Part shown: positions 1 to 64,000 of the stretch, one piece after another
Layout of the letters: each line of letters begins with the position of its first letter
Position numbering within the stretch: the first letter of the stretch is position 1
Assembly (NCBI GenBank): GCA_030147845.1
Contig: JASBUN010000046.1
Span: forward strand, 64,430-128,429
Direction: 5' to 3'
Source: Gammaproteobacteria bacterium
GTDB lineage: Bacteria; Pseudomonadota; Gammaproteobacteria; JASBUN01
Length of the DNA: 64,000 nt
The notes under the pieces: generated by a model
The model's input: the letters and a program-made list of their open reading frames with translations, nothing else
Databases searched by the model: none
What the model was told of the DNA's origin: nothing
Program-made: the position numbers and the translations under genes

Positions 1-643
1 CCGCTGCATCAGGAACGCCACCGTGTTTACCCGAGCCGTGCAGTTGATCGAGCAAACGCTCGAACTCGTCGTCAGTAATGTCGTCGCTGGAACCTGGCTG
101 TGACGCGGCGTTGGTCGGCTGCTCCGACGTCGGCGAATCAGCGGCCTGGGCTGCATCCAGCAGCGCTTCAAATTCGTCGTCAGTAATGTCGCCCTCGGCA
201 TGATCCGGGTCCGGCGGCGAACCGGCCGCGGCGATATCCGGCCCATCGCCCTCATCCGCTTTGGCATAGCTTTCCAGCGTGCGCAAAAGCTGCGGCGTGG
301 CGGTCATGAGATCCTCGCCGCAGTTAATTTGCCTGAACTGTTCGTTGAGGATGTCGAGGACCTGTAGTACCGCATCCATGAGCGCCGCATCTACACGCCG
401 CTCACCCTGACGTAGCACATTAAATACGTCTTCCGCGCGGTGACACACTTCCACCATGGCGGTCAAATTGAGGAATCCGGCGCCGCCTTTGACGGTATGG
501 AATCCGCGAAACACCGTGTTCAGCAGCTCGCTGTCCTGTGGTCTTTGTTCAAGTTCGACCAGTTGCTCGCCGAGCTGTTCGAGAATCTCGCCCGCCTCAA
601 CCAGAAAATCCTGCAAAATATCGTCGTCGGCGTTTACGCTCAT
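1..643 (-). CDS. cheA: Chemotaxis histidine kinase CheA, N-terminal Hpt (P1) domain only; the 3' part of the gene lies beyond the left edge of the window.
   Basis: I translated the minus strand by hand from the ATG at 643-641, which has a GGAG ribosome-binding site. The product begins MSVNADDDILQDFLVEAGEILEQL...FRGFHTVKGGAGFL, the classic CheA Hpt motif. The reading frame stays open to position 1. It sits downstream of cheZ, as in pseudomonad che clusters. Confidence 0.8.
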   Translation of the reverse strand, partial: MSVNADDDILQDFLVEAGEILEQLGEQLVELEQRPQDSELLNTVFRGFHTVKGGAGFLNLTAMVEVCHRAEDVFNVLRQGERRVDAALMDAVLQVLDILNEQFRQINCGEDLMTATPQLLRTLESYAKADEGDGPDIAAAGSPPDPDHAEGDITDDEFEALLDAAQAADSPTSEQPTNAASQPGSSDDITDDEFERLLDQLHGSGKHGGVPDAA

Positions 644-655
644 TCACCGCGCTCC

Positions 656-1390
656 TCAAAAACCAAGACTGGACAACAAATCGTCCACTTGATCCTGGCT
701 CCGAACCACATCACGGTGGTCATCTACCCCCGGCACTTGGGGACCCTCTGCTTTGATGTTGCCAGCTGCGCCCGCCTTACCGCCGGTGTTCGTCCGCGCA
801 CCCTTTCCGGCGATGCGGATCAAGTCCACCAAACTTTCTTCGACATTGCGCACCAATTCGATCACCTTGCGAATGATCTGACCGGTGAGATCCTGAAAAT
901 CTTGCGCCAACAACACATCCGACAGATTGCTCTGAAGTATTTGCGTGCTTTCCGCCACTTGCGGGAAAAATACGTCTAACGCTCGACTGAGTTCACGAAA
1001 TTCGTCGGCATTTAGTTCGCGGTTACGAAACTGCAACCAGCGCGCACCTAACTCACCCGAGCGCTGCTGCAATTGCTCCGACACCGGTAATGCGTCTTCC
1101 ACCGCTGTCAGCGTTTTGTTGGCGGCCTGCTCGGTCATGGTCATGACATAATTCAGGCGTTCCTGAGCATCTGGGATATCCTTCTCCGCCAGATCGGCAA
1201 CACGCGGATCAATTCGAAAATTGTCCAGCGTGTCGTGCAACTCGCGCGTAAGCTTACCAAGCTCGCGAAACAGCTCTGCCTCGCGAATCTTAGTCAGTTC
1301 GTCGACCAGCTTTTTGGCCTCTGCTTCGTTACCCGCCTCCAGGTCCCGCACCAGTTGCCGTGCTTGGTCGAGCGTTGCTTCGTCAATCAT
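656..1390 (-). CDS. cheZ: CheY-P phosphatase CheZ
   Basis: A 244-aa ORF immediately downstream of cheY. It has the acidic and coiled-coil character of CheZ and the expected size. Confidence 0.8.
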   Translation of the reverse strand: MIDEATLDQARQLVRDLEAGNEAEAKKLVDELTKIREAELFRELGKLTRELHDTLDNFRIDPRVADLAEKDIPDAQERLNYVMTMTEQAANKTLTAVEDALPVSEQLQQRSGELGARWLQFRNRELNADEFRELSRALDVFFPQVAESTQILQSNLSDVLLAQDFQDLTGQIIRKVIELVRNVEESLVDLIRIAGKGARTNTGGKAGAAGNIKAEGPQVPGVDDHRDVVRSQDQVDDLLSSLGF

Positions 1391-1418
1391 TCGGTACCCC
1401 TTTCGCGCGGCCGCGGGC

Positions 1419-1814
1419 CTAAGCCGATGCCGCCTCTAAGCGCTCGAAAATTTTATCGATCTTTTCTTTTAACGTGGCCGCGGTGAACGGCTTCACAATA
1501 TAGCCATTCACTCCGGCCTGAGCCGCTTCGATTATTTGGTCGCGCTTAGATTCCGCCGTCACCATAAGCACCGGCAGAGAGACCAGTTTGGCGTCGGCAC
1601 GGACTGCCTTCAGCAGTTCGATGCCGCTCATACCCGGCATATTCCAGTCGGTGACGAGAAAATCAAAATTTCCCGCCTGCAGTACCGGTAGCGCGGTCTT
1701 GCCATCATCGGCCTCAGCGGTATTGTTGTAGCCGAGATCGCGCAGCAGATTCTTAATGATTCGCCGCATGGTGGAGAAATCGTCCACAACCAAAATCTTC
1801 ATGTTCTTGTCCAA
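1419..1814 (-). CDS. cheY: Chemotaxis response regulator CheY
   Basis: A 131-aa protein beginning [13 protein letters not shown] and containing [13 protein letters not shown] and VLMVTAE...[12 protein letters not shown]. This is near-identical in pattern to E. coli CheY. Confidence 0.92.
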
Positions 1815-1862
1815 AATCCCCTCCTTACCGCCGGACTCGCATTTGCATTAAGGGAGCTACGT

Positions 1863-2597
1863 TCATTCCGCCTCCGAAAACCATTCAACCATGCGTGCAC
1901 GGAGACGAATGAGCGCCTGACCGTGAATCTGGCACACGCGCGACTCGCTTACGCCCAACACTTCGCCGATCTCGCGCAGATTAAGTTCCTCATCATAGTA
2001 AAGTGACATCACGAGGCGCTCGCGCTCCGGTAGGCCAGCTATACCTTCGGCAAGGTTATCCTGGAAATCTTCGTGTTGAAGCATTTCCAAGGGGCCTTGC
2101 TGCGTCGACGGCAGCCGCGTCTCATAATCTTCACCCATGACCGACGGATCATCGAAACTAAACACCCGGCATCCGGCCGCATCTTTGAGTATCTGGTGGT
2201 ACTCCTCCAGCGACAGGTCAAGCGCTTCGGCCACTTCGTTATCGCGGGCATCACGACCTTTATCATTCTCAATCTCACGCACTACCTCGGCGACCATACG
2301 AACCTTGCGGTGCACCGAACGCGGCGTCCAATCCGAACGCCGGATCTCATCGAGCATCGAACCGCGTATGCGGATACCGGCGTAGGTCTCGAAACTGGCG
2401 CCCTGCGCGGCGTTATAATTCCTGGCCGCCTCGAGCAAACCAATCATCCCGGCCTGTATCAAGTCCTCGACTTGGACGCTCGGCGGCAATCGGCTAACCA
2501 AGTGGTAAGCAATGCGTTTAACCAACGACACATTGCGTGTCACCAAGTCGTCCTGACCGGACTGTTCAGGCGCTGCGTACATTGCGTATCCATTCAT
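1863..2597 (-). CDS. fliA: Flagellar sigma factor sigma-28 (FliA)
   Basis: A 244-aa protein with sigma70 region 2 and region 4 motifs (LIQAGMIGLLEAARNY; LREIGEVLGVSESRVCQIHGQAL). It follows fleN, as in the pseudomonad flhA-flhF-fleN-fliA arrangement. Confidence 0.9.
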   Translation of the reverse strand: MNGYAMYAAPEQSGQDDLVTRNVSLVKRIAYHLVSRLPPSVQVEDLIQAGMIGLLEAARNYNAAQGASFETYAGIRIRGSMLDEIRRSDWTPRSVHRKVRMVAEVVREIENDKGRDARDNEVAEALDLSLEEYHQILKDAAGCRVFSFDDPSVMGEDYETRLPSTQQGPLEMLQHEDFQDNLAEGIAGLPERERLVMSLYYDEELNLREIGEVLGVSESRVCQIHGQALIRLRARMVEWFSEAE

Positions 2598-3481
2598 GAG
2601 AGGGGCTCCGCTTCGCTGTACCTGGAGCGAATCAATCGCTCCACGAAAAATTCCAAATGCCCCGCAGCACTAACAGGTTTGGGCCACTTATCGGCCCGTT
2701 GAGCCAAATTCTTGAATGACATGGATGAACGACTGCGGGGGTAAGCTTCAAACACGGGACGTTGCTTTTTTACCGCTTTGACCAGGTAATCGTCATAAGG
2801 CACAGTGCCGAAATAGGTGAGCGTAGCGTCGAGGAATCGATCGGCGACATGGGCCAGCTTGGCGAACATGTCGCGACCCTCCTGGGCGCTGCGACTCATG
2901 TTCGAGAGCACATGAAAACGTTGGACGCCATGGTCTCGATTCAAAATCTTCATTAATGCATAGGCATCGGTCAGCGACGCTGGTTCGTCACATACGACGA
3001 CGATCACTTCTTGCGCCGCGCGCGAGAAGCTGATAACGCTGTCGGAAATCCCGGCAGCGGTATCGATGATCAAAGCATCGAGATCGAAGCTCAATTCGCT
3101 AAACGCGCGGATCACACCAGCATGTTCGGCCGCGCTGAGTTCCGACATGAGCTGGATGCCGGATGCCGCTGGAACAATTTTTAGACCGCCCGGCCCCTCA
3201 ACCAAAACTTCCTCTAACGTACGTTCGCCGCGTATGACGTGCGACAGGTTGTAAAGCGGCTTGAGGCCCAACGTGACGTCGACGTTGGCCAAGCCGAGGT
3301 CGGCATCCATAAGCATGACTTCCTTGCCCTGCGCGACCATGGCTAAGCTCAGATTAACGGAAACATTGGTCTTACCGACGCCGCCCTTGCCGCCAGTGAC
3401 CGCGACCACCTGCACCGGCTTGGGTTGGGCTATTTGTCGAAGACCGGCGGCCTGGTCGACGGTATTTTCAGACATTAGCAT
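2594..3481 (-). CDS. fleN: MinD/ParA-type ATPase that controls flagellar number (FleN/FlhG)
   Basis: It carries the deviant Walker A motif VTGGKGGVGKT, sits between flhF and fliA, and overlaps both neighbours by 4-14 nt. Confidence 0.85.
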   Translation of the reverse strand: MLMSENTVDQAAGLRQIAQPKPVQVVAVTGGKGGVGKTNVSVNLSLAMVAQGKEVMLMDADLGLANVDVTLGLKPLYNLSHVIRGERTLEEVLVEGPGGLKIVPAASGIQLMSELSAAEHAGVIRAFSELSFDLDALIIDTAAGISDSVISFSRAAQEVIVVVCDEPASLTDAYALMKILNRDHGVQRFHVLSNMSRSAQEGRDMFAKLAHVADRFLDATLTYFGTVPYDDYLVKAVKKQRPVFEAYPRSRSSMSFKNLAQRADKWPKPVSAAGHLEFFVERLIRSRYSEAEPLS

Positions 3482-4667
3482 TGGCCATATTCCCGTAACT
3501 GTATTCGGGCGAGGATGCGCCCGCGGACAACTCAGCCTGCTGCATCAACGCGACGGCGCGGCTCACCAGGCTATGGGCTCGCGCAGGGTGCATATCTTCC
3601 GGAACGCGCTGTCCGTCGCCGACATAAGCGATTGGCAACTGGTAACGAACCACCGCTGACAACGGTCCGCCGAGACTGGCGGTTTCGTCGAGTTTGGTCA
3701 GCATGCAGCCATGCAAGCGTGCACACCGGAACGCCTGTACAACTTCGTGTACGGTGGCGCTATGAATGTTTGACGACAGCACGAGATACGTCTGTATGCG
3801 ATCGCCGGCTCCCTCCAAGGTGGCGATCTGCTCGCTTAAGCGTAGATCGCGCTGGCTCATGCCCGCGGTATCGATCAGCACCAACTGTTTGTCACTGAGG
3901 TCTGTTAGTACCGCGCTGAGCGAGTTTCGATCGGCGGCGGAATATACCGGCACACCGAGCAACTGTCCGAACGTATGCAGTTGTTCGTGCGCACCGATGC
4001 GAAAGCTATCGGTGGAAACCAGCGCCACGTGCCGTTTGCCATGGCGCAGGGCGTAACGTGCCGCGAGCTTCGCGATCATGGTGGTTTTACCGACGCCGGT
4101 CGGTCCGACCAGGCTGATCACGCCACCGCGTGTGAGCACATCGTCATCGGTGGTACGGACTTGATGCGCAAGTACGGCCAGCGCTTGACGCCAGGCGTGC
4201 TCGAGATCATCGGCCTGATGAATCTCAGCCACGATCTGTTGCGCCAGATCGGCGCTCACACCCATTTGCGAGAAGCGCTGTAAAATGCCGGCCTGTTGCG
4301 GATTTCTACGCGCCAGATCGCCCCAGGCAAGATGAGATAGTTGATTCTCGAGGATGCCACGCAGCGTCTTGATTTCCTGGCGCATATCAATCAGCGTCGG
4401 ATCCTGAGACCATTCGATGCCCGAGCGTGGCGCGCTGGCGACGTCATTGTGCGTAGCGTCGGACGCCTGCGGCGCTTGACGCTCGGCACCCGAGGCTGCA
4501 CCGCTCATCTGTCCGAGCAAAGACTCGTCATAATCGAGCGCGGCAATGATTTCGATGCCGCCGTTGACGCGCCGATTACTCAAGATCACCGCGTCCGGGC
4601 CTTGCTCTTCGCGAACATTGCGGATCGCCTGGCGCATGTCCGGCGCGAAATACCGCTTAATCTTCAT
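3468..4667 (-). CDS. flhF: Flagellar biosynthesis SRP-type GTPase FlhF
   Basis: It has the LVGPTGVGKTTMIAKLAA P-loop, followed by DTAG and TKLDET motifs typical of the SRP-GTPase family. It lies downstream of flhA. The N-terminal start is uncertain. Confidence 0.85.
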   Translation of the reverse strand: MKIKRYFAPDMRQAIRNVREEQGPDAVILSNRRVNGGIEIIAALDYDESLLGQMSGAASGAERQAPQASDATHNDVASAPRSGIEWSQDPTLIDMRQEIKTLRGILENQLSHLAWGDLARRNPQQAGILQRFSQMGVSADLAQQIVAEIHQADDLEHAWRQALAVLAHQVRTTDDDVLTRGGVISLVGPTGVGKTTMIAKLAARYALRHGKRHVALVSTDSFRIGAHEQLHTFGQLLGVPVYSAADRNSLSAVLTDLSDKQLVLIDTAGMSQRDLRLSEQIATLEGAGDRIQTYLVLSSNIHSATVHEVVQAFRCARLHGCMLTKLDETASLGGPLSAVVRYQLPIAYVGDGQRVPEDMHPARAHSLVSRAVALMQQAELSAGASSPEYSYGNMANANV

Positions 4668-4742
4668 GCGCTAACCCCTCACTGGTTGACGTAGTGCGCC
4701 ATTGCGTAGCTGGGCGCCAATAATGTTTGTTGCGCGGCTCAT

Positions 4743-6848
4743 TCAGGCCGCGCCCTGGGCCTGCAACTGCTGACCGACGGTTGCCACTACCTTGATCTGT
4801 TTGTCGTCCGGTACTTCGTTGTAGGACAACACGTGCAAGCCGGGTATCGAGTGACGTACCAAACGCGCCAACCAGTTGCGCAAACTGTGCGGGACTAATA
4901 ACACCGCTGGCTGATTGGCCGCTTCCTGTTGCTGGGTGTTGTTAGCCAGCGCCTGATGTAATTGATCCGCCAATCCAGGCTCCAGACCGGCGCCGCCCTC
5001 GGCTGCGACTTGGATACTCTGAAGCAATAACTGTTCCAGCGTCGGATCAAGCGTAATGACCGCCAACTCCGGCGCCATGCCATTGATATGCTGAACAATT
5101 GATCGCCCGAGTGCGGCACGTGCGGCGGCCGTTAGAACGCCAGGGTCTTGACTCTTAGGCGCGTGCTCCGCCAACGTTTCGGCAATCGTGCGCATATCGC
5201 GAAGCGGAATGCGCTCTTCCAGCAGGTTTTGCAACACGCGAACGATAGCGCCCAAAGACAGCGCCTTCGGCACCAAGTCCTCGACCAGTTTCGGTGCGCT
5301 GCGCGCCAGCACGTCGAGCAACTTCTGTACTTCTTCGTGCCCGAGCAGCTCGTGTGCATGAGTGTGTAAAATCTGACTGAGCTGCGTGGCGATGACCGTG
5401 CTCGGATCGACTACGGTATAACCCATGGTCTGCGCCTGGTCGCGCTGTGCGTGTTCGATCCAAATCGCGTCCAGGCCAAAGGCCGGGTCTTTGGTGGCTA
5501 TGCCTTGCACGGAACCAAACACGCGCCCGGGATTGATGGCCAACTCGCGGTCGGCAAATACTTCGGCTTCGGCCACGGGCACGCCAAGCAAGGAGATACG
5601 ATAGGTGTTCGGCGGCAAATCGAGGTTGTCGCGAATATGTACCGGTTGAATCAAAAAGCCCAGTTCCTGTGACAGCTTCTTGCGCACGCCCTTGATCTTG
5701 GCCATCAGTTCGCCGCCCTGACCGCGATCAACCAGCGGAATCAGGCGATAACCGACCTCCAGACCGATGACGTCGACCGTATGAACGTCGTCCCAACTCA
5801 GCTCTTCGTTATCGCGCTCCGTTGGCACGGCAACCTCGGCCAGCTCGTCCTCGTCCTCTGTCTCGCCTTTTCGACCGAGAAAATACGCCAGCCCGCCAAC
5901 GACGCCGGCGAGAGCGAGGAATACCATATTGGGCATGCCCGGAATGACGCCCATCAGGCCGAGAATGCCGGCCGTAATCCACAGCGGGCGCGGATCGGAC
6001 AAAACCTGCGACATCAACTGCTGACCCATGTCCTCTTTGCTCGACGACACGCGTGTGACGATCAAAGCGGTGGCGGTCGAGATCACCAGCGACGGAATTT
6101 GTGCCACCAAGCCATCACCAATCGTGAGCAAGGTGTAGTTGCGCAAGGCATCGGATAACGCCATGTTGTGCTGCAACATGCCGATGGCCAGGCCGCCGAG
6201 AATATTAATGAACAGAATCATAATCCCGGCGATCGCATCGCCACGCACGAACTTACTGGCGCCATCCATGGAACCGTAAAAATCCGCTTCGTTTCGGACT
6301 TCCTCGCGCCGCTGGCTGGCGTCTTCCTGGGTCAACAAACCGGCATTGAGGTCGGCATCGATGGCCATCTGCTTGCCCGGCAAGGCGTCCAAGGTAAAGC
6401 GGGCGCTAACCTCAGCGACGCGGTTCGCACCCTTAGTGACCACCACGAAGTTGATGATGACGAGAATCGCAAACACGACCAAGCCGACGGCGTAGTTACC
6501 GCCGATGACAAACTCACCAAACGATTCGATAACCTTGCCGGCTGCATCGGCGCCGGTGTGACCATGTAGTAGAACCACGCGCGTGGAAGCAACGTTCAAC
6601 GCTAAGCGCAGCAGCGTAGTCAGCAGCAAAACCGATGGGAACATCGAGAAGTCGAGCGGACGTATGACGTAGACCGCGGCCAACAGCACCACCAACGACA
6701 AAGAAATATTGAATGTGAACAGCACGTCCAACGCCATCGGCGGTAAAGGCACCACCAACATGGCCAGCAGCATGAGCAGCAGCACGGGCGCGCCCAAGCC
6801 GTTGCGGAAGGCGATTTGCAGTTGATTGGCGAATCCGGTCTGTTGCAT
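4743..6848 (-). CDS. flhA: Flagellar export apparatus protein FlhA
   Basis: A 701-aa protein with about eight N-terminal transmembrane segments (for example FKFVRGDAIAGIMILFINILGG) and a large cytoplasmic C-terminal domain. Confidence 0.95.
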   Translation of the reverse strand: MQQTGFANQLQIAFRNGLGAPVLLLMLLAMLVVPLPPMALDVLFTFNISLSLVVLLAAVYVIRPLDFSMFPSVLLLTTLLRLALNVASTRVVLLHGHTGADAAGKVIESFGEFVIGGNYAVGLVVFAILVIINFVVVTKGANRVAEVSARFTLDALPGKQMAIDADLNAGLLTQEDASQRREEVRNEADFYGSMDGASKFVRGDAIAGIMILFINILGGLAIGMLQHNMALSDALRNYTLLTIGDGLVAQIPSLVISTATALIVTRVSSSKEDMGQQLMSQVLSDPRPLWITAGILGLMGVIPGMPNMVFLALAGVVGGLAYFLGRKGETEDEDELAEVAVPTERDNEELSWDDVHTVDVIGLEVGYRLIPLVDRGQGGELMAKIKGVRKKLSQELGFLIQPVHIRDNLDLPPNTYRISLLGVPVAEAEVFADRELAINPGRVFGSVQGIATKDPAFGLDAIWIEHAQRDQAQTMGYTVVDPSTVIATQLSQILHTHAHELLGHEEVQKLLDVLARSAPKLVEDLVPKALSLGAIVRVLQNLLEERIPLRDMRTIAETLAEHAPKSQDPGVLTAAARAALGRSIVQHINGMAPELAVITLDPTLEQLLLQSIQVAAEGGAGLEPGLADQLHQALANNTQQQEAANQPAVLLVPHSLRNWLARLVRHSIPGLHVLSYNEVPDDKQIKVVATVGQQLQAQGAA

Positions 6849-6974
6849 GGGCTGTGCGCGTCAATTTTGTGGCGTTTATTGGGCTACGCCGGTATATTGC
6901 AAGTTCTATACCCACTCGCACAGAATTGGCGTCAATTCATTTTTATGTTAACAATCAACTAGATATAACGATAC

Positions 6975-6992
6975 GACGATCCCCTGTCGGGG
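6975..6992. repeat. Perfect inverted repeat GATCCCC-TGTC-GGGGATC in the flhB-flhA intergenic region.
   Basis: A 7-bp stem with a 4-nt loop, visible directly in the sequence. There is no T-tract after it on the minus strand, so it is not a clear terminator. Confidence 0.3.
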
Positions 6993-7015
6993 ATCAAAGC
7001 AGACCGCGCGACAAG

Positions 7016-8152
7016 TCAGTGGCGCTGCAAAAATTCGTCGGGGATATCGAATTCATTGGGCGCCTTGGGGCGTTCGGCGTCGCCGTAGATGGAATGCTTG
7101 AGTTGATAGACGTAGGCGAGCACCTGGGCCACTGCCAAGTACAGCCCGGCGGGAATCTCGCTGCCGATTTCAGCGTTGTAATAGAGTGCGCGCGCCAATG
7201 GCGGCGCTTCAAATACCGGCACACGATTCTCGCGCGCGATGGTACGAATCTGCATGGCCACCAGGTCAGCGCCTTTGGCTACTACGCGCGGCGCACCCAT
7301 GGCTTCGTCGTCATAGCGCAGCGCGACGGCGAAGTGGGTCGGGTTGGTGACGATGACATCGGCCTTCGGCACATCCGCCATCATCCGACGCATCGAAATT
7401 TCCTGCTGTACGCGCCGGACGCGAGCTTTATTTTCCGGATTACCTTCGGTCTCCTTACCCTCTTCCTTGACTTCTTTCTTGGTCATACGCAACTGTCGAT
7501 TGTGATTCCAGAGCTGGAACGGCACATCGACAATGGCAATCAAAATCAATGTTGCACTCAATTTCAAAAAGATCCAGCCGAGTATACCGAATGACTGCAC
7601 GATGGCCGATCTCACATCGAGGTTACCGAGCGACATCAGCTCAGAAAAGGAATGCCAAATCATCAATGTTGCGAAACCGCCAATTAGCGAGGCCTTAATG
7701 ATGGACTTTACCAACTCCATCAAGCCCTGTGGCGAAGCCAGCTTTTTCATTCCTTTGAGCGGATCAATTTTTGAGATATCCGGTGCGAGGGCTTTCATCG
7801 ATACATTCCAGCCGCCCATCAATAGCGGCGTCGCCAGCGCAGCGAGCGTGGCGATAATCAATAGAGGTGCGATGATAATGAAGGCGTCCCACAGGGTGTC
7901 ACCGACGATGCTCAGCATGCGCGTGGTATCGAACGCACTCTGCCGATCCAGCGTCAGGCCGGTCTGCATCAAGTGAATCATCTGTGTCCCGGAGCTACTG
8001 CCGAACGCCAACAAGCCGCCCGCACTCGCTAACAGCATCACTGTGGTATTGAGTTCGCGCGAGCGCGGGACCTGACCACGTTCGCGCGCGTCGCGCTGTC
8101 GCTTGCCAGTCGCTCGTTCGGTTTTTTCTTGGCCGTCCTCGTTCTCCGCCAT
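7016..8152 (-). CDS. flhB: Flagellar export switch protein FlhB
   Basis: A 378-aa protein with four transmembrane segments and the NPTH autocleavage site (VIVTNPTHFAVAL). Confidence 0.95.
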   Translation of the reverse strand: MAENEDGQEKTERATGKRQRDARERGQVPRSRELNTTVMLLASAGGLLAFGSSSGTQMIHLMQTGLTLDRQSAFDTTRMLSIVGDTLWDAFIIIAPLLIIATLAALATPLLMGGWNVSMKALAPDISKIDPLKGMKKLASPQGLMELVKSIIKASLIGGFATLMIWHSFSELMSLGNLDVRSAIVQSFGILGWIFLKLSATLILIAIVDVPFQLWNHNRQLRMTKKEVKEEGKETEGNPENKARVRRVQQEISMRRMMADVPKADVIVTNPTHFAVALRYDDEAMGAPRVVAKGADLVAMQIRTIARENRVPVFEAPPLARALYYNAEIGSEIPAGLYLAVAQVLAYVYQLKHSIYGDAERPKAPNEFDIPDEFLQRH

Positions 8153-8161
8153 GAACGCCTC

Positions 8162-8938
8162 CTAGCCGGCGATCACTTGGCGCATGACGGCAAAACCGTT
8201 CATGAGCAACGCGGTAAAACGCGGCAGCAAATTCGGCATGGTGAACAACATCACGATAAATCCCGCTGCCATCGTAGTCGGAAAGCCAACCGCGAAAATA
8301 TTGAACTGCGGTGCGGCGCGCATCATGACGCCGAATGAAATGTTGATAAGGGTTATGGTAATGAGTGCAGGCAAAGCGATCAGCATCGCACCGACGAACA
8401 TTTGACTACCCCATACCGCTAACGCCATGAGGCTCTGTGTGGAAATCCCAACCGGCCCCACCGGCATAGTCTGAAAACTCGAAGCCAGCACCTGCAATGC
8501 GACCAGATGGCCGTTGATGGAGAGGAACAACAGCGTGCCGAGAATACTGTAGAAACTGCTCATTACAGGCACCGTTACGCCGTTGACGGGATCGATGAAC
8601 GAGCCGAAACCCAAACCCATGGTCATGGCGATGGTCTGACCGGCAATGATCAATGCGCTGAACACCAGTTGCAGCACGAATCCCATTACCACACCCAACA
8701 GAATCTGTTGCGCGGCAATCAACATGCCGGCAAAACTAACCGGATCGACGGCCGGCGCCGCCGACAACGTCGGCGCAATCGCCCACGTCATAGCAATCGC
8801 CAAACCAATGCGGACGCGCAACGGCACTATATTCTTGGCGCCGAACACGGGCGCCACCATCAGCATGGCGCCAATGCGCATGAACGGCCAATAATAGCTG
8901 CCGATCAATCCGGTGATTTGCTCGGCTGTCAGCGCCAT
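8162..8938 (-). CDS. fliR: Flagellar export apparatus protein FliR
   Basis: A 258-aa polytopic membrane protein located between fliQ and flhB. Confidence 0.9.
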   Translation of the reverse strand: MALTAEQITGLIGSYYWPFMRIGAMLMVAPVFGAKNIVPLRVRIGLAIAMTWAIAPTLSAAPAVDPVSFAGMLIAAQQILLGVVMGFVLQLVFSALIIAGQTIAMTMGLGFGSFIDPVNGVTVPVMSSFYSILGTLLFLSINGHLVALQVLASSFQTMPVGPVGISTQSLMALAVWGSQMFVGAMLIALPALITITLINISFGVMMRAAPQFNIFAVGFPTTMAAGFIVMLFTMPNLLPRFTALLMNGFAVMRQVIAG

Positions 8939-8944
8939 CGCGGA

Positions 8945-9217
8945 TTAGCCAATCAAGTCCGGGATAATGGTGAAAATATGTCGTGTGAAATCCATCAGGA
9001 GATTCAACATCCATGAACCGGCGAACATCAGTACCAGCGCCAGCACGATGAGTTTTGGGATAAAACTCAGTGTCATTTCCTGTATCGACGTCACCGCCTG
9101 AAACATGCCAACCAACAAGCCGACCACCAACACGGTAAGCAGCATCGGCGCCGACACCAAGGCGGTAACCTTGAGCGCCTGTTCACCCAGCGTGATGATG
9201 GTGTCCGGTGTCATCAT
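8945..9217 (-). CDS. fliQ: Flagellar export apparatus protein FliQ
   Basis: A 90-aa protein with two transmembrane segments and the typical FliQ sequence. Confidence 0.9.
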   Translation of the reverse strand: MMTPDTIITLGEQALKVTALVSAPMLLTVLVVGLLVGMFQAVTSIQEMTLSFIPKLIVLALVLMFAGSWMLNLLMDFTRHIFTIIPDLIG

Positions 9218-9253
9218 TGCGGCTTTCTCCTGGTTGTTGGCATCAATGGCCGC

Positions 9254-10000
9254 CTAGTGTACGGAGAAGCTTGCGGTGAGTGTGCTCAACACCATGGTCC
9301 AGCCGTCCACCAACACGAACAGCATCAACTTAAACGGCATGGAGATCATCATTGGTGACAACATCATCATACCCATCGACATCAGTACGCTTGCAACCAC
9401 CAAATCGATAACGACAAAAGGTATGAATATGAGGAATCCGATCTGAAACGCCGTCTTCAATTCGCTGGTGACGAACGCGGGCACGAGCACTGAGAACGGG
9501 ATATCGTCAGTCGACGCATAGCCTTCCTTGCCGGAAAGAGTGGTGAACAAACTTAGGTCACTTTCACGCGTCTGCGCCAACATAAATTTGTGGAACGGCG
9601 CCTGAGCCTTCTGTAAGGCGACTTCGCCAGAAATTTTTTCGTTCAGATATGGTTGCAGCGCATCGGTGTTGACGCGGTTGAATACCGGCGCCATAACAAA
9701 GAATGTCAGGAACAAACTTAAACCCACGATAATCTGTGTCGACGGTGTCTGCGGTGTACCGAGCGCTTGGCGAAGAATGGATAGCACGATTGCGATACGT
9801 GTGAACGAAGTCATCATCATGACGGCGGACGGCAATAGCGTCAGCGCCGTCATCAACATCAAAATCTGTATCGTTACCGAATACGACTGGCCACCGTCAG
9901 GTGTCGGTGCCGAACTGACGATAGTGATACCGGGTTGCGCGAAGGCCGTCGCAGCATGCGCGAACAGCCCGAACAAGACGAACCAACGTAACAATTTCAC
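9254..10000 (-). CDS. fliP: Flagellar export apparatus protein FliP
   Basis: A 248-aa protein with a signal peptide and conserved FliP membrane core ([19 protein letters not shown]). Confidence 0.92.
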
Positions 10001-10542
10001 TTCGCATCCCTCGAAGACATCGCTTGACGAAGACGCTCGGCGAATCCCGGCCCGCCGGCGGTGCGGCCGGGCTCTATGGCAATCGGCTTATCGAGCGTAA
10101 GAAGCGACTGCACGCGACCAGGCGCCACACCGACCAAAAGCTGCGTTTCACCCGCTTGTATCAGAATCACGCGCTCACGCGCACCCACCGACAAAGCGCC
10201 AAGTACGCGCAGGCCGCTGCCGCCGGCAAGCGCTCCGCGCCCGAAGCGGCGCATCACCCATGCCATCAAAAACACCAATGCCAACACCGCCAGCAATCCG
10301 GCGAACATCTGTAGCAAACTGGCTCCACTCATCGGATCAAGCGTCGCACCATGTATTGCAGGCTCGACCGCCCAGACCGCTTCCGGCAACATCACCGCTG
10401 GAAAAAAAATCGCTGCGGCTCGTGCCGGGCGCTTAAAGCCGATGTTTAGGACCTTAACTTTGCGGAATGACATTGGAATTACCTTTTGCTCGCATCGGGT
10501 CGACCACAGACCGTATCGACCGTTGCCCGGCGACATGCGCAC
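9997..10542 (-). CDS. fliO: Flagellar protein FliO. The start codon is uncertain and may be an internal ATG near 10473.
   Basis: It has a single transmembrane segment ([22 protein letters not shown]) and sits between fliN and fliP. Confidence 0.7.
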
Positions 10543-10554
10543 GGGCGCCGATCA

Positions 10555-11010
10555 TCACTTTAACTTCTTGACCCGCTCCGAGGGACTTATGACATCGGTA
10601 AGACGGATGCCAAACTTCTCGTTCACCACAACGACTTCGCCGTGCGCAATGAGTGTGCCGTTAACCAGAACGTCCATCGGTTCGCCGGCCAGCCGATCCA
10701 GCTCGACCACCGAGCCTTGGTTCAATTGCAATAAATTTCGGATAGGAATGCGGGTGCGCCCGATTTCCATCGACAGCGTTACCGGGATATCGAGAATTAC
10801 ATCAAGATTGATATCTTCATGTGTAGAAGCCGAATCATCTGCTTCTAAATCCTCGAAGTGCGCGGTTTCATACTTGGCTGTATCTGGCACGGCAGGCACC
10901 GCCGCCTTATCCGCTGTTTTTGCCTCAGCCTCGGTCTGTTCAGCAAGCGCGTCGCCCCAATCGTCCGATATCGCTTCTTCCTGGCCGGTCTCGGTTACGT
11001 CGTTCATCAT
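10555..11010 (-). CDS. fliN: Flagellar motor switch protein FliN
   Basis: The C-terminal SpoA domain is present (LDVILDIPVTLSMEIGRTRIPIRNLLQL...). I placed the start at the ATGATG at 11010-11005, which follows an AGGAGA ribosome-binding site and lies just past the fliM stop. The longer ORF in the supplied track runs back into fliM. Confidence 0.85.
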   Translation of the reverse strand: MMNDVTETGQEEAISDDWGDALAEQTEAEAKTADKAAVPAVPDTAKYETAHFEDLEADDSASTHEDINLDVILDIPVTLSMEIGRTRIPIRNLLQLNQGSVVELDRLAGEPMDVLVNGTLIAHGEVVVVNEKFGIRLTDVISPSERVKKLK

Positions 11011-11029
11011 GAATCTCCTGAGTACCCGG

Positions 11030-12025
11030 TCAACTCTTGACCACGGGCAGGTTAGTGTGAATCTTTTCTTTGATCTTGATCGCCGAAAGGCCTCGTGACA
11101 CGCCCACGCTGCCACGAAAAACAGGTATGTCTTCGATACGCACGGTGACTTTGTCAGGCACATCCACCGCGATAACATCGCCGGGCTGTAAATCCAGAAT
11201 TTGACGGAGACTCAACGATGTTTCCAACAGCGTGCTACTCAATTCGACATCGGCGCTCTTCATCTCCTCGCGCAGGCAAACCGTCCAGCGGTCGTCCTGA
11301 TCGGAGCGATCACTCTGCAAGCCGGTGTCGAGATGTTCACGGATCGGCTCGACCATCGAATACGGCATAGTCACATGCAGATCGCCACCGCCGCCTTCCA
11401 GCTCAATATGAAACGTGCTGACAACGATGACTTCGGTAGGACTCACAATATTGGCAAACTGCGGGTTCACTTCCGAGTTCAAATATTCAAAAGTGACCGG
11501 CATCACCGGCGCCCAGGCCTCGTGCAGATCGGAAAATGCCTGCTGCAACATCATTTGTATGACGCGTGTCTCGGTGGGCGTGAACTCGCGCCCCTCGATC
11601 TTGGTGTGATAGCGCCCGTCGCCGCCGAAAAAGTTGTCGACAACAGTAAACACCAGTTTCGGATCGATGACGAATAATGCGGTTCCGCGCAGCGGCTTGA
11701 CGCGCACCAAATTCAAACTCGTGGGCACAAACAGGCTGTGCACGTATTCGGCGAATTTGAGCATTTGAACGCCGCCAACGGAAATTTCGGCCGAACGGCG
11801 CAGCATATTGAACAAGCTAATACGGAAATGGCGGGCAAAACGCTCGTTGATCATCTCCAGGGTCGGCAGGCGTCCGCGAACGATACGGTCCTGACTGGCG
11901 AAATCGTACAACGAAGTCTGACCATCCGCCGGTCCCGTTCCCGCATCGGTCTCGACGTCACCGCTACCGACGCCGTGGAGTAGCGCATCGATCTCGTCCT
12001 GGGAAAGCAGGTCGTTTGCAGGCAT
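11030..12025 (-). CDS. fliM: Flagellar motor switch protein FliM
   Basis: A 331-aa protein whose N-terminus (LSQDEIDALL) is the CheY-P binding motif. Confidence 0.92.
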   Translation of the reverse strand: MPANDLLSQDEIDALLHGVGSGDVETDAGTGPADGQTSLYDFASQDRIVRGRLPTLEMINERFARHFRISLFNMLRRSAEISVGGVQMLKFAEYVHSLFVPTSLNLVRVKPLRGTALFVIDPKLVFTVVDNFFGGDGRYHTKIEGREFTPTETRVIQMMLQQAFSDLHEAWAPVMPVTFEYLNSEVNPQFANIVSPTEVIVVSTFHIELEGGGGDLHVTMPYSMVEPIREHLDTGLQSDRSDQDDRWTVCLREEMKSADVELSSTLLETSLSLRQILDLQPGDVIAVDVPDKVTVRIEDIPVFRGSVGVSRGLSAIKIKEKIHTNLPVVKS

Positions 12026-12029
12026 AACT

Positions 12030-12608
12030 CTATTGGCCCACGATACTGGGGAGGTAAAGCGCGTCCACCTGCGGTTCGCCGGTCGAGTCGACCAGCGCCT
12101 TGCGAACCGCCTTCAACGCCTCTTCCTGCAACTTGACCTTGCCTTCGCGCGTTTTGATGTCGGCAAATTTCTGGCTGCTGAACAGAAGCATCAGATAATT
12201 CCTGACGATCGGCAGATTCTCTTTTACCTTGTCCAACTTGCCCGCATCGTAAGCCATGACGGACACTGCCACCTGCAGAAAGCGCACGCCGCTGTTGTCA
12301 TTGAGATTCACCACAAACGGCGGATCGAGGTTGAGGTAATGCGGAGTGCGTTTTGCCTCGCCTTTTTTGGGCGCGGCCTTTTTCGCGGTTTTCGATTTTT
12401 TGGTGTTGGCGTGCTGTGCGGCGGTGCTCTCGGCCGTAGCAGCCGGGGCGCCGCGGTGCAGCAACCACACGGTCGCACCAACGCTGACTCCGACCAACAC
12501 CAACACGGCTACCGACAGCAGTACGATCTTCTTCCAACCGCCTGCGGATTTGACTGGCGCGGTTTCTACGTCCAGATCCAGGTCATCGTCTTTCTGTGCC
12601 ATCAGCAA
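12030..12608 (-). CDS. fliL: Flagellar basal body-associated protein FliL
   Basis: A 192-aa protein with one N-terminal transmembrane segment, placed before fliM. Confidence 0.85.
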   Translation of the reverse strand: MLMAQKDDDLDLDVETAPVKSAGGWKKIVLLSVAVLVLVGVSVGATVWLLHRGAPAATAESTAAQHANTKKSKTAKKAAPKKGEAKRTPHYLNLDPPFVVNLNDNSGVRFLQVAVSVMAYDAGKLDKVKENLPIVRNYLMLLFSSQKFADIKTREGKVKLQEEALKAVRKALVDSTGEPQVDALYLPSIVGQ

Positions 12609-12650
12609 ACCTTTCTGTATAAGTGTCTGAATTTCTTCACCAACGCTGAA

Positions 12651-12665
12651 GCAAGACCTATGCCA
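12651..12665 (-). promoter_or_regulatory. Sigma54 -24/-12 promoter TGGCAT-aggtc-TTGC upstream of fliL.
   Basis: The reverse complement of positions 12651-12665 reads TGGCATAGGTCTTGC. It lies about 45 nt upstream of the fliL start. Confidence 0.6.
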
Positions 12666-12825
12666 GCGTATGCAGAAATTTTGTATCCTTATTTATCAAT
12701 GAGTTAAAAAGGCCGTTTACGGAGTGCCGGGACATTGACTCAACCCGTTCACGAACAATGCCGGAAACTTGGCGACCATGACTTCGCAGCCAAGGGATAT
12801 CGAGTGGCCCATGTAGAACGGAATT

Positions 12826-13030
12826 GGTTGGAGCCGTTGTGTCACCCCATGCACTGCTGAAGCCGTGCCTACACAATCAGGTATTCGGATCGGTAACCTG
12901 GGCACGGATCGATCGGGGCCGTCGTGGCATCGCGTGCACGGCTGAAGCCGTGCCGACACAAACAGGGATTCGGATCGGTAACCTGGGCACGGATCGATCG
13001 GGGCCGTTGTGGTATCGCATGCACGGCGAG
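12826..13030. repeat. Tandem direct repeat of about 2.4 copies with an 85-bp period, in the fliK-fliL intergenic region. Each unit carries a GCACGGC-TGAA-GCCGTGC hairpin and three GATC sites.
   Basis: The units at 12851-12935 and 12936-13020 align with about 90% identity, and there are partial units on both sides. Confidence 0.85.
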
Positions 13031-13105
13031 GGACGCTGGCCGGCCATAGAAATACCGCTCAATCCGCGCCGGCCGACACCGGGATGACGCGTCGAAGCGG
13101 CGCTA

Positions 13106-14263
13106 TTACGCGAAATAATCCACCATACCAAGTGCAGCGGCGCCGATGGATGACGTCGCCGGCAAGGCATCGGTGTCGATGCTGGTATCAAACGGATTGG
13201 CGTGGGCGCCGGGCGCACTGAACGCTTGTTGTCCCTGACCCTGCTGTGCGCCGTGACCGCCGACATTGACATTGGTCTGTGCAAAACCTTGCTCCGCCAT
13301 CATTTCCCGCAAACGCGGAATGGCGGCTTCGATAGCATCGCGTGCATGCACATGATGGGCGATAAAGGAGACATTGGCAGCATCACTGCTTACTGAGAGC
13401 CGCACCTCTACCGGCCCCAGATGTGGCGGATTCACTCGCAGTTGTGCCGCCTGCACACCGTCTTTCGCCATCCAGACGACGCGATTACCCAGTTCTCTGT
13501 CCCAGCCCGGCTTTTGCATCGGCGTGTCAACCGGCACGCTGGGAACCGCAGCCGGTCGCGCACCGGCGTCGCCGGAAGCCGGTTGCGCCGGCTGGTGTAC
13601 TACAGCGGCGTGCAACGCCGCCACATCGCCGCGATCCATCGCCACCGCACCTTGAGTCGGAACGTTCGAAGCAGGCGCTTGCGCGGCCTCGAACTTCGCC
13701 AGCACGGCCTTAAGTACGTCGGCGGAGTTCGCGCCACCGTTTCCGGCGCTGAGTACATTCAGGATCGTGGCCAACGACGCATCGTCGGCACCGGCGTGCG
13801 ACTGCGGCGCGGCGCTTGCGTGTGGCGTCGCCGCCAACAGCAGCGGCGCTGCGATCGGCACCACAACCTGGCTAGCCGCCGCGTTGACATCGCCGGCGGC
13901 AGATTTCTTATCCTGCGTTTTTGCCGATTTTGCGTCCGCCGTGGTCGCCGCCACCGTGCCACCGGCAAGAATCGCCGCCAGCAGATCGGCAAGCGGCAAG
14001 CCCTTGCCGGTTTGCTCTGTCGGCGCGGATGGTGTCTGCACACCCGGGTTGGCCGACGTCTTGCTCTCGACCACGGCCGCCAGCGCCGTCTGCGCGCCGG
14101 GGGCGGCGTGCAACTGGCCGCTCAACAACAGTGTGAATAACGCTGATGGCGCATGCTGTGCGCCTTTTACCGGGCCCGGAGTTGGATTTTGCGCCGACTG
14201 TGCGGCGCCGGTGGTGGACGCACTGGTGTCGGTCGACGGTGGTGAAGATGGCAATACATTCAT
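13106..14263 (-). CDS. fliK: Flagellar hook-length control protein FliK
   Basis: A 385-aa protein with a Pro/Ala/Ser/Thr-rich N-terminus and a conserved C-terminal FliK domain (LRVNPPHLGPVEVRLSV...). Confidence 0.8.
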   Translation of the reverse strand: MNVLPSSPPSTDTSASTTGAAQSAQNPTPGPVKGAQHAPSALFTLLLSGQLHAAPGAQTALAAVVESKTSANPGVQTPSAPTEQTGKGLPLADLLAAILAGGTVAATTADAKSAKTQDKKSAAGDVNAAASQVVVPIAAPLLLAATPHASAAPQSHAGADDASLATILNVLSAGNGGANSADVLKAVLAKFEAAQAPASNVPTQGAVAMDRGDVAALHAAVVHQPAQPASGDAGARPAAVPSVPVDTPMQKPGWDRELGNRVVWMAKDGVQAAQLRVNPPHLGPVEVRLSVSSDAANVSFIAHHVHARDAIEAAIPRLREMMAEQGFAQTNVNVGGHGAQQGQGQQAFSAPGAHANPFDTSIDTDALPATSSIGAAALGMVDYFA

Positions 14264-14304
14264 GCTGGCTTATACCCGATACGTGGTGACATACGGGTAG
14301 GACA

Positions 14305-14319
14305 GCAAATTGCGTGCCA
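14305..14319 (-). promoter_or_regulatory. Sigma54 promoter TGGCAC-gcaat-TTGC upstream of fliK.
   Basis: A perfect -24/-12 consensus on the minus strand, about 42 nt upstream of the fliK ATG. Confidence 0.65.
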
Positions 14320-14376
14320 TAGACCAGCGCGGAAATGGCGGCGGGCTAGGTGACTCAAAGCACAGTCAAGCGACGC

Positions 14377-14814
14377 TCAGTCCACACCATGCCGACGCGC
14401 GGAATGTTCGTCCGCTTCCTTTTGTTCGCGGCGCTCCGCCTCGCGCTGCTCTTCGCGTCGATATCGGTCAACCACGTTACCTAACGCCTTAGCGTGCGTA
14501 CGCGACTGCAGCCAAGCTTGCCGGCTCGCCTCGCATTCCGCGCGCACCTGCTCAACCAGCCGTTGTTGCTGCGAGATCGCTGCATCGAGGCGGCCGAGAA
14601 AAGTGCGGTACTCGTTCAATTTCACCGCACCGATGCCGTTACTACACGATTCTTGAAAATTGCGGGCGTAGTCCGTTCGGTAACCCAGTAACTCCGCCAA
14701 TCGCTGCTCCTGGTGTTCCACTATCCGACGACACTCACCCAACAATCGCGCTGCGTCCATCTGCCTGTTTTCGGCCAAATCGACTACCGGACGAATACGC
14801 TTGGAGCGTGTCAT
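14377..14814 (-). CDS. fliJ: Flagellar export chaperone FliJ
   Basis: A 145-aa coiled-coil protein downstream of fliI. Confidence 0.75.
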   Translation of the reverse strand: MTRSKRIRPVVDLAENRQMDAARLLGECRRIVEHQEQRLAELLGYRTDYARNFQESCSNGIGAVKLNEYRTFLGRLDAAISQQQRLVEQVRAECEASRQAWLQSRTHAKALGNVVDRYRREEQREAERREQKEADEHSARRHGVD

Positions 14815-14876
14815 TCGCTATTACTCCCAATGTAAAAAGTGACATAACGACGGCGCCGAAGATGAGCGCGGCGCAC

Positions 14877-16229
14877 TTAAACCGCGAGTTCACCGAGTTC
14901 AGCCAAACTTTGATCCAGTGGTACGCATTCATGCATATCTTGTTGTAAAAAATCGAGTAAGCGTGGCTGCATATCAATGGCTTCGTCGATGCGTGGATCA
15001 CTGCCGTTTTGATAAGCGCCGACACTAATGAGATCGCGATTCTGCTGATAAGCCGAAAAAATTTTCTTGAAGCCCTGCGCCTCACGCAGATGTTCTTTAG
15101 TCGTTATTTCCGTCATCGCACGACTGATGGAGGCCTCGATATCGATGGCCGGATAGTGACCGGCTTCTGCGTAACGCCGCGAGAGTACGATGTGACCATC
15201 GAGAATGGCGCGCGCCGAGTCCGCTATCGGATCGTTTTGATCATCGCCCTCTACCAACACCGTATAAAATCCGGTGATAGAACCACCGCCGGTATCACCG
15301 TTGCCGGCACGCTCCACCAGCTGCGGAATTTTGGCAAACACCGATGGCGGATATCCTTTGGTAGCCGGCGGCTCTCCGATCGCCAAAGCGATCTCGCGTT
15401 GGGCTTGCGCGAAGCGCGTCAACGAGTCCATCAACAGCAACACATGTTTTCCCTGGTCGCGAAAATATTCCGCAATCGAGGTTGCCAGCATGGCTCCGTG
15501 CATGCGCATGAGCGGCGTATTGTCGGCCGGAGTGGCGACGACAACCGAACGTTTCAAACCCTCGTCACCGAGGATATTCTGCACAAATTCCTTCACCTCG
15601 CGGCCGCGTTCGCCGATCAGGCCGACCACGATCACATCGGCGTTGGTGTAACGGGTCATCATACCGAGCAACACGCTCTTGCCGACGCCGCTGCCTGCAA
15701 ACAACCCCATGCGCTGACCACGACCGACCGTCAGCAGTGCATTGATAGCACGCACGCCGACATCAAGTGGCTCCCGTATTGGACTACGCGTCAACGGATT
15801 GATACTACGCCCGGTCAAGGGCGCGCGCGCCTGGGCACGCAGCGGGCCGCGACCGTCGAGCGGATGGCCCGCCCCATCGACCACCCTACCCAGCAGTGCT
15901 TCGCCAACGGGGGCTAAATACACGCGGTTGGTCGGGATGACGCGGGCGTTCGGCACCAAGCCGTGCAGGTCCCCGATCGGCATCAGATAAAGCCTCTCGC
16001 CGGAGAAGCCCACCACCTCGGTTTCAATACTGGCGCCGTCCGGACCGGCGACCAGACAGCGTGAGCCGATAGCGGCCTGACTGCCAATCGCCTCTAGCGT
16101 CAAGCCAACCATACGCGTCAGACGTCCCTCTACCACCATGGGCGGTAAACCGTCCATACGCTGTTGGTACTCGCCCAGGCGCTTGGCCCAGATATGCCCA
16201 CGCCGGACTTCGGGAATGACCGCACTCAT
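14877..16229 (-). CDS. fliI: Flagellum-specific ATPase FliI
   Basis: It has the Walker A motif GSGVGKS and belongs to the F1/T3SS ATPase family. It is 450 aa long. Confidence 0.95.
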
Positions 16230-16251
16230 GCGTTAACCGCTGCCGTCAGCA

Positions 16252-16896
16252 TTAACTGTCGCCTTCACGTTGGCCGCCAAACACCTTGGCGATCAATTGC
16301 GCAACGCGGCTGTCGATGGTCGCATCGATCTGCGAATACTCCGTCGTCACGCGACAACCGCCGCGGCTCATGACCAAATCATCCACCACTTTCCAACTAC
16401 GATCCTCATCGGACAGTGACAGCGACTCCCGCACCAGCGCTGCGTCTTCGGGATGCAAGTGTACGCTGATATTACTCGACGCAATCGGCAACGCCGACAT
16501 CGCTTCGCGCACCACCGCGACCACCTGCCCGGGCTCACTTTTGATTTCACGGCGCACCAACTGACGCACCATGGCAATGACGAGGTTGACCAGTTGCTGC
16601 TCGACTTTATCGTCCAACTGCGCAAACGGCTCGGCCAGCGCCTGCAGTAGCGACACTAATTCCTGAGCACGCGCCTCGGTCTGCTGCTGTCCGGCTGCAC
16701 GCCCTTCCCGCAAGCCGACTTCGTACGCTTCTTCATAAGCCTGCTGCTGCAATCGTTCGAGCTGACTGGCTGTCAGCAAACTGGTATTTACCGGTGCGCC
16801 ACGTATCCCGCCCGTGCCGCTTCTCGGCGGCTCTACGGCCGGCGGCGCCCAGCTCTCGCAATTGTCAACATCATCGCGCGAGATAATTTTAGACAT
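16252..16896 (-). CDS. fliH: Flagellar assembly protein FliH
   Basis: A 214-aa protein with a charged coiled-coil middle region, located between fliG and fliI. Confidence 0.8.
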   Translation of the reverse strand: MSKIISRDDVDNCESWAPPAVEPPRSGTGGIRGAPVNTSLLTASQLERLQQQAYEEAYEVGLREGRAAGQQQTEARAQELVSLLQALAEPFAQLDDKVEQQLVNLVIAMVRQLVRREIKSEPGQVVAVVREAMSALPIASSNISVHLHPEDAALVRESLSLSDEDRSWKVVDDLVMSRGGCRVTTEYSQIDATIDSRVAQLIAKVFGGQREGDS

Positions 16897-17908
16897 ACTG
16901 CTCGCCGCCCTTGCCGCCGAGCGCTAGTTCACCGCTATCGGCCATTTTGCGCGCCACCGCCAGAATCTCCTTCTGCGCGGTCTCCACTTCGCTCAGCCGC
17001 ACGGGGCCCTTGGCTTCGAGGTCATCGCGCAGCATCTCGGACGCGCGTTTAGACATATTGGTGAAGATTTTTTCCTTGACCGCCTCGTCCGCACCCTTGA
17101 GCGCGATGATCAACACTTCCGACGACACCTCGCGTAGCAGCGCCTGGATACCGCGATTGTCGACTTCGGCCAGGTTGTCGAAGACGAACATGAGATCCTG
17201 GATCTTATCGCCCAACTGACCGTCGGTCTCTTTGATGCGCTCGATAATTTCGGACTCGACCGCGGTCTCCATGAAGTTGAGAATATTGGCCGCCGATTTC
17301 AAACCGCCGACGGACGATGACTTGACGTTGGCGTTACCGGAGAACTGTTTCTCCATAATCTCATCGAGTTCCTGCAACGCCTGCGGTTGAATGCCATCGA
17401 GCGATGCGATGCGCATGAGAATATCAGGGCGTACGCGCTCGGGCAGAAATTGCAACACTTCGGCGGCATGATCACTGTCGAGATAAGCCATAACGATGGC
17501 AATGATCTGCGGATGCTCCAGCCGTATAATCTCGGCCACTGCGCGCGGATCCATCCACTTTAGCGCGTCGAGTCCCTTTGAACTCCGACCCATCAGGATT
17601 CGGTCGATCAGACCACCGGCCTTATCTTCGCCGAGCGCCTTGATCATGACATTGCGAATATAGTCCTCGTTGCCTATACCGAGCGCGGTCTGTTCTTCGA
17701 CGGTACTGACGAAATCATCCAGCACTTCGCCAACCTGCTGTTTCGAGACATTAGCCAGCGAGGCCATTACGGAACCGACTTTCTGTACTTCCTTAGGGCC
17801 CAGTTGCTTGAGCACCTCGGACGCGTCCTGCTCACCGATGCTCATCAGCAGAATCGCTGCGCGCTCCGTGCCGTTGAGTTTCGCGTTGGTATCAGCCATC
17901 GTTGGCAA
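16889..17908 (-). CDS. fliG: Flagellar motor switch protein FliG
   Basis: A 339-aa protein with an armadillo-repeat FliG signature near its C-terminus. Confidence 0.9.
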   Translation of the reverse strand: MPTMADTNAKLNGTERAAILLMSIGEQDASEVLKQLGPKEVQKVGSVMASLANVSKQQVGEVLDDFVSTVEEQTALGIGNEDYIRNVMIKALGEDKAGGLIDRILMGRSSKGLDALKWMDPRAVAEIIRLEHPQIIAIVMAYLDSDHAAEVLQFLPERVRPDILMRIASLDGIQPQALQELDEIMEKQFSGNANVKSSSVGGLKSAANILNFMETAVESEIIERIKETDGQLGDKIQDLMFVFDNLAEVDNRGIQALLREVSSEVLIIALKGADEAVKEKIFTNMSKRASEMLRDDLEAKGPVRLSEVETAQKEILAVARKMADSGELALGGKGGEQYV

Positions 17909-19562
17909 CCCAATTCTTGACTACTTGTGCAACGCGCCGCGGGTCCTGCGATGCCATGCTGCGCGCCACTCCGAGCTTGTCGTCATAACCCCCAGGCCCC
18001 GGCAATTGACCAGCCGATCGCTGTCCGTCCAGTGTAACACGGTCCTGCGCCAGTTCCGCTCCGGCCAACTGCGCCGGTGGTGCGGCCAGACCCTTCTCGG
18101 CCAAGCCGCGTAAGACCGGACGCAAGACGCCGAAGACCAGCAACAATACTGCTAAACCGCCCAGCGCTTGCTTCATAATGTCCTTCGCCCATGGCTGCTG
18201 CCATACCGGCGGTTCGGGTAGCGCCTCCGGGGTCGGCGGCACCTCAAAGGCGCTATTGATGACATTTACACTATCGCCGCGGGCAGCATTAAATCCGACC
18301 GTATCCTTCACCAGCGCTGTGATTTGCGCCAGTTCCTTCGCATCCAGCGGCTTTCTCTCGACCTGGCCGGCGTCATTCACACTCTGGCGATCGTCAACCA
18401 ACACCGCCACCGACAGCTTACGTATGTTACCGGCAGGACTGCGCGTGTGGCTTATGGTTTTGTCGAGTTCAAAATTACGCACCACGCGCTTCGTGCTGCT
18501 ACCTTGCGGTGGGCTAGGTGTCGGCGCTGCCGGCGTCGCCGACGGCGCTTGATTTTTTCCACCCCGCTGTTTCGCCGCCGGCGTGGGAGCAGGCTGCGGT
18601 ACAGCGGTAGTCCCGGCGCCGGGGGGCTGATTGCTGAGCGCACCCGGCACGCCGCCGATGCCGGTGGGCGAACTGCTGTGTTCCTCTACCAGCTGTTCGC
18701 TGCGCAGCGATGGCCGCGTCGGATCATAAGTCTCGCTGGTCTTTTCCACGCTGGTAAAATCAACGTCAGCGACTACTTGCGCTCGCACCCGGCCCGGGCC
18801 AACGATCGGGGAGATCAAATTTTCGATCCGCCGTGCATACATATGTTCCATGCGGCGCGTGAAATCGAATTGGTTGGAAGTCAGCGCCATGCCGTGGTCG
18901 CTGGCGCCGTTAGTGAGGAGATCGCCCGCCTGATCAATGACGGTCACCTTATCAGGCATCAGATTGGGTACACTGGATGCAACCAGATGCACGATCGCGG
19001 CGACCTGGCCGCGCTCCAACTGCCGACCGGCATATAAATCCAGCACCACTGACGCCGATGGCTTGTCCTGTTTACGGATAAACACGGTGCGTTTCGGGAT
19101 GGCCAAATGTACGCGCGCGGTGCGTACGTTGTCGATGCTGCTGATAGAGCGCGCCAATTCAATTTCCAGCGCATGCTGATAACGTGCCTGCTCGACAAAC
19201 TGACTGGTACCTAAGGCCTGCTCTTTCTCCAGCAATTCGAAGCCGACGCCGACGCCCTTGGGTAAACCCTCACCGGCAAGCTTCAGGCGAGCCTCGTGCA
19301 CCTTGTCGATCGGCACCATGACGGCGCCGCTACCGGCATCGATCTGATATGGGATGTTGGATTGTTGCAGCGCCTGAACCACTTGCGACGAGTCCTTGGC
19401 GGAAAGACTGCCATAGAGCAATCCGTACGAAGGCTTCTGCGACCACAACACGACGGCCACTCCCAGCGCCACGCTGGCAGCTAACCCGATCATCAAGCCG
19501 ATTTGTCGCAACGCCGGTAGGCGAGCGAAGCCTTGCGCTGTTCCTGCCTTGATCAGTGCCAT
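17892..19562 (-). CDS. fliF: Flagellar MS-ring protein FliF
   Basis: A 556-aa protein with an N-terminal transmembrane segment and a conserved YscJ/FliF domain. Confidence 0.9.
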   Translation of the reverse strand: MALIKAGTAQGFARLPALRQIGLMIGLAASVALGVAVVLWSQKPSYGLLYGSLSAKDSSQVVQALQQSNIPYQIDAGSGAVMVPIDKVHEARLKLAGEGLPKGVGVGFELLEKEQALGTSQFVEQARYQHALEIELARSISSIDNVRTARVHLAIPKRTVFIRKQDKPSASVVLDLYAGRQLERGQVAAIVHLVASSVPNLMPDKVTVIDQAGDLLTNGASDHGMALTSNQFDFTRRMEHMYARRIENLISPIVGPGRVRAQVVADVDFTSVEKTSETYDPTRPSLRSEQLVEEHSSSPTGIGGVPGALSNQPPGAGTTAVPQPAPTPAAKQRGGKNQAPSATPAAPTPSPPQGSSTKRVVRNFELDKTISHTRSPAGNIRKLSVAVLVDDRQSVNDAGQVERKPLDAKELAQITALVKDTVGFNAARGDSVNVINSAFEVPPTPEALPEPPVWQQPWAKDIMKQALGGLAVLLLVFGVLRPVLRGLAEKGLAAPPAQLAGAELAQDRVTLDGQRSAGQLPGPGGYDDKLGVARSMASQDPRRVAQVVKNWVANDG

Positions 19563-19617
19563 AATCCAGCCACTCTCGTCTGCGGTAATCGCGGTTTAAA
19601 TTCGTAATGGCGTTGCA

Positions 19618-19944
19618 TCAGAACTGCATACGCATGATTTCGTTATAGGCATCGACCAGCTTATTACGCACTTGGGTCATGGCCTGAAAGGAGACATTGG
19701 CCTTTTGCAGCGCCACCATCACCTGTGTCAGATCGACATTCGGATTGCCGGCCTCGAACGCATCGGATAGTTTGCCGGCCTGTTGTTGAGTCTCGTTTAC
19801 CGCATTAATCGAACTCTTCAACAGTTGGCCAAAATCGGGCTTTTCAGCCCCATTTACCTGGCTTGGCTGCAGCGCCCCGTCCTGAGCGCGTGAAGCCATG
19901 ACACGCATTTGTGCCAACACCTGTGAAATATCGATATCGCTCAT
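19618..19944 (-). CDS. fliE: Flagellar hook-basal body protein FliE
   Basis: A 108-aa protein with a typical FliE C-terminus. Confidence 0.85.
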   Translation of the reverse strand: MSDIDISQVLAQMRVMASRAQDGALQPSQVNGAEKPDFGQLLKSSINAVNETQQQAGKLSDAFEAGNPNVDLTQVMVALQKANVSFQAMTQVRNKLVDAYNEIMRMQF

Positions 19945-19998
19945 CGTGTCGCTCTCCGATCAATCCAAAGGAGTCCGCCGTCAATGCGTAACTCCACG

Positions 19999-20013
19999 TA
20001 GTAATGACTCAAA
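19999..20013 (-). promoter_or_regulatory. Sigma54-like promoter TGGCCC-ggata-GTGC upstream of fliE.
   Basis: The conserved GG and GC dinucleotides are spaced correctly. It lies about 55 nt upstream of fliE. The -12 element is imperfect. Confidence 0.4.
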
Positions 20014-20041
20014 ATATGCACTATCCGGGCCAATACTGAGT

Positions 20042-21397
20042 TTAGGCGGGCACATCAATACCGGCTTCGCGCAGGCGCGCCAATTTGTAGCGCAGCGTAC
20101 GCGGGCTGATGCCGAGGCGTTCGGCAGCCGCCTTGCGGCTGCCGCGCGCGGCCCGCAGCGCGTCTAAAATGAGGCTCTGTTCACGGCTCTTGAGGTCTTC
20201 GCTAAGTTCGCCGGGCGCCTCATCCACGGCCAACGGCGGCGGCGCTGACCCCGCCTCGCCCGGCGCTTGCGTCTTTAACGTTTGCATACAAATGTCGGCG
20301 GCTTCGATCACACTACCGCGCTTTAGAATCAGTGCACGTTGGATAACGTTGTCCAACTCACGCACGTTACCCGGCCAGCAGTGCGCCACCAGCGCCTGTT
20401 CCGCCGCGGCAGACAAGCGCGTACCACTGTTGCTGTCGCCACGCCGCTCGATCATGTAACGCGCCAACGGCAAAATGTCGGCGCGACGTTCACGCAGGGG
20501 GGTTAAGTGCAGCGGAAACACACTCAATCGGTAGAACAGATCTTCGCGAAAACGTCCGGCCGCCACCTCCGCGTGCAGATCGCGATTTGATGTGGCCAGC
20601 ACGCGGACATCCAGCCGGATTGTCTTGCGGGCACCCAAACGCTCGACTTCACGCTCCTGTAACACCCGTAGCAATTTGGCTTGCAGGCCCAGATCCATTT
20701 CTGATATCTCGTCGAGTAACAGCGTACCGCCGTTGGCCTGCTCGAACTTGCCTGGGTTGGCTTGATAAGCGCCGGTAAATGCGCCCTTCTCGTAACCAAA
20801 CAGCACCGCCTCGAGCATATTCTCGGGAATCGCCGCACAGTTGATGGCAACGAAAGGATGCTCGACGCGCGGCGAGTTGCGATGGATATGGCGCGCGAAT
20901 ATTTCCTTGCCGGTACCGCTGTCGCCGGTGATAAGCACCGTCGCGTCGGTGGCGGCCACGCGCGCGGCCAACGCCGCCAGGGCGCGCGTGTGCGTATCCT
21001 CGGCAACCAAATCGGCATCACTGGTGGTCGGCGTCTCGGCGATCAGGCGGCTGACCATGTTGACCAGCACTTCGGCCTCAAACGGTTTAACCAAATAATC
21101 CACTGCGCCATCGCGCATCGCCTCAACGGCTTTTTGGATGGTGCCGTAGGCGGTCATTAACACAACCGGCAACTCCGGGTGCTGTGACTTGATGCGCTTG
21201 AGCAAATTATGTCCATCCATGGGTTGCATCTGCACATCGCTAACCACCATGCGGATATCGTCCCTTCGCAGCATGTCCATTGCAGCACGTCCATCGGTCG
21301 CCGATATCGCTGAATAACCAGCCAGTTCCAGCGTGTCGCAAAGCGCTTCCCGCAGTGACAGATCATCTTCGACTACCAGTACGGCACCTTGGTTCAT
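20042..21397 (-). CDS. fleR: Sigma54-dependent response regulator FleR (FlrC)
   Basis: A receiver domain (VVEDD...D54) followed by an AAA+ sigma54-activation domain with GDSGTGKE and GAFTGA motifs, and a C-terminal helix-turn-helix. Confidence 0.85.
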   Translation of the reverse strand: MNQGAVLVVEDDLSLREALCDTLELAGYSAISATDGRAAMDMLRRDDIRMVVSDVQMQPMDGHNLLKRIKSQHPELPVVLMTAYGTIQKAVEAMRDGAVDYLVKPFEAEVLVNMVSRLIAETPTTSDADLVAEDTHTRALAALAARVAATDATVLITGDSGTGKEIFARHIHRNSPRVEHPFVAINCAAIPENMLEAVLFGYEKGAFTGAYQANPGKFEQANGGTLLLDEISEMDLGLQAKLLRVLQEREVERLGARKTIRLDVRVLATSNRDLHAEVAAGRFREDLFYRLSVFPLHLTPLRERRADILPLARYMIERRGDSNSGTRLSAAAEQALVAHCWPGNVRELDNVIQRALILKRGSVIEAADICMQTLKTQAPGEAGSAPPPLAVDEAPGELSEDLKSREQSLILDALRAARGSRKAAAERLGISPRTLRYKLARLREAGIDVPA

Positions 21398-21409
21398 GAA
21401 TACTTCTCC

Positions 21410-22648
21410 TCAGGAATGATGCTTCGCGGAAGCGGCGGAAGTTAAATTCGATTCGTGCATGCGCGGCGCAAAATCGCCCGGCAATACATCGGCGTTACGC
21501 GCACAAGGGACGCGCACCGCGAACGTGCTGCCGTGCACGGAACTGGAGTGCAACCACACTTCGCCTTGATGGGCTAACGCAATGGCTCGAACCACCGCCA
21601 GTCCCAGACCGGTGCCATCGGCGCGTGTAGTGAAAAACGGCGCGAACAGGCGCTCGCGTATGTCCTCGGCGATACCCGGCCCGTTGTCTGACAACAAAAA
21701 CACGATCTGCTGATCGGCATTGGAGCGAACTTCAATGCGCAGTTTCGGCGCCACCGGGCACGCCTGTAAGGCATTGGTCGCAAGATTCAGTAACGCACTT
21801 TGCAAGGCCTCGCGGTTACCGCGCAATAAAGCCCCGGGAGCGCGATTAAATAACTCGAACTCACCACCAAGCGCTTCAAGTTGCGGGTCCAGCGTTTGTT
21901 GTAAATCGGCCACCAGCGCGTCTACCGGCACGTCGTCCATATCGAAACTGCCACCGCGCGCGAATTGCAGCATATCGCCGACTAAATGCTCTAAATGACG
22001 CAGGCGACCGACGACTTTGTCGGTAAACCGGCGACGGTCGGCATCGGCGAGATCATGCCGGCCGAGGTGAGATACGTATAACAGCGCCGACGCTAGCGGC
22101 GTGCGCACCTGATGCGCCAGGGCGGCCGCCATCTCACCCATGGCAGACAGCCGGCGATGACGATTGAGCGTAGTTTGGAGTGCATGTTGTTCGGTCACAT
22201 CCATAAGCAACATGATCTGGCCGGGTTCAGGTTCTAGCGAGCGGGCCGACAGGCTGACCTTACGTCCGCTTAGCAAGCCGACCTCACCGTCATCACCGAC
22301 TTGCGTCTGGAAGGCGCGTTCGACCACTTGTCGCCAGCCCATGCCCTCGAGCGGCGGCCCGAGCAGGTCCAATGCTGCGGGGTTGCAAGCGCTGATGGTG
22401 CCGTCGCCGTCGAGAACCAGCACTCCACCAGGCAACAAATCCAACAAACGTTCGAGACGGTTCACCAGGCGTTCTGTCTCGGCCAACTGCGTCAGGCGCT
22501 CGCTACGCGCAGCAGCAAGCTCCTCGCTGAGCTGCGCCACCCGAGCTTCGAGCACGCGGTAGGAATCCTCCAACTGCGACGACATTTGCGTGAACAGTTG
22601 AAAAGCGTCTTCGAGTTGTTGTGCGCGACCGTCGGTGTGCGGCTGCAT
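21410..22648 (-). CDS. fleS: Cytoplasmic sensor histidine kinase FleS (FlrB)
   Basis: A PAS domain plus a HisKA H-box (AHQVRTPLA) and a HATPase domain. It has no transmembrane segments. It is paired with fleR. Confidence 0.8.
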   Translation of the reverse strand: MQPHTDGRAQQLEDAFQLFTQMSSQLEDSYRVLEARVAQLSEELAAARSERLTQLAETERLVNRLERLLDLLPGGVLVLDGDGTISACNPAALDLLGPPLEGMGWRQVVERAFQTQVGDDGEVGLLSGRKVSLSARSLEPEPGQIMLLMDVTEQHALQTTLNRHRRLSAMGEMAAALAHQVRTPLASALLYVSHLGRHDLADADRRRFTDKVVGRLRHLEHLVGDMLQFARGGSFDMDDVPVDALVADLQQTLDPQLEALGGEFELFNRAPGALLRGNREALQSALLNLATNALQACPVAPKLRIEVRSNADQQIVFLLSDNGPGIAEDIRERLFAPFFTTRADGTGLGLAVVRAIALAHQGEVWLHSSSVHGSTFAVRVPCARNADVLPGDFAPRMHESNLTSAASAKHHS

Positions 22649-22701
22649 GTCCTGCCCCCAAGGCGAAAATCCGGCGCGGGAAATCCCGGCATTCGCTTTA
22701 G

Positions 22702-22716
22702 AGCAAGATCTGTGCC
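22702..22716 (-). promoter_or_regulatory. Sigma54-like promoter AGGCAC-agatc-TTGC upstream of fleS.
   Basis: It lies about 54 nt upstream of fleS, with the GG and GC dinucleotides conserved. Confidence 0.5.
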
Positions 22717-22770
22717 TGAAATCGGTTTTCTTTTAAATCAGAGGGTTAAAGAGGGGAGGAAGGTGTGACG

Positions 22771-24222
22771 TCAATTACTTGTCGCGTCCAGGCCGCGGTG
22801 CAGGCCGTATTTACGCAATTTCTCGACCAGCGTCGTGCGGCGCATATCGAGTAGTTTGGCGGCGTGCGCCACCACGCCGTCGGCCTCGCTCAAGGCCTGG
22901 CGGATAAGGCTGACTTCGAGATTGCTAAGATGTTCCTTCAGATTCAAGCCGTCGCGCGGCAGGCGCGCATCCAGCGGGTCGGCCGGTATCTGCAGTGACG
23001 CCTCTGCGACATCGGCGTAGATGGCCGAGGCGCCGGAATCATCCGGACGAAACTTCTCCGGCAATTCCTTGATGTCGACCACACCGAACGGAAACAGAAT
23101 ACCCAAGCGTTCGATGAGGTTGGCAAGCTCGCGGACATTGCCAGGCCACCGATACTGACACAACGCCATGGTGGCGGCTGGATTCAGGCGTACCGAGCCG
23201 CGTTTTTCGTGCTCGATGCGCGCGATCAGTTCGTTGATCAGCAGCGGGATGTCCTCGACCCGTTCGCGCAACGGCGGCATGTCGATCGGAAATACGTTCA
23301 AACGGTAATACAGATCCTCGCGGAACTTGCCCTCCGCGATCAAATCCTCCAGCGTGCGATGGGTAGCCGCGACTATACGAACGTCGGTGGTAATACTCTT
23401 GTTACTGCCGACGCGCTCAAACGTGCGCTCCTGCAACACGCGTAATAGTTTTACTTGCATGGACAGCGGCATATCGCCGATCTCGTCCAAAAACAAGGTG
23501 CCGCCCTCGGCCATTTCGAAACGCCCCTGACGGGCGCTGATGGCGCCGGTAAATGCGCCCTTTTCATGGCCGAACAATTCGCTTTCCAGCAGATCGGGCG
23601 GGATCGCGCCACAGTTGATCGGCACGAATGGGTTGTCGCGTCGGTTGGAATAGTAGTGGATATTACGCGCCACCACTTCCTTGCCGGTACCTGATTCGCC
23701 CAGCACCAGCACGGTCGCGTCCGACGCCGCGACCTGCTCGATCAGGCGCCTGATTTGTTTCACCTTGCGGCTACTCCCGACCAAGCTGCGGAACAATTCC
23801 ACCGGCCGCCGACTGGTGCCCGCGGCGTCACGGCTGGACCGGAACACTTGCGCTTTATGCAACAAATTGCTGATATTGCTATAGCGTAGCGGCAAATCAA
23901 CGAAACCTAAAATCTGTTTACCGGTTTCCGGTAAACCCGCCGACTCGTCATCGCTCTTAAGCACCATTACCGGCGCATCCGGATCGTGTTTGGCCAATTC
24001 CTCGACCATGCGTACGGTATCGCAACGCCCCAACACGACCGCATCAATACGCATATCCTTAGCGATCGCCTGGCGCCATGCCGCGGGTTCGGCGACGATC
24101 ACCGGCTCGAAATCAATGAATTCCAACACTGTGCGAAGCTGCTCGGCGCGCTCGACATCCTGATCGATAATCAGAATCTTGCCGTCCGGCGCTTGTTTGG
24201 CGTGTGTGCCTTGATGGTTCAT
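22771..24222 (-). CDS. fleQ: Master flagellar regulator FleQ (FlrA), a sigma54 enhancer-binding protein.
   Basis: An N-terminal FleQ-type receiver-like domain, an AAA+ domain (GESGTGKE, GAFTGA) and a helix-turn-helix. It sits upstream of fleSR. Confidence 0.85.
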   Translation of the reverse strand: MNHQGTHAKQAPDGKILIIDQDVERAEQLRTVLEFIDFEPVIVAEPAAWRQAIAKDMRIDAVVLGRCDTVRMVEELAKHDPDAPVMVLKSDDESAGLPETGKQILGFVDLPLRYSNISNLLHKAQVFRSSRDAAGTSRRPVELFRSLVGSSRKVKQIRRLIEQVAASDATVLVLGESGTGKEVVARNIHYYSNRRDNPFVPINCGAIPPDLLESELFGHEKGAFTGAISARQGRFEMAEGGTLFLDEIGDMPLSMQVKLLRVLQERTFERVGSNKSITTDVRIVAATHRTLEDLIAEGKFREDLYYRLNVFPIDMPPLRERVEDIPLLINELIARIEHEKRGSVRLNPAATMALCQYRWPGNVRELANLIERLGILFPFGVVDIKELPEKFRPDDSGASAIYADVAEASLQIPADPLDARLPRDGLNLKEHLSNLEVSLIRQALSEADGVVAHAAKLLDMRRTTLVEKLRKYGLHRGLDATSN

Positions 24223-24530
24223 TGCGATAGCCCGTAACGTGTCAGTGTGCGAATTCTCTGGTGTCGCCCGTCATTGCACTCACTAAGACCCGGCACGATG
24301 CTGCTGCGACACCATCCGAGGCGCTACTAACGCATGAATCGTTGGCGACATTCGGAGGCAGGTGCTTGTGGCGCATGGACAGAGACGATCCGAAACCGTC
24401 CAAATTTTGTTTTTCTGCCGTCTAGTTAAGCACTCACCCACGCCTATGTCAAAATATTGTCGTGGGCAACAGTGCGGCAACGCCACGAATTTAATTCGTC
24501 ACGGAATTTAACCTTTTGTATTTTAAGGTA

Positions 24531-25115
24531 TTAAGGGTGGGGGCCGCGAGGGGGCCGATGTTGCGCGATGCTGCGTCGATGGTGGCGAAAAATCATCTTT
24601 TCCAACAGATCCTGAACAGGCTCTGTAAGTTCCTGAAATTCCACGTGCACCCGCCCCCCCGATGGCGTTGCAACGGATTCGCGCACGATGCCGTGCAGTT
24701 GTAATGGGCGCGGCAAGTTATCATTTAAATAGACCGCGATTAACAGGTGCTGATCAACCGCCGGCGCCGAGTCCGTAGCATAAGTTTCCCAGAGCATACC
24801 GTGGGCGTTGAGTTTGAGCGCGCGCGCGCCCGGCAACGCCTGCTGACCGCGCACCAGTTGGCCGACCAATTCCAAAACCAGATTGAGCTTGAACTCCAGG
24901 CGCGCCAGATCATGAGTCTGCGATCCATGATCATCGGTCACGTCGGGGGTAAACTCTTCCAGCGCCGACACCAGCCGCAGAACGTTCTCGTTGGCGGCGC
25001 TCCAATGTGCCGATTCACCAGCACTGGGGGGCGCGTTCAAAACCTGCCAACCGCAAGGCAGCACATCTTCGTAGAGGATGCCTTCTCCCAGCGAACCCGG
25101 CAAGTTAGTGTTCAT
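24531..25115 (-). CDS. Hypothetical 194-aa protein located between fliT and fleQ.
   Basis: A clean ORF with appropriate codon bias. I found no motif I can name. It contains a weak DxSxxG-like segment (PSGG), but not a convincing PilZ signature. Confidence 0.5.
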   Translation of the reverse strand: MNTNLPGSLGEGILYEDVLPCGWQVLNAPPSAGESAHWSAANENVLRLVSALEEFTPDVTDDHGSQTHDLARLEFKLNLVLELVGQLVRGQQALPGARALKLNAHGMLWETYATDSAPAVDQHLLIAVYLNDNLPRPLQLHGIVRESVATPSGGRVHVEFQELTEPVQDLLEKMIFRHHRRSIAQHRPPRGPHP

Positions 25116-25238
25116 CGACAGTAACCGCGTATCCTATGAAATTGATTCAGTCATGACGCCGGTACTACTTGCGTGACATTGAAACTACCTAAAGTCGATT
25201 GTCGCGGCAAGCGCGTAAAAGTCATCGGACTTCGGTGT

Positions 25239-25592
25239 TCAGCGCATGTTCTGTGCGTACGCGGCAGTGGCTTTACACCCTTTGCGCCAACCGATCAGCC
25301 CAACCGACAACTCCGCCATGCGCTGACGCCCCAGTGCAATGAGCTCCTTGTCCAAAGCGAGAATCTCGCGGATTCCGGCCGCGATACCGGCGGCCCGTTC
25401 GACCGCCGGCGGCTGCGCGAACGCATCCCGAATCAATCGTTGGCGTTGGCTCTCCATGCCGAATACGTCATCCCATTCCCCCGCTCGGGCTTTGGATAAC
25501 ATCGCGCGCGAGAGTTGAATCAGCGCGTCAAATTGGCCCAGTCGATCGAGTTCATTCGGTTGCGCAATATCACCGACCAAGGCAGCGGACAT
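25239..25592 (-). CDS. fliT: Probable flagellar export chaperone FliT (FleP-like)
   Basis: A roughly 117-aa alpha-helical protein directly after fliS. I placed the start at the ATG at 25592, which has a GGAG ribosome-binding site and lies 5 nt past the fliS stop. Confidence 0.55.
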   Translation of the reverse strand: MSAALVGDIAQPNELDRLGQFDALIQLSRAMLSKARAGEWDDVFGMESQRQRLIRDAFAQPPAVERAAGIAAGIREILALDKELIALGRQRMAELSVGLIGWRKGCKATAAYAQNMR

Positions 25593-25596
25593 GTCA

Positions 25597-26037
25597 TCAG
25601 ACTCCATTACCGACGCGCACTGACTCCCCGGCATGCGCGTTCTTGACCGATTCGGGAATGGCGTCCCAGCCGCTCTTCACTTCCAACATCAGGCGCGACA
25701 CTTCATCGATGATCTCGTCGCGGTTCTGCATATTGGCTTCGAGCAAGCGACGATTCATGTAGTCGTAGAGCGCCTCGAGATTTTCCGCCATCGCGCCGCC
25801 GGCCTCCATGTCGAGACTGGCGCGTAAGCCATCGATGATGGAAATCGCGCCACCGATATACTTGCCCTTGGCGGCGACCTCACCGCGTTGCATACAGCCC
25901 TTGGCGGTATGCAAGCGCTCCAACGCGCCCTCCATGAGCATTTGAATCAGGCGATGGGGACTGGCATCCATAATCGAACCCTGCACACCGACTTTGCGGT
26001 ACTGGCTCAACGCGCCTTGAATATTTCCGTAGCTCAT
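25597..26037 (-). CDS. fliS: Flagellin-specific chaperone FliS
   Basis: A 146-aa protein with a typical FliS four-helix sequence (GAISIIDGLRASLDME). Confidence 0.9.
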   Translation of the reverse strand: MSYGNIQGALSQYRKVGVQGSIMDASPHRLIQMLMEGALERLHTAKGCMQRGEVAAKGKYIGGAISIIDGLRASLDMEAGGAMAENLEALYDYMNRRLLEANMQNRDEIIDEVSRLMLEVKSGWDAIPESVKNAHAGESVRVGNGV

Positions 26038-26195
26038 TCGTGTTCCTCGCGATACGTTTGTGCTTGGTTTGCTATATCCAGTAGTACTTCGATATTAACT
26101 AGGTTAGCGACTCGTTCGGCGGTGGCTAAAGGCGTAGTCCTTGGAATTTTTCAGCCTACCGGGACTGTTTAATCTTGTTCACGCTCCGCGCCTGC

Positions 26196-27542
26196 TCAGC
26201 CTTTTATGGTCGGTAGTGACGCCAATTGCTGCGTCAGATAATTACCCTGGGTTTGCAGATTGGCAACCAATTGATCGAGTGCAGTGTACTGAGCTTGGTA
26301 GCGCTGTTGTATGCCCTGCAAGCGCAGCGTCATAGAATCAATTTGCGTCTGCACACTACTAATTTGCGTGTTGATCCCTTTTTGATGGGTGTCAACCAAA
26401 CCGCCGGTTTGCAGCAATTGATCCGCCATGCTCTTCAAGCGGAAGCCGTAGCCTTGATTATTGTTACCGAACAAATCCGCCACGCCGTTGGGATCGGTGT
26501 TCAGGGCAGCGGCAAATGCGGTCGGATCCAACGCCATGGTGCCATCCTTCTGGATGGACAGGCCGACTTCGGCCAAGTACGAATATTGGCTCGAGATACC
26601 ACTCGGCGGCGTGTTGAGGGTATCGCGCACCTGGTTCTGGATACTACGTAGCGTGTTATCGGCCTGCAAAGTAGTACTGCCCAGATCGGACATGGTCTTT
26701 TGTAGCGAATTGTAGGCATCGACGAAGGCCTGCGCCTTGGCGGTGATGCCTTTGGTATCGCGACTCAAGGTCAAGGTCGACGTGCCGGCGGCGGTAAGAT
26801 TCAAGGTCACGCCGGTAAGCATATCGGTGACCGTATTACTGCTACTGCTGATGGTATAGGTGCCGTCGAGCACCACCTGGGCATTCAAATCGGCCGAGGT
26901 AAAGACGCCATCGCCGTTGCGGTCTTTGTTCAACGACGTCAGCGCGAACGGATCGGTACCGCTATAGCTTACCGATGTATACCCAACGCTGCCGGTGTCG
27001 TTGGCCGACAGCAGTAAACGATAGCCTGAGGTGTCGTGAACGATGCTGGCGGTAACGCCGACATTGCCCGAGTTCGAATTGATGCTGTCGCGTATCTGGC
27101 TCAGCGTTTGGCCGCCATAACTCACGGTAAACGGCGTGTTACTGCCAACGGTGATGGTCATGGAATCGCCGGCGGTACCGATGGTGGTGGTACCGGTATC
27201 GGCATAGACGGTCGAGGCGCCGAGTTTGTGTTGCTCGGCAATGCGATTCACAGCGACGTTATAGGTGCCGCCGCCGGCGGTCGAATCGGCGCTGGCGGTA
27301 AAAACCGTGGTATCGGACGAGGCCGCGGAAAATAGCTTGAAATCGGACGGTGTGTTGAGGCCGCCCATGGCCGTTTGGAAAGCCGACAGCGCGCCGCTAA
27401 GTTTTCCATAGGCGCTCAGTTCGTCTTGGTAGGTCTGTTTGGTGGTATTGAGCTTGTTGAGTGGTATGCTCTCGACCGCCATCAGCTTCGAGACGATCGT
27501 ATTTACGTCAAGCCCTGAACCGACACCAGGTGAACTAATCAT
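26196..27542 (-). CDS. fliD: Flagellar filament cap protein FliD
   Basis: A 448-aa protein with conserved N- and C-terminal FliD coiled-coil regions. Confidence 0.9.
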   Translation of the reverse strand: MISSPGVGSGLDVNTIVSKLMAVESIPLNKLNTTKQTYQDELSAYGKLSGALSAFQTAMGGLNTPSDFKLFSAASSDTTVFTASADSTAGGGTYNVAVNRIAEQHKLGASTVYADTGTTTIGTAGDSMTITVGSNTPFTVSYGGQTLSQIRDSINSNSGNVGVTASIVHDTSGYRLLLSANDTGSVGYTSVSYSGTDPFALTSLNKDRNGDGVFTSADLNAQVVLDGTYTISSSSNTVTDMLTGVTLNLTAAGTSTLTLSRDTKGITAKAQAFVDAYNSLQKTMSDLGSTTLQADNTLRSIQNQVRDTLNTPPSGISSQYSYLAEVGLSIQKDGTMALDPTAFAAALNTDPNGVADLFGNNNQGYGFRLKSMADQLLQTGGLVDTHQKGINTQISSVQTQIDSMTLRLQGIQQRYQAQYTALDQLVANLQTQGNYLTQQLASLPTIKG

Positions 27543-27576
27543 GTGGCCTCCTGAAATGACCTCCGCAATGTAAAGT

Positions 27577-27591
27577 GCAAGTTCGGTGCCA
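27577..27591 (-). promoter_or_regulatory. Sigma54 promoter TGGCAC-cgaac-TTGC upstream of fliD.
   Basis: A perfect consensus in the flaG-fliD spacer, about 35 nt upstream of the fliD ATG. Confidence 0.65.
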
Positions 27592-27594
27592 GCG

Positions 27595-27957
27595 TCAGGC
27601 CTTGACCCTTAAAATGGTACCGTCCTGCAGTTGCTTAAGCGTACTGGCCAGTTGCAGAATTTCTTTGGGGGGGATTTGGCGCAGCACTTCTTTGCTACGC
27701 GAATCAACGACTTTTATCACAGTGCGGCCGCTATCGGAATCGATAGTAAACTCCAAATCGCGCTGGATGTTCTGTACATGGTCATTCAGTTCGCTTACGG
27801 CATCGGCTAACGACGCCGGCTTAGTCCCACTCCTTGCGCCAGCGGGCGGCAACGTGTTGCCGCTGCTTGTGCCGTTGGTGGCCGACGACGACCGCGGCGC
27901 CAACGTGCGTGCAGCGATCGACGATCCGGCGACTTGGGAAAGCGGTTGTGAAGACAT
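27595..27957 (-). CDS. flaG: Flagellar protein FlaG
   Basis: A 120-aa protein with a conserved FlaG C-terminus (IDSDSGRTVIKVVD...EVLRQIPP). Confidence 0.8.
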   Translation of the reverse strand: MSSQPLSQVAGSSIAARTLAPRSSSATNGTSSGNTLPPAGARSGTKPASLADAVSELNDHVQNIQRDLEFTIDSDSGRTVIKVVDSRSKEVLRQIPPKEILQLASTLKQLQDGTILRVKA

Positions 27958-27980
27958 GGCTCACACTCCCTAGACGTGCC

Positions 27981-28017
27981 TTAAAATAGCCGTTCGGGAC
28001 CTCCTGTCCCGAACGGC
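27981..28017 (-). terminator. Rho-independent terminator immediately downstream of fliC.
   Basis: A 12-bp perfect stem GCCGTTCGGGAC/GTCCCGAACGGC with a 5-nt loop, followed on the minus strand by TATTTTAA. Confidence 0.7.
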
Positions 28018-28043
28018 CAGCCATTGGTGACGTTGAGCCGCGT

Positions 28044-28886
28044 TTAACGCAACAGTGCCAGCGCCGACTGCGGCAGCGCATTGGCCTGCGTGACCATGGC
28101 CACACCCGCCTGCTGTAGCACCTGGGCACGGGTCAACTTGGCGGTCTCCGCAGCGAAGTCTGCGTCCTGGATTCGACTGCGGGCAGCCGTCAGGTTCTCC
28201 GCGTAGACGCTCAAGTTGGAAATAACGGCGTCGAAACGGTTCTGCACCGCACCCATGTTGGTCTGCGCCGTAGCGACGGTTTTGATGGCGCTGTCCATAT
28301 TGGTGATGGCTGCCGAAGCCGTAGCCGCCGAACTGACGTCCACCGTGTTGGTTGCGGTAACCGAAGAGCTATAGCCGCTGATACCGGTCAAGCTGGACAG
28401 CGTGACACTCACCTGGTTGTTGGCCGTACCATTCTGACCAACCTGGAAGCTCAAGGAAGTGGTCGAACCGTCCAACAATTGCGTGCCGTTGAACGAGGAG
28501 GTGGCGACAATGCGCGAAATTTCCTGGGTCAGCTGATCGACCTCAGCCTGAATACCACTGCGGGCATCGTTGGAGGTCGCGCCGTTGGCAGACTGCACCG
28601 CCAATTCACGAATACGTTGCAAGTTTTTCTGTACTTCGGCCATACCACCTTCGGCGGTCTGCGCGAACGAAATACCGTCCGCCGCGTTGCGCGAGGCCTG
28701 ATTGACACCCGTAATAGCCGCAGTCTGCAACGAAATGTTGTACAGGCCGGCAGCGTCGTCCTTGGCGCTATTGACGCGTAGACCAGAGGACAAGCGCTGG
28801 ATTGCTGTTTGCAGATCCATGCTGTTCCTGGACAAATTGCGCTGCGCATTCAGCGAAGCCAGGTTGGTATTGATTGTAAGAGCCAT
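28044..28886 (-). CDS. fliC: Flagellin FliC, a short 280-aa form with a Ser/Thr-rich central region.
   Basis: It has the conserved D0/D1 termini (MALTINTNLASLNAQRNL...; LQQAGVAMVTQANALPQSALALLR). Confidence 0.95.
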   Translation of the reverse strand: MALTINTNLASLNAQRNLSRNSMDLQTAIQRLSSGLRVNSAKDDAAGLYNISLQTAAITGVNQASRNAADGISFAQTAEGGMAEVQKNLQRIRELAVQSANGATSNDARSGIQAEVDQLTQEISRIVATSSFNGTQLLDGSTTSLSFQVGQNGTANNQVSVTLSSLTGISGYSSSVTATNTVDVSSAATASAAITNMDSAIKTVATAQTNMGAVQNRFDAVISNLSVYAENLTAARSRIQDADFAAETAKLTRAQVLQQAGVAMVTQANALPQSALALLR

Positions 28887-28998
28887 GTTCGTTCTCCTGT
28901 TGGCAGCCGCCGCCCCAGGGCATCGCAGCTAACCGATCGGTTTGTTCATAGCGGATATACGGTCGCCAATAGGACTGTATTCACCGCCTCCGACTTCA

Positions 28999-29026
28999 TG
29001 TAACGGCCACGGGCGCGCCAAACTTT
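28999..29026 (-). promoter_or_regulatory. Sigma28 (FliA)-type promoter TAAAGTTT-N12-GCCGTTAC upstream of fliC.
   Basis: The -35 element is a perfect consensus. The -10 element matches GCCGATAA at 6 of 8 positions. It lies about 110 nt upstream of the fliC start, and an AT-rich tract lies further upstream. Confidence 0.45.
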
Positions 29027-29107
29027 AGGCTCTCCACAACAAAAATTTGACGTCCTTATTTTATTTCGCGATTTATATTTATCCAATTGTTTTTATTAAC
29101 TTTTATT

Positions 29108-31048
29108 TTATACCGGCGTATCCAACGCCAAAGACCCATGAGGCGACGGGTGACCGACGTCGGTCACCCGTAACGGTCGCGGCGCCAGCCCGGACAGCCG
29201 AACCTGCCACATCATTTGGTAGGCCGACTCAAGCGCGCGCACGAAGCGCTGGGGATCGAACAGCGGGCCGTGCTCACGTTCGATCACCAGCCGCTGACGC
29301 AGACTGGCCAAAACCTCGGGCTGGCGCGCCAGACGTAACGCCTGGGCGGCATAAGCGGCGCGGTCTTCGCTGATCAACTCGGTCAGTCCAAGGCAGCGCA
29401 ATAAACTGGCCGACACCCGCGAGGCAAATGTCGAGCCGGGACAGGTCAACACCGGAACGCCCGCGCGCAGGGAATCGCTGGCTGTGGTGTGCGCGTTGTA
29501 GTACCAGGTATCGAGAAACAGATCGGCCAAGCGATGACGAGCCAGATGCGCCGGCCGCATAACCCGTTCGGCAAATATCAGCCGCTCGGCGGCAACACCG
29601 TGGCGCACCGCTTGGCGTCGAAGATTGCGCTCGGCCTCCGGCGACGTACGCAGCAGCCAAAGCACACTACCCGGCACCTGACCGAGAATGCGCATCCAGA
29701 CCGCGAATAATTCCGGATCGATTTTGTACGTATTGTTGAAACAGCAGAATACAAAGCTGGACTCCGGCAGTCCCACCTGGGCGCGTGTCGGCGTTTGCGT
29801 GGCCGAAAAGTGCAGGTAATCGTTGACCTGGTAACTGTGTGGCAAATAGACCGGCTGTTCGGTGTACGCAGCCGCCAGTTCCGCCGGCAGTACGCACTCA
29901 TCGACGACGATGTAATCCATAAAATCTGCGCCCAACGTCCCAGGATAACCCAGATAGCTGACTTGAACCGGTGCCGGACGGCGGGCAAACACACCGGCGC
30001 GCATATTCCAGGTGTATCCCTTCAGATCGACCAGAATGTCGATGCCGTCGCTGGCCATACGCTCGGCAATGGCGTCTTCGGTCCAGCCGTCAACGTCGCA
30101 GAACTGATCGCAGTCCTGTTCGATCCGACGACGGTAGTCGCTGCCGTCGTCGCCTCCCCAGCTGTAGATGGAAACCTGGAAGCGGCTGCGATCGTGCAGC
30201 GCAAACAGACTCAGCATGAGCTGAGCGGTCGGGTGATCACGAAAGTCCGCCGAGGCGTAGCCAATGCGCAATCGTTGCCGGGCACCCGGCCGCGGATGCA
30301 CCGGCGCGCCACTCAGCGGTCTGCAGTGCGCAAGCGCATGGCGGGTATAATTTTCCGCGATACGCCGTTGCATTGCTGTATCGATCGGCAATGACAACGA
30401 CATGAACGGCGACATCGGCGTGAGGCGATCCTCGTCGAGCGCCGTTCGCGTTACTCGCAGCAGTTGCTGCAGTCGTGCCGGCCACTCATCCCACGCGCAC
30501 ACCGCCTGATCGAGCAAAACCAGATTCGAGAGTATATAGGGATCGTTTGGGTCGAGCTGACAGGCGCGTTCCAACCAGTGCCGCGCCTCGTCCAGCCGGT
30601 CGAGTTGTCGACAAACCAAACCGAGATCATTACAGCTCGCCGCCGATCCAGGATTCAGCTCGACGGCGCGCAGCAACGCTTCACGTGCATCGGGCAATTC
30701 CCCAGATTCGCATAGCGCATTACCGAGTTTATGGTATGCGTCATGCAGCGTTCCATCGAGCCGAATAGCCTCGCGAAGCAGCGCCGCCGCGGCGCGGTGA
30801 TTTCCCAAACGGAGGTGTTCGGTGGCATCCGCGAGGCGCGATTCCGCATCGCTACACACCATCGTCTGAGCAGCGCGCTGCTCGAAAAGGATCGCCAGCA
30901 GCTGGCGGGCATGCGATTGCAGCGGATCGACAAGAAGTATTTGTTCGTAGATGGCCTGCGCGGTCTCCAGATCGCCGTCACGATGCCTGGCGATGGCGCT
31001 GCGCAACATCACTTCCACCTGACGCCGCTGAATCCGTTCACTGACCAT
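29108..31048 (-). CDS. TPR-repeat protein with a C-terminal OGT-like (GT41) glycosyltransferase domain; a candidate flagellin O-glycosyltransferase.
   Basis: A 646-aa protein with N-terminal TPR repeats. Its C-terminal half (RIGYASADFRDHPTAQLM...LRPAPVQVSYLGYPGTLGADFMDYIVVD) closely parallels the catalytic region of eukaryotic O-GlcNAc transferase. Confidence 0.8.
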   Translation of the reverse strand: MVSERIQRRQVEVMLRSAIARHRDGDLETAQAIYEQILLVDPLQSHARQLLAILFEQRAAQTMVCSDAESRLADATEHLRLGNHRAAAALLREAIRLDGTLHDAYHKLGNALCESGELPDAREALLRAVELNPGSAASCNDLGLVCRQLDRLDEARHWLERACQLDPNDPYILSNLVLLDQAVCAWDEWPARLQQLLRVTRTALDEDRLTPMSPFMSLSLPIDTAMQRRIAENYTRHALAHCRPLSGAPVHPRPGARQRLRIGYASADFRDHPTAQLMLSLFALHDRSRFQVSIYSWGGDDGSDYRRRIEQDCDQFCDVDGWTEDAIAERMASDGIDILVDLKGYTWNMRAGVFARRPAPVQVSYLGYPGTLGADFMDYIVVDECVLPAELAAAYTEQPVYLPHSYQVNDYLHFSATQTPTRAQVGLPESSFVFCCFNNTYKIDPELFAVWMRILGQVPGSVLWLLRTSPEAERNLRRQAVRHGVAAERLIFAERVMRPAHLARHRLADLFLDTWYYNAHTTASDSLRAGVPVLTCPGSTFASRVSASLLRCLGLTELISEDRAAYAAQALRLARQPEVLASLRQRLVIEREHGPLFDPQRFVRALESAYQMMWQVRLSGLAPRPLRVTDVGHPSPHGSLALDTPV

Positions 31049-31061
31049 CGGCCCAATCCGT

Positions 31062-34000
31062 CTACTCGGGAATCACGATATGGGAAGCGGGCTTGCCCGC
31101 TTCCCAGAGCGCCCACATGCGCCGGTAGGCCGACTCCAGGTAACCCACGTAACGCGGTGTATCGAATAGAGGTTGTGTCATTCGGTTTTGCTGCAGGCGT
31201 TGACTCAACTGCAACAACCGCGCTTTGTCACTGGCAAGCGTCACCGCCAGATCTTCATACTGTTGCAGGCTGGCGGTGACCAGCTCCGGTAAACCGACCG
31301 CGTGCAGTAGACTGGCCGCTACGCGCGCGGCGAACGTTTGGCCAGGACAGGTAATCAACGGCAAGCCCGCCCATAGCGCGTCGCTGGCGGTAGTGTGCGC
31401 GTTGCAGTAGAGCGTGTCGAGCAACAGGTCAGCATGCGCGTGACGGGCCAAATGTTCCGGTTTAGGCAGGCGCGGCGCGAACACCAGCCGTTGTGGATCA
31501 ATACCCCGCCGTTCGGCTTCACGCGACAAGTTGAATTGAGCTTCTTCCGATGCTTTGAGCAGCCAAAGAACACTTCCGGGCACGCGCGCGAGGATTCGCA
31601 TCCAAGCGTCAAATATCGTCGGTTCGATTTTGTAGTTGTTGTTGAAGCAACAGAAAACAAACCCCGTTTCCGGCAATCCGCACGCCTGGCGGCTTGGCAC
31701 TGTCTGCGCAATGGCTTGCCTGTGGTCGTTAACCTGATACGAATGCGGCATATAGACCAATTGTTCACGGAAAAACTGCCTCGACTCCGGCGGCGTGACG
31801 TTGGCGTCGCTGATCATATAGTCCATGTATTCAGCGCCCAGCGAGCCGGGATAGCCAAGATAGTTGACCTGTATCGGGGCCGGGCGTAAGGCGAAGATCT
31901 CGGGACGTATGTCGCGCGTATAGCCCTTCAGGTCCACCAGTATATTGATACCGTCATCGGCCACTCGTTGCGCAGTGCGCGCGTAATGTTCATCACTAAT
32001 GTCAATAAAGTGTTCGGTATCCCGCTCGATACGTGTGCGATACTCGCTGCCATCGTCAGATCCGAAAGAATATGCAAAAATTTCGAATTCGTCACGGTCA
32101 TGCAGCCCGAACAAACTCAGCATGAGCTGCGCGGTGGCGTGCGTATAGAAATCCGATGATACGTAACCGATGCGTAAGCGGCCGCTACGCCGCGCACCCG
32201 CGGTAATTTTTATCGCCGGCTCGGTGATCGTCGGCCGAATCACGGTCTGTACATAATTCGCCGCGATGTCGCGCTGCAGGCTCGGCGAAATCGATAATGT
32301 TACCGCATAGAACGGCGTAATTGGGCTGCGCTGTTTTTGTTCGATGAATCGGGCCGTCCACTGCGCCAACTTATCCAGCAGTTGTTCATGCCCATCCCAA
32401 AAACAAATGTCCTGGTAGACTTGAATCAAATTGGCCAGCGCCTGTACGAAATCAGGCTTGACATTAAGCGCTTTGCGATACCAATTGACTGCCTCGCCGT
32501 AGCTGCCGAAATCACGGCATAGCGCACCGAGATTGCTATATACTTCGGCCCGCTCCGGCTGTAGTTCTATTGCTTTGAAATAGCACTCGGCGGCTTCGCG
32601 CGGGCGTGCCTGCGCCTTGCGCACGTTGCCCAGGTTGTTCCAGGCTTCCGCCAATTCGGGTCGCTTCGACAGGACGCGGTTATAACACTCGGCGGCCGCA
32701 TCCAGTCGATGGCGTGTCAAGTGGATATCACCCTGCTTTAAATCCGCCTCGACGTTGTTCGGATCGTAGCCGGATGAAATTTGGTAATGCTCCAGCGCGC
32801 GCTCGAGATCACCTGAGATCTGCAACAAGTGGCTCAAGCGACAATGCATGCGCGACTGCTGCGGTTCGAGTTGCACCGCACGTTCCAAGCAACGGGCTGC
32901 AGCTTCAATCTTACCCTGCTGTTCATAGATCAGACCCAAGTTGTAAAAGCTGTCGGCGTGATCTTGGCACAGCTTTTGGTGACTCTCATAATAACTCGCG
33001 GCGGCATCCAGCTCACCGCGGGCATGCAAATTAGCAGCCAGTAATACGTGCGCATCCGCGAAACAAGGATCGCAATCTATGGCCTGCTTGAAGCACACCG
33101 CCGCTGCCTGCACATCGCCCCGCTGCTGATAGACGCTACCCAATGATGAATGCAGTAGCGCAACGTTCGGTTTCAGCTCAATGGCGCGCTCGATGAGTTC
33201 GGCTGCACGCGCCAAGCGGCCGCCGCTATGTTCGATTACGCCTAACAGGTGCAACGCATCGACGTTGTCGGGCGTCAGATCAAGTACATCCGTATAAACT
33301 TTTTTAGCTAAATCCAACTCACCGGACGAATGCGCCGCTACCGCCTTCTGCAACAACTGCGGGATCCGATCCGGCGACGCGATCGTTTCGGACGTGATGG
33401 TCATTGTTTTTCTGTGCAGCGGCTGTGCTGCCCGCTGTCGCAATGCCGCGTCCACCTGCGCCAGCGTGCCGTCCCAATCACCTGAACTGATCTGGCGAAA
33501 TAAACGCGCCGATGCATACCACGGGCTGTCGTCGCGCCCCGCCAACCAGCGCCAGTCGGCGGCGGCATCGAGCAGCAGCCAGACCTCGCGCCCGAGTGTG
33601 CCGGCCAAATGCGCCACCGCCGTGTCGACAGTGACAATCAAGTCCAGGTTAAGCATCGCCGCCGCGGTATCGGCAAAGTCGTATAGCTGCGCATCAAGCG
33701 CCGTCACGCGCCCGGCACCAGCGGCGTGCGCCAGCTCCCGCGCCGGCGGCCCTTTCTGCAAACTATAAAACGCAGTACCCGGGATCTCGGCCAGCCGCAG
33801 CAGCAAGTGCAACGGGCAAGCGCGTCTGCGATTGTTCGGTTGCTCCGTGTTGCCCGACCAAACAATACCGATGCGTAAGCGCTCTTGATTGCCAATACGA
33901 TCGCGCCATTGCTGCACCAACTCGGCGGCGATCACGGGCGCTTGCGGCGCAGGAATCTGCTCAATGGCGCGACTGTAGAGCGCCGGTAGACTTAAAAGTG

Positions 34001-34988
34001 GAATATGCACGTCGAATTCTATTTTTCCGTCGTCGACATCCTCGCGCGCAACGATTTCGTCAGCGAACCCAGACCTTTGATACAAACGTGAAAGCGCCGC
34101 CGGGCATTCGAACAGTACCCGCCCGCCCGCTTGCAGCACGCGCGGCAAATAGCGCGCGAATTGCAGCGTGTCGCCGAAGCCCTGTTCGGACCAGACCAGG
34201 ATGCGGCGCCCGTTCAGCGCCGCACCGTCCCAGCGCGGAACAGAAAAACTGCGCTGCACGCGCTCGCCACACGCAAAGCCCCACTCATACTCCGGCCAGC
34301 CGCGTGCAAAATCGCCTAATTGCAGCCACAACAGTGAACGGTTCCAGTGCGCCTGCGGCAGTTGTGGCGACAAGCCCAAGGCGCGTTCATAGAATTCAAG
34401 CGCACCGTCAAATTGACCAAGCGCCTGCAACGCGTTGCCGACGTTGCTGTAGGTCGCCGCATGTCCCGGCCGTATCTCCAGCGCCTGCCGGTAGCAATCG
34501 ATGGCTCGACCCGGCTCACCGCGCTGTTTGACCACGTTACCTAAATTGACCAGAGCATCAAAGTAGCGCGGACGCAGACTGATCGCGCGCAACAGGTGGC
34601 TCTCGGCGTCCTCCAAGTGGCCGAGAGCACGTAGCGCAACGGCGTAGTTATTGTGCAACTCGGCGTTGCCCGACTGCATAGGCAACGCCATGCTATACAC
34701 CTCGGCCGCTGCACCCGCCTCGCCGTTGGCGAAGAAGGCGCTGCCGAGCAGTTGATACAAAGCGACCAAGCTCGGGTTTTGCTCCAAGCCGCGCTGGCAA
34801 TGCACGATCAGTTCCGGATAACGGTGCTGCGCGAGGAGCAGCTCACCGAGACGTATCAGTGTATCGGCATGGGCCGGTTGCGCTAGCAACAACGCGCGAT
34901 AGCGATGCTCGCTCTCTACCTCACCGCCCTCGCTCGCCCGGGCATGCGCGTTCAGCGGCAACACTCTCATTTTCCGCCCGCGGCGCAC
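31062..34988 (-). CDS. A 1308-aa multidomain protein: TPR, a GT9 (heptosyltransferase-like) domain, TPR, and an OGT-like GT41 domain.
   Basis: It carries the GT9 signature (DLIVTVDTAVAHLAGTLGREVWLL...W). Its C-terminal module is paralogous to the preceding gene (RIGYVSSDFYTHATAQLM...LRPAPIQVNYLGYPGSLGAEYMDYMISD). Confidence 0.8.
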   Translation of the reverse strand: MRRGRKMRVLPLNAHARASEGGEVESEHRYRALLLAQPAHADTLIRLGELLLAQHRYPELIVHCQRGLEQNPSLVALYQLLGSAFFANGEAGAAAEVYSMALPMQSGNAELHNNYAVALRALGHLEDAESHLLRAISLRPRYFDALVNLGNVVKQRGEPGRAIDCYRQALEIRPGHAATYSNVGNALQALGQFDGALEFYERALGLSPQLPQAHWNRSLLWLQLGDFARGWPEYEWGFACGERVQRSFSVPRWDGAALNGRRILVWSEQGFGDTLQFARYLPRVLQAGGRVLFECPAALSRLYQRSGFADEIVAREDVDDGKIEFDVHIPLLSLPALYSRAIEQIPAPQAPVIAAELVQQWRDRIGNQERLRIGIVWSGNTEQPNNRRRACPLHLLLRLAEIPGTAFYSLQKGPPARELAHAAGAGRVTALDAQLYDFADTAAAMLNLDLIVTVDTAVAHLAGTLGREVWLLLDAAADWRWLAGRDDSPWYASARLFRQISSGDWDGTLAQVDAALRQRAAQPLHRKTMTITSETIASPDRIPQLLQKAVAAHSSGELDLAKKVYTDVLDLTPDNVDALHLLGVIEHSGGRLARAAELIERAIELKPNVALLHSSLGSVYQQRGDVQAAAVCFKQAIDCDPCFADAHVLLAANLHARGELDAAASYYESHQKLCQDHADSFYNLGLIYEQQGKIEAAARCLERAVQLEPQQSRMHCRLSHLLQISGDLERALEHYQISSGYDPNNVEADLKQGDIHLTRHRLDAAAECYNRVLSKRPELAEAWNNLGNVRKAQARPREAAECYFKAIELQPERAEVYSNLGALCRDFGSYGEAVNWYRKALNVKPDFVQALANLIQVYQDICFWDGHEQLLDKLAQWTARFIEQKQRSPITPFYAVTLSISPSLQRDIAANYVQTVIRPTITEPAIKITAGARRSGRLRIGYVSSDFYTHATAQLMLSLFGLHDRDEFEIFAYSFGSDDGSEYRTRIERDTEHFIDISDEHYARTAQRVADDGINILVDLKGYTRDIRPEIFALRPAPIQVNYLGYPGSLGAEYMDYMISDANVTPPESRQFFREQLVYMPHSYQVNDHRQAIAQTVPSRQACGLPETGFVFCCFNNNYKIEPTIFDAWMRILARVPGSVLWLLKASEEAQFNLSREAERRGIDPQRLVFAPRLPKPEHLARHAHADLLLDTLYCNAHTTASDALWAGLPLITCPGQTFAARVAASLLHAVGLPELVTASLQQYEDLAVTLASDKARLLQLSQRLQQNRMTQPLFDTPRYVGYLESAYRRMWALWEAGKPASHIVIPE

Positions 34989-37900
34989 GCGCCGGCAGCC
35001 GCGCCTTCCGTGCCGAGACCCTGCAACCAGTCATCAAAATGATCGTCAAGCATCCAATGCTCATGTGTCCATGCGCGTAGTGCATCACCTTCCCGGCGAC
35101 TGGCGTCAAGATCATTGACGCGTTCCCGTATGGCTTTAATCCACGCCGCCGACGTGTTCGCGACCCGCGTGACCGGCGCATCGCGGTAAGGCTCAATATC
35201 CGTGCAAACTACCGGCCAGCCGAGCGCGCCGTACTCAAGCAGTTTAAGGTTACTTTTGCACTGATTGAAACGATTGTGCGCCAGCGGCGCAACGGCAAGA
35301 TCCAGATCGAGCGCCGCCAAGGTGTTCGGATATTGCTCAAACACAACCGGGTTGTGCACCTCCACACCCAGCGAAAGCCACTCTTCGAAACACAGGCCGA
35401 AAAATACCCACTGGACTTCACTGGCCGTTTTCTTCACGACCTCGTGAATGATGTCTAAATCACCGCTGTGCTGCTGCGCGCCGGCCCAACCGACCCGCGG
35501 CTTGTCGCCGCGACCGCGACGCGATTTCAGCGCCTTCCAGATCGAGCCGTCCAGGTAGTTCGGCACAACCACAATATCATCGCTCCACCCGCGGTACGCC
35601 TGCGCAAGTGCCTCAGTGCTAACAAGCAGCCGGTGACAGGCGCTCATGGCACGGCGCAGACGCTTCTTTACGTCTGGATACACACTCGTGCTGAAACTGT
35701 TATAGCTCGGCAAATGATCGATCAAGTCGTCCTGACCAAACACCAGAAACACGTCTTTGTTGAACCGCCGGTAACGATCCAATGCTTCCAACTGCACGTC
35801 GTGCAATGTGTTGTGGGCCAGCAGAATGTCCGGTGCTTCGCGCGCCAGTTCGGACACACTCGGCACTCGTACACGCTCGATGCATTCCGGAAGCAGATGG
35901 GTCGTCGCCCGCCGCGCGCGCCGTAGCGCTTGCATGGGAATATCCAATCGATGCTGACGCGAGCCCGATGACCCAAGGCTCATGCCTAAGATGCGTGGAC
36001 CATCCGCGCCGTCGTCCCACTGTGCGCACATTTCACTATCCACCGAGTAATCGGTACGTATTAGATTGAGATTGCGGTTGTAGGCCGGATCGCGCGCCAA
36101 TTTCGGCAACCAGCGCTCAAGCATGACTGCAACTTCATTTTTCGCCTGCTGCCATTTTTTCGCATCCTGGTAGTGCCCGTCTTTAAGGCTTGCCGAGCCA
36201 TGATGCACAGCGGTGGAATACGGTGTCCAGACGACGCGAAACCCGTGTTCGCGCACCTTCAAGCACAGATCGACGTCGTTATACATCACCGCCAGCTGGT
36301 CCTCGTCCATACCGCCGACTTGTTCGTAAATCGATTTACGGATCAAAAGACAAGCGCCGGTCAGCGCCGATACGTCGCGCGGACTCTGCGCGATGTTCAT
36401 GGGACCAGCGATTGACATCGGAGCGCCAAAAAACGGATGTTCGGCAACCCCATTTTGGCCCATGCCTAAAACTACGCCGGCATGCTGAATACGCTGATCT
36501 GGAAATACCAACCGCGGGCCAACGGCGCCGACATCCGGTCGCTGCGCCTGACTCATTAAACGGTCCAACCAATTCGGCTGGACAATCACGGTATCGTTAT
36601 TAAGTAATAACAGGTAGTCACCGCATGCTTGCGACGCGGCGACATTGTTGATTGCCGAATAATTGAAAGGATGATCGTAGCGAACCACCGACACCCGTTT
36701 GTGGCGCTGAGCAACCTCGTCCAGATAGCGCAAAGTCCGTTGGTCATCCGTCTGATTGTCGACGACAATCACTTCAAAGTTCTTATAGCCGGTTTTATGC
36801 AGCAGACTCTCCAGACACGGCTCGAGCACGTCCCGGCGGTTGCGCGTCGGCACGATGATCGACACCAACGGTTGAGCGCTGTGCTGATAGTCGATCAGAA
36901 AGCTGCCCGTAGCCAAACCCGGTTCGACCTTGGCGTCGACGCCGGCGCGCGTCAAATGCCCTTCCACGAGGCTCATACCCTGTTCTGACGTCACTTCGCG
37001 TCGTCGCGCGTTAACCTCTAACTGATGTACAAGGACGTCGGCAATATGACCTACGGCTTCGCCGCCAAAAGTCTCGACGACACGCAAACACAAATCGTGA
37101 TTGACCAGCGACCCGAGGCTGACGACACCACCGATGGCAGCTAAAACGGTGCCTTTGACCAGGCAGAAACTGCCTACATAGGCGCAACTTCGCAGCAGTT
37201 CAAGATTGAGGTCCGGCTTGAAACGGGGGTGTGAGCGCGCGCCATCGACGTCGACCGTGTCTTCGTCGGTGTAGACAAATCCAATCGAGGGATTACGTTC
37301 AGCGAATTTCGCGCAGGCGAGCAATGCGCCGGCATCGAGTTGATCGCCGGGTTCCAACAGTGTCACCCAATCCGCGGCGGTTGTCGCGACTGCGGCATCG
37401 ATCGCCGCCGCGATTTCCCGCTCAGCGTGTATCCATTCAAGCATGTCGAGTTCTTCGAACATGGGATCAGGACAGGCCATGGCGGAAACCACCGTCAGGC
37501 CCCAGCCGCCGTAAAGCTGCGCAGACATGCTGTCAATCGTCTTCGCAAGATGCTCAATCGAATCCTCATCGACCACAATGATCACGTGTATGGTTGGCTT
37601 GTGCACCAAACCATCGATCGTTTCCTGTGCGTGTGCTCGCTCGGCGTCGGCACGATGACCACGATGGCGTATCCACTCTGAGTAGGGTTCGACTGTCACC
37701 TTATCAGACGACTCATGCTCGACCTCAACTTCATCTGCATGCGGTATCGGTGCCGGGCGCACGGCGCGTTGCGCGGCGATTGCAGCCAGCTCTGACAAAA
37801 AATCGGCACGTTTTGCGTCGCTCTGATATTTCGCGGCGGCCTGGCAAGCCGCTTCGCCAATTGACGCGCGCAGGGCGGGGTCGGACGCCAAGCGATACAT

Positions 37901-40900
37901 CCACTTCGCCGCTTGCTCAATATCGGCATCAGCCCATACCGCGTCGGCGCCGACGCGCTCACGGCTATAAGCGTTAATTGATGCCTGCACAGGAACTAAG
38001 CGATAATTGACCAGACAGGCGTTGGTGTGGTCCATGAAGCTCATGTTGCCGGACCAGCCGGTCGCGATCACCGGCTTGCCTAACGCCATCGCCTCCATCA
38101 TCCCCAAACCGAAGCCCTCGGCCCGGTGCAGCGACACGAACACATCGCAGCTGGCGTACAACGACAAAACGTCGCTGTAGCTCAACGTATCCGTGATTAA
38201 ATGGACGTTGGCACGGACGCCGCAATAGTCGCGCAAATCCTTAACCCATGCACGCCGTTCGCCGGCGCCGGATGCGCCATTCAGCTTAATGACCAAATGC
38301 GCCGACTGATCGTCGGCGAAAGCGTGCTGGAAAGCCGCCAGCGTCGCGGCCGGGTTTTTGCGTTCCGGATCGCTGTTAAGATCAAAGCTGGAAATGAAAA
38401 TCGTCGCCTTGTCCGGCAATCCGAAGCGATCTCGCTGTGGAGACGACGTGCCCTGCTCGGGCAGCGGGTGTTTAGCGCTCAACACCGGTACGCCGGACAC
38501 CGAAAACGCTAATGCATGACGGATGAAGTCCGATTGCGCAATGAGCACATCCATCGACTGTAGTGCATCCGACCAGCCTCGCGGCAACACGGCCAATTCC
38601 CAAACGCACCAGCAGGCATTAAAACGTGCCGGATTTTGGATAATTTCCGGATATTTGCTAATGAAGCCGGACAAATCCGCGAGTGGAAATACGAATAGAT
38701 TAATTGCATGAGGAAGATCTGTGACCGCATCGACACAGAACCTCTCGAAGCACCGGTCGAACTTTCCGCGCCCCGCACCAGGATCGACGTCATATACCGC
38801 AACCGAACAGCCTTGATCCAAGAGCACCTGCACCACGCTACGCGCCGTAACGCCGACGCCGAGATTACCACTGACGTAGCCAATGACATTGACACCGATG
38901 TTGAGTTTTTGCTTACGCGGGACATCCATATCCGTGACCGTTACCACGGCATCATCGACTTGCATCGGTGCGCGTTGGATCGCCGGTTTAACGTCGGCGC
39001 AGCGCAAACGAACGCGATCCCCGGCCGCGAACATCTGTTCGGCCCGACTACGCTCGCCGATCTGATTCAACGCTTCGCCCAATAGCCAGTATAGGTCCTC
39101 ACAATCCGGATGTAGCTCAACTGCCTTTTCAAGATAAGCGGCGCCATCCTGGGCCGCGTTGGCGTCAATGGTCGCGAGTGCCAAGCCGAGCGTTGCCGGG
39201 CAGCTGTCAGGCATGCGCAGTGACTCGCCGCCATAGAGATGGTCGTTCACCAATCGGTGGACGTAGTAATCCTTCCAAAAATGTGTTTGCTGGACGCCGG
39301 AAAGCTCAGCGACAGCCGGCAAACAGGCGGCCAGCCAGTCTTGGTCCTTGCGCGCGTACGGCGTAACCGATTTTCCGTCTGCGCGCAGCAGACGCATCTT
39401 TGCGAACGTCCGATCGACGTTACAAAACCGGTAGCCCGCGAGCGCTGCCCGCACCCAAAAATCCAAATCGACCGCATACGGCAAATCCTCACGAAACCGC
39501 CCCACCGCGCGTATCAGTTCGGCCGTGAAAAACATCGCGGGCTGAAAAATGTGCAACGGGCGATGCCAACGCAACAGGCGCTGCAGGTCCATTGTCGGCG
39601 GAGGCACGCGAATGCCGATAGGATGGTCGTTCTCCCCAAGAAGGACCACATTGCCGTAGATGAGGTGTACTCCGGCGCCAGGATCAAGCGCTTCCGCGGC
39701 TGTCACAAGTGCGCCTTCGAGGTAAAAGTCATCGGCATTCAACCAACCGATGATGTCACCCGACGCCATCTCCAGCGCTTTATTCAGGGCATCCGGCTCG
39801 CCCCGGTCAGGCTCTGAAATCCAATGTACATGCGGATAATCCCGCAAAATATCCAGCGTCTGATCGTCTGAACCGCCGTCGACGACGATATGCTCGAAGT
39901 TGTCGTAACCTTGCGCGAGTACGCTGTCAATGCATTGTCGAATATAGGCCGCGCAATTCAGCGCCGGCGTAATGATCGATATTTTTGCGCCGCACCCCTG
40001 CACGCCACGTCTACGGGTTGATTCTACCGCCTCACGCATATTCACTCCGTCCGTCTGCCTCGGTGCTGAGCGAGCGTCATGCGACTGCACCCCGATTTTC
40101 CTCGTGCTAGCACCATCGGCGCCAAGGCATTCAACATTCGTATGTTGCCGTGCCGAGCGCACACCCCGGCGCGTTTGCACAGCGTCGAGCATCTGCTGCC
40201 ATCTGCCGGCCTGCACATCAGCGCAAAAATTCTGTCGTATGGTCTCACGCGCTGCTGAGCCCAGCGTCTTGCAGCGCTCGGGATCGCGCCACAGTTCAAC
40301 CACGAAGCGCGCAAACTCTTGCGCGTTGCGCGCGATTAGACCGTTTTTGCCGTGTTCGATCGGCGATTGATCGGCAACGTTCCGCAGTGCAATCACCGGT
40401 ACGCCGTAGGCCATGGATTCGAGAATTTTCACCTGCATTCCGGTACCGCCGATCACCGGACATATGGCGAAGCGGCTTCTCGTATACACGTCACTCAGTT
40501 CGGCTACGTAGCCCGCCAGCTCGACACCGGCCACCGGCACAATCTTGTTGCATGCGCCACCGATCACTTTCAAAACAAACTCCGGGCAGGCCGACCGTAC
40601 GGTCGGCAGCACATTCGCGGCAAAATAGGCGTAGCCTTGAATATTCAAACAGTAATCGGACACCACCAACACAGGCGCACTGTCGTAGCTATTGTCGACG
40701 TTCACAATCTCATAGGTAATCGGGATTTCTTCGACCAATGTTTGCGATGTATGATTTTGAATCAGTTTCGCGTCCAACGATGAAAAGGCCACCGTCACGT
40801 CGTAGTTGTCATAAATCGCATATTCTTCCGCGCCCGCTAACAACGTGCTTAAGTCGATACCCGAATAGAAGTTTTCGGAAAGCGCCGCGGGATTGACTGC

Positions 40901-41395
40901 AGCCGGCTCCACCGGCACCTTGAGATACGGCGCGATACGCGCCTGCATGTGCTCGTTTAATGTCAGTGAGTCGTGACTAACGATGACGCGAATGGCGCTC
41001 TTGTACTCGTCCCCGAGCGCCAATCTTCCCCACCACGCATAATGCACGACAACCAGGTCCGGTTGGATTTTCTGGAACAGGTCACGAAAAGCGTCAAGAA
41101 GCCATGGCGGATTGAAGCGGCTCCAACTGTTTGGCGCCTTACCCCCTTGCCGCGCCGTGTAGAGCGCATCTAACCAGTCACCACCGTAGTAATATACCTG
41201 TGCGCCGAATTCGGTGTTCAGATAATCAACCGCTTCTTTGCTCCACGGAATATCGGTCGAAACAGAAGTCCCGAAAACATGCAGCTCATAGCCGATACTC
41301 GCCAACGCCCGAAGTATCGCCAGTTCACTTCGATGTGTGCCGGTTTGTGGCGGATACGGACAGTAGGGATCAAATACCAGCGCTTTCAATTTCAT
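34967..41395 (-). CDS. A 2142-aa cytoplasmic protein made of about six glycosyltransferase modules (GT4, GT2, GT4, GT2-like, GT2, GT4-like).
   Basis: Repeated GT-A signatures are present (ISIITPALNCAAYI...VVDGGSDD...NADD; VSIIVPTRNRRDVL...VVDNQTDD...NNDT). GT-B C-terminal signatures are also present (HRAEGFGLGMMEAMALGKPVIAT). There are no transmembrane segments. Confidence 0.8.
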   Translation of the reverse strand: MKLKALVFDPYCPYPPQTGTHRSELAILRALASIGYELHVFGTSVSTDIPWSKEAVDYLNTEFGAQVYYYGGDWLDALYTARQGGKAPNSWSRFNPPWLLDAFRDLFQKIQPDLVVVHYAWWGRLALGDEYKSAIRVIVSHDSLTLNEHMQARIAPYLKVPVEPAAVNPAALSENFYSGIDLSTLLAGAEEYAIYDNYDVTVAFSSLDAKLIQNHTSQTLVEEIPITYEIVNVDNSYDSAPVLVVSDYCLNIQGYAYFAANVLPTVRSACPEFVLKVIGGACNKIVPVAGVELAGYVAELSDVYTRSRFAICPVIGGTGMQVKILESMAYGVPVIALRNVADQSPIEHGKNGLIARNAQEFARFVVELWRDPERCKTLGSAARETIRQNFCADVQAGRWQQMLDAVQTRRGVRSARQHTNVECLGADGASTRKIGVQSHDARSAPRQTDGVNMREAVESTRRRGVQGCGAKISIITPALNCAAYIRQCIDSVLAQGYDNFEHIVVDGGSDDQTLDILRDYPHVHWISEPDRGEPDALNKALEMASGDIIGWLNADDFYLEGALVTAAEALDPGAGVHLIYGNVVLLGENDHPIGIRVPPPTMDLQRLLRWHRPLHIFQPAMFFTAELIRAVGRFREDLPYAVDLDFWVRAALAGYRFCNVDRTFAKMRLLRADGKSVTPYARKDQDWLAACLPAVAELSGVQQTHFWKDYYVHRLVNDHLYGGESLRMPDSCPATLGLALATIDANAAQDGAAYLEKAVELHPDCEDLYWLLGEALNQIGERSRAEQMFAAGDRVRLRCADVKPAIQRAPMQVDDAVVTVTDMDVPRKQKLNIGVNVIGYVSGNLGVGVTARSVVQVLLDQGCSVAVYDVDPGAGRGKFDRCFERFCVDAVTDLPHAINLFVFPLADLSGFISKYPEIIQNPARFNACWCVWELAVLPRGWSDALQSMDVLIAQSDFIRHALAFSVSGVPVLSAKHPLPEQGTSSPQRDRFGLPDKATIFISSFDLNSDPERKNPAATLAAFQHAFADDQSAHLVIKLNGASGAGERRAWVKDLRDYCGVRANVHLITDTLSYSDVLSLYASCDVFVSLHRAEGFGLGMMEAMALGKPVIATGWSGNMSFMDHTNACLVNYRLVPVQASINAYSRERVGADAVWADADIEQAAKWMYRLASDPALRASIGEAACQAAAKYQSDAKRADFLSELAAIAAQRAVRPAPIPHADEVEVEHESSDKVTVEPYSEWIRHRGHRADAERAHAQETIDGLVHKPTIHVIIVVDEDSIEHLAKTIDSMSAQLYGGWGLTVVSAMACPDPMFEELDMLEWIHAEREIAAAIDAAVATTAADWVTLLEPGDQLDAGALLACAKFAERNPSIGFVYTDEDTVDVDGARSHPRFKPDLNLELLRSCAYVGSFCLVKGTVLAAIGGVVSLGSLVNHDLCLRVVETFGGEAVGHIADVLVHQLEVNARRREVTSEQGMSLVEGHLTRAGVDAKVEPGLATGSFLIDYQHSAQPLVSIIVPTRNRRDVLEPCLESLLHKTGYKNFEVIVVDNQTDDQRTLRYLDEVAQRHKRVSVVRYDHPFNYSAINNVAASQACGDYLLLLNNDTVIVQPNWLDRLMSQAQRPDVGAVGPRLVFPDQRIQHAGVVLGMGQNGVAEHPFFGAPMSIAGPMNIAQSPRDVSALTGACLLIRKSIYEQVGGMDEDQLAVMYNDVDLCLKVREHGFRVVWTPYSTAVHHGSASLKDGHYQDAKKWQQAKNEVAVMLERWLPKLARDPAYNRNLNLIRTDYSVDSEMCAQWDDGADGPRILGMSLGSSGSRQHRLDIPMQALRRARRATTHLLPECIERVRVPSVSELAREAPDILLAHNTLHDVQLEALDRYRRFNKDVFLVFGQDDLIDHLPSYNSFSTSVYPDVKKRLRRAMSACHRLLVSTEALAQAYRGWSDDIVVVPNYLDGSIWKALKSRRGRGDKPRVGWAGAQQHSGDLDIIHEVVKKTASEVQWVFFGLCFEEWLSLGVEVHNPVVFEQYPNTLAALDLDLAVAPLAHNRFNQCKSNLKLLEYGALGWPVVCTDIEPYRDAPVTRVANTSAAWIKAIRERVNDLDASRREGDALRAWTHEHWMLDDHFDDWLQGLGTEGAAAGACAAGGK

Positions 41396-41437
41396 TTATC
41401 CGTCCGGTGGTCGACGTTACGTTTTCACACGTCTGCA

Positions 41438-44017
41438 TTAGCGGCCAATGATCTTGCGCGAAGCATTACCGAAACGGTCGTTCGCCCAGGCGTCATTCGA
41501 CTCAAGTCCCAAGGCCCATTCAAAGGCCTTGGCCGATTCCAACTGACGCGCGTCCATGCGCAAATGTTCGCCGAGCACACCCATGACGTTGGCGCAGTCG
41601 GGCATATCGTTACCCAATACCGGGTCAATGATCCCGCCTCGGACTAAACCCAATTCCTTTGCCGCCAGCATAAATCCGGTCATCGCTCGGGGATCGACAC
41701 CGACTTCCACGGCCGCATCGGCGTAGTAGGCAGGACTGCCGAAGTTGCGGAACCGAAACTCGTAGTAATCTTTCCAGAAGTGAATTTGTTCGCCGTCGCT
41801 CAGCGCCTCGAGATGAGGGCTACAGATTTGCAGCCACTCTTGGGCCTTCACCGCGTACGGCGTCTCGGTCTTACCACCCTCGCGATAAATCATCGCCTTG
41901 GCGAACACGCGGTCCAGGTAGTGAAACGCGTAGCCTTTGGCGGCAATACGGAACCAATAGTCATAGTCAACGCCATAATTCAAATCTTCCCGGAAGGGAC
42001 CAACATCGCGCATCAGTTCGGTCGAAAAGAAAATTGATGGCTGGAATAGATTGAGACGAAACCAACGGGTCAGGGTGACCACATTCAGGGGTGCGTACGG
42101 GATGACCCAGTTGGTCGGCACTTCGCTGTCGTCGATAAACAATGCTTTGCCATAAAACAGATGCGCATCGGGATTGTCCGCCGCAGCGTTCGAAATCGCG
42201 TCGAACGCGCCTTTGATGTATCGGTCGTCAGCGTTCAACCAACCAATGATGTCCCCCGAGACCATACGCAACGCCTTGTTGAGGGCTTGCGCTTCACCGT
42301 CATCGGGCTCAGAAACCCAGTTTACGTGTGGATAACGGCGAAGGACTTCCGCGGTGCCGTCAGTAGATGCGCCATCGACAACGATATGTTCGAAATTCTC
42401 ATAGCCTTGCGCCATTACACTCTCGATGCACTTGCTGAGTAATGCGGCGCAATTGAACGTAGGCGTGACAATGCTAATTTTCGGCTTTGCAGCGCGTCCC
42501 GATCGATGAACTGCGCGCAGGCTCGGCGTCGCCGCCCCACGGGCCCGCACGGTGGCTTGCAAATGCTGATATGCGTCCTCATCTTCAGCCCTCAGCCGCA
42601 CGGCTTCTTCCAGATCGCACTCGGACTGCTGCAGATATCCCAGTTCTCGCATCAGGATGCCACGATGGAGAAATACGCTTCCGGCGTCGTAACCGAATCG
42701 CATTGCAAGATCAAACAGTTGCCGCGCTTTAATTTTCTCGCCTCGAGCGGCCAAAGCCCGGGCATGTAGAAAATGCCATTCGCCATCTTCAACCAGATGT
42801 TCACCGCAATCGCCCAACAAATCCGCCGCGCGCTGCCATTGCTGCGCCGCTACAGCGCGCTGCGCCAACGCCTTCACGCAGTTCTGCCACCATTGACGCA
42901 CTTCGGTCGAGTCGCGGCGACGCTCCAAAGCGCGCTTCAGATCCACCTGCGCAGCGTCCAAATGCCCGGCCTGCAATAGTCGCTTACCGCGATTGAAGCT
43001 CACCAGGAACTCGTCCATTCCCTCGATCGTGCCATCTTCAAGCAGTTGTTTCACGTGCTCGCGCAAGCGCGCCAGACGATCATCATCCGGGCTCTGATCG
43101 GCTTGCATGTCCAGCGCCGCAACACAGTCCTCGACACGTCCGAGATGCAGCAACACCCAGGCCCGCCAATAGTTCAATTGGTCGTGCGGCTGACCGGATC
43201 GCACGGCTGACTCGAGCAACGTCAGCGCATATTCGAGCGTCAGGTTATTGGACTGGCTCGCATCGGCGGCCTGCTCGACGGCCATGGCCACTACCTCAAG
43301 TACGTCGTCTACGCTGTAAGCCGGCAACTTCGGCACACGCGGGGCCTGTTCGCCGGCTCGCGTCAGCACTAGATGAAAACTCTCCGACAGCTGTAGCGGG
43401 CCACGCACCCAATCGATGTCAAAATAGTCGGCAAGCTTTTGATGGTGCCGGAATCCGTGCGCGGCGAACAACTCGAGCCACCATTCCTTTCCATGTACCG
43501 TCTGATGGTAAATAACGCCGCCGACGGCATCTTCGAAATCCGCCACGCTCATGATCCAGATGCCGCCTGGCTTTAGGTGTCGACGCACATTACTGCACAC
43601 GGCCTCCAGCTGCGGCTCAGCCACGTGTTCCATTAGCTCCCACGAGGTGACTGCGTCGAACCGCAAGAGGCTGTCGGCCGACGATTTGCCATGCGCGGGC
43701 ACAAGTGAAAATTCTTGCGTCACATCGCAGGTGAATAGATGCTCCGGTATCGCAGGCCACGCCCCGCGCGCGCTGCGCTGGCAGTAATCGCTGCCTTCCA
43801 AACCGATCGCCAAGTGGCCATCGTCCAGACAATCTTTGACGAAAGCTCCGCCCGAGCAGCCCAGGTCCAGAACGCTAGCGCGCGCCGCGTTGAGGAGTTT
43901 GTATAGCTTCTTGTTAAACAGGGGATTGCGGCTGTTATCCTGTTTCGCGCCGTGCGGTGCGATATGATCCGGAGAGTCGGTAGCGACGGGCTTATTGGTC
44001 TGACAGACAATTTTCAT
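41438..44017 (-). CDS. An 859-aa fusion of a SAM-dependent methyltransferase, a TPR/helical linker and a GT2 glycosyltransferase.
   Basis: The N-terminus has methyltransferase motif I (VLDLGCSGGAFV) and a post-I acidic region. A GT2 module (KISIVTPTFNCAALL...VVDGASTDG...NADDRY) is paralogous to the one in the 2142-aa gene. Confidence 0.75.
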   Translation of the reverse strand: MKIVCQTNKPVATDSPDHIAPHGAKQDNSRNPLFNKKLYKLLNAARASVLDLGCSGGAFVKDCLDDGHLAIGLEGSDYCQRSARGAWPAIPEHLFTCDVTQEFSLVPAHGKSSADSLLRFDAVTSWELMEHVAEPQLEAVCSNVRRHLKPGGIWIMSVADFEDAVGGVIYHQTVHGKEWWLELFAAHGFRHHQKLADYFDIDWVRGPLQLSESFHLVLTRAGEQAPRVPKLPAYSVDDVLEVVAMAVEQAADASQSNNLTLEYALTLLESAVRSGQPHDQLNYWRAWVLLHLGRVEDCVAALDMQADQSPDDDRLARLREHVKQLLEDGTIEGMDEFLVSFNRGKRLLQAGHLDAAQVDLKRALERRRDSTEVRQWWQNCVKALAQRAVAAQQWQRAADLLGDCGEHLVEDGEWHFLHARALAARGEKIKARQLFDLAMRFGYDAGSVFLHRGILMRELGYLQQSECDLEEAVRLRAEDEDAYQHLQATVRARGAATPSLRAVHRSGRAAKPKISIVTPTFNCAALLSKCIESVMAQGYENFEHIVVDGASTDGTAEVLRRYPHVNWVSEPDDGEAQALNKALRMVSGDIIGWLNADDRYIKGAFDAISNAAADNPDAHLFYGKALFIDDSEVPTNWVIPYAPLNVVTLTRWFRLNLFQPSIFFSTELMRDVGPFREDLNYGVDYDYWFRIAAKGYAFHYLDRVFAKAMIYREGGKTETPYAVKAQEWLQICSPHLEALSDGEQIHFWKDYYEFRFRNFGSPAYYADAAVEVGVDPRAMTGFMLAAKELGLVRGGIIDPVLGNDMPDCANVMGVLGEHLRMDARQLESAKAFEWALGLESNDAWANDRFGNASRKIIGR

Positions 44018-44227
44018 CGGTTTGGTATCCCCGGCCGCTATGGCCGCTAGAAGAATCGACGTGCATCTTGGCCTGTTGGGTACAACGCCTCACTCATATC
44101 GCAACGCGCATTCTGACAGTAAAGAACGCCCCGTCTGCAGCACAGTACAGACGGAACTTGAGTGCACTCATCCATCCGGACGCATGTTGAAACGCCGCCC
44201 TCGATCGGCCACGCCTTTACCGTCGAT

Positions 44228-44242
44228 GCAATTCATGTGCCA
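44228..44242 (-). promoter_or_regulatory. Sigma54 promoter TGGCAC-atgaa-TTGCA upstream of the four-gene glycosyltransferase operon.
   Basis: A perfect -24/-12 consensus about 210 nt upstream of the ATG at 44017. An AT-rich tract with an IHF-like TATCATaatgTTA lies just upstream, at about 44255-44285. Confidence 0.6.
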
Positions 44243-44520
44243 CGGCGAAAACTTATAACATTATGATAATTAATATTTTTTTATTTCTATGAGGTGTCGG
44301 GAAATTGTCACTAAACACGGTTGATCGCCGATGTGGCGCGCGCGGAGACGATATCGTGGCGCCGTATTAGCGCCATGACTAGCACACGCACAGCGCGGCG
44401 ACCCGCAAACGTGCCGCATGCAGCACGCCCTCGCGCCACGCCAAGGCGGCCGGAAAGCCGCGCTCTAATAGCCGCGTCGTGCTCAGGTGGGTAAAAGGAC
44501 GATCGATACTGAATTGGCCA

Positions 44521-46026
44521 TTAGGCCGATTGTTGCAGACGCTCGACGCGATCCAGCGCTTGGCGCACGGTCGCCACGGTGTCGGCCTGTCCGTCCATGG
44601 TTTCCAGCACCGCAATCACGTTGCGTAGCGTTGCCGGATGTTCGGCGTTCACCTCCATGCTACGCTGTAGATATCCCAGTGCAGCCGCCGGATCACCACG
44701 TGTCCAGGCGACCGTACCGAGATTATTCAAAGCTTCCGCATGTCCAGACTCGATATTCAACACCTGCTGAAACGCGTTGGTGGCGCCATCAATATCGCCG
44801 CGCTGAAATAGCAGTTCACCTTCGGCGTTAAGCGCATCCGCCGACGACGAATCAGCGCCGACACTAGGGGCCGGACGCGCGGGCGTGAACGTGTCGCGTA
44901 AATCCGACAAGCGCTCGCGGATCTCTTGGTCGTCGGGGAAATCGGCGAGGTAGCTGGTGTACAAAGTCTCGGCATCAGCATGGCGATCACTGGACAGCAA
45001 TACCTGACCCGCATTCAGAACCAGATTGCGGTTGTCCGGCGCATGCTCCATGCCGCGGGCGAAACATTGCAAGGCTTCACCTCCCTTACCAAGCGCCCAG
45101 AGGCATACACCCAGGTTGTCAAGCGTCTGTGGGTCGGTCGGGGCCAGTTGCAACGCTTGTTGAAAGCTGCGCAGCGCGGCAACCAAATCGCCCGCATTAT
45201 AAAGCTGTTCTCCGACCGCGTTGAGTTGCGTCAGTTCCGTCGTGTCGTCGTAGGCAGTCGTCCTTTGGCCGCTTTGCGCGCGCCATTCGGGGTACAGGCG
45301 ATCCATCAACGGTGAGCACCAGCGCTCGAAGGCGGCCCACTCCGGCTCGCCCCACGACACCGCAATATCGGCCTGGCCGGCGGCAGGCTCATCAAGATCA
45401 AACATCACTTGCGGTCCGTGCTTGAGACCGAGCCAGTCCATCAGCGCGCCGATATCCCGGCCGAGATCCTCCAGCCGTACAAGGCGAAATTGCGCATTGC
45501 GGGCATGTGTTCGTAGATCCGATTCGATCAACTGATTGATGTAGCCCCAATACCAGCACCGCTTTTCAAAGGCGGTCATGTTTGCCCACGCCTGTGCATC
45601 GACATCACCGCAAAAATCGCCGCGTACTTGACCTTGTATCCAGCGCTGTTCAACCGCCGACATACATCCATCAGCCCGCTCATGGTTGCCGTACCAACCT
45701 TTTAGCGATGCGGAGTTCACGAAATCGATAGCGTTGCGAACCAACCAAAGGTAGTGCGCCTCGGGGAACGCGCGCGACACCGCAGGAATAACCCACGATA
45801 AGGCGCGACTGGATTCGCCATACGGCTTATGATTTTGCGTGGCTGAGCGGGTGAGTCGCAGCATTCTTTCGATCTGTTCTGCGCTCGCGTTACCGTATCG
45901 AAATGCCGACGCCTCCTCGATCAGCATCGGTTCGGGTTCATGCAAGCACACGCAACGGCTCTGCTCGAGCAAGACATTCGCGACCGATAACATGCCGCAT
46001 TGCCCGGTACCGAAAATAAAAAACAT
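44521..46026 (-). CDS. A 501-aa protein with an N-terminal P-loop sulfotransferase-like domain (degenerate PAPS-binding motifs) and C-terminal TPR repeats.
   Basis: It has a MFFIFGTGQCGML 5'-PSB-like loop and a YLWLVRNAIDFVNS 3'-PB-like motif. The C-terminal 200 aa are TPR-like (ALNNLGTVAW, LDNLGVCLWALG). Confidence 0.5.
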   Translation of the reverse strand: MFFIFGTGQCGMLSVANVLLEQSRCVCLHEPEPMLIEEASAFRYGNASAEQIERMLRLTRSATQNHKPYGESSRALSWVIPAVSRAFPEAHYLWLVRNAIDFVNSASLKGWYGNHERADGCMSAVEQRWIQGQVRGDFCGDVDAQAWANMTAFEKRCWYWGYINQLIESDLRTHARNAQFRLVRLEDLGRDIGALMDWLGLKHGPQVMFDLDEPAAGQADIAVSWGEPEWAAFERWCSPLMDRLYPEWRAQSGQRTTAYDDTTELTQLNAVGEQLYNAGDLVAALRSFQQALQLAPTDPQTLDNLGVCLWALGKGGEALQCFARGMEHAPDNRNLVLNAGQVLLSSDRHADAETLYTSYLADFPDDQEIRERLSDLRDTFTPARPAPSVGADSSSADALNAEGELLFQRGDIDGATNAFQQVLNIESGHAEALNNLGTVAWTRGDPAAALGYLQRSMEVNAEHPATLRNVIAVLETMDGQADTVATVRQALDRVERLQQSA

Positions 46027-46070
46027 AACTTATTCGCCTTGTATCGTTTCCCGACGACCGCAACCGGCCA

Positions 46071-46967
46071 TCAGCGTAGATAGTTGAACAACGAAAGTCC
46101 CTGCACCTTAACGTAGGTCTGCTGCGCGGCGTTCAATCCAGTCATTTGCTGATTGAGGCTGGTCACTGCCGAGGCGTAATCCAAATCTTCGATTTGGCTT
46201 TTGGTTTGTTGAATCTGCAGGATATTGGTGTCGTTCACACTTTTTTGCAGGTCGATGGCATTGAGCCGTGCGCCTACGCTCGCCTGAATCGTTAATATGT
46301 TTTTCATCGCCGCGTCGATTTCGGTAATCGTCGAAGGACTCGGAGTATTGGCATTCAGATCAGTCACCATTTTTTTCAAAATACCGAAGGTATTGCTCGT
46401 CGTTCCCGGAATATTCATGAACACGCTCGCGCCGGAATCGCCGGTGGTAATATAGCGCGTAGGTCCGATCTGCAGCGAGCGCTGACCCTGGTCACCAGCG
46501 TAGGTAAACGTGCCGTTACCGGTTTCCGAAAATGGTGTCTGTTTCGATTGATATCCAGCGAAAATATACTCGCCATTGGCATCCTGCGTGTTCGCCAGAT
46601 TTTTCATACTGTCGAGCAGCTGGTTGACTTCAGTCGCAATGGCCTTGCGGCTGTCGGCGCTTTCAGTGCCGTTGTTGCCCTGAACCGCCAGTTCGCGCGC
46701 GCGTTGTAATAAACTTACCGCGTTGGTGAGCGTGCCGTCCTCAACATTCAGGCGCGCTTGGGCTGCATTCGAATTACTTTGAAACTGCTGATTCAATTGC
46801 AACGATTGACTCAGCCCAAGCACGCTGGCGGCACCGGATGGATCATCGGCCGGACTGACAATGCGCTTGCCGGTGGACAACTGCAACTGCGTCTTGCTGA
46901 TCTGGGCCTGCCGATCCAGCATCGCATTAACGCTGAGCGTCTGCATCTGTTGTGTCGAGATTCTCAT
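46071..46967 (-). CDS. flgL: Hook-filament junction protein FlgL (HAP3)
   Basis: A 298-aa protein with a flagellin-like N-terminus (MRISTQQMQ...RIVSPADDPSGAA). Confidence 0.9.
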   Translation of the reverse strand: MRISTQQMQTLSVNAMLDRQAQISKTQLQLSTGKRIVSPADDPSGAASVLGLSQSLQLNQQFQSNSNAAQARLNVEDGTLTNAVSLLQRARELAVQGNNGTESADSRKAIATEVNQLLDSMKNLANTQDANGEYIFAGYQSKQTPFSETGNGTFTYAGDQGQRSLQIGPTRYITTGDSGASVFMNIPGTTSNTFGILKKMVTDLNANTPSPSTITEIDAAMKNILTIQASVGARLNAIDLQKSVNDTNILQIQQTKSQIEDLDYASAVTSLNQQMTGLNAAQQTYVKVQGLSLFNYLR

Positions 46968-46973
46968 ATCCGA

Positions 46974-48893
46974 TTACCCCATCGCACTTAGGACGGCGTT
47001 AAACAAGGTATTGGCGACCGTAATAACCCGCGCCGAAGCCTGATAGGCTTGCTGGAAACGCACCAGGTTGGCCGCCTCTTCGTCCAAATTGACGCCCGAT
47101 ACCGAGTCTCGAGTCGAGGTCGACTGCTGTAGCAACGCGGTTTGCGCGCTAGTGGTCAATTCCGCCTGCTTGGTTTGGGTACCGACGTTAGCGACCACGC
47201 TGCCATAGACGTCGACGACGCTACTGGCGCCCTGGTCCATTACCGTTTTGGATTGCACGCCGGCCAATAGTAGCGAGTTGCGATTGTCGCCCGCGCCGCT
47301 GGTATTGCTCTGCACGGTAAACGTATCGCCGGCTGCCGGCGTACCACTGATTTGCAGCGTCCAGCCGTTGTAGCTGATGTCGCCACCGCTGGTGTAGGCG
47401 ACGCTGGCTGGACCACCGGTGCCGGTACCGCTGACGCTGAACGTTGTCGGCGGACTATTGAACGTGATCGTCACCGGCTGCTGCAAATTGACGTTTGTGG
47501 GTGGCGGCCCGTTCACCGTTCCCGTACTGATAGTAGTGTCACCCGTGTTGGTGGAAGCCGCCGATGTGCGGATCGGCGCCGCGGCTGCGATCGCATTCGT
47601 CTGCGTAATCTTCACGCCGATATCGCGTGCACCGTTGTAAGTCGGACGGATCAGGAATTTGTCGCCGCTGGCAATAGCGCCCGAGCCGAGCGACAACGAG
47701 ACGCCGTCGACGGTGACCGCCGAGCCGGGAAATCCCATCGCGCCGATGTCGGTAACGGTGCCGTCCGACTGGCGGGTCAAAGTATAACTGCTGCCGTTGC
47801 GCTGCAGCGTGTAGTTGCTATTGGTAAGATCGGCAATATTTGAAATCGAGGCGTTCACCGTCGCCGTACCGGAATTGCCGCTATTGGGCGTAACCTGCGG
47901 CGCGCCGACACTAAAGAAGTCACCGCCGAGTTTGCCGTTCAAATCCTGGCCGAGCTTGTGCTGGTCATTGAATGACTGCGCCAAGCCGATAGCTACACGG
48001 CCGAGACCGCTAATGGCTGGATCCAAAATATTGTCACGAAAATCAACCAACCCGGCGATCTTGCCGCCGCTCAACTGGCGCGTAACGTCAACGCTACCGC
48101 CACTCGAATCGACATAAGCCACCTGCAAGCGAGTCGGATCATAGGGGTCTTTAACCGTGGACAGTTGCTGCGCCTTGGTACCGACCACCATGCTTTGGCC
48201 GCTACCAATGAATACATTGAGCGTTCCGTCGGATTGCGGCGCCGTGCGCACAGACGTGTACTGAGACAACTCATTGACGAGTTGATCACGCTGGTCCAAT
48301 AAATCGCTCGGCAATTGATTACCAGAGCCCTTGGGCGAGTTAAGAATGTTCTTATTGACCTGAGCGATGCTGGTCGCCAGCGAGTTGACTTGTTGCACCA
48401 CGTCAGAGAGCTGGGTGTTCACCCCGGCACGCATGCCGTCCAGGCGCGAATATAGGTCTTGGAAGCGTGCCGCCACCGTTTGCGCCTGCGATAACACCAC
48501 TTGGCGCGCCGGTGTCGACGTTGGATCTGATGACAAGTCCTGAACTGCGCCGAAGAAGTTTTGTATCGTAGGCGCTACACCACTTTTCGCGTCGGCCAAC
48601 ATATTGTCGACTTGTACTGCTAGATCATGCGTTGTTTGGCTCTGATTCATGGCCGAACTGGCGCTACGTACCTGATCGGTGAGAAACTGATCGAAGACGC
48701 GGCTGACATTGGCCACCTGCACACCGCTGCCGATGTACGTGCCGCCGGTAAACTGCGGTTGATTGGTGGTCAACTCGGTTCGTTGGCGACTATAGCCGGG
48801 CGTGTTGACGTTGGAGATATTGTTGCTGGTGGTCGCCAACGCACGTTGATAGGCCATCAGACCTGATACGCCGGTACCCAGTAAATCAGCCAT
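46974..48893 (-). CDS. flgK: Hook-associated protein FlgK (HAP1)
   Basis: The protein begins MADLLGTGVSGLMAYQRAL...NISNVNTPGYSRQ. I placed the start at the ATG at 48893, which is preceded by AGGAGG. Confidence 0.9.
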   Translation of the reverse strand: MADLLGTGVSGLMAYQRALATTSNNISNVNTPGYSRQRTELTTNQPQFTGGTYIGSGVQVANVSRVFDQFLTDQVRSASSAMNQSQTTHDLAVQVDNMLADAKSGVAPTIQNFFGAVQDLSSDPTSTPARQVVLSQAQTVAARFQDLYSRLDGMRAGVNTQLSDVVQQVNSLATSIAQVNKNILNSPKGSGNQLPSDLLDQRDQLVNELSQYTSVRTAPQSDGTLNVFIGSGQSMVVGTKAQQLSTVKDPYDPTRLQVAYVDSSGGSVDVTRQLSGGKIAGLVDFRDNILDPAISGLGRVAIGLAQSFNDQHKLGQDLNGKLGGDFFSVGAPQVTPNSGNSGTATVNASISNIADLTNSNYTLQRNGSSYTLTRQSDGTVTDIGAMGFPGSAVTVDGVSLSLGSGAIASGDKFLIRPTYNGARDIGVKITQTNAIAAAAPIRTSAASTNTGDTTISTGTVNGPPPTNVNLQQPVTITFNSPPTTFSVSGTGTGGPASVAYTSGGDISYNGWTLQISGTPAAGDTFTVQSNTSGAGDNRNSLLLAGVQSKTVMDQGASSVVDVYGSVVANVGTQTKQAELTTSAQTALLQQSTSTRDSVSGVNLDEEAANLVRFQQAYQASARVITVANTLFNAVLSAMG

Positions 48894-48998
48894 GATGCCC
48901 CTCCTTCGCACCCTCGGCGCTTGCCGCGCACAGGCACGAGCCGGCGCCGTATGCGCCCATTCGCGCGCCGACGCCTCTCAGCTTAGCGGCCGTCCGGT

Positions 48999-49961
48999 TC
49001 ATAAATTGAGCTCACCGAGTGCTTGCTTGAATGTGGGACTGTTTAATATTTTATTGATTTTATTACCATATTCTGGATCAGTAGCATAACCGGCGTGCTG
49101 CAGCGCGGCGCCTAGCTGGTGCGCGTTATCGACCGAACCGAGCGCCGCTCGATAACGTGGCGAACTTTTCAGCAGGCGAACATAGTCGTTAACACTCGCG
49201 GCGATGGAATCGTAGGCGCGGAACGTGTCGCGCTGCCGCTGCATCACGCCATTGTCAAATTCGAGTGTATCGGCTGCGACGCGCTTACCATCCCAATTGG
49301 TGCCGGCCTTGATACCGAACAGATTGAAACTGCTGCTACCATCGCTGTGGCGCAAAACGTGTTGCCCCCAGCCCGTTTCGAGCGCCGCCTGCGCGACGAT
49401 AGCCTGCGGTGCCAAACCGAGTTGACGCGCCGCCGATACGGCGTGCGTCCACAATGCGCGCACGAACTGCGTCGGGCTTGAAAACGGGGTATTACCCGGC
49501 GGCGCGTTAACGCCGGCGGCCGACGTCACCGCGCTATCCTTAGCCTTGGCCGCGGAGGCAATATTGGCGGAGGTGGCGGCCGCTACCGCCTGCGCACGAT
49601 AGGTCTGCAATTGATTTGCCGCGGGCGCCACAGGCGACGCTTCAGTCGACACCTGCCCGTTGTCACGGCGAAGTTGTCTGGCGATCACATCCGCTAAACC
49701 AATGCCTCCGCGTTGCGCCATGGTCAACGATATTTGTTGATCAAACATATCTCGATAGAATCGACTCTGATCGCTGCCGAATATCGGATCTTTAGTCGTC
49801 GCCGAACGCATGCTTTTGAGCATCATATTGACGAAAATAGCCTCAAACTGCTGCGCAGCAGCCCGAATTGCGGCCGGCGAATCCTTCTTCGCCTGACCAC
49901 GTAGCGCGTTGAGCTCGGAGAAATCGGTGTAAACCGCCGATGCAAATGTATCTACGCCCAT
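48999..49961 (-). CDS. flgJ: Flagellar rod assembly protein and peptidoglycan hydrolase FlgJ
   Basis: An N-terminal FlgJ domain plus a C-terminal glucosaminidase domain (AQAALETGWG...NLFGIKA). Confidence 0.85.
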   Translation of the reverse strand: MGVDTFASAVYTDFSELNALRGQAKKDSPAAIRAAAQQFEAIFVNMMLKSMRSATTKDPIFGSDQSRFYRDMFDQQISLTMAQRGGIGLADVIARQLRRDNGQVSTEASPVAPAANQLQTYRAQAVAAATSANIASAAKAKDSAVTSAAGVNAPPGNTPFSSPTQFVRALWTHAVSAARQLGLAPQAIVAQAALETGWGQHVLRHSDGSSSFNLFGIKAGTNWDGKRVAADTLEFDNGVMQRQRDTFRAYDSIAASVNDYVRLLKSSPRYRAALGSVDNAHQLGAALQHAGYATDPEYGNKINKILNSPTFKQALGELNL

Positions 49962-50098
49962 GGCCGCGCGCCTCGCACCCTACGATCCTGCAATGCGCAG
50001 ACCAGACTCGAACATGACAGCCTATGCACAGGCAAACCAGCCGTCGGCCCGGGCTTCTGGTTTGTTGTGCTGTGATGCGAATAAATCAAAGACGCCAC

Positions 50099-51226
50099 CT
50101 AAATCACAATCAATTCGGCACGCAAGGCGCCGGCCTGTTTGAGCGCCTCGAGTATTGCGACAATATCGCTCGGTGCGGCGCCAACCTGGTTGACCGCACG
50201 CACGATCGCATCGAGTTCGACCCCGGGGTTGAACAGGAACATGCGATTAGCTTCCTGTTTTACTTGTATCGTCGACGACGGAACGACCGTCGTGGTACCG
50301 TTCGACAACGGACCGGGCTGACTGACAATTGGGTTTTCGGTGATCGTCACCGTCAGATTACCGTGCGCAACCGCCGCCGCCATTACCCGCACATGACTAC
50401 CGATTACCACGGTGCCGGTGCGAGCATTGATGATAATGCGCGCCGGCGCTTCGCCGGGCCTGACGTTGATATTCTCCAGCAAAGACACAAAGGCGACGCG
50501 CTGAGCGGGATTGACGGGCGCGCTGACGCGAACCGACGCAGCGTCGACCGGGCTGGCTGTGCCCATACCAACAGCGTTGTTGATGGCGGTCGCGATGCGA
50601 TTGGCGGTGGTAAAATCAGCCGAATGCAAATCCAGCACGATCGAATTGCCGGTGTCGAATGACGTTGGCACGCCGCGTTCGATCACAGCGCCGTCCGGGA
50701 TGCGCCCGACAGTGGGAACATTTACTGTAACGCTCGAACCGCCGCGCCCTCCAGCACTGAAACCACCAACAATTAGACTGCCCTGCGCAATGGCGTACAC
50801 ACGTCCATCCGCACCCTTGAGTGGTGACATCAACAGGCTTCCGCCACGCAGGCTCTTAGCATTGCCAAGCGACGATACGGTGACATCAATGGTTTGACCA
50901 GGTTTGGCAAACGCAGGCAATTCCGCGTGAATGGAAACGGCAGCAACGTTTTTCAGCTGCGGCCGAATGTTGGGAGGAAGAGCAATGCCATAGCGCAGCA
51001 GCATGTTGTTTAAGCTCTGTATCGTAAATGGTGTCTGACTAGTCAAATCGCCAGTACGATCTAGACCAACCACCAAGCCGTAGCCAATCAATTGGTTACT
51101 ACGTACACCGGCGATGGAAGCCAGGTCCTTTACACGATCGGCCGAAGACGGCGCCGGCAGCAGTACCATCAGTACCACGGCCGCCGACAACCCACCCCGC
51201 ACAATTATTCGCCACATGCGCAACAC
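50099..51226 (-). CDS. flgI: Flagellar P-ring protein FlgI
   Basis: A 375-aa protein with a signal peptide and conserved FlgI sequence ([25 protein letters not shown]). Confidence 0.95.
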
Positions 51227-51238
51227 AGTAGTTATTCC

Positions 51239-51952
51239 TTAAAAGGGCCAAATTTTGCTGACAAAAAAGCGTGTCAACCAACCCATGGCATTGGAGTCAG
51301 CAACCGCTCCGCGCCCGGCATAGTTGATTTGCGCGTCGGCCACCAGCGTCGACGGCAAAGTGTTGCTGGACGAGATATCCGCCGGGCGAACGATGCCCGA
51401 TAGCTGCACATATTCTTCGCCCTGATTGAGCTTCAGGCGTTTCTGACCGCGCACCTCCAAGTTGCCGTTGGGTAGCACCTTGGTAACGGTGACACTGAGC
51501 GTGCCGGTCAATGTATTGCTTTGCGAACTGTCGCCGGCGCCACTGAAATCCGAACCCGTACTGATCGAGTTGTTGAGTATGTTCTTGCCGCCGTAGGTCA
51601 CACCCGCACCAAGCAAAGTCGGAATACCGGTATCCAGCGACGTCGATTTCTTGGTGGTGGTGCTCGCCTTCTTGCTGGCATTCGTACTTTCCACCAGCAC
51701 AATAGTCAGAATGTCGCCAACATGGCGCGCGCGGAGATCTTCGAATAACGGTTGCGCAGTATTATCGTGGTAGATCGCGCCGTTGTTGGTCGCAATTTGC
51801 TGGGGGTAAGCGGGCATGGCGGGCGCATACGATTGCGTCGGTTTTTGCTCCAGAGTGACGCAACCGGACAACAACGCCAGGCACGCGAGCATCAACGTCG
51901 AACCTGTGATCTTGTACCTGTCGGTCTTCATATGCCCGATCCCATGCGTCAA
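51239..51952 (-). CDS. flgH: Flagellar L-ring lipoprotein FlgH
   Basis: A 237-aa protein with a lipobox (LLSGC). Confidence 0.9.
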   Translation of the reverse strand: MTHGIGHMKTDRYKITGSTLMLACLALLSGCVTLEQKPTQSYAPAMPAYPQQIATNNGAIYHDNTAQPLFEDLRARHVGDILTIVLVESTNASKKASTTTKKSTSLDTGIPTLLGAGVTYGGKNILNNSISTGSDFSGAGDSSQSNTLTGTLSVTVTKVLPNGNLEVRGQKRLKLNQGEEYVQLSGIVRPADISSSNTLPSTLVADAQINYAGRGAVADSNAMGWLTRFFVSKIWPF

Positions 51953-51994
51953 TAAACCAGCGTTAGTGCAGAGTAATGCCAGAAACGTGCCAGA

Positions 51995-52780
51995 CTACAG
52001 ACGCTGCGACACGTACTGCAGCATACTGTCGGCTGTCGATATGGCCTTGGAGTTCATTTCGTAGGCGCGCTGCGTTTCAATCATGTCAACCAATTCCTGC
52101 ACCACGTTGACATTAGAGCTTTCCAAAAAACCCTGGCTCAGGGTACCGAGACCATTCAGCCCCGGGGTGCCGGCCTGCGGCGAGCCACTGGCGGCAGATT
52201 CGGTGTATAAGTTCTGCCCGATCGGCTGCAAGCCGGCCGGGTTGACGAAATCCGCCAACTGGATGTTACCGACCTGCGTCGGCGCGGTCGTACCCGGCGT
52301 CGTCACGCTGACGACGCCATCGCTGCCGATGGTGACAGACTGGGCATTGGTCGGAATGCTGATCGTCGGTTGCATGGTATAGCCGGCCGCGGTTACCAAT
52401 TGTCCCTGATTGTCCAACTTGAAAGAACCATCGCGCGTATAGGCCAAGGTACCATCAGGCATCAACACTTGCAGAAAACCACGCCCCTGAATCGCCACAT
52501 CAAGATTGTTGTCAGTCTTGGTCAACCCCCCCTGGGTAAACAACTTCTCGGTCGATACGCTCTGCACGCCCGTGCCTAAGGACAGACCCGATGGCAACTG
52601 CGTAACCTGGGAAGACTGCGCGCCGACTTGACGCACGTTCTGATACAGCAGGTCCTGGAATACCGCTCGCGCACGCTTGAACCCGGTGGTATTGGCATTG
52701 GCGAGATTATTGGTAATCACCGACAAGCGTGTCTGCTGCGCGTCGACACCGGTTTTCGCAATCCATAATGCTGAATCCAT
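51995..52780 (-). CDS. flgG: Distal rod protein FlgG
   Basis: A 261-aa protein with conserved FlgG termini. Confidence 0.95.
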
Positions 52781-52844
52781 GTCCGTTCTCCTCTACCTGT
52801 CTTTCTTTGACCGCTAACGCCGGATTAAGCGCAGCATTTAGCCG

Positions 52845-53582
52845 TTAAGGCGCTATGATCGCCGCAGCAACGGCATCGTTGTCTTTAGACGTGCGCATGA
52901 CGTTGACCTGCATTTCGTACTGACGTGAAAGCTCGATCATGCGCACCATGGAACCAATCGCGCTGACGTTACTCGACTCCAACTTACCACTGATCAGGCG
53001 CACCGATGCGTCGGCGGCGACACGCGTCGGATTTTTCATACGCAATAGCCCTTGTTCATTTTTCATTAACTGATCCGCAGGCGGATTGACCAGCTTGATG
53101 CGGTCGACCACGGCCAGGGTCGAAGCCGCTTGTCCAACCGGTAGTACCGAGATGGTGCCGTCCTCGCCAATGTCGATCTTCTGTGATGGCGGAACGGCGA
53201 TGGGGCCGGAATTACCGAGCACCGGATCGCCTTCCGCCGTCTGCAGTTGCCCCGAATCCGTCAATTTAAGATTTCCCGCCCGCGTGTAAGCCTCTGTACC
53301 GTTTTTGGCTTGCACCGCAATAAAGCCTTTGCCGGCAATCGCGACATCCAGGGAACGACCGGTTGAAATTGTTTCACCCTCGCCGAGCTTTACACCGGCG
53401 CCATCATCTTGCGCATAGACGCGGCTCGGATAACCCGGCCCATACACCGGCAACGCGCGTATCGATTCCATATCCGCGCGAAATCCGGCCGTGTTCAGGT
53501 TGGCCAGATTATTGTTATTGACCGTCTGCGCCCTCATGAGCTGACTGGCGCCGGACATGGCGATGTAGATCAAGCGGTCCAT
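52845..53582 (-). CDS. flgF: Proximal rod protein FlgF
   Basis: A 245-aa protein in the flg rod family. Confidence 0.9.
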   Translation of the reverse strand: MDRLIYIAMSGASQLMRAQTVNNNNLANLNTAGFRADMESIRALPVYGPGYPSRVYAQDDGAGVKLGEGETISTGRSLDVAIAGKGFIAVQAKNGTEAYTRAGNLKLTDSGQLQTAEGDPVLGNSGPIAVPPSQKIDIGEDGTISVLPVGQAASTLAVVDRIKLVNPPADQLMKNEQGLLRMKNPTRVAADASVRLISGKLESSNVSAIGSMVRMIELSRQYEMQVNVMRTSKDNDAVAAAIIAP

Positions 53583-53620
53583 TCAGTGATATCCCCTAGG
53601 TGTCACGTCTACGCGTCCAT

Positions 53621-54859
53621 TTAGCGTATCTGGATGATGGTCTGGGTTACGGCGTCGGAAGTTCTGATGACTTGCGCATTGGCCTGGAAGTTGCGCTGCG
53701 CCGTGATCATGCTGACCAGTTGTCCGGTCAAATCAACGTTGGAACCTTCCAATGCGCCGGACTGAACCTGACCCAAACTACCGGTGTTCGGTGCGCCGAC
53801 CAAAGCGGAACCAGAGTCATACGTTTCCGCCCAAGCCGTATCGCCGAGCTGACGCAGACCCTGGGGATTGGCGAAATTGGCCAGCGCCACCTGCGCCAGC
53901 GTTTTCGACTGACCGTTGGTGTAACGCGCCGTGACCACGCCCTCGTTGTTGATATCCACACCGCTCAGGCGACCGGTACCGTAGCCGTTCTGGGTTGATG
54001 TGTTGACCGCGAAATTGCTGCCATACTGCGACATGCCGCCAAGATCCATGGCGATAGAGTAAGGAGCGGAACCGGCTGAACCTGGAATCGTGCCGGTACT
54101 GACGACACCCGTTGAAGTCAACTTGCCAGCACTGTCGAACGTCAACAGCCGGTCGCCATTGGTACCCAGATCCGGTGCGCCGGCGGCCGCGTTTACCTTG
54201 GTGCCATCGACGGTCATGAACATACTCCAGGCCGAAGGGCCGGTATGCACGAAATACTGACTGGTCAGGCGCGGGTTGCCGAGGCTGTCGTAAGACGTAA
54301 ATGTGGTCGAGTTGTTGTACGTACTGGGGTCGGTCGGGTTGAACGCGGCCGCGGACAAAGTGGATGCGCGCGAATCCAGATTGGCTTGCAATGTGCTCTT
54401 ACTCGTCACCTGCGGCGCCAGGTCAGCGGTACTGAGTTGGAGGTCGCTCAGCGCGCCGGTGATGGTGCCGTTGGTGTCGGCCGCATAGGCGGTCAAACGC
54501 TGACTTTTGCTGTTAACCACATAACCGTTGCGATCCACGCCAAAAGCGCCCGAACGGCTGTAAACATTCACACCGTTGTCGTTGAGCCGGAAAAAACCGC
54601 CGCCGCTAATGGCCAGATCCAAGTTGTTGTTGGTAAAACTGACATTGCCTTGGTTGAATTCCTGACTGACTGCGGCCACTTTTACGCCGCTACCGATGGC
54701 ATTCGCAGTAATACCTAGATTGCTTGCCGCATAGATGTCGGCGAACTGCGCGCGCGACTGTTTGAAACCTGTGGTGCTGGCATTGGCGATATTGTTGCCG
54801 ATGACGCGCAGTTCCGACGACGCCGCGTTAAGACCACTCAATGCGATACGAAATGTCAT
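53621..54859 (-). CDS. flgE: Flagellar hook protein FlgE
   Basis: A 412-aa protein with conserved hook termini. Confidence 0.9.
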   Translation of the reverse strand: MTFRIALSGLNAASSELRVIGNNIANASTTGFKQSRAQFADIYAASNLGITANAIGSGVKVAAVSQEFNQGNVSFTNNNLDLAISGGGFFRLNDNGVNVYSRSGAFGVDRNGYVVNSKSQRLTAYAADTNGTITGALSDLQLSTADLAPQVTSKSTLQANLDSRASTLSAAAFNPTDPSTYNNSTTFTSYDSLGNPRLTSQYFVHTGPSAWSMFMTVDGTKVNAAAGAPDLGTNGDRLLTFDSAGKLTSTGVVSTGTIPGSAGSAPYSIAMDLGGMSQYGSNFAVNTSTQNGYGTGRLSGVDINNEGVVTARYTNGQSKTLAQVALANFANPQGLRQLGDTAWAETYDSGSALVGAPNTGSLGQVQSGALEGSNVDLTGQLVSMITAQRNFQANAQVIRTSDAVTQTIIQIR

Positions 54860-54883
54860 GATGGATCCCTCTTAAAGATTTAA

Positions 54884-55549
54884 CTAGCGGATTTCACTCA
54901 GCTGAGAGAACGCCGTTGCGCCGAGCCCGGCGAGGTTGACTTGAATATCCTGTCCGGTTTTGGAGAACTGCACGCTGTCGACACGTGTCTGCGACAAGTT
55001 CGCCGCTTGTACGCTGCTGCCGCCGGACGAAGCCTCAATCTTGATTTGATACAAACCCGGGGGTGCCGACGCACCGCTGCTGGTCAAGCCATCCCAGTGA
55101 TAGTTGACTTGTCCGGCCGCCTGGCTACCGAGCGGCAGTTGGCGAACCAGCGCACCACTGGCATCGTATATATCGACATTCACCGCGGCAGCGCCGGTGG
55201 ACAGCGTGGCCGCCCCATCCATGCCATTGCTGCCCAACACGCCGACGTTCGAGGGCACCAAAACGTTGCGCCCAACCAATCCGGTGGCCTGCATCGTGTT
55301 ATTGGATGTCAACGAAGTCGCCAACGACGCGAACGATTTCTGCAAATCCTGAATACCCTGCACGGTACCGAACTGCGCGATCTGAGTCATGAACTCGCCG
55401 CTCTGCATGGGCTGCGTCGGGTCCTGGTTTTGCATCTGCGCGGTCATCAGCTTGAGAAAATCACTCTGGCCCAATTGATTGCTGGGCTGGCTGGCCTGCG
55501 GCGCGCTCAAACCGAGGCTTTGTAGCGCCGTCGTGTCGATAGTGCTCAT
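54884..55549 (-). CDS. flgD: Hook capping protein FlgD
   Basis: A 221-aa protein located between flgC and flgE. Confidence 0.85.
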   Translation of the reverse strand: MSTIDTTALQSLGLSAPQASQPSNQLGQSDFLKLMTAQMQNQDPTQPMQSGEFMTQIAQFGTVQGIQDLQKSFASLATSLTSNNTMQATGLVGRNVLVPSNVGVLGSNGMDGAATLSTGAAAVNVDIYDASGALVRQLPLGSQAAGQVNYHWDGLTSSGASAPPGLYQIKIEASSGGSSVQAANLSQTRVDSVQFSKTGQDIQVNLAGLGATAFSQLSEIR

Positions 55550-55577
55550 GATGTTGCCCTCTTATCGTATTGCATCG

Positions 55578-55991
55578 TTACTTGCCCAAATTCAACGTGG
55601 CCAACAATAGTTGCTTGGTCGTTTTCAGTACATTGACGTTGTTCTGGAAACTGCGAGAGGCGGAAATCATATTCGCCATCTCTTCGATCGGATTAACATT
55701 CGACCGATAGACATAGCCTTGTTTGTTCGCCAAAGGATTACCGGGATCGTAACTGCGCACCGGCGCGGTCTGCTTTTCGACAATGCCGGCAACTTGTACA
55801 CCCACCGCCGACGGATCACCGCGTACGCCTGACATCACGGCCGCGAACACCGGGTCACGCGCTTTGTAGACTTGATTAGGATCACCGCTGACACTGTTAG
55901 CGTTGGCCAGATTACTGGCGACCGTGTTCAAGCGCAGACTCTGGGCCGACATGCCCGATCCGGCAATATTGAAAACATTGAATAAGGACAT
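55578..55991 (-). CDS. flgC: Rod protein FlgC
   Basis: A 137-aa protein containing SGMSAQSLRLNTVASNLANANS. Confidence 0.95.
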   Translation of the reverse strand: MSLFNVFNIAGSGMSAQSLRLNTVASNLANANSVSGDPNQVYKARDPVFAAVMSGVRGDPSAVGVQVAGIVEKQTAPVRSYDPGNPLANKQGYVYRSNVNPIEEMANMISASRSFQNNVNVLKTTKQLLLATLNLGK

Positions 55992-55994
55992 GGT

Positions 55995-56390
55995 TTAAGT
56001 ACCCCGGAACGCGCTGATCAATGATTTGAAACGTCCGCCAAGTATTTCCAGCGTGGCCTGATAACGCACCGCGTTGTCGGCGAATTTGGCCTGTTCCACT
56101 TGTACGTCGACGGTGTTGCCGTCCAACGATGGCTGCGATGGCACGCGATACAACAAACCGCCGTCGACCGATGACAGATCAGCCGGCTGAATATGGTCGG
56201 GTTGTGTCGTCGCGAGCTTCTCCGTCGTGCCCATGGCCTGCCCCAGTGCGCTTTTGAAATCCAGATCGCGCGCTTTATAGTTCGGCGTATCGGCGTTGGC
56301 GAGGTTGGCCGCCAAAATCTCGGATCGGCGCGCGCGCAGCATCAACGCGGCTTCATGATTTCCAAGGACAGAGTTGAAACTGATCGGCAT
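55995..56390 (-). CDS. flgB: Rod protein FlgB
   Basis: A 131-aa protein and the first gene of the flgB operon. Confidence 0.9.
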   Translation of the reverse strand: MPISFNSVLGNHEAALMLRARRSEILAANLANADTPNYKARDLDFKSALGQAMGTTEKLATTQPDHIQPADLSSVDGGLLYRVPSQPSLDGNTVDVQVEQAKFADNAVRYQATLEILGGRFKSLISAFRGT

Positions 56391-56427
56391 GACTGACTCC
56401 GGCTATACGGTTCTTGACAGAACTAAA

Positions 56428-56442
56428 GCAATTGCCGTGCCA
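56428..56442 (-). promoter_or_regulatory. Sigma54 promoter TGGCAC-ggcaa-TTGC upstream of flgB.
   Basis: A perfect consensus about 40 nt upstream of flgB. Confidence 0.65.
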
Positions 56443-56565
56443 GAGTAGAATATTGTTCTAATTCATATTGTTATAATTGAAGAAAAGCGAGTGATAGGGA
56501 CCACCGGCAAGCGCGCGCCTACTAGGCGGCAATAATTGCAGCCTACGGCAAAGCGCCTGAAGCAA

Positions 56566-57399
56566 TCAGCTCTTGAGCTGATAAATGACGCCGCCGGGGT
56601 GTCGAATCATATCGAAGGCTTCGCTGAAACCGCTGACCGACTCCGAGCCGCCGAGAAAAAGATAGCCACCGGTGTTGAGCGACTTGGCCATCCGTCCGGC
56701 GATATCGCGCTTGGAGTCCGAAGAAAAGTAGATCAACACGTTACGACAGAAGATGACATCGAAGCGTCCCAGTAAAGCAAAACTCTGCAGCAAATTGAGA
56801 TCACGAAACTGTACCCGGGAGCGGATAGCAGGAATCACTTCCCAGGCGCCATCGCGTTCTTGAAAATAGCGCTTCTTGCGCTCCGGCGACAGACCACGCG
56901 CCATTGCCAACGCATCGTAACGGCCGGTGCGGGCAGCCCGCAACATGGCCGGCGAAATATCGGTGGCGACGATCTGCACATCGGCCGTCAGTGCTCCAGG
57001 ATTAGCCATCTGGTACTCGTGCGCGGTCATGGCGAGGGAATACGGTTCTTGCCCCGACGAGCAGGCAGCCGACCAAAGCCGAATCGTGCTTTGTCGACGC
57101 TTGGCCATTTCTGGAAGTACGCGTTCGCGTAGAACCTGGTATGGGTGGGAGTCGCGGAACCACGAAGTTTCGTTTGTGGTCATGGCCTCGACGATGCGGT
57201 CACGTAATTCCGGCGAGCGTCGATGCTTAAGCGCAGTAATCAAGCTGCCAAGCGAATCGAGCTCGTATTCACTGAGAATACGACTCAACCGGCTGGATAC
57301 AAGATATTGTTTATTGTCACCCAGCACGATGCCGCACGCCTTCTCGAGGAAGTCGCGGAAATCGAGATACTCTTCTTGCGTAATGGAATGAGGGGCCAC
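56566..57399 (-). CDS. cheR: Chemotaxis methyltransferase CheR
   Basis: A 277-aa protein with a CheR N-domain and a SAM-binding fold. Confidence 0.9.
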   Translation of the reverse strand: MAPHSITQEEYLDFRDFLEKACGIVLGDNKQYLVSSRLSRILSEYELDSLGSLITALKHRRSPELRDRIVEAMTTNETSWFRDSHPYQVLRERVLPEMAKRRQSTIRLWSAACSSGQEPYSLAMTAHEYQMANPGALTADVQIVATDISPAMLRAARTGRYDALAMARGLSPERKKRYFQERDGAWEVIPAIRSRVQFRDLNLLQSFALLGRFDVIFCRNVLIYFSSDSKRDIAGRMAKSLNTGGYLFLGGSESVSGFSEAFDMIRHPGGVIYQLKS

Positions 57400-57535
57400 C
57401 GATAATTACTCGACTTGCAAATATCTCATGCGCAACGCCACCGCATTTGCGGCCGCGCCTGATGTTTACGACGACCGCCGGCGGACGCCGAGCACAGGTT
57501 AACAGGAAGCGCCGACCGCGACGCGCTACGAAGCC

Positions 57536-58459
57536 TCAGCGTGTGCCAATCTCGTTAAGAGCCGACATAACGCCAGTTGCCAATTCGTCGGCATTGAACT
57601 TGGCAATAAATTGATCCGCGCCAACTTTGTCGACCATGGCATTATTAAACACGCCGCTCAATGATGTATGGAGGAGGATATACAAACCCTGCAGCCGCGG
57701 GTCGCCCCGCACGGCCTTGGTCAAAGTGTAGCCATCCATCTCCGGCATTTCGATATCAGAAATAACCATGGCAATGCGCTCGTGCACCGCGCCTTCGTCC
57801 GCCCATTGGCTCAAAATATCGAACGCCTCACGGCCATTCTTGGCCAATGTGCTCTGCATGCCAATTTGATCGAGTGTGCGTTTAACCTGGTTGCGCGCAA
57901 CGCTGGAATCGTCGACCACAAGGATATGTTTCGGCAAGGAACTGTCGGTCGTACTTACTAAGCCTTCAGAAATATGGTCGATTTGCCCCACCACTTCGGC
58001 CAATACTTTTTCGACGTCGATAATTTCAACCAGCTTTTCGTCGATCCGGGTGACTGCGGTCAGGTAGCTGGCGGTACCCGAGCCTTTCGGCGGCGGCAGG
58101 ATCTCTTCCCAGTTCATATTAATGATGCGATCGACGCCCTCGACCAAAAAGCCCTGGGTCTTGCGATTGTATTCGGTGATGATGACATAGCAGCGAGTCA
58201 AATCATCGACGCCACGCAGGCCTACGGCCATGCCTAAATCGATTACCGGAATAGTCTTGCCGCGCATACTGGCGATGCCACGCACAACGCGGTGAGATTT
58301 TGGCACCTTGGTCAGCGCCGGGCATTGAATCACTTCCTGGACTTTAAACACATTAATACCAAACACCTGTTTGGTGCCCAGGCGAAACAGCAATAATTCC
58401 AGGCGGTTGTGCCCGGCCAAGCGTGTGCGTTGATCAACACTGTCCAGCACCCCAACCAT
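57536..58459 (-). CDS. cheV: CheW-like and receiver-domain coupling protein CheV
   Basis: An N-terminal CheW domain plus a C-terminal receiver domain (ILVVDDSSVAR...ISDIEMPEMDG). Confidence 0.85.
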   Translation of the reverse strand: MVGVLDSVDQRTRLAGHNRLELLLFRLGTKQVFGINVFKVQEVIQCPALTKVPKSHRVVRGIASMRGKTIPVIDLGMAVGLRGVDDLTRCYVIITEYNRKTQGFLVEGVDRIINMNWEEILPPPKGSGTASYLTAVTRIDEKLVEIIDVEKVLAEVVGQIDHISEGLVSTTDSSLPKHILVVDDSSVARNQVKRTLDQIGMQSTLAKNGREAFDILSQWADEGAVHERIAMVISDIEMPEMDGYTLTKAVRGDPRLQGLYILLHTSLSGVFNNAMVDKVGADQFIAKFNADELATGVMSALNEIGTR

Positions 58460-58639
58460 GTATCGTCTCCCCGAAGTGAATTAGGCTTGCCAACATATCG
58501 GCACTGCCCCGACGGTTCTGAAGCTCCAAGCGGGCGGCACGAGATTTGCAGTAACTCCTGCGAAGACGGTGTTCGGCGGTAAATTCGCCGGAAAATTGAC
58601 GAAATACCGGGCGCGGGCCACTACGTTGCTGACAACTCA

Positions 58640-59398
58640 TTGAATACAATTGAAATGTGTAAGCACTACCAACTTAGATTGATTGCGCGAGCCGCCCAGC
58701 ACCTCGGTCACGTGGTGCTATTCGGACTTATCATTGCGCTGACGCTGGGCTCCGCCCGCGCTGACAGCGGGCGGCAGAGCGCCGCCAGCATCCGCGCCGC
58801 CGTACACGCCTATCTGGTCACGCAACTGCGCAAGGATCACGACAAATTCACGGTGACGGTCGGTGACCTCGATCCGCGCCTGCAATTACCGCGCTGCCAA
58901 ACTGCGTTGTCGGCGTTCGCCACCGGCACCCAGCGCCTAATCGGCGCGACCACGGTGGGAATACGTTGCAATGGCGCAAAACCATGGACGCTGTATGTAT
59001 CTGCGCGTACCAGCGTATTCGAGAAAGTCCTGGTCACGGCCTATAGCCTGCGGCGGAATCATGTGCTTACTGCGGCCGATATACGTCTCGAGCGGCGCGA
59101 TTTGGCAACGCTGCCGCGAGCGGTACTGGAACAGCCGAAGCAGGCCATCGGCCAGGTCCTGCGACGCTCGCTGGACGGCGGTCAGACGCTGAGTTTCGAT
59201 TTCTTGAGTCCGCCGCGCTTGGTGCGGCGCGGACAACGAGTTACACTAATGGCAATGGCTGGCGGCGTGGAAGTACGCATGGGCGGAAAAGCGCTCAATG
59301 ACGGCGCCAAGGGCGACGTCATCCGCGTGCGCAACACCAGTTCGAAGCGCATCGTGCAAGGCACGGTGGTAGCCGCCGGCAGAGTTCAGGTACGCTGA
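58640..59398 (+). CDS. flgA: P-ring assembly chaperone FlgA
   Basis: A signal peptide and a SAF/FlgA domain. It is divergent from cheV. Confidence 0.8.
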   Translation: MNTIEMCKHYQLRLIARAAQHLGHVVLFGLIIALTLGSARADSGRQSAASIRAAVHAYLVTQLRKDHDKFTVTVGDLDPRLQLPRCQTALSAFATGTQRLIGATTVGIRCNGAKPWTLYVSARTSVFEKVLVTAYSLRRNHVLTAADIRLERRDLATLPRAVLEQPKQAIGQVLRRSLDGGQTLSFDFLSPPRLVRRGQRVTLMAMAGGVEVRMGGKALNDGAKGDVIRVRNTSSKRIVQGTVVAAGRVQVR

Positions 59399-59432
59399 TC
59401 CCCCACACAGCGTGAGTTCGGTGCAGTAGCCC

Positions 59433-59459
59433 TAAAGCTTAGCGGGCCGCGGCCGATAT
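59433..59459 (+). promoter_or_regulatory. Sigma28 promoter TAAAGCTT-N11-GCCGATAT upstream of flgMN.
   Basis: Each element matches the TAAAGTTT-N11-GCCGATAA consensus at 7 of 8 positions, with the correct spacing. It lies about 45 nt upstream of flgM. Confidence 0.65.
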
Positions 59460-59502
59460 AGGAGTGTGCAAGACTCTACTTACGAGTCAGGAGACATCAG
59501 CA

Positions 59503-59826
59503 ATGTCTATAGAAATCAATAAGTCAGGTGACCAAATCGCAGCCAGCGCGAGTCGCGCCAGCCAAACGACGCCGACTCAAACCGAAGCCGCGAAAACCAC
59601 CGAGCAGAGCCAGCAGACGCGCGCAAACGATACCGTCAGTCTGACCGGGACGGCGAAGCAGTTGCACAAACTCGAAAGCCTGCTGAAGGATATCCCGGTG
59701 GTCGATACGCAGCGCGTCGAGCAGACGCGCACCGCGGTCAACAACGGCTCCTACGTCGTGCATGCCGGCAACGTGGCCAAGAAGCTCACCCAATTCGAAG
59801 CCTACCTGCCCAGCGCCAACCAATGA
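59503..59826 (+). CDS. flgM: Anti-sigma-28 factor FlgM
   Basis: The protein begins MSIEINK and has a conserved C-terminal sigma28-binding helix. A GGAGA ribosome-binding site precedes it. The ORF in the supplied track starts further upstream. Confidence 0.8.
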   Translation: MSIEINKSGDQIAASASRASQTTPTQTEAAKTTEQSQQTRANDTVSLTGTAKQLHKLESLLKDIPVVDTQRVEQTRTAVNNGSYVVHAGNVAKKLTQFEAYLPSANQ

Positions 59827-60302
59827 ACCTAACGCAACAGCAGCTCGCGATGCGCGCACTGGTGGCCCGGGAACTGGAGCATGCCGAACACCTGCTCGAA
59901 CTGCTCGCTAAGGAGCGCACGACGCTTGGCACCGACGGTGATGCCATCGAAGCGCTGGCGAACGCCAAAGCCGAGCGCATAGAACAGCTCGAACAGTTGC
60001 ATGCTCAGCGTGTACAACTTTTGCAACAAGCCGGCTGCGACGGCAGTCGCGACGGCATGGATCTGTTTCTGCGGCGATCGCGATCCGGCGCAGAGTTGCG
60101 CAGCGCGTGGCAGCAACTGTTGGAAACCATCTCCGCCTGCCGCGATCAAAACCAGATCAACGGCATCATCGTCGAATCAACGCGCCGTAGTCTACGCGAT
60201 ACGTTGAGCATACTGCAGGGGCAACAACCGGACGACGCCACCTACGGCGAAAACGGTTATCAAACGTCGTCAAATTTGAGCCGCAGCTGGGCTAAAGCCT
60301 AG
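59823..60302 (+). CDS. flgN: FlgK/FlgL export chaperone FlgN
   Basis: A 159-aa helical protein whose start overlaps the flgM stop (ATGA). Confidence 0.75.
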   Translation: MNLTQQQLAMRALVARELEHAEHLLELLAKERTTLGTDGDAIEALANAKAERIEQLEQLHAQRVQLLQQAGCDGSRDGMDLFLRRSRSGAELRSAWQQLLETISACRDQNQINGIIVESTRRSLRDTLSILQGQQPDDATYGENGYQTSSNLSRSWAKA

Positions 60303-60563
60303 TCCTTCTTGGATTTACCCGATCAACGTAATGGTGCAAAGTGGACAGCGCCGAACAAGCGCAGTTCACGCGCGGCAACGAGCATGCTGCGCCGCTTTCC
60401 CACGCAATCGACGCTTCTTTGCGGATAAGTCCAAACGCCCTAAGCACCGATAGACCGGCATGTGCCGCGTCAAGGCTTCGTCCCACTTCTCGTTCGCGGT
60501 CGCTCGACGACGCCGCGTACCGCATACACTTCGACCTTTACGACCGACCGAAAATGACAAGCT

Positions 60564-61280
60564 ATGACCCGTTTGGATGGTGAACGAATTACTGACGCCG
60601 CTCGAGTCTCGTCACTGTTAAAACAGCTTCACGAACAGCGCGCCATACTGGCTGTAACGCTGCCTGACTCGACCGACAAATTTAATAGCGCCATTTTAGC
60701 CATCGACGAACCTGCGAAGCGAATGATGCTCGACGAGCTCACTCCGCGCATCGGCCACGAGCGTCTACTGACAAACGGCAAGCTGCACGTATTCGCACTA
60801 TTGCACGGCATCGGCATAAGCTTCGCCGCCACCTTACGCCAGGTAGGCCGCGAGTGCGGCATTTGCTACTATCGCATTCGCATACCCGAACAACTCAACT
60901 ATCTGCAGCAACGCGCCAATTTTCGTATTCGCGTCGGCATAACCAGCGGCATCACGGTCGTGCTACGCTGCGACCAACAGCAGCAGTTCCGCGGCCGGGT
61001 AATCGATATGTCCGAATCCGGCCTAGGTATCATGGTTCGGCGCGCCCTGCCACTCGAATGCGGCGAACGGCTGCCCTGTACACTGACGCTAGCCGATGGA
61101 CACGAAATCGAGTGTGAACTGGAGGTGCGCTACGTTAATCATGTAAGCCGCCCACACGAAGACACACACTTCGGTGGCCGTTTCCTCGATCTCGCGCCAC
61201 GCCTACATGAGCGCTTAGCACGGGCAATCATAAATTTGCAGCGTGAGTTAATGCGCAAACGGCCCAAAAATGCGCGCTAA
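60564..61280 (+). CDS. flgZ: PilZ-domain c-di-GMP receptor and flagellar brake protein (YcgR/FlgZ family)
   Basis: A PilZN domain plus a PilZ domain with an RxxxR motif (RANFRIRV) and a DxSxxG motif (DMSESGLG). It follows flgMN, as flgZ does in Pseudomonas. Confidence 0.75.
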   Translation: MTRLDGERITDAARVSSLLKQLHEQRAILAVTLPDSTDKFNSAILAIDEPAKRMMLDELTPRIGHERLLTNGKLHVFALLHGIGISFAATLRQVGRECGICYYRIRIPEQLNYLQQRANFRIRVGITSGITVVLRCDQQQQFRGRVIDMSESGLGIMVRRALPLECGERLPCTLTLADGHEIECELEVRYVNHVSRPHEDTHFGGRFLDLAPRLHERLARAIINLQRELMRKRPKNAR

Positions 61281-61972
61281 CGCCGTCGTTTGGACCTGCG
61301 CATAGTCATGGGTGCGCCGAACAGGCGCAATCCAGAGCCGCGCAAATCCTGTGGTCGATCAATATCGGTCAAGCGTTCCAACTCGGACCAGCGCCAGTGT
61401 AGACGATCAAACCGCGCGCGGGTGCGCCGAGCGACGTCGGATTGCCCCCAGTGCAGCCGACGAAAAACCGTCGCATGTGCGTGACGTAAGCCGATCAGCA
61501 CATAACCGCCGTCGAGCGTCGGTCCCAGTACCGCGTCGTCGCCGCGCTGCAAGCGGGCCAACGCCTCAGCGCAATGTGCCGCGGTTAGCCGCGGGCAGTC
61601 GGCGCCGATCAACACCGCGCCTTCGATATTGCCGCCCGACGCGGCGCGGAATCCGCACAGCATACGCTCGCCCAAATCGACTCCGTATTGACGGTGCAGG
61701 CTCACACCGAACGCCCGTCGACAGGCGGAAAAAAATGGGTGTTTGGGTGTCGGACTACACCAGAGCTGAAGCGGACAAAGACGCTCATCGGCCAAACGCC
61801 GCAGCAAAGACCACAACATGGCGCGATACACGATGGCGGCGCCACGATTACCGAGCGCGGGCGCCAAGCGCGTTTTTACCTTGCCGGGCAGCGGCGCTTT
61901 GGCGAACACCAGTATCCTGGCATCAGGGAATTGGTAATGCGCGCGCTGCCGCAGCGTAGTGGGCTTAATCAC
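61277..61972 (-). CDS. DUF2064-family protein (TIGR04282-like), the partner of the adjacent GT2 gene.
   Basis: A 231-aa protein that overlaps the upstream GT2 gene. My identification of the family comes from recognising the sequence pattern (ILVFAKAPLPGKVKTRL). Confidence 0.55.
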   Translation of the reverse strand: MIKPTTLRQRAHYQFPDARILVFAKAPLPGKVKTRLAPALGNRGAAIVYRAMLWSLLRRLADERLCPLQLWCSPTPKHPFFSACRRAFGVSLHRQYGVDLGERMLCGFRAASGGNIEGAVLIGADCPRLTAAHCAEALARLQRGDDAVLGPTLDGGYVLIGLRHAHATVFRRLHWGQSDVARRTRARFDRLHWRWSELERLTDIDRPQDLRGSGLRLFGAPMTMRRSKRRR

Positions 61973-62663
61973 AACGGCTACGTTTGTAATACCGGCGCGC
62001 CAAGCGCGCCGGGTCCGCGCCCAGGGCGAAACTCAGCCGCAGGTACCACATCAATAAAATAGTACGCACAACGCCCTCACGTTCCCAACGACGACTCGAC
62101 GTCAAAACGGGCGCTTTCACACGCAGTGGTCGACGTCTGCGTTTGAGCGCCCGGCTGAGCGCGATGTCTTCCATCAGCGCGATAGCCGGAAAGCCACCGA
62201 CATCTTCAAACAACGATCGGGACACAAACACGGCTTGGTCACCGGTGGCAATTCCGCTCCAGCGCGAGCGCCACTCCATCAGCGCCTCCACCACTCGCAG
62301 CGGCCAGGCCGGTGCGGATAAGCGGGCCATACAACGACCCCAGCACCGTCGTCGCCCGAGCGCTGCCAGCTCCATTAGCGCGGCGATGGCCTCGGCCGAG
62401 GGCAGCGTATCGGCATGGACGAACCAAAACAGATCGCCCTTGGCCACGGCTGCGCCGGCGTTCATCTGCGGCGCGCGGCCGCACTCGGCTGTGATCAAAC
62501 GGTCGGCATGCCTCTCGACCTTGCCCGGCGTGCCGTCGGTGCTACCGCCGTCGACAACGATGATTTCGTGCCCCGCCTGCCGTAGGCCCTGCAGCGCACG
62601 CATAAGCGCATCAATGCGTTGCGCTTCATTGAGGGTGGGAACGATAACCGAGATCAACGACAT
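61965..62663 (-). CDS. Family-2 glycosyltransferase (TIGR04283-like)
   Basis: It begins ISVIVPTLNEA and contains VVDGGSTDGT and a DxD-type GT-A fold. Confidence 0.7.
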   Translation of the reverse strand: MSLISVIVPTLNEAQRIDALMRALQGLRQAGHEIIVVDGGSTDGTPGKVERHADRLITAECGRAPQMNAGAAVAKGDLFWFVHADTLPSAEAIAALMELAALGRRRCWGRCMARLSAPAWPLRVVEALMEWRSRWSGIATGDQAVFVSRSLFEDVGGFPAIALMEDIALSRALKRRRRPLRVKAPVLTSSRRWEREGVVRTILLMWYLRLSFALGADPARLARRYYKRSRCD

Positions 62664-62747
62664 AGGACGTTTCCGTGCAGCTAGCAGACCAGGTTACAGC
62701 AGTGCTAGAATGTGGCGCTTCTACACCCAGGATACCCTGGCAGTAGC

Positions 62748-62823
<76 letters not shown>

Positions 62824-62836
62824 ATAAATTCATGAT

Positions 62837-62867
62837 CGGACCGCACCCTGCGCGGTCCGCACCTTTT
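62837..62867 (+). terminator. GC-rich hairpin (8-bp stem CGGACCGC/GCGGTCCG) followed by a TTTT run, between the two tRNAs.
   Basis: Seen directly in the sequence. It could be a terminator or a tRNA processing element. Confidence 0.3.
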
Positions 62868-62873
62868 CACTCC

Positions 62874-62950
62874 GCCTCGGTAGCTCAGTTGGATAGAGCA
62901 ACCCCCTCCTAAGGGGTAGGTCGCAGGTTCGACTCCTGCTCGGGGCGCCA
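62874..62950 (+). tRNA. tRNA-Arg (anticodon CCT)
   Basis: The cloverleaf folds by hand. It has the anticodon loop CTCCTAA, the T-loop GGTTCGACTCC and an encoded CCA 3' end. Confidence 0.85.
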
Positions 62951-62992
62951 ATGGGCATGGCAACGGCGATTAGCGGACGCAGCACGCGGCGC

Positions 62993-64000
62993 TCAACTCA
63001 ATCGGCGCGCTTCTACGACATTGGACAATTGACCGATTTTATCCAGCACGCGGCTCAACTGTCGAACATCAGTAATCTCCAAAGTCACGCGCATATGGGC
63101 AACGTGGTCCTGACGGTCGGTTACCGTGTTGAGCCCAATGACATTTACATTCTCGTTGGAAAACACCACAGTCACATCACGCAGCAGACCCTGGCGGTCG
63201 TACGCCAGTATCTGTACGTCGACCGTATAGGTCGAGGCGGTATGGCCGCCCCACGACACCTCAATCAACCGCTCGCGGCTACCTTGCTGCACGCGCAGCA
63301 CGTTGGCGCAATCGCGGCGGTGAACAGTCACACCGCGCCCGCGCGTAATATAGCCAATGATCTCATCGTTGGGCACCGGCTTGCAGCAACGTGCGATGTT
63401 GGTCAAAAGGTTGCCAACCCCTTCGACGCGCACGTCACCTGAGGCGACGCCGGCACTACGGCGGCGCGGTTGGACCACCGGCGCGAGATCGGTACGCGCC
63501 GGCGCGGCCAGTTCCTGTACCGCACCGGCAATCTGCGCCGAGGTCACTTCGCCGCGCCCCAGCGCGGCCAAAAAATCGTCGGGCTTCTGAAATTGGAATC
63601 GTCGCGTCAATCCGTCCAGACCAATCTCGGACACCCCTAGCCGATGCAACTCACGCTCAAGTGCCGAGCGTCCGGCGCTGACATTTTTTTCGTGATCCTG
63701 TTGCTTATACCATGAGCGTACCTTGGCGCGCGCACGCGCCGTCCTGAGATAACCGAGGTGTGGGTTCAGCCAATCGCGACTGGGAGTACCGTTACGGGTA
63801 GTCAGAATCTCGACCAGATCGCCGGATTTCAACTCGTAGGCCAGCGGCACGATACTGCCGTTTATTTTCGCTCCTCGACAACGGTGACCGACATCGGTAT
63901 GAATATGATAGGCGAAATCAAGCGGCGTCGCCCCAGCCGGCAAATCGACTACCTTGCCCGCCGGCGTCAGCACGTAGACCCGATCCTCGAATACTTCGGC
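62993..64000 (-). CDS. (p)ppGpp synthetase/hydrolase of the RelA/SpoT family; C-terminal TGS and ACT region only. The 5' part of the gene is beyond the window.
   Basis: The translated sequence includes VVDLPAGATPLDFAYHIHTDVGHRCRGAKINGSIVPL...GDLVEILT and a C-terminal ACT domain. Confidence 0.8.
   Translation of the reverse strand, partial: AEVFEDRVYVLTPAGKVVDLPAGATPLDFAYHIHTDVGHRCRGAKINGSIVPLAYELKSGDLVEILTTRNGTPSRDWLNPHLGYLRTARARAKVRSWYKQQDHEKNVSAGRSALERELHRLGVSEIGLDGLTRRFQFQKPDDFLAALGRGEVTSAQIAGAVQELAAPARTDLAPVVQPRRRSAGVASGDVRVEGVGNLLTNIARCCKPVPNDEIIGYITRGRGVTVHRRDCANVLRVQQGSRERLIEVSWGGHTASTYTVDVQILAYDRQGLLRDVTVVFSNENVNVIGLNTVTDRQDHVAHMRVTLEITDVRQLSRVLDKIGQLSNVVEARRLS

Follow-up and report, generated by a model that had tools for sequence, protein, structure and literature searches.

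The 503-nt spacer between fliK and fliL in the gammaproteobacterial DNA analysed here holds an 85-nt unit that is repeated head to tail in about 2.5 copies on the − strand. The question raised by this locus is whether such an array serves the flagellar genes on either side of it or is a piece of freely varying spacer. The array was considered in the context of the whole stretch of DNA that was analysed, 64,000 nt in length (hereafter, the window). Pfam assignments identified FliI, FliJ, FliK and FliL around the array (Table 1), as well as FliM and FliN near it, and the fliK and fliL flanks named in the initial annotation were correct. All genes surrounding the array are located on the − strand. 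The window as a whole is a polar-flagellum cluster of the Pseudomonas/Vibrio type. It encodes FleQ, a sensor kinase, a FleR-type response regulator, FliA, FlhA, FlhF and a MinD/ParA-type ATPase, with two σ54 activators in total, and also holds flagellin, FliD and a glycosyltransferase island. A large island between the hook-associated genes and the flagellin gene, at 29108-46026 (− strand), possibly serves in flagellin glycosylation. It codes for a TPR protein, a methyltransferase-GT2 fusion and a GT41/TPR glycosyltransferase and also contains two giant ORFs. The gene of an atypical PilZ-domain (tPilZ) cyclic-di-GMP receptor was found at 24531-25115 (−), just upstream of fleQ and beside fliS/fliT.

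The initial annotation had described an 85-bp tandem array of about 2.4 copies in this spacer. The array is real: Tandem Repeats Finder reported it at 12833-13027 with a period of 85, 2.3 copies, 89% matches, no indels and a score of 313, and a repeat search recovered copies in register at 85-nt spacing (12823-12907, 12908-12992 and 12993-13027). The tandem copies therefore stood, and their number is better given as ~2.5 if the degenerate last copy is counted to ~12816. We phased the array at the hairpin loop and read it along the direction of transcription, which gives two full units, U1 and U2, and the partial unit U3 (Table 1). U1 and U2 were 93% identical, and U3 shared 64–67% identity with them. 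All units are in direct orientation and exactly adjacent, without terminal inverted repeats, and one unit passes into the next within the loop of a GC-rich hairpin. A 36-nt core of the array occurred twice exactly, compared to 0.00 occurrences expected in shuffles.

Table 1. Coordinates of the repeat array, its flanking genes and other features of the window.
Feature	Position	Strand	Remarks
FliI	14877-16229	−	Pfam
FliJ	14377-14814	−	Pfam
σ54-type −24/−12 site TGGCACGCAATTTGCT	14319-14304	−	strong; in the 113-nt fliJ-fliK gap
FliK	13106-14263	−	Pfam
Unique segment	13028-13105	−	78 nt, between fliK stop codon and array; outside the repeat
Unit U1	13027-12943	−	full copy nearest fliK, 85 nt
Unit U2	12942-12858	−	second full copy, 85 nt
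Unit U3	12857 to ~12816	−	degenerate partial copy, ~42 nt, merging into unique sequence toward fliL
Longest exact repeat	12883-12922 = 12968-13007		40 nt, with GATCGATC and one more GATC
Palindrome GCACGGC-TGAA-GCCGTGC (7-4-7)	12936-12953		perfect; U1/U2 junction
Same 7-4-7 palindrome	12851-12868		one stem mismatch; U2/U3 junction
GATC sites in the array (starts)	12888, 12907, 12911, 12973, 12992, 12996		
Upstream box GCCAAGTTTCCGGCA	12773-12759	−	common to the clade
Upstream box GAGTCAATGTCCCGGCAC	12741-12724	−	common to the clade
IHF consensus	12706-12694	−	window and sister lineage
σ54-type −24/−12 element TGGCATAGGTCTTGCT of fliL	12665-12650	−	
FliL	12030-12602	−	Pfam; ATG at 12602
Giant ORF in the island	31062-34988		1308 aa
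Giant ORF in the island	34967-41395		2142 aa

An assembly error does not account for the array. Contigs of independent Logan assemblies of this species break exactly k−1 = 30 nt into the 40-nt exact repeat on both sides (L025 ends at 12978, L002 starts at 12912), from which it follows that those genomes also carry at least two copies. Contigs from all other samples end inside the array as well. The contig of strain L001 (SRR33270641) starts at 12877, a position that the 40-nt exact repeat does not account for, and strain heterogeneity in this sample is therefore possible.

A protein-coding role of the array was considered and rejected. The two ORFs that the initial annotation had called spurious (12717-12959 and 12877-13284, both −) do exist, and neither matches Pfam; the same was true for all four ORFs running across the array. 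In addition, 85 nt is not a multiple of 3, and the units of the sister lineage are 84 and 86 nt long.

Further copies of the unit were searched for in the window and in public collections. The rest of the window (~63.8 kb, with dozens of intergenic gaps) contained no other copy, even a diverged one. A 20-nt core searched against ~185,000 species-representative genomes, from which the host species and the sister lineage are absent, yielded two matches in Myxococcota MAGs, limited to the seed. A 21-nt core had one match of 22 nt in JGI metagenomes, located inside an ORF. The hairpin 19-mer gave 15 matches of 19–31 nt in viral contigs, mostly the seed alone, imperfect and confined to the hairpin region, and the whole array matched nothing among plasmids and phages. 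The ORF spanning the array shared words with no candidate among 5.8 billion proteins, which is a weak negative for dispersed copies. The matches in public collections are due to chance. An origin of the array from a mobile element was rejected as well, with no plasmid or phage match and with the viral matches staying within the hairpin region. As far as searched, the array is restricted to one locus and one lineage. Our literature search found no paper linking a tandem repeat to the fliK-fliL junction.

These searches bear on the suggestion of the initial annotation that the array is a REP-like element and, more broadly, on the possibility that the unit belongs to a family dispersed through the host genome (REP-, MITE- or other intergenic-repeat-like) that has become tandem locally. 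REP/BIME elements are imperfect palindromes of ~20–40 nt, present in tens to hundreds of dispersed copies, often in clusters of alternating orientation, in genomes that also encode a cognate RAYT (IS200/IS605-like) transposase. The array resembles them in having a GC-rich palindromic hairpin, in being intergenic and in following the stop codon of a gene, and could in principle protect the upstream mRNA. Unlike them, its unit is 85 nt long, only 18 nt of which are palindromic, its copies are direct only, and a single locus was found. Membership in a dispersed family would fit the occurrence of a GC-rich hairpin within an intergenic repeat, and the collections searched lack the full host genome (the species' own 20-mer was not recovered). 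Against it stand the ~63.8 kb of the window without a copy, where a family of typical REP density should have shown up, the lack of any real match in the genome, metagenome, viral, plasmid and phage collections searched, and the lack of a called ORF resembling the array ORF among the 5.8 billion proteins. Exactly adjacent, direct units without terminal inverted repeats argue in the same direction. The REP-like assignment was thus not upheld, and we regard a dispersed family of any kind as very unlikely.

The evolution of the spacer was followed by comparison with relatives. The lineage is thinly sampled: a single sister lineage is available (96% FliL and 91% FliK identity), and the next relatives share at most 63% FliL identity. 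The sister sequence consists of two contigs on the fliL side (L020 and L021) and one on the fliK side (L029), provisionally joined on a 7-nt overlap; all three end inside the array. From the fliK stop through the fliL start, the window and the sister measured 506 and 505 nt, respectively (the latter with the provisional join), and were collinear with the same 2.5-unit layout. Four-fold degenerate sites of fliJ, fliK, fliL and fliM, 84% identical between the two (455/543), served as a neutral yardstick. Identity in the segment following fliK was 68%, and in the consecutive array segments it was 77%, 70% and 81%. Compared to the neutral 84%, the 70–81% of the array shows that it evolves at or above the neutral rate. 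In the 220 nt adjoining fliL, identity reached 92%, and this promoter-proximal part is, judging from the comparison, under constraint.

The individual units revealed an additional feature. U2 was 86% identical between the window and the sister, and U3 was 76% identical. Both U1 and U2 of the window were 84–86% like U2 of the sister, which is the neutral level. U1 of the sister was only ~64% like U1 or U2 of the window or its own U2, with a wholly different second half. Strain L035 shows the U2-type base at each of the three sites by which U1 and U2 of the window are told apart. The L035 contig stops exactly 30 nt into the unit, which implies that the units of this strain are identical from the first base. 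Units are thus more alike within a genome than between lineages, and this indicates concerted evolution, by gene conversion or unequal crossing-over. Of the functional options offered by the initial annotation, only the weakest, that of a variable spacer, therefore held, in the form of an evolutionarily unstable spacer, with units homogenised within genomes and differing between strains and lineages. No 30-mer is common to the known units of the sister, yet its contigs break in the array, a hint that the sister lineage may carry further units. Within the unit, conservation was highest in the hairpin core and the GATCGATCCGTGCC block. The counts behind this are too low to be significant, and the same pattern results from concerted evolution.

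In four more distant relatives (L022, L024, L031 and L032; 59–63% FliL identity), the spacer contained neither a tandem repeat nor any similarity to the unit. Spacer lengths were 325 nt in L024, 438 nt in L031 and 523 nt in L032. In L022 (GCA_975964935.1), a PAS-domain MCP gene at 2218-3789 is inserted between fliK and fliL, which means that the fliK-fliL junction tolerates large insertions. Descent of the spacer from such a PAS-MCP gene was rejected, as no tblastn match was found. In L024 (positions 1-5600; ERZ25039549 contig_16738), the flagellar genes were called short (FliI 239, FliJ 90, FliK 233 and FliM 214 aa), which suggests frameshift errors of the assembly or pseudogenes.

All that the clade of L022, L024, L031 and L032 shares with the window in this spacer lies within ~170 nt of fliL and comprises the two boxes GCCAAGTTTCCGGCA and GAGTCAATGTCCCGGCAC and the −24/−12 element. 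The σ54 promoter of fliL reported by the initial annotation was placed correctly. The boxes are centred ~68 and ~102 nt upstream of the −24 element, and the IHF consensus, one of only three matches in 64 kb, is situated between the boxes and the promoter. The region 12650-12773 forms a classical σ54 promoter module. The motif GTCAAT in this module is similar to the left half-site of the FleQ box that has been proposed for Pseudomonas aeruginosa, GTCaNTAAAtTGAC (PMC6120874), and this likeness makes the fliL boxes a candidate FleQ enhancer. The array starts ~150 nt upstream of the fliL −24 element, where the spacer of each lineage is filled with unrelated sequence. It had been proposed as a modulator of fliLMNOPQR-flhB expression; lying outside the module conserved in the clade and evolving at or above the neutral rate, it does not qualify as one.

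A more specific version of this proposal is that the two palindromes, 85 bp apart (~eight helical turns), are auxiliary sites of a dimeric regulator (FleQ, FleR or another) tuning the fliL operon from a distance. In shape, GCACGGC-N4-GCCGTGC is typical of dimer sites, being a perfect inverted repeat (7-4-7). The palindromes are located ~195 and ~280 nt upstream of the −24 element with the IHF consensus in between, as in σ54 upstream activator sites of the NtrC/FleQ type with IHF-assisted looping, and the window encodes two σ54 activators. Unlike such activator sites, the array is neither conserved in orthologous promoters nor shared with other promoters of the regulon, and it is further upstream than the conserved boxes. 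The orthologous promoters of the relatives lack the palindromes and keep other boxes nearer to the promoter. The window holds most of the flagellar regulon, and the palindrome was found nowhere else in it: GCAC-N10-GTGC recurs only once in the 64 kb, at 18479, around a centre of unrelated sequence. Upstream of six other σ54-type sites, 8-mers of the unit were at or below background. With the FleQ-box consensus GTCANTAAATTGAC, which is that of Pseudomonas, and up to 3 mismatches, 21 matches were counted in the window vs. 11.4 expected, some of them palindromic and including 6860-6873, 22770-22783 and 24448-24461 (upstream of flhA, in the fleQ-fleS gap and upstream of fleQ); the fliK-fliL spacer contained none. 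Window and sister lineage each have a mutation in one of the two palindromes, and the array diverges at the neutral rate. Nothing links the array to flagellar regulators, and a role of the palindromes as regulator sites is, in our opinion, decidedly unlikely.

The stem-loop GCACGGC-TGAA-GCCGTGC described for each unit in the initial annotation is present, perfect at one junction and with one mismatch at the other (Table 1). As − strand RNA, the U1/U2 hairpin with its flanks had a folding energy of −16.7 kcal/mol (z = −2.9). The U2/U3 hairpin is crippled in the window (−7.4 kcal/mol, z = −0.2); strain L001 and the sister lineage have no mismatch in this stem. Strain L001 reads GCCGTGC where the window (12856) has GCAGTGC. 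The whole 261-nt region folded no better than shuffled sequence (z = −0.06 and +0.37 for the two strands). Among five copies of the hairpin, there was no pair in which both partners had changed; the 7-bp core showed just two variants, each of which breaks a pair. A search of the spacer against Rfam with E-values up to 10 matched no family, and no σ70-promoter-like site was detected in the spacer. A small RNA or riboregulator, one of the earlier suggestions, finds no counterpart in these data: there is no Rfam match, no promoter, no compensatory change in the hairpin and no folding beyond a z near 0.

A terminator array had been suggested as well. No terminator-like site was found on either strand of 12400-13300, and neither hairpin is followed by a T-run (the sequences there are ACGCGATG and ATGGGGTG); with no stem-plus-T-run on either strand, this suggestion was discarded. 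The array carries no known RNA, terminator, promoter or regulon motif. An argument from a canonical terminator after fliK in relatives was dropped, as the scan of L022, L024, L031 and L032 found none; L022 has a hairpin plus TTTTT that looks like a terminator by eye and fails the criteria of the scan. Also rejected were compensatory changes in a post-fliK hairpin (GGCCGGC/GCCGGCC, ~13071-13036): column counting gave zero pairs changed on both sides, and the by-eye impression came from a one-column register shift in a self-complementary run. RNAalifold favoured a different, weakly supported stem in the post-fliK segment, and the hairpins predicted in 13028-13105 are without covariation support.

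The hairpins could still belong to a 3′ untranslated tail of the fliK transcript, where they would stop or pause transcription or block 3′ exonucleases, separating the fliK unit from the fliL promoter and stabilising the mRNA in a REP-like manner. The strong σ54-type site in the fliJ-fliK gap indicates that fliK is probably its own σ54-dependent transcription unit. The same arrangement, with fliK as a σ54 unit of class III, occurs in the flagellar hierarchy of Pseudomonas (PMC6120874). With a promoter of its own, the fliK transcript must end in the spacer or read through it, and no canonical terminator is found anywhere in the spacer. The stability of the U1/U2 hairpin and the retention of the hairpin core in all copies of both lineages are also in line with a role in the tail. 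The absence of a T-run after either hairpin, the crippled second hairpin of the window and the array-wide folding at the level of shuffled sequence speak against such a role. So do the five copies of the 7-bp core, in which no compensatory or wobble change and only pair-breaking variants were observed, and the relatives, which are without an equivalent element. On balance, we consider an active part of the array in the fliK tail unlikely.

The initial annotation had counted three GATC sites per unit, including a palindrome; this was confirmed, with GATCGATC at 12907 and 12992. Each full unit carries three GATC, and U3 of the window carries none. The six sites within 205 nt are the maximum of any 205-nt stretch in the window. 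Such clustering could mean a Dam-methylation-sensitive switch or a SeqA-type cluster that makes expression of the fliL operon heritable or phase-variable, and the six sites with their two GATCGATC palindromes, equalling the window maximum, are what this possibility has in its favour. The maximum is, however, simply a consequence of the duplication of a three-site unit, and at least three GATC within 85 nt were found at 25 other places in the window. In the whole window, GATC occurs 378 times, or 5.9 per kb, ~1.6 times the composition-based estimate of ~3.7 per kb. The sister lineage has GACC at the equivalent of 12888 and GATCAATC in its U1, so that the sites are not conserved, and at least 220 nt separate those of the array from the −24 element downstream, which places them outside the conserved fliL module. 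Dam switches of the pap or agn43 kind have conserved, differentially methylated GATC sites, unusually clustered among the binding sites of a regulator at the promoter, whereas the density here is ordinary and the sites are non-conserved and distant from the promoter. The methylation-sensitive switch proposed earlier is accordingly not sustained, and we see hardly any chance that a Dam- or SeqA-based mechanism operates at this locus.

Taken together, these data are best explained by a minisatellite that is private to the lineage and lies in the neutral spacer between two transcription units, a reading to which we assign a probability of roughly 0.7. The array most likely lacks any function that depends on its sequence. 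A stretch of 85 nt of non-conserved spacer between the fliK unit and the fliLMNOPQR-flhB operon would have been duplicated head to tail, probably by replication slippage or unequal recombination at the hairpin, and gene conversion or unequal crossing-over would have kept reshaping the array afterwards. Between the fliK stop and the fliL regulatory module, the array would occupy the one stretch of the spacer where sequence can vary freely. Bacterial minisatellites, or VNTR loci, are intergenic tandem repeats with units of tens of bases, which are used in MLVA strain typing. The array is like them in its direct, head-to-tail copies of an 85-nt unit at a single intergenic locus (as searched), in the degenerate copy at its edge, in the similarity of units being greater within a genome than between lineages and in the lack of coding capacity. 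The property that defines a VNTR is a unit number differing between strains, and here every short-read contig breaks inside the array.

Several points run counter to the minisatellite reading. The array has kept the same position and nearly the same length (506 vs. 505 nt) across ~16% synonymous divergence, while pure junk might be expected to be lost or resized over such a split, and conservation in the units peaks at the hairpin core and the GATCGATCCGTGCC block. A low-copy dispersed family elsewhere in the host genome would also contradict it, although we judge this very improbable. Evolution at the neutral rate is, moreover, compatible with a role that does not depend on sequence, such as spacing or DNA bending. 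A further possible role, again a very unlikely one, is that of a contingency-type spacer. Through conversion and through units being gained or lost, the number of hairpins and palindromes would change, and with it the distance and insulation between the class III fliK transcript and the class II σ54 promoter of fliL, so that sub-lineages would differ heritably in the stoichiometry of the export apparatus and the C-ring. Such a spacer could act via a palindrome-binding protein or via RNA 3′-end formation at the hairpins.

For flagellar biology, the array, real but ordinary, matters little. Its practical consequences are of another kind. Short-read assemblies break at the fliK/fliL junction in every sample examined, and the flagellar clusters will consequently look split in MAGs of this lineage. 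The ORFs generated by the array are spurious and should stay unannotated. If the number of units varies, the array could possibly serve as a strain-typing marker for an uncultured gammaproteobacterial lineage. Studies of FleQ-type regulation in this clade are better directed at the module at 12650-12773, with its two boxes, IHF consensus and σ54 promoter, than at the array.

Follow-up and report, generated by a model that had tools for sequence, protein, structure and literature searches.

The 280-residue flagellin encoded by fliC in this window (the whole stretch of 64,000 nucleotides that was analysed) carries a Ser/Thr-rich segment that probably serves as an acceptor surface for cytoplasmic Ser/Thr O-glycosylation before export, carried out by enzymes encoded in the adjacent glycosyltransferase island. 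The same stretch is glycosylated in short relatives of this flagellin and an island of glycosyltransferase genes lies next to it; glycosylation is well motivated, and a glycosylated segment is well founded as a prediction at the annotation level but hardly surprising. What is new here is a plausible further case of the flagellin glycosylation island, a type of locus already well known. Glycans on flagellin influence how filaments assemble, their surface properties, phage adsorption and recognition by the immune system.

The flagellin gene, the genes that border it and the island, and the expression signals of fliC are as follows.

46071..46967, minus strand: flgL (298 aa), the upstream border of the island; Pfam finds Flagellin_N only, and the gene lies directly after flgK
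29000..29027, minus strand: fliC promoter of the sigma-28 (FliA) type, TAAAGTTT-N12-GCCGTTAC, from reading of the sequence
28044..28886, minus strand: fliC, encoding the 280-aa D0/D1-only flagellin (Pfam, AF2 model, Foldseek)
27982..28018, minus strand: intrinsic terminator after fliC, GGCCGTTCGGGAC...GTCCCGAACGGC and then a T run, from reading of the sequence
25597..27957, minus strand: flaG, fliD and fliS, downstream of fliC (Pfam FlaG, FliD_N/C and FliS)

That the fliC product is a minimal flagellin, as a sequence-only reading of this DNA had proposed, was confirmed in three ways. Pfam finds Flagellin_N at residues 5-143 (E 4e-39), Flagellin_C at residues 195-279 (E 3e-22) and nothing besides, so that a gap of 51 residues separates the two domains, with no inserted D2/D3. 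The AF2 model (mean pLDDT 76) consists solely of the long D0/D1 helices, one beta-hairpin and one coil; and Foldseek matches it, at a TM of ~0.7, to D0/D1-only filaments or filament cores, namely those of Kurthia, Roseburia, Shewanella, Caulobacter and B. subtilis and the P. aeruginosa core. Homologs form a large family of 277-284 aa in uncultured Gammaproteobacteria, the nearest named relatives coming from Thiogranum, Thiohalobacter, Chromatiales and Methylophaga MAGs.

The gene order is flgK-flgL-(island)-fliC-flaG-fliD-fliS, a filament-gene context in which fliC has class-III expression signals of its own. Two matches to the pattern TAAA-N14-17-GCCGWTA are present in the window, where 0.12 would be expected, the second one preceding the flgM/flgN region; and an intrinsic terminator lies 3′ of fliC, which we therefore take to be monocistronic. 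A scan with Rfam for known RNA elements near fliC gave only two tRNAs, both far off.

Within the flagellin, the Ser/Thr-rich segment and its parts can be placed thus, together with a further pair of hydroxyl residues that lies outside it.

28290..28457, minus strand: the Ser/Thr-rich segment, residues 144-199, with 21 Ser/Thr in 56 residues (exact peptide match)
28401..28457, minus strand: D1 beta-hairpin, residues 144-162, SLSFQVGQNGTANNQVSVT, with strands at 144-148 and 158-162 (DSSP on the AF2 model)
28329..28400, minus strand: connecting coil, residues 163-186, LSSLTGISGYSSSVTATNTVDVSS, with 12 Ser/Thr and no regular secondary structure at a pLDDT of 74-88 (AF2 model)
28290..28328, minus strand: first residues (187-199) of the C-terminal D1 helix, among them S191 and S199; the helix begins at residue 187 in the AF2 model
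28572..28577, minus strand: T104-S105 in the ND1a-ND1b loop, a further candidate acceptor at a helix break, residues 103-105 (AF2 model)

The segment first reported from the letters is real: the 56-residue peptide quoted for it is exact, but the interval given, 28244..28469, although in frame, is wider than the peptide and covers residues 140-214. Ser and Thr make up 21 of its 56 residues (37.5%) against 39 of 224 (17.4%) in the remaining protein (Fisher p = 0.002); Lys, Arg and Glu are all absent, and Ser, Thr, Ala, Val, Asn and Gly together account for 77% of it. We looked for DNA repeats in this part of fliC as a cause of the Ser/Thr richness and found none in the sequence, which rules out that origin. 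The description of the segment as a single exposed loop does not hold, since in the AF2 model it comprises the hairpin, the coil and the first turns of a helix. The 24-residue coil appears, from the model, to be its sole true spare coil and to stand in for domains D2/D3. By analogy with homologous structures, from which exposure in the filament is taken, the segment as a whole would be an outward-facing part of D1.

The composition was set against that of 142 homologous short flagellins. Residues 140-200 of the window flagellin hold 24 Ser/Thr in 61, which places it in the top 4 of 143, while the family median is itself 18 of 61 (~30%); the high rank within a Ser/Thr-rich family suggests that the richness is partly a family trait and partly lineage-specific. 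By itself it is not diagnostic of glycosylation, being typical of this flagellin family and, more generally, of flagellin surfaces that are exposed. In P. syringae and Shewanella the glycosylation sites lie within the same co-linear stretch, the P. syringae residue mapping being taken from an inexact copy of the sequence and exposure from homologous structures.

In P. syringae the 282-aa FliC is O-glycosylated at Ser143, 164, 176, 183, 193 and 201, all within the peptide N136-R210, and these mapped serines bear out the earlier statement that a like region is O-glycosylated in Pseudomonas. Its first sugar on Ser comes from Fgt1, and loss of fgt1 leaves the flagellin unglycosylated. The resemblance to the window extends from the protein (282 against 280 aa, D0/D1-only, glycosylated serines in the same stretch) to the genes, since in P. 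syringae also glycosyltransferase genes, including the fgt1/fgt2 island, lie upstream of fliC. In contrast, the window flagellin is only ~47-49% identical to the 282-aa Pseudomonas flagellins that were found; and, unlike P. syringae, the window has no viosamine or rhamnose genes and has instead two OGT-type GT41 enzymes and a 2142-aa fusion protein. An exact-sequence look-up of the P. syringae pv. tabaci FliC sequence used for alignment gave no match. When that inexact sequence is aligned, the six glycosylated serines fall on T143, S164, S174, T181, S191 and S199 of the window flagellin, positions that are indicative only. Three Pseudomonas flagellins of 282 aa (L035, L037 and L039) were rejected as stand-ins, as Ser is missing from them at the positions glycosylated in P. 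syringae.

The closest solved short flagellins are FlaA and FlaB of Shewanella oneidensis (PDB 9OXJ, 9OXK and 9LAH; 42-43% identity, TM 0.66-0.67), whose glycans lie on the filament surface. The FlaB sites, from mass spectrometry, mutants and cryo-EM densities, are S105/T,S106, S143, S171/173, S180 and S185, and the Shewanella peptide L137LAGGFSAGK146 is co-linear with L137LDGSTTSLS146 of the window. The Shewanella system differs in using Maf and a pseudaminic-acid (nonulosonic) pathway; the scanned proteins of the island and of the rest of the window contained neither a Maf transferase nor domains for making pseudaminic or legionaminic acid. Filaments of Kurthia flagellin show six O-glycan densities.

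The space between flgL and fliC is the classical site of flagellin glycosylation islands, and in the window it is occupied by five genes over ~17 kb, which encode seven glycosyltransferase domains, one methyltransferase domain and long TPR arrays (Pfam).

44521..46026, minus strand: TPR protein of 501 aa, nearest to flgL in the island (Pfam)
41438..44017, minus strand: 859-aa protein with methyltransferase, TPR and GT2 domains (Pfam)
34967..41395, minus strand: 2142-aa multi-glycosyltransferase, in the order GT4, GT2, TPR, GT4/GT1, GT2 (Pfam, NCBIfam)
34970..37690, minus strand: C-terminal module of the 2142-aa protein, residues ~1236-2142 (homology to genes upstream of fliC)
31062..34970, minus strand: GT41b, ~1302 aa, with ~850 residues of TPR and an OGT-type catalytic domain (Pfam Glyco_transf_41 E 2.8e-119, many TPR)
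29108..31048, minus strand: GT41a, 646 aa, with a short TPR region (~first 180 residues) and an OGT-type catalytic domain (Pfam Glyco_transf_41 E 2.5e-110)

The four downstream genes are tightly packed, with gaps of 42, -22 and 13 nt, the fifth is set off by 503 nt, and the island ends 221 nt from fliC. The likely start of GT41b is the ATG at 34970, which matches that of its ortholog in locus L080. NCBIfam names for the island proteins were dropped, every match being below the cut-off and amounting only to generic glycosyltransferase or TPR similarity. Glycosyltransferase genes are linked to the flagellin gene in like fashion, between flgL and fliC, in most related genomes; one related island (L165) carries FdtA, DegT and acyltransferase genes. 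Pfam and NCBIfam found no sugar-nucleotide synthesis genes among the island proteins or the other scanned genes of the window, which fits a housekeeping donor such as UDP-GlcNAc. Dedicated genes of this sort are a frequent though not an essential part of flagellin glycosylation islands.

Judged from sequence and domain comparison, GT41a and GT41b appear to be real OGT-type GT41 enzymes, each with a TPR array and a bilobed GT-B domain (PF13844), their catalytic domains being 52% identical. Against the PDB, GT41a scores 429 bits with human OGT (E 3e-127), 299 with XcOGT and 195 with SPINDLY, and it shares with human OGT and XcOGT the TPR region, both catalytic lobes and the residues that contact UDP-GlcNAc. 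It differs from human OGT in the absence of the intervening domain, the aligned catalytic stretches almost adjoining each other in the query (413 to 420) but standing apart in OGT (710 to 830). The equivalents of OGT H558, Y841, K842, H901, H920, T921, T922 and D925 are conserved in both enzymes. Where OGT has the His of position 498, GT41a and GT41b carry Phe, as do 116 of 127 bacterial relatives. We take OGT H498 to be UniProt H508, annotated as proton acceptor; its catalytic role is debated. The Phe may point to a chemistry or a handling of acceptors that is different from that of OGT.

The sequence-only reading had proposed the segment as a plausible target of the neighbouring OGT-like enzymes, and gene linkage bears on this in two directions. 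Wherever a contig of the flagellin subclade to which the window belongs has usable upstream sequence (eight contigs), the gene immediately before fliC encodes a TPR-GT41 protein, and the closest relatives of the GT41 catalytic domains outside the sister genome, at 54-61% identity, both adjoin fliC. The linkage does not extend to the GT41 family in general, however, an idea that we rejected: among relatives at 45-54% catalytic-domain identity, flagellar genes are nearby in only 1 of 80 metagenome loci (1 of the 28 loci of at least 10 kb). One further relative lies inside an alpha-type flagellar cluster, and another has as its neighbour a giant secreted protein accompanied by a type I secretion system. 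For most bacterial OGT-like enzymes we know of no physiological substrate.

The GT41 enzymes are neither the only candidate initiators nor the most widely conserved ones. By sequence comparison, it is the C-terminal module of the 2142-aa protein that is the most widely conserved glycosyltransferase beside fliC in this flagellin family: of 16 outgroup genome loci with at least 4 kb upstream of fliC, 11 have immediately before fliC a gene with 40-49% identity to this module, which also occurs in two GT41-bearing relatives (L165 and L083). Residues 1342-2116 of the 2142-aa protein moreover share 37% identity with a gene of Pseudomonas sp. nanlin1 (L037) that belongs to its flagellin island, so that a Pseudomonas flagellin island, like the window, holds a homolog of the module.

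This family-wide neighbour of fliC is the basis of the strongest alternative, in which the segment is O-glycosylated but the glycan is started only by the C-terminal module, paralleling P. syringae Fgt1, whose loss abolishes flagellin glycosylation; the GT41 enzymes would then target another protein, for example a flagellar or secreted one, as the mostly non-flagellar settings of their relatives and the giant protein with its type I secretion system could suggest, or have a regulatory role. We consider this rather unlikely. The module is likened to Fgt1/FgtA only through the 37% identity to the nanlin1 island gene; a GT41 gene separates the module from fliC throughout the subclade, standing immediately upstream of fliC; the GT41 enzymes so far known have proteins as substrates, and the TPR arrays would suit the docking of a protein; and it is exactly this subclade of flagellins that gained new hydroxyls in exposed loops. 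The T104-S105 pair, which comes with a 2-residue insertion, is found in 11 of 143 flagellins, which are all, and the only, members of the GT41-associated subclade, and the coil hydroxyls S164, S170 and S174 are specific to the same subclade. That GT41 occurs together with T104/S105, S170 and S174 traces back to one evolutionary event only. Overall Ser/Thr density was discarded as a tracker of GT41 presence: in residues 140-200 the GT41-linked flagellins average 20.5 Ser/Thr against 17.8, a weak trend (p = 0.06) confounded by phylogeny, as the sequences are not phylogenetically independent.

Our best guess is that both the C-terminal module and the GT41 enzymes act on flagellin. More specifically, and tentatively, the two GT41 enzymes, one with ~5 TPRs and the other with ~850 residues of TPR, may be dedicated flagellin O-HexNAc transferases, recruited by this gammaproteobacterial lineage a single time, on top of an older glycosylation system with enzymes of a different type, while the flagellin gained the T104-S105 insertion, S170 and S174. 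To the observed anatomy, homology, gene linkage and conserved catalytic residues we would add an inferred modification, in all its steps, its donor sugar and its sites. TPR arrays would first dock the unfolded or partly folded flagellin; a protein-directed transferase would then add the first sugar to Ser/Thr; the other GT2/GT4 domains and the methyltransferase would extend and decorate the glycan; and the glycoprotein would be exported and polymerise, with its glycans on the filament surface. Candidates for the first transfer are the C-terminal module, presumably ancestral to the whole flagellin family, and the two GT41 enzymes, whose genes are fliC-adjacent only in the window's subclade. The latter would add HexNAc, most likely GlcNAc from UDP-GlcNAc, at sites that would lie at least partly on the hydroxyls that arose together with GT41 (T104/S105, S170 and S174).

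The docking step is suggested by FlmG of Caulobacter crescentus, in which the TPR domain binds flagellin and the GT-B domain glycosylates it; like GT41a and GT41b, FlmG has an N-terminal TPR region followed by a C-terminal GT-B domain, and it acts in the cytoplasm. FlmG differs in transferring pseudaminic acid, and the window enzymes resemble metazoan OGT much more closely. The parallel with Listeria that had been drawn for the segment holds in part: the L. monocytogenes flagellin FlaA is, like that of the window, short, and it is modified with GlcNAc by GmaR, a cytoplasmic glycosyltransferase with a TPR domain and an O-GlcNAc product, but GmaR is not a GT41 enzyme. Its catalytic domain is small (~180 residues) and N-terminal, and the protein is also an anti-repressor. 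For FlmQ of Burkholderia, the literature that we found does not state the glycosyltransferase family.

Should the GT41 enzymes modify flagellin, they would offer a simple system with one abundant, easily purified substrate, two paralogs of very different TPR length and natural ‘before and after’ flagellin variants, a system that could reveal how TPR arrays choose acceptor sites in OGT-type enzymes. Human OGT has thousands of substrates, whereas the GT41 enzymes here are genetically tied to one candidate substrate; if they are indeed dedicated to it, they would form with it a natural, genetically hard-wired bacterial pair of OGT and substrate, on a filament with two chemically different types of glycan.

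Conservation within the segment bears on a further alternative, that it is an unmodified structural outer face of D1, with Ser, Thr, Ala, Gly and Asn selected for a small, uncharged and soluble surface, and that the island makes a glycan for some other target. Mean column identity across the family is 75%, high for a ‘variable’ region, and F147, Q148, G150 and T167 are invariant, which fits structural constraint. Ser/Thr at positions 144, 160 and 162 of the hairpin is kept in at least 78% of the 143 homologs, S191 in 86% and S/T199 in 83%; in the coil, T167, T177, T179, T181, S185 and S186 are conserved, and many of the conserved hydroxyls (T167, T177, T179) may be structural. The Ser/Thr-rich composition is family-wide, and unglycosylated short flagellins are known, such as that of B. 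subtilis, where glycan density is absent from the maps. Against this, every comparably short proteobacterial flagellin examined so far is glycosylated in this region, and the glycosyltransferase genes are retained, in most related genomes, at the classical site of the island; we therefore judge an unmodified segment to be improbable. That the GT41 enzymes are N-glycosyltransferases like HMW1C or NGT, acting on flagellin Asn-X-Ser/Thr rather than on Ser/Thr, is very improbable indeed: the GT41 family does include N-glucosyltransferases and the flagellin has six N-X-S/T sequons, among them N133-G-T at the edge of the segment and N152-G-T inside it, but both enzymes bear TPRs and match OGT, XcOGT, SPINDLY and T. 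terrenum OGT, with no HMW1C or ApNGT structure among 53 PDB matches (E below 1e-5), and known bacterial flagellin glycosylation is all O-linked.

O-glycosylation of the segment with participation of the GT41 enzymes would have partial precedents elsewhere. A cyanobacterial GT41 enzyme, Ogt, is required for the glycosylation of pilin (PMC9306852). GT41/SPINDLY-type enzymes have also been predicted in flagellin islands of enterobacteria (De Maayer and Cowan 2016), where, as in the window, GT41 genes are present in the flagellin island together with a methyltransferase activity. These islands differ in being computational predictions, from peritrichous Enterobacteriaceae with long flagellins, and in the placing of the methyltransferase domain, which is mostly fused to GT41 enzymes there and is fused to a GT2 protein in the window.

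Our best-supported reading is that the Ser/Thr-rich segment of the flagellin FliC (residues 144-199) would be the D1 face that this short flagellin exposes, and would accept O-glycans attached in the cytoplasm by enzymes of the neighbouring glycosyltransferase island. The fliC gene is followed downstream by flaG, fliD, fliS and a tPilZ gene; flgL and flgK lie upstream, past the five-gene island (GT41a, GT41b and the 2142-aa, 859-aa and 501-aa proteins). The features concerned are:

28044..28886, minus strand: fliC, 280-aa flagellin (Pfam Flagellin_N at residues 5-143, Flagellin_C at 195-279)
29000..29027, minus strand: sigma-28-type promoter of fliC, TAAAGTTT-N12-GCCGTTAC, from a pattern search of the window
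27982..28018, minus strand: clean hairpin terminator of fliC, from sequence
28290..28457, minus strand: Ser/Thr-rich segment, exact peptide match
28572..28577, minus strand: T104-S105, two-residue insertion in the ND1a-ND1b loop of FliC, from flagellin comparison
29108..31048, minus strand: GT41a, OGT-type, 646 aa, TPR about 180 residues
31062..34970, minus strand: GT41b, OGT-type, about 1302 aa, TPR roughly 850 residues
34967..41395, minus strand: 2142-aa protein with GT4, GT2, TPR, GT4/GT1 and GT2 domains
Between flgL and fliC: methyltransferase-TPR-GT2 protein, 859 aa
Between flgL and fliC: TPR protein, 501 aa

The window contains two matches to the sigma-28-type pattern, where 0.12 would be expected. 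The one not at fliC (TAAAGCTT-N11-GCCGATA; 59433..59458, plus strand) lies between flgA and flgN, ahead of the flgM/flgN region, and is presumably the flgM/flgN promoter.

An AlphaFold2 model of FliC, built from 39 homologs has mean pLDDT 76 (74-93 over residues 140-200). Its D0/D1 helices are long, strands 144-148 and 158-162 pair as a beta-hairpin, residues 163-186 are coil, and the C-terminal D1 helix begins at residue 187. Foldseek comparison with the PDB returned D0/D1-only filaments or filament cores (TM about 0.7), namely the P. aeruginosa core, Kurthia 6T17, Roseburia 9HPZ, Caulobacter, B. subtilis and Shewanella FlaA/FlaB (9OXJ, 9OXK, 9LAH; 42-43% identity to FliC). The modelled anatomy and these matches therefore bear out the description of FliC, in an earlier sequence-only reading, as a minimal D0/D1 flagellin; the “loop” of that reading, however, is in the model a hairpin, a 24-residue coil and the start of a helix. 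FliC belongs to a large group of 277-284-aa flagellins from uncultured Gammaproteobacteria, with named relatives in Thiogranum, Thiohalobacter, Chromatiales, Methylophaga and Sedimenticola MAGs. For a region that is nominally variable, the segment shows high conservation in the family alignment: column identity averages 75%, and F147, Q148, G150 and T167 are invariant.

The quoted peptide was exact, but had been placed on a span covering residues 140-214; its richness in Ser and Thr held up, at 21 of 56 residues (37.5%) against 17.4% in the remaining FliC (Fisher p = 0.002). Lys, Arg and Glu are absent from these 56 residues, and no tandem repeat was found at the DNA level behind the richness. 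Counted over residues 140-200 in 143 flagellins, FliC has 24/61 Ser/Thr (family median 18) and ranks in the top four. The richness is thus real, in part a family trait and in part lineage-specific.

Gene linkage is the key comparative result. In every contig of the subclade (flagellins at least 70% identical to FliC) with usable upstream sequence, namely the window, L080, L081, L083, L165, L172, L173 and L174, a TPR-GT41 gene lies directly before fliC. If the sister genome is set aside, the nearest relatives of the GT41 catalytic domains are P0128 and the 688-aa protein of L083 (54-61% identity), each encoded next to fliC; a further relative, P0185, sits within an alpha-type flagellar cluster. 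GT41 relatives are generally not flagellar, flagellar genes being nearby in 1 of 80 metagenome loci. The outgroup genome loci (flagellins 58-67% identical to FliC) showed no GT41 catalytic domain inside a 10-kb range. Sixteen of them extend 4 kb or more upstream of fliC, and in 11 of these the gene ahead of fliC is a homolog (40-49% identity) of one stretch of the 2142-aa protein, residues ~1236-2130. This C-terminal module also occurs in the GT41-bearing L165 (50% identity) and L083 (61% over the last 221 residues), and a 37% identical homolog lies in a Pseudomonas flagellin island. By this spread, the module is the flagellin family's ancestral flagellin-linked glycosyltransferase, and the GT41 genes came later. 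The proposal that the OGT-like enzymes target flagellin is therefore reasonable, but these enzymes share their candidacy with the older, more widely conserved module; that flagellin is acted on by the older module alone is the likeliest of three rival explanations.

The second likeliest is that the flagellin is not modified at all: Ser/Thr richness by itself is not diagnostic of glycosylation, and the B. subtilis flagellin shows no O-glycan densities. The equivalent region is, however, glycosylated in every well-studied short proteobacterial flagellin that we found. The 282-aa P. syringae flagellin carries glycans on Ser143, 164, 176, 183, 193 and 201, all inside tryptic peptide N136-R210; Fgt1 attaches the initial rhamnose, and fgt1 deletion leaves the flagellin unglycosylated. 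Shewanella oneidensis FlaB is modified at S105, S143, S171, S180 and S185, with cryo-EM densities at T/S106, S143, S173, S180 and S185, and Kurthia flagellin has six O-glycan densities. In FliC, L137LDGSTTSLS146 is the co-linear counterpart of the glycopeptide L137LAGGFSAGK146 from Shewanella. In an alignment with an inexact version of the P. syringae FliC sequence, all six sites fell on Ser/Thr of FliC, which is indicative only.

Some FliC hydroxyls also co-vary with GT41. Among the 143 flagellins, T104-S105 is limited to the 11 subclade members and occupies the place of the glycosylated Shewanella FlaB site S105/T,S106; S170 and S174 are likewise subclade-specific. Ser plus Thr in residues 140-200 rises slightly, from 17.8 in other flagellins to 20.5 in GT41-linked ones (p = 0.06). 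These observations all come down to a single lineage and so amount to a lead, not to statistical proof.

Bit scores for GT41a are 429 against human OGT (E 3e-127), 299 against XcOGT and 195 against SPINDLY; the enzyme lacks the OGT intervening domain. An alignment of 127 relatives shows that GT41a and GT41b both conserve the counterparts of OGT H558, K842, H901, H920, T921, T922, D925 and Y841; every nucleotide-sugar contact is retained except the His498 position, which is Phe in both and in 116 of the 127 bacterial relatives. No HMW1C/NGT-type chain was among the GT41a matches, and N-glycosylation by the GT41 enzymes is the least likely of the three rivals. In O-glycosylation by the island, flagellin would be docked by TPR domains, a role shown for those of FlmG and proposed for GmaR. 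Earlier work has described or predicted flagellin glycosylation islands, short flagellins that are glycosylated, flagellin glycosyltransferases with TPRs, and GT41 genes within flagellin islands. What is modestly novel is that, in one lineage, true OGT-type enzymes are strictly paired with fliC and new hydroxyls have appeared in exposed loops.

The last four island genes before fliC, from the 859-aa protein to GT41a, are nearly contiguous (gaps of 42, -22 and 13 nt). The mechanical ORF start of GT41b is GTG 34988 (minus strand); in its L080 ortholog, the start codon corresponds to ATG 34970, which shares 4 nt (ATGA) with the stop of the 2142-aa gene. The 2142-aa protein is a fusion: its last ~900 residues (34970..37690) are a stand-alone gene directly upstream of fliC in many relatives, and its N-terminal ~1230 residues (GT4, GT2, TPR, GT4/GT1) are extra. 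The window yielded no genes for sugar-nucleotide synthesis. In the L165 island (2197..9952), GT41 and fliC are preceded by genes for a nucleotidyltransferase, a hexapeptide acyltransferase, FdtA and a DegT-type aminotransferase, a pathway to an aminated, acylated deoxyhexose that the window island is without. Among L010 (1853..4519 and 7290..9779), L012, L015 and L017, some carry two copies of the conserved flagellin-adjacent module; in others, two or three flagellin genes stand in tandem and homologs of the window glycosyltransferases were not detected. In L168 (1874..12292), the GT41 relative P0194 (57% identical catalytic domain) adjoins a 2691-aa protein without Pfam hits, additional genes for GT41 enzymes and methyltransferases, and an ABC/HlyD pair for type I secretion, which suggests a different dedicated protein substrate. 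Past the flagellar genes, window positions 61277..63973 hold a small GT2 gene (61965..62663, minus strand), two tRNA genes (62748..62820 and 62874..62947, plus strand) and more ORFs.

Follow-up and report, generated by a model that had tools for sequence, protein, structure and literature searches.

Layout of the island

We analysed a window of 64,000 nucleotides from a gammaproteobacterium known solely from metagenome-type assemblies. Gene content, domain families, conservation and selection, synteny and promoter motifs were obtained directly from it and its relatives. Five minus-strand ORFs occupy the interval between flgL and fliC, exactly where an earlier note on this DNA had placed them (Table 1). 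On one side, the island is followed by fliC, flaG, fliD, fliS, fliT, a PilZ gene and fleQ, and on the other side by flgL, flgK and flgJ. Judged from the scanned ORFs of the window, it is embedded in one 60-kb flagellar/chemotaxis cluster, and fliA, FleQ, FleS and FleR are all encoded within the window. The cluster is of the Pseudomonas type, which agrees with the note's view that the island fills the slot of pseudomonad glycosylation islands. The five ORFs are real genes, because all of them are intact in a second assembly (L090), with 80-92% amino acid identity and dN/dS values of 0.11-0.19. Together, the encoded proteins carry ten glycosyltransferase (GT) modules from four families, and Pfam found tetratricopeptide repeats (TPR) on all five.

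Table 1. Features of the island and its borders (positions are those of the window)
Feature	Position	Strand	Remarks
Five-ORF island	29108-46026	-	Lies between flgL and fliC; flagellar cluster of Pseudomonas type
fliC	28044-28886	-	280 aa; Pfam Flagellin_N and Flagellin_C
Sigma-28 (FliA) type motif, TAAAGTTT-N12-GCCGTTAC	29000-29027	-	Upstream of fliC
g646	29108-31048	-	646 aa; GT41 protein adjoining fliC, directly upstream
g1308	31062-34988	-	1308-aa ORF
GT9-like module of g1308	33414-34316		Residues 225-525
g2142	34967-41395	-	2142-aa ORF
g859	41438-44017	-	859-aa ORF
Sigma-54 (RpoN) type motif, TGGCAC-N5-TTGCA	44227-44242	-	210 bp upstream of the g859 start; exact consensus
Conserved AT-rich element	about 44243-44290		Just upstream of the sigma-54 site
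g501	44521-46026	-	501-aa ORF; start 44 bp past the flgL stop
Sulfotransferase-fold N-domain of g501	45277-46026		Residues 1-250
flgL	46071-46967	-	Upstream island boundary; TIGR02550, E = 1.6e-92

Two TPR proteins with OGT-like GT41 domains

The assignment of two proteins as TPR-GT41 fusions was borne out by PF13844, which matched g646 at E = 2.5e-110 and g1308 at E = 2.8e-119 in Pfam; the scores of 369.8 and 399.3 bits, against a gathering cutoff of 25, make both of them members of the family. In each protein, a TPR array lies N-terminal to the catalytic domain (Pfam), which aligns to human OGT and XcOGT over both catalytic lobes. The shorter protein, g646, consists of a short TPR region (residues ~10-180) and the catalytic domain (183-635), without the metazoan intervening domain, and it matched human OGT at E = 2.8e-127 and XcOGT at E = 3.9e-88. 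The motif check relied on human K842, within FNQLYK, and the H920-T921-T922 motif. The K842-equivalent (FNNTYKIDP), the HTT motif (NAHTT) and the DHPT histidine are kept in g646, the H498-equivalent is not conserved, and the dN/dS of the gene against L090 is 0.19.

The g1308 protein runs from a first TPR block (~40-225) through the GT9-like module and a second TPR block (~540-855) to the GT41 domain (861-1300). It matched human OGT at E = 6e-108 and XcOGT at E = 1e-91, keeps the lysine of FNNNYK and the HTT motif (NAHTT), and its C-terminal half is 44% identical to g646. Its true start is probably the ATG at 34970, giving 1302 aa, because this codon overlaps the preceding stop codon as ATGA and yields the same length as other gene calls.

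The GT41-TPR family is very large (>7500 matches at E<=1e-60), and many relatives belong to bacteria that are not known to have flagella, for example Nostoc and Chlorobiaceae. A flagellin gene lay within 10 kb at only 4 of 78 related genome loci. Such proteins are thus not flagellin-specific, and that they are mostly unlinked to flagellin was counted against the reading of the island that we prefer below.

The giant glycosyltransferase, the methyltransferase fusion and the GT9-like module

The largest protein, g2142, had been described as containing about six GT4/GT2 modules, and Pfam searches of the whole protein and its segments found six, 4 clear and 2 weak. A GT4 module (1-400), a GT2 module (470-700), TPRs (~735-796) and another GT4 module (820-1200) are followed by a weak GT2-like module (~1270-1470), a GT2 module (1509-1751) and a weak GT-B/GT4-like module (1800-2110). 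All the modules are constrained (dN/dS 0.09-0.24); the linker at 401-465 is relaxed (0.46). The only full-length relative is the ortholog P0001 (91% identity), and in all others coverage was at most 57%. The stretch 1231-2142 shares 49-54% identity with an 878-aa protein encoded separately at the L007 locus and with the C-terminus of a 2359-aa GT at L086/L091.

Pfam likewise matched all the domains of the methyltransferase-TPR-GT2 fusion proposed for g859, a SAM methyltransferase (40-190), a TPR-like helical region (~260-480) and a GT2 domain (512-740). Residues 505-832 are 45% identical to residues 463-789 of g2142, and the GT2 domain shares 61-62% identity with stand-alone GT2 genes found ahead of a giant GT at L002 and L005. 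At the latter locus, a separate gene for the methyltransferase-TPR part lies ahead of the stand-alone GT2. The dN/dS of g859 against L090 is 0.11.

The claim of a GT9 domain in g1308 held for the module's relatives more than for the copy in the window, which matched PF01075 at E = 0.007 and 16.2 bits, below the gathering cutoff of 22. Among 11 homologous modules, six matched PF01075 at E<=0.01 (best E = 3e-6). A profile search against the PDB yielded WaaC at E~0.9 only, and a single-sequence AF2 model (pLDDT 38.7) was too low for use. As the window copy falls under the PF01075 cutoff and WaaC was reached only at E~0.9, the module is called GT9-like here, and is not a demonstrated GT9 member. 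GT9, the heptosyltransferase family, classically acts on the LPS core, a point that was also counted against our preferred reading.

A sulfotransferase-fold protein with an altered PAPS loop

The g501 protein combines the sulfotransferase-fold N-domain with a TPR domain (~260-495). At the level of Pfam, the sulfotransferase-like assignment of the earlier note was weak, since Sulfotransfer_3 matched at E = 0.009, below the gathering score; the fold itself was well supported, as all top 48 Foldseek matches of the AF2 model of the N-domain (pLDDT 76) in the PDB are sulfotransferases (E down to 9e-6, TM 0.4-0.6). PF13469 is carried by 4 of the 5 closest homologs, and the family comprises 3708 cluster representatives at E<=1e-3.

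The suggestion that the glycan might be sulfated fared worse. We tested the 5'-phosphosulfate-binding (PSB) loop motif G-x-x-(R/K)-S-G-(T/S), which g501 does not match: its loop reads GTGQCGM (core GQCGM) both in the window and in L090, versus GR(S/A/C)G(S/T) in 35/35 relatives examined (5 aligned homologs and 30 further ones). The 3'-phosphate-binding residues R97 and S105, invariant in the family alignment, are present. Because two PAPS-loop residues are lost, sulfation by this protein is doubtful. It may be catalytically dead, and is probably a non-catalytic adaptor or an enzyme of altered activity; its counterparts in both sister variants of the island, described below, look competent.

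These features bear on the idea that at least one of the TPR proteins mainly regulates flagellar gene expression or serves flagellin as a chaperone or scaffold, in the way of GmaR in Listeria, which is reported to be a TPR-containing O-GlcNAc transferase doubling as an anti-repressor. The best candidate is g501, whose damaged loop is shared with L090 and yet goes along with purifying selection (dN/dS 0.17 in both halves); one GT41 paralog is another possible candidate. However, the catalytic motifs of the GT41, GT2 and GT4 domains appear intact, and such a role would complement the glycosylation reading and not replace it. We regard it as highly improbable as the main explanation.

Soluble proteins and no polysaccharide export genes in the island

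The earlier note had stressed that the island lacks membrane, export and sugar-nucleotide genes, and our searches agree. None of the five proteins has a signal-like N-terminus or a hydrophobic stretch of the membrane-helix type (maximal Kyte-Doolittle 19-residue mean, 1.84), and no transporter, flippase, initiating phosphoglycosyltransferase or sugar-nucleotide enzyme was matched inside the island by Pfam or NCBIfam. Nor did the island proteins or the other scanned ORFs of the window match NeuB, a CMP-sugar synthetase or MAF_flag10.

Such an island could still take part in a pathway for LPS core, O-antigen or EPS whose genes for lipid-carrier initiation and export lie elsewhere in the genome. 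The GT9-like module, which resembles a heptosyltransferase family, would fit this pathway. So would the surroundings of some relatives: a stand-alone sulfotransferase-like protein (P0051) is encoded in a Wzm/Wzt ABC-transporter cluster with NeuB, and a giant-GT relative (P0008) in a large cluster of genes for sugar biosynthesis, without any flagellin gene in the surrounding 10 kb. We nevertheless consider this pathway very unlikely here, given that an initiating transferase, flippase, polymerase and ABC transporter are absent from the island and the scanned window ORFs, that all five proteins are soluble and carry TPRs, that the island sits in the flagellin-island slot with flagellar-type promoter motifs, and that synteny with fliC extends across variants and phyla. 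The occurrence of giant-GT (L006) and sulfotransferase-like relatives in polysaccharide-type clusters was counted against our preferred reading.

Related islands and the adjacent flagellin

A search for a like architecture beside fliC, which the note had proposed, found the identical five-gene island in L090, with every ORF intact and under purifying selection, and two diverged variants in the same slot in related gammaproteobacteria: variant B (L086 and L091), with a fliC 75% identical to that of the window, and variant C (L007), with one 81% identical. Both variants keep a TPR-GT41 protein adjoining fliC, a TPR-GT9-like module and a ~900-aa core of GT2x-GT2-GT-B, and each has one sulfotransferase-type TPR gene. 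Variant B encodes on two genes what g1308 unites, with the TPR-GT9-like half on one and the TPR-GT41 half on the other. The GT genes stay beside flagellin within the flagellar cluster in L090, L086/L091 and L007, and the position of flgL is conserved in L090 and L086. Among more distant relatives, L005, a FliW/CsrA locus, has a cassette of methyltransferase-TPR, GT2 and giant GT 4 kb upstream of a 274-aa flagellin, and in three betaproteobacterial MAGs a giant TPR-GT41 protein is encoded within about 2 kb of a fliC homologue.

The adjacent flagellin is short and has a Ser/Thr-rich segment, as claimed, with 39% Ser/Thr at residues 140-200 versus 21% in the whole protein. Flagellins adjoining the related islands are all 274-280 aa long and have the same kind of central segment. 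Ten GT domains are many for a flagellin of 280 aa, which we counted against the preferred reading as well.

Flagellar-type promoter motifs

Co-regulation with flagellar genes was assessed from consensus sigma-54 and sigma-28 motifs and their conservation. The window holds 10 sigma-54 matches with at most one mismatch versus 3.15 expected, and all 4 of those without a mismatch fall in intergenic DNA ahead of flagellar operons on the minus strand. The site ahead of g859 is kept in L090 as TGGCAT-N5-TTGCA, and in variant B a perfect site lies 104 bp ahead of the gene for the giant GT. The sigma-28 motif upstream of fliC is the sole zero-mismatch match in the window, and the same element also precedes fliC in L090, L007 and L005. 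The genes g859, g2142, g1308 and g646, separated by 13-42 nt or joined by overlapping codons, would form one operon, transcribed from a sigma-54 promoter of its own within the FleQ/FleSR hierarchy, and g501 is probably read through from flgKL. With fliC under sigma-28 and the operon under sigma-54, the enzymes would already be in place by the time fliC is turned on.

Proposed function

Collectively, the locus is likely to be an island for flagellin glycosylation whose transferases are soluble and TPR-tagged. That the composition of the island points to a cytoplasmic protein as the substrate was already argued in the note. Flagellin is most likely this substrate, and the reading is strengthened by synteny in three variants, by distant relatives adjacent to flagellin and by the sigma-54 and sigma-28 promoter motifs.

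From these data, we infer a substrate, step order, sugar identities and chain length as follows. The TPR arrays would dock the enzymes on not-yet-exported flagellin in the cytoplasm, by analogy with FlmG. One or both GT41 domains would add the first sugar to Ser/Thr at about residues 140-200, from a UDP-sugar donor that is most likely a HexNAc. It counts against the preferred reading that FgtA, CD0240 and GmaR, the initiators known so far, belong to GT2. The GT9-like and the seven GT2/GT4 modules could then extend this sugar into an oligosaccharide built from housekeeping nucleotide sugars, an oligomeric glycan being suggested by the domain count. The methyltransferase domain may methylate it, and the glycosylated flagellin would leave via the flagellar export apparatus.

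Alternatively, the enzymes may glycosylate proteins other than, or besides, flagellin, so that the proximity to fliC would reflect co-regulation and not the identity of the substrate. Candidates are the exported FliD, FlgK and FlgL, pilins or, as with OGT, a broader range of cytoplasmic proteins. One cyanobacterial GT41, Ogt, is required for glycosylating a pilin (PMC9306852), most GT41-TPR relatives lie away from flagellin genes, and the two paralogs of the island, only 44% identical, could differ in their acceptors. Against this stand the GT41 gene directly upstream of fliC in three island variants, the short S/T-rich flagellin common to all related islands and the FlmG precedent for docking of TPRs on flagellin, and we judge the alternative unlikely.

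Comparison with known systems

The Pseudomonas islands (fgt1/fgt2 of P. syringae, PA1088-PA1091 with FgtA of P. aeruginosa PAO1, and the a-type island of PAK) have the same flgL-to-fliD context with GTs upstream of fliC and, like the island described here, encode large soluble multidomain transferases. The P. syringae island contains transferases only, upstream of fliC, with the sugar-synthesis genes elsewhere (PMC3927599), and Pseudomonas flagellin, also a short one of ~280 aa, carries its glycans on central serines (PMC3927599, PMC11833859). However, FgtA is a GT2 fused to a phosphotransferase, unlike the enzymes here, and the published descriptions of these islands are without GT41, GT9-like or sulfotransferase-fold domains and without TPR on every protein (PMC3927599, PMC11833859).

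GT41/SPINDLY (COG3914) enzymes, often with methyltransferase domains or fusions, occur inside enterobacterial flagellin islands, as reported in a survey of genomes that included no biochemistry (De Maayer & Cowan 2016, PMC4875605). Those islands have 1-3 GTs each, of a single GT family (PMC4875605), whereas ten GT domains of four families are found here and the methyltransferase is fused to GT2, not to GT41. FlmG of Caulobacter and Brevundimonas resembles the GT41 proteins of the island in its architecture, an N-terminal TPR and a C-terminal GT-B domain. It is soluble, cytoplasmic and expressed before flagellin is secreted (PMC7591256; bioRxiv 2022.03.25.485807); through its TPR it binds flagellin, which is glycosylated before export (PMC7591256). 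In contrast, the sugar that FlmG transfers is pseudaminic or legionaminic acid, and FlmG works together with Pse/Leg synthesis genes, of which the scanned window ORFs include none. With human OGT and XcOGT (PDB 2JLB/2VSN), the island GT41 proteins share both catalytic lobes, the UDP-binding lysine and the HTT motif, and with XcOGT also the lack of the metazoan intervening domain. They differ from OGT in that the H498-equivalent is not kept and in that one copy also carries a GT9-like module, flanked on either side by a TPR block.

The literature thus already contains flagellin islands in the flgL-fliC slot, islands made up of GTs alone, GT41 enzymes within flagellin islands and recognition of flagellin through TPRs, and calling the locus an undescribed system was an overstatement (PMC3927599, PMC4875605, PMC7591256). 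The novelty lies in how far the enzymes are fused, in the TPRs that each of them carries, in the GT9-like module and in a sulfotransferase-TPR gene that recurs. On the preferred reading, the island is an unusually fused variant of flagellin glycosylation islands and not a new kind of system.

Results

Composition of the island between flgL and fliC

The window constitutes a single large Pseudomonas-type flagellar and chemotaxis cluster. On one side of the island the gene order is cheZ, fliA, fleN, flhF ... fliI, fliK ... fleR, fleS, fleQ, a PilZ gene, fliT, fliS, fliD, flaG and fliC, and on the other it is flgL, flgK, flgJ ... cheR, cheV, flgA, flgN and a YcgR-like PilZ gene. Just beyond the flagellar cluster lie two overlapping genes, one for a small GT2 protein (232 aa) and one for a DUF2064 protein (231 aa); this pair adjoins genes for tRNA-Ala and tRNA-Arg and a RelA/SpoT C-terminal fragment.

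An ORF check reproduced the five minus-strand genes of the island, here named by protein length in amino acids, at exactly the coordinates of the earlier note. Domain architectures were assigned by Pfam, NCBIfam and segment-wise scans (see the table). Four families account for the ten glycosyltransferase domains of the island, and at least one TPR element occurs in every one of the five proteins. The genes overlap or lie 13 to 42 nt apart, with the exception of g501 and g859, which are separated by 503 nt. The likely start codon of g1308 overlaps the g2142 stop codon (ATGA) and agrees with 1,302-aa gene calls in two other assemblies. Hydropathy analysis revealed neither a membrane-helix-type hydrophobic stretch nor a signal-like N-terminus in any of the five proteins, and no transporter, flippase, polymerase, initiating phosphoglycosyltransferase or nucleotide-sugar enzyme was found in the island or in the scanned window ORFs. 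The domain and hydropathy scans thus bore out the earlier observation that the island is devoid of membrane, export and sugar-nucleotide genes. Rfam and tRNA scans of the island gave no match. Composition did not support a recent foreign origin, as the GC content (0.55 to 0.61) resembles that of the flanks.

Features of the island and related loci (window positions unless a locus is named)
Feature	Position	Strand	Content or context
Island	29108-46026	minus	five genes
fliC	28044-28886	minus	
g646		minus	TPR, GT41
g1308		minus	TPR, GT9-like, TPR, GT41
g1308 likely start	34970	minus	ATG
g2142		minus	GT4, GT2, TPR, GT4, weak GT2-like, GT2, weak GT-B-like
g859		minus	methyltransferase, TPR, GT2
g501		minus	sulfotransferase-like, TPR
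flgL	46071-46967	minus	
Exact sigma-54 site	14304-14319	minus	before fliK
Exact sigma-54 site	27576-27591	minus	before fliD
Exact sigma-54 site	56427-56442	minus	before ~56.4 kb operon
AT-rich element	44243-44290	minus	AGAAATAAAAAAATATTAATTATCATAATGTTATAAGTTTTCG
Hairpin	44128-44157	minus	12-bp stem, T-rich tail
Region of rising synonymous divergence	25597-48911		window versus L090
GT2/DUF2064 pair	61277-62663	minus	
tRNA-Ala, tRNA-Arg	62748-62950		
Tandem GT9-like copies	L011, 3574-13568		Alcaligenaceae MAG
Tandem GT9-like copies	L044, 8588-13150		Chlorobiaceae MAG
Heptose-pathway-like gene set	L005, 570-9991		precedes giant-GT relative

Flagellar promoter motifs

All four exact matches to the sigma-54 consensus (TGGCAC-N5-TTGCA) in the window are intergenic and lie upstream of minus-strand flagellar operons, one of them 210 bp upstream of g859. 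When up to one mismatch was allowed, the window contained 10 matches against 3.15 expected. In L090, a second assembly with the same island, the g859 site reads TGGCAT-N5-TTGCA, and the fliD site is kept in both L090 and the related locus L007. In a diverged form of the island (variant B), an exact site precedes the giant GT gene by 104 bp. Furthermore, fliC has a perfect sigma-28 motif (TAAAGTTT-N12-GCCGTTAC) that is conserved in L090, L007 and L005, and the regulator genes fleQ, fleS, fleR and fliA are located within the window. At the level of motifs, this arrangement fits synthesis of the enzymes together with the middle flagellar genes and of flagellin last. Scans for generic sigma-70 promoters and intrinsic terminators gave hits at chance level and were not used.

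An AT-rich element directly upstream of the g859 sigma-54 promoter is near-identical in L090 although the remaining intergenic DNA has diverged, and it could serve as a binding site for IHF or an activator. The leader between this promoter and the g859 start contains a hairpin with a T-rich tail; terminator counts in this region are at chance level.

OGT-type and GT9-like modules

The similarity of both lobes of the catalytic region to human OGT (E values of 3e-127 and 6e-108 for the two domains) and to Xanthomonas XcOGT (approximately 1e-88 to 1e-91) leaves no doubt about the GT41 assignment of g646 and g1308. The lysine that binds UDP (FNNTYK, FNNNYK) and the HTT motif are present in both domains, which are 44% identical to each other; the intervening domain of metazoan enzymes is missing. 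An N-glycosyltransferase (HMW1C/NGT) function was rejected because the NCBIfam NGT match was negligible (E value of 1.2e-4, 20.9 bits against a cutoff of 1000), whereas the similarity to OGT was very strong. The GT41-TPR family is very large, with more than 7500 matches at E<=1e-60 in one search, and to our knowledge almost no bacterial OGT-like GT41 protein has a known substrate. Burkholderia FlmQ is reportedly a TPR/SPINDLY-type enzyme. In the island, g1308 had no close relative in a genome-contig scan, the best match being 47% identical and originating from an uncultured gammaproteobacterial MAG.

The central module of g1308 is well conserved (motifs EQGxGDT, VDTSVAHLAGALG and DWRWL..R.DSPWY) and appears to be only remotely related to GT9; it is therefore labelled GT9-like. 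The window copy falls below the Pfam gathering score (PF01075, E value of 0.007), and among 11 copies in other genomes, 6 match the same Pfam family, the best at 3e-6. A PDB sequence search with this segment returned nothing meaningful, a profile of the 11 modules reached WaaC only at an E value of about 0.9, and a single-sequence structure model (pLDDT 38.7) was unusable. The module also occurs in three or four tandem copies at single loci, L011 and L044, and no flagellin gene was found in the stretches examined around these copies.

The GT9 family link, together with a stand-alone member of the sulfotransferase-like family within a Wzm/Wzt cluster and a relative of the giant GT in a large sugar cluster, would fit a polysaccharide pathway whose export genes lie elsewhere in the genome. 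We consider this very unlikely, given that the island enzymes are soluble and TPR-tagged, that lipid-carrier machinery is absent from the island and the scanned window ORFs, and that both promoters and synteny are flagellar.

A sulfotransferase fold with an altered PAPS loop in g501

The N-terminal domain of g501 lies below the Pfam threshold, PF13469 is present in four of its five closest homologs, and a PDB sequence search with this segment yielded nothing meaningful. An AlphaFold model built from an alignment with these five homologs (pLDDT 76) confirmed a predicted sulfotransferase fold: its top 48 PDB matches were all sulfotransferases, including tyrosylprotein, heparan-sulfate 3-O and bacterial enzymes. 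The five aligned homologs and 30 further relatives start with MFF..xxGR(S/A/C)G(S/T), the PAPS 5′-phosphosulfate loop, which reads GTGQCGM in g501 and its 88%-identical ortholog; the 3′-phosphate Arg and Ser are retained. Hence, of the earlier suggestion that the glycan is possibly sulfated, the fold stands, but the loop makes sulfotransferase activity in the window lineage doubtful. Despite this loop, the domain is under purifying selection (dN/dS of 0.17). Partly non-enzymatic roles of island proteins, mainly of g501, seem highly improbable to us as an overall explanation.

A full HMMER scan collected 3708 cluster representatives of the g501 N-domain at E<=1e-3, many of which are parts of fusion proteins of 1000 to 2700 aa; the family is sizeable and uncharacterised. 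One relative, P0173 (991 aa), combines the g501 N-domain with GT2, a second sulfotransferase-type domain (PRSGAG loop) and C-terminal TPRs, an architecture indicating that this family is often built into multi-enzyme fusions.

Conservation and diversification in the same slot

L090 has the same gene order (flgL, genes for 501, 859, 2142, 1302 and 654 aa, then fliC), and all its island ORFs are intact, with 80 to 92% amino acid identity to the window and dN/dS of 0.11 to 0.19, compared with 0.02 to 0.06 for flgK, flgL, fliC, fliD and fliS of the same pair. All six modules of g2142 are constrained, including the two weak ones (0.09 to 0.24), and only the linker at residues 401 to 465 is relaxed (0.46). 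A search of 5.8 billion sequences retrieved only one full-length relative of this 2142-aa protein. Between the window and L090, synonymous divergence climbs steadily across the region, with dS of 0.19 to 0.22 for flgK and flgL, about 0.3 for g501, g859 and g2142, 0.55 for g1308, 0.69 for g646, 0.78 for fliC and 0.5 to 0.7 for fliD and fliS. This gradient suggests recombination breakpoints or separate exchange of the fliC-proximal segment.

Related uncultured gammaproteobacteria carry two diverged variants of the island at the same position. Variant B, a single 33-kb contig covered by L086 and L091, comprises flgL, a sulfotransferase-like-TPR gene with an intact GRCGT loop, a methyltransferase, an aminotransferase, an acetyltransferase and a 2359-aa GT, followed by two TPR-methyltransferase proteins (one with a TPR-GT9-like region), two TPR-GT41 genes and fliC (75% identical). 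Variant C (L007, MAG MFD05684.bin.1.125) encodes a TPR protein, an epimerase, an 815-aa GT4-GT2-TPR protein, a TPR protein with the canonical sulfotransferase loop GMHRSGTS in its N-domain, a GT2x-GT2-GT-B protein of 878 aa, a 1362-aa TPR-GT9-like-TPR-GT41 protein and fliC (81% identical). The C-terminal half of g2142 shares 54% identity with the 878-aa protein. Judged by the corresponding separate genes in variants B and C, the giant proteins of the window are fusions of modules. The variants share a frame of GT41 beside fliC, a TPR-GT9-like module, a GT core of about 900 aa and a sulfotransferase-type TPR gene.

Linkage to flagellin in distant bacteria

In L005, a FliW/CsrA-type locus, a giant GT 38% identical to g2142 lies in the order MT-TPR, GT2, giant GT, GT2-TPR, GT4, GT2-TPR, flagellin, flaG ... 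fliD, fliS. TPR-GT41 giants are also found about 2 kb or less from fliC in three betaproteobacterial MAGs. The flagellins beside these islands are all short (274 to 280 aa) with an S/T-rich central segment; the earlier description of the window flagellin in these terms held, as residues 140 to 200 of FliC are 39% Ser/Thr. In L005, and also in L002 and L003, giant-GT relatives are preceded by a gene set resembling a nucleotide-heptose pathway (GHMP kinase, HAD/GmhB-like phosphatase, SIS isomerase, nucleotidyltransferase, epimerases and C-methyltransferase). Its position adjoining the flagellin gene in L005 is a possible sign of flagellin glycans of the heptose type and of an involvement of GT9-like modules.

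A flagellin gene lies within 10 kb in only 4 of 78 related GT41-TPR genome loci, many of which come from Nostoc or Chlorobiaceae. Together with the size of the family and a cyanobacterial GT41 that is required for pilin glycosylation (PMC9306852), this would accommodate other or additional protein substrates of the island enzymes, which we nevertheless regard as unlikely.

Discussion

Collectively, our analysis indicates that the island probably mediates cytoplasmic O-glycosylation of flagellin before its export. The first sugar would most likely be transferred from a UDP-sugar by a GT41 domain, since members of this family modify Ser/Thr residues of proteins directly. Housekeeping nucleotide sugars would serve the GT9-like, GT2 and GT4 modules in lengthening the chain, which the methyltransferase would modify. 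The TPR arrays would dock the enzymes on flagellin, for which FlmG provides a model: its TPR domain, and not its GT-B domain, was shown experimentally to bind flagellins (PMC7591256).

A more elaborate reading, which we find unlikely, is a protein-templated glycan assembly line in the cytoplasm. Through TPR adaptors of their own, the enzymes would dock on unexported flagellin or on each other. Synthesis would begin with an OGT-type GT41, the pool of LPS precursors would supply a heptose-type sugar for transfer by a GT9-like module, and elongation by GT2/GT4 modules would yield a long, methylated oligosaccharide. Sister lineages whose PAPS loop is intact would additionally sulfate the chain. 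In the window lineage, the sulfotransferase would be a pseudoenzyme retained as a scaffold.

Flagellin glycosylation islands in the flgL-to-fliD cluster are classic in Pseudomonas. The P. syringae island beside fliC contains nothing but transferases (fgt1, fgt2), with viosamine genes elsewhere, and six central serines of the 282-aa flagellin are glycosylated (PMC3927599). PA1091/FgtA of PAO1 combines GT2 and phosphotransferase parts in one protein (PMC11833859). In a genomic survey of Enterobacteriaceae, GT41/SPINDLY enzymes, mostly fused to methyltransferases, occurred in 14 to 15 island types (PMC4875605). The earlier interpretation stands for the five-gene content, the flgL-fliC slot and flagellin as the most likely substrate, but its "undescribed system" is of a kind already known from these examples. 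We found no published description of TPRs on every enzyme, of the GT9-like module, of a recurring sulfotransferase-TPR gene or of fusion on such a scale, and the literature searched contained neither a paper linking sulfotransferases to flagellin glycosylation nor a report of a sulfated bacterial flagellin glycan. The island extends, rather than changes, the basic picture of flagellin glycosylation.

By naming flagellin as a candidate acceptor, the island context makes the question of bacterial GT41 substrates testable in a simple system. If the assembly-line reading is true, bacterial OGT homologs and TPR-GT9-like proteins would gain a defined physiological substrate, and if the sister variants sulfate the flagellin glycan, this modification would be without precedent found on bacterial flagellin in the literature searched. 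A TPR on each enzyme suggests a general means, relevant to glycoengineering, of directing successive glycan-building reactions to a single protein with no need for a lipid carrier. Flagellar surface chemistry diversifies among related bacteria by keeping a frame in the flgL-fliC slot while other modules are fused, split and swapped.

Follow-up and report, generated by a model that had tools for sequence, protein, structure and literature searches.

In the window (the whole analysed stretch of 64,000 nt from the gammaproteobacterial contig JASBUN010000046.1), the genes for a 501-aa and an 859-aa protein appear to be the first two in an island that serves flagellin O-glycosylation and has been inserted between flgKL and fliC. 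It is fairly probable that within this island the 859-aa protein methylates and adds sugar, and that the 501-aa protein is a retained, non-catalytic pseudo-sulfotransferase. The setting would be a FleQ/sigma-54-type polar flagellar cluster. The genes were found in the order flgJ-flgK-flgL-[501]-[859]-[2142]-[1308]-[646]-fliC-flaG-fliD (Table 1), in which flgL and fliC flank a cluster of glycosyltransferase genes within a flagellar regulon; this bears out the flagellin-glycan context proposed in the earlier note. Only 44 nt separate the flgL stop codon from the start of the 501-aa gene. The sigma-54-type promoter ahead of the 859-aa gene is preceded by an AT-rich block. Exact matches to the consensus were also found at 14304, 27576 (just upstream of fliD), and 56427; in total, 10 matches were counted against 3.15 expected. 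At the aligned position of locus L001, the element reads TGGCAT-N5-TTGCA, with one mismatch to the consensus. Four of the five island proteins stayed below 1.6 in a 19-residue hydropathy scan and thus have no transmembrane-like segment. In the 2142-aa protein, a single 19-residue stretch at aa 1407 scored 1.84, which is over this usual threshold, and was read as a candidate buried element. The island enzymes would assemble the glycan in the cytoplasm, straight on the Ser/Thr-rich central part of flagellin; both this acceptor and the order of reactions are presumed.

Table 1. Features of the flagellar island, with positions in the window.
Feature	Position	Strand	Evidence or remark
flgL	46071..46967	(-)	upstream border of the island
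501-aa gene	44521..46026	(-)	ORF; Pfam TPRs, weak Sulfotransfer_3, family/fold/PDB matches
Sulfotransferase-fold (TPST/CurM-like) domain, aa 1-255	45262..46026	(-)	
Degenerate 5'-phosphosulfate-binding loop T-G-Q-C-G-M-L, aa 7-13	45988..46008	(-)	consensus T-G-R-S-G-(S/T)-x in the family
Retained 3'-phosphate-binding motif W-L-V-R97-N-A-I-D-F-V-N-S105	45712..45747	(-)	aligns with TPST R-D-G-R-A-S-V-H-S
TPR domain of the 501-aa protein, aa ~260-495, presumed flagellin/partner docking	44542..45249	(-)	Pfam TPR_2 E 2.4e-22
Sigma-54-type promoter TGGCAC-N5-TTGCA	44227..44242	(-)	exact consensus match, in the 503-bp gap upstream of the 859-aa gene
859-aa gene: SAM methyltransferase, TPR region, GT2 glycosyltransferase	41438..44017	(-)	
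Class I SAM methyltransferase domain, aa 40-188, motif I VLDLGCSGG	43454..43900	(-)	Methyltransf_23 E 2.7e-11
Central TPR-like helical region, aa ~264-490	42548..43228	(-)	TPR_19 E 1.1e-5, TPR_16
GT2 (GT-A) domain, aa ~510-760, metal/donor motif L-N-A-D597-D598	41738..42490	(-)	PF00535 E 3.5e-24
2142-aa multi-glycosyltransferase, GT4-GT2-TPR-GT4-GT2-GT-B, next gene in the island	34967..41395	(-)	
1308-aa TPR and GT41 (OGT-like) protein	31062..34988	(-)	Glyco_transf_41 E 2.8e-119
646-aa TPR and GT41 protein	29108..31048	(-)	Glyco_transf_41 E 2.5e-110
Flagellin, 280 aa, Ser/Thr-rich central segment, presumed acceptor	28044..28886	(-)	Flagellin_N and Flagellin_C

The profile and structure searches proposed earlier gave matches to methyltransferases and sulfotransferases alike, and the Pfam and PDB matches confirmed that the 859-aa protein is a methyltransferase-GT2 fusion. 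Its N-terminal domain belongs to the class I SAM methyltransferases (Methyltransf_23, 43.9 bits against a threshold of 27, with Methyltransf_25, 12, and 11 over threshold too) and matched the structures of PH0226 and UbiG with E-values of 1e-4 to 8e-4. The GT2 domain scored 86.1 bits against 23.3 with PF00535, contains a D-x-D-type motif, and matched chondroitin synthase (2z86, E 1.4e-14). Within the island, this domain has a paralogue in the first GT2 domain of the 2142-aa protein (45% identity over 330 aa). The central region gave weak SycD/LcrH-like and SctY-like matches. The same architecture is shared by the homologues P0122 and P0123. The motifs of both catalytic domains are intact, and both are under purifying selection (dN/dS of 0.13 for the methyltransferase and 0.055 for GT2). 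The GT2 domain is predicted to add one sugar, and the SAM methyltransferase to O- or N-methylate a sugar. Methylation of the flagellin sugar coat by this protein is likely, with the GT2 fusion and the island context pointing to a sugar as the acceptor; a nucleotide-sugar and a flagellin lysine are further candidates.

The earlier note had seen here the chain-terminating logic of WsaE, an enzyme of the S-layer glycan of Geobacillus stearothermophilus, in which an N-terminal 2-O-methyltransferase is joined to two rhamnosyltransferase domains. The likeness holds for the architecture, as in both proteins a methyltransferase precedes glycosyltransferase catalysis in one polypeptide, and the WsaE cluster also contains a TPR protein, WsaA. 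It does not extend to the pathway. Where WsaE has two glycosyltransferase domains, the 859-aa protein has a single GT2 domain, and it contains an internal TPR region in addition. The WsaE pathway is lipid-linked and uses an ABC transporter, with a methyl cap ending the polymer, whereas the glycan considered here is presumably built directly on protein in the cytoplasm by proteins that mostly look soluble. The scanned ORFs of the window (those outside ~11-22 kb and 50-56 kb) were flagellar, chemotaxis, or soluble glycosyltransferase genes, and none was recognised as encoding Wzm/Wzt, an ABC transporter, a polyprenol-phosphate or initiating phosphotransferase, or an oligosaccharyltransferase. 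Parallels are also offered by the P. syringae fgt1/fgt2 and viosamine island with VioM and by the P. aeruginosa PAK island. They share with the window the position between flgL and fliC, a flagellin O-glycosylated at Ser/Thr (presumed in our case), and a dedicated methyltransferase. In contrast to them, the methyltransferase of the window is fused to TPR-GT2, and its island includes giant multidomain glycosyltransferases as well as GT41 enzymes. In P. syringae, the terminal viosamine of the flagellin glycan receives a methyl group from VioM, whose loss by mutation makes each glycan 14 Da lighter. With this precedent, the idea that methyl groups on a bacterial flagellin glycan would be uncommon could not be upheld. 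We found no report of sulfated flagellin glycans in bacteria. The published gene list of the Pseudomonas viosamine island contains no sulfotransferase-like gene.

The 501-aa protein was confirmed to combine an alpha/beta P-loop sulfotransferase fold, a substituted PAPS-binding loop, and TPRs, the latter matching consensus TPR and OGT TPR structures in the PDB. The closest structures of the N-terminal domain are those of TPST1/TPST2 (PDB 5wri, 3ap1-3) and of the CurM/OLS sulfotransferase domains (4gbm, 4gox), and the related Pfam family is Sulfotransfer_3. The identity to TPST/CurM is 13-16%. With PF13469 (Sulfotransfer_3), the window protein scored 15.5 bits, which is below the gathering threshold of 27 (E 0.022), and this threshold is exceeded by the homologues P0002-P0005 and most of 120 relatives. 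The domain is a member of an uncharacterised Sulfotransfer_3 family with about 930 representatives at E<=1e-3. The protein probably descends from a PAPS-type sulfotransferase family with a TPST/CurM-like fold, for which the fold and motifs suggest the use of PAPS. It is very improbable that the family comprises not sulfotransferases but P-loop enzymes with another donor, such as a glycan kinase or phosphotransferase, with the motif change reflecting a change of ligand. What sets the 501-aa protein apart from TPST and CurM is its C-terminal TPR domain, its cytoplasmic location in a bacterium, and the place of its gene in a flagellar locus.

In place of the Lys/Arg followed by S-G-T/S, the 5'-phosphosulfate-binding loop reads G-Q-C-G-M (aa 8-12), with Gln for the catalytic Arg and Met for the loop Thr of TPST/CurM. 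This form is common to the window protein and its two closest relatives, which together make up the window lineage. Among relatives whose N-terminus is readable, about 230 have a G-R-(S/C/A)-G-(S/T) loop, and in this set the sole exception outside the window lineage is one distant member (Arg kept in about 230 of 231). The set combines the other aligned family members, all of which have the Arg, with 116 additional representatives, of which 115 have it. The loop of this lineage would have changed from GRCGT to GQCGM, as seen in the codons of the window (GGG CAA TGC GGC ATG) and of locus L003 (GGG CGT TGC GGA ACG). The equivalent of the lost Arg in TPST2, Arg78, is required for activity, and its Ala mutant loses most of it. 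The lineage forms a long branch within its clade and deviates at 7 of the 47 positions conserved at a level of at least 85% (0-1 in the closest sister sequences). It has lost the arginines R9, R133, R165, and R179, together with T12 and N213. Because R133 and N213 are replaced in addition to the loop Arg and Thr, the window copy is probably inefficient in sulfate transfer. The sulfated glycan implied in the earlier note is, therefore, an overstatement, and on these motifs sulfation by the window copy is doubtful.

Other parts of the site are preserved. The strand Arg (R97) and the helix Ser (S105) of the 3'-phosphate-binding motif are kept, as is H29-E30 (H in 100% and E in 98% of the family), which aligns with the TPST1 G-E-E holding the catalytic Glu and would supply a putative equivalent. 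With these residues intact, PAP(S) might still bind. They also speak for a rival that we consider possible but rather unlikely, namely that the 501-aa protein still transfers sulfate from PAPS by means of a remodelled active site and that the flagellin glycan is both methylated and sulfated. The charge of R9 would be replaced by R74 and/or R156, which were gained in the window lineage at positions that hold K or R in 0% of the other family members and could compensate for the loss. R74 lies beside E71-S72, which is the E-S found in this family where TPST has N157-K158, and two residues past the position aligned with the catalytic Lys158. Against an active enzyme stand the near-universal loop Arg in other members, the need for its equivalent in TPSTs, the joint loss of T12, R133, and N213, and the long branch. 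The dN/dS of 0.18 of the sulfotransferase-like domain indicates that it is maintained, and it is equally compatible with a still-active enzyme. Two states of the 501-aa protein are the most likely, a pseudo-sulfotransferase that has been retained or an enzyme that has been remodelled. In the former case, its role would be that of a non-catalytic subunit with flagellin, PAP, or the glycan as its ligand, or that of an adaptor within the glycosylation machinery. Such a non-catalytic role, mentioned in the earlier note as a fallback, is the reading that the data favour.

The TPR-fused members of the family are a fixed component adjoining flgL. The gene was found directly after flgL in L001/L002, L003/L004, L035, L036, and L037, and this clade adjoins flgL in 6/6 kinds of locus examined, with the window counted. 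In one relative, P0150, the sulfotransferase, methyltransferase, and GT2 modules are parts of one polypeptide (ST-TPR-MT-GT2-TPR-GT2-TPR), which links them functionally; P0146 has the form ST-TPR-GT2x2. Related islands hold intact copies of the gene and extra sulfotransferase genes, as in L037 (Sulfotransfer_1, E 2.2e-21), so sulfation seems to be part of this type of island, which again favours the active enzyme. The L003 locus contains a DegT aminotransferase and a hexapeptide transferase, like VioA/VioB. All five large island proteins carry TPRs. FlmG of Caulobacter and Maf-1 of Shewanella each combine a catalytic domain with a TPR domain, to which flagellin binds and on which its modification depends. 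By analogy, these proteins may serve as a model for the TPRs of the 501-, 859-, 1308-, and 646-aa proteins, which would dock the enzymes to flagellin or to one another; the catalytic domains differ (GT-B or Maf there; sulfotransferase fold, MT-GT2, or GT41 here). The TPR fusion suggests a protein substrate, and the best-matching structures and profiles are those of protein-tyrosine sulfotransferases. Both would fit a clade that sulfates flagellin itself at Tyr or Ser/Thr, like TPST or RaxST, with the TPR presenting flagellin. We find this quite improbable, since fusions to GT2 and hexapeptide acyltransferase domains recur in the family and are in keeping with the tailoring of glycans, the exposed middle part of the window flagellin has a single Tyr without acidic flanks, and the catalytic Arg is absent from the window copy anyway.

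Motility, surface charge, and recognition by phages and the immune system are all influenced by flagellin glycans. The decorations known for them in bacteria include acetyl, methyl, amidino, acyl, and phospho groups. Tentatively, the TPR-fused family next to flgL may represent an unrecognised class of flagellar sulfotransferases, which in the window lineage has turned into a conserved pseudo-sulfotransferase adaptor binding flagellin or its glycan. If such a class exists, sulfated flagellin O-glycans would be expected in relatives that keep the G-R-C-G-T loop intact, and the fixation of a sulfotransferase-fold gene next to flgL in several uncultured lineages predicts an increment of +79.957 Da on flagellin glycopeptides. 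The presence of the catalytic Arg in some orthologues and its absence from others provides a natural experiment. For annotation, the 501-aa protein should not carry the label of an active sulfotransferase, and the methyltransferase-GT2 fusion can be described as an ordinary tailoring module. As a candidate pseudo-sulfotransferase of a bacterium that purifying selection maintains, the window copy bears on the non-catalytic roles of such domains in multi-enzyme protein glycosylation complexes. If this holds, the window lineage would represent a bacterial pseudoenzyme that arose inside a protein glycosylation pathway.

Most of the window is occupied by a polar flagellar and chemotaxis cluster, as judged from the genes scanned (up to about 11 kb, from about 22 to 50 kb and from about 56 kb onward). 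These genes encode CheZ, FliA, FleN, FlhF, FlhA, FlhB, FliR, FliP, FliO, FliN, FleQ, a tPilZ protein, FliD, FlaG, FliC, FlgL, FlgK, FlgJ, CheR, CheV, FlgA, FlgN and a YcgR-like protein. Five genes, coding for proteins of 501, 859, 2142, 1308 and 646 aa, fill the interval between flgL and fliC, and the first of them starts 44 nt past flgL. The reading frames of the 501-aa and 859-aa proteins have exactly the extents and minus-strand orientation that the earlier note had assigned to them. The 1308-aa and 646-aa proteins are paralogues; their genes, with that of the 2142-aa protein, lie directly upstream of fliC, and the 1308-aa and 2142-aa reading frames share a 22-nt overlap (34967-34988). Between the 859-aa protein (its GT2 domain plus the C-terminal extension) and the first GT2 module of the 2142-aa protein, identity is 45% over 330 aa; judged by sequence, this pair is a local module duplication inside the island. 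A 19-residue hydropathy scan revealed no transmembrane-like segment in four of the five island proteins. In the 2142-aa protein, a single 19-residue stretch at aa 1407 scored 1.84 (usual threshold, 1.6) and was taken for a buried element. At 280 aa the flagellin is short, and its middle part, rich in Ser and Thr, contains a single Tyr. Two c-di-GMP receptor-type proteins are encoded within the cluster: an atypical tPilZ protein beside fleQ and a YcgR-like PilZN-PilZ protein. At the cluster edge, genes for a DUF2064 protein and a small GT2 protein overlap by 8 nt and are adjoined by a RelA/SpoT C-terminal fragment.

Features of the flagellin island and its surroundings (window coordinates; ST, sulfotransferase; MT, methyltransferase)
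Feature	Coordinates	Strand	Basis or remark
ST-like-TPR protein, 501 aa	44521-46026	-	ORF and Pfam
MT-TPR-GT2 protein, 859 aa	41438-44017	-	ORF and Pfam
GT2 domain of 859-aa protein with C-terminal extension	41738-42490		
GT4-GT2-TPR-GT4-GT2 protein, 2142 aa	34967-41395		at least 5 glycosyltransferase modules
GT2 #1 module of 2142-aa protein	about 39300-40000		aa ~463-790
TPR-GT41 (OGT-like) protein, 1308 aa	31062-34988		
TPR-GT41 (OGT-like) protein, 646 aa	29108-31048		
Sigma-54 promoter before 859-aa gene	44227-44242	-	exact match
Sigma-54 site	27576-27591		exact match
Sigma-54 site	14304-14319		exact match
Sigma-54 site	56427-56442		exact match
c-di-GMP receptor-type proteins (two)	24531-25115; 60564-61280		
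DUF2064 and small GT2 proteins	61277-62663		adjoining pair
RelA/SpoT C-terminal fragment	62993-63973		

Pfam recognised three parts in the 859-aa protein. Residues 40-188 are a class I SAM methyltransferase, for which Methyltransf_23 scored 43.9 bits (E 2.7e-11; gathering score, 27) and Methyltransf_25, 12 and 11 likewise exceeded their thresholds. TPR_19 marks a TPR-like region (aa 264-319, E 1.1e-5), and PF00535 identifies aa 515-637 as a GT2 domain (E 3.5e-24). A search of PDB sequences matched the methyltransferase part to PH0226 and UbiG (E about 1e-4 to 8e-4) and the GT2 part to chondroitin synthase (E 1.4e-14). Motif I (VLDLGCSGG) and the GT2 motif L-N-A-D-D are both intact, and the methyltransferase-GT2 fusion described in the earlier note was thus confirmed. 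Its comparison with WsaE holds for the domain order only, a methyltransferase preceding a glycosyltransferase. WsaE itself contains two rhamnosyltransferase domains, and the polymer that it caps is lipid-linked and exported by an ABC transporter (PMC2943079), whereas no polymer or export machinery of that type was seen in the scanned parts of the window. A closer functional precedent is VioM of P. syringae, which adds a methyl group to the modified viosamine that ends the flagellin glycan; glycans of the mutant are 14 Da lighter (PMC3927599). Because of this precedent, methylated flagellin glycans are not rare, contrary to what had been assumed. There is no indication of a defence system, since PADLOC gave no match to the 501-aa protein and a single marginal one to the 859-aa protein (mad2, E 3e-4, across the methyltransferase domain).

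The 859-aa gene is preceded by a 503-bp gap. It contains an exact sigma-54 promoter, TGGCAC-N5-TTGCA, behind an AT-rich block, and the aligned position of the orthologous locus L001 reads TGGCAT-N5-TTGCA, one mismatch away. An RNA element was also considered as the content of the gap and rejected, because the promoter accounts for it and an Rfam search over 27000-47500 gave no match. There are three further exact matches to TGGCAC-N5-TTGC(A/T) in the window (see table). Two exact sites are placed at gene starts, one upstream of the 859-aa gene and the other, that at 27576, just upstream of fliD. With up to one mismatch allowed, the consensus occurs 10 times against 3.15 expected.

The 501-aa protein shows strong Pfam TPR matches across aa ~260-495, and its N-terminal 255 residues match Sulfotransfer_3 below threshold (E 0.022, 15.5 bits against 27). 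When this domain alone was compared with PDB sequences by phmmer, nothing meaningful was found; the relationship to TPST was revealed only by a family profile and a structure model. A word-indexed search gave homologues at 34-51% identity, four out of five of which pass Sulfotransfer_3, and a profile search gave 144 relatives, almost all of which carry the PF13469 annotation. When 1.84 billion cluster representatives were searched exhaustively, 930 matched at E<=1e-3, and a scan of genome contigs yielded 30 loci in many phyla, with identities of at most 43%. The phyla over which the family ranges are almost all uncultured, and it has no characterised member. The N-terminal domain is a sulfotransferase fold.

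Motifs were assigned from the profile-to-TPST alignment. In it, the family T-G-R-S-G-S/T pairs with G-V-P-R-S-G-T-T of TPST (the 5'-phosphosulfate loop), H-E pairs with G-E-E, the site of the TPST catalytic Glu, and R-D-G-R-D-V-V-A-S pairs with R-D-G-R-A-S-V-H-S (the 3'-phosphate-binding motif). The Arg of the loop contacts the 5'-phosphate/sulfate in TPST, and Ala mutants of TPST2 at Arg78, Glu99 and Lys158 lose most activity (PMC10951654). This Arg is present in all aligned family members with a readable N-terminus outside the window lineage, and in 127 further representatives wherever the N-terminus is readable, with the sole exception of P0262 (G-G-A-G-S). The window protein and its relatives P0013 (98% identical) and P0022 (85%) carry G-Q-C-G-M instead, the loop DNA being GGG CAA TGC GGC ATG in the window, where the closest orthologue with an intact loop has GGG CGT TGC GGA ACG. 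The earlier note's reading of a sulfotransferase-like fold with substituted PAPS residues, followed by TPRs, is therefore upheld by homologues, profile and alignment. Since the same motif occurs in three independent assemblies, a sequencing error was rejected.

The window lineage has also changed at six other positions conserved in at least 85% of the family (R133Q, N213E, G99A, A104N, L83V and G238S), so that it deviates at 7 of 47 conserved positions, versus 0-1 in the closest sister sequences and a family median of 2. It has lost the commonly basic positions R165, R179 and K/R91 and kept R97 and S105 of the 3'-phosphate-binding motif as well as H29-E30. Rather likely, sulfotransfer has been lost or strongly reduced and the protein kept as a binding or adaptor subunit. 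The main rival, a remodelled but active site, would use R74 or R156, both gained in this lineage at positions that are basic in no other member; set beside the missing loop Arg, we regard it as unlikely. The window copy probably does not sulfate.

Nei-Gojobori dN/dS against L001 (dS ~0.3-0.4) was 0.18 for the ST-like domain and 0.17 for the TPR domain of the same protein, compared to 0.13 for the methyltransferase domain, 0.055 for the GT2 domain and 0.02 for flgL. Pseudogene decay of the ST-like domain was rejected on its value of 0.18 and on a frame intact in three assemblies. Within the TPR-fused clade the window lineage forms a long branch, with a mean identity to non-TPR members of 0.376; by the same measure, four of six sister sequences fall at 0.42-0.435, and P0036 (0.395) and P0068 (0.378) are also low. 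Taken together, the dN/dS and the long branch indicate that the altered domain has been maintained after a burst of change. P0068, from a second flagellar ST-TPR lineage (locus L035, 5376-6899), retains the loop Arg and shows independent erosion (G8R, Ser105 of the 3'-phosphate-binding motif to Glu, R133S, N213S), which hints at relaxed catalytic constraint within the clade.

The TPR-fused members lie directly after flgL in every case that could be placed, L036 and L037 included. The island of L001 and L002 is the same as that of the window. In L003 and L004, an intact GRCGT copy is followed by a small methyltransferase, a DegT aminotransferase, a hexapeptide transferase and a multi-glycosyltransferase of more than 2359 aa. 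The stand-alone methyltransferase of L003 was rejected as an orthologue of the window domain, so the ST-then-MT gene order recurs by function and not by homology. In L035, the ST-TPR gene is followed by one for a 1099-aa GT2-TPR-MT protein (7316-10615), which has a weak Sulfotransfer_3 match at its N-terminus. L037 has an extra Sulfotransfer_1 gene (4659-5330, E 2.2e-21) two genes past the ST-TPR gene.

Taking domain identities, fold, motif states, synteny, co-regulation signals and selection as established, we infer that the island proteins would assemble an O-linked glycan on flagellin within the cytoplasm. The enzymes may be docked onto flagellin by their TPR domains, by analogy with FlmG (PMC7591256) and Maf-1 (bioRxiv 2023.12.03.569772), whose TPR domains do so. 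The GT41 pair are candidates for adding the first sugar, chain extension would fall to the giant 2142-aa glycosyltransferase and to the 859-aa protein through its GT2 domain, and the methyltransferase domain of the latter would methylate a sugar. The enzyme kinds are already known; the architecture, the context and the lineage-specific degenerate active site are new. The observation in the earlier note is confirmed and its interpretation partly supported. We found no relevant literature on sulfated bacterial flagellin glycans or on sulfotransferases in flagellin islands, in agreement with its view that sulfated ones are uncommon, but the window copy, having lost the Arg, is probably no example of them. 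Given this lack of reports, the intact orthologues make, from their sequences, an interesting prediction of sulfation. Outside the flgL loci, the fusion partners of the ST-like domain are GT2, hexapeptide acyltransferases or entire sets of modules. P0147 and P0148 combine it with GT2 domains and a second Sulfotransfer_3 domain, which is canonical (E ~1e-37). Fusions such as P0150 (2397 aa, ST-TPR-MT-GT2-TPR-GT2-TPR) and P0146 (1227 aa, ST-TPR-GT2-GT2) link the modules ST, TPR, MT and GT2 in a single pathway, and the fusions point to glycan tailoring as the putative general role of the family.
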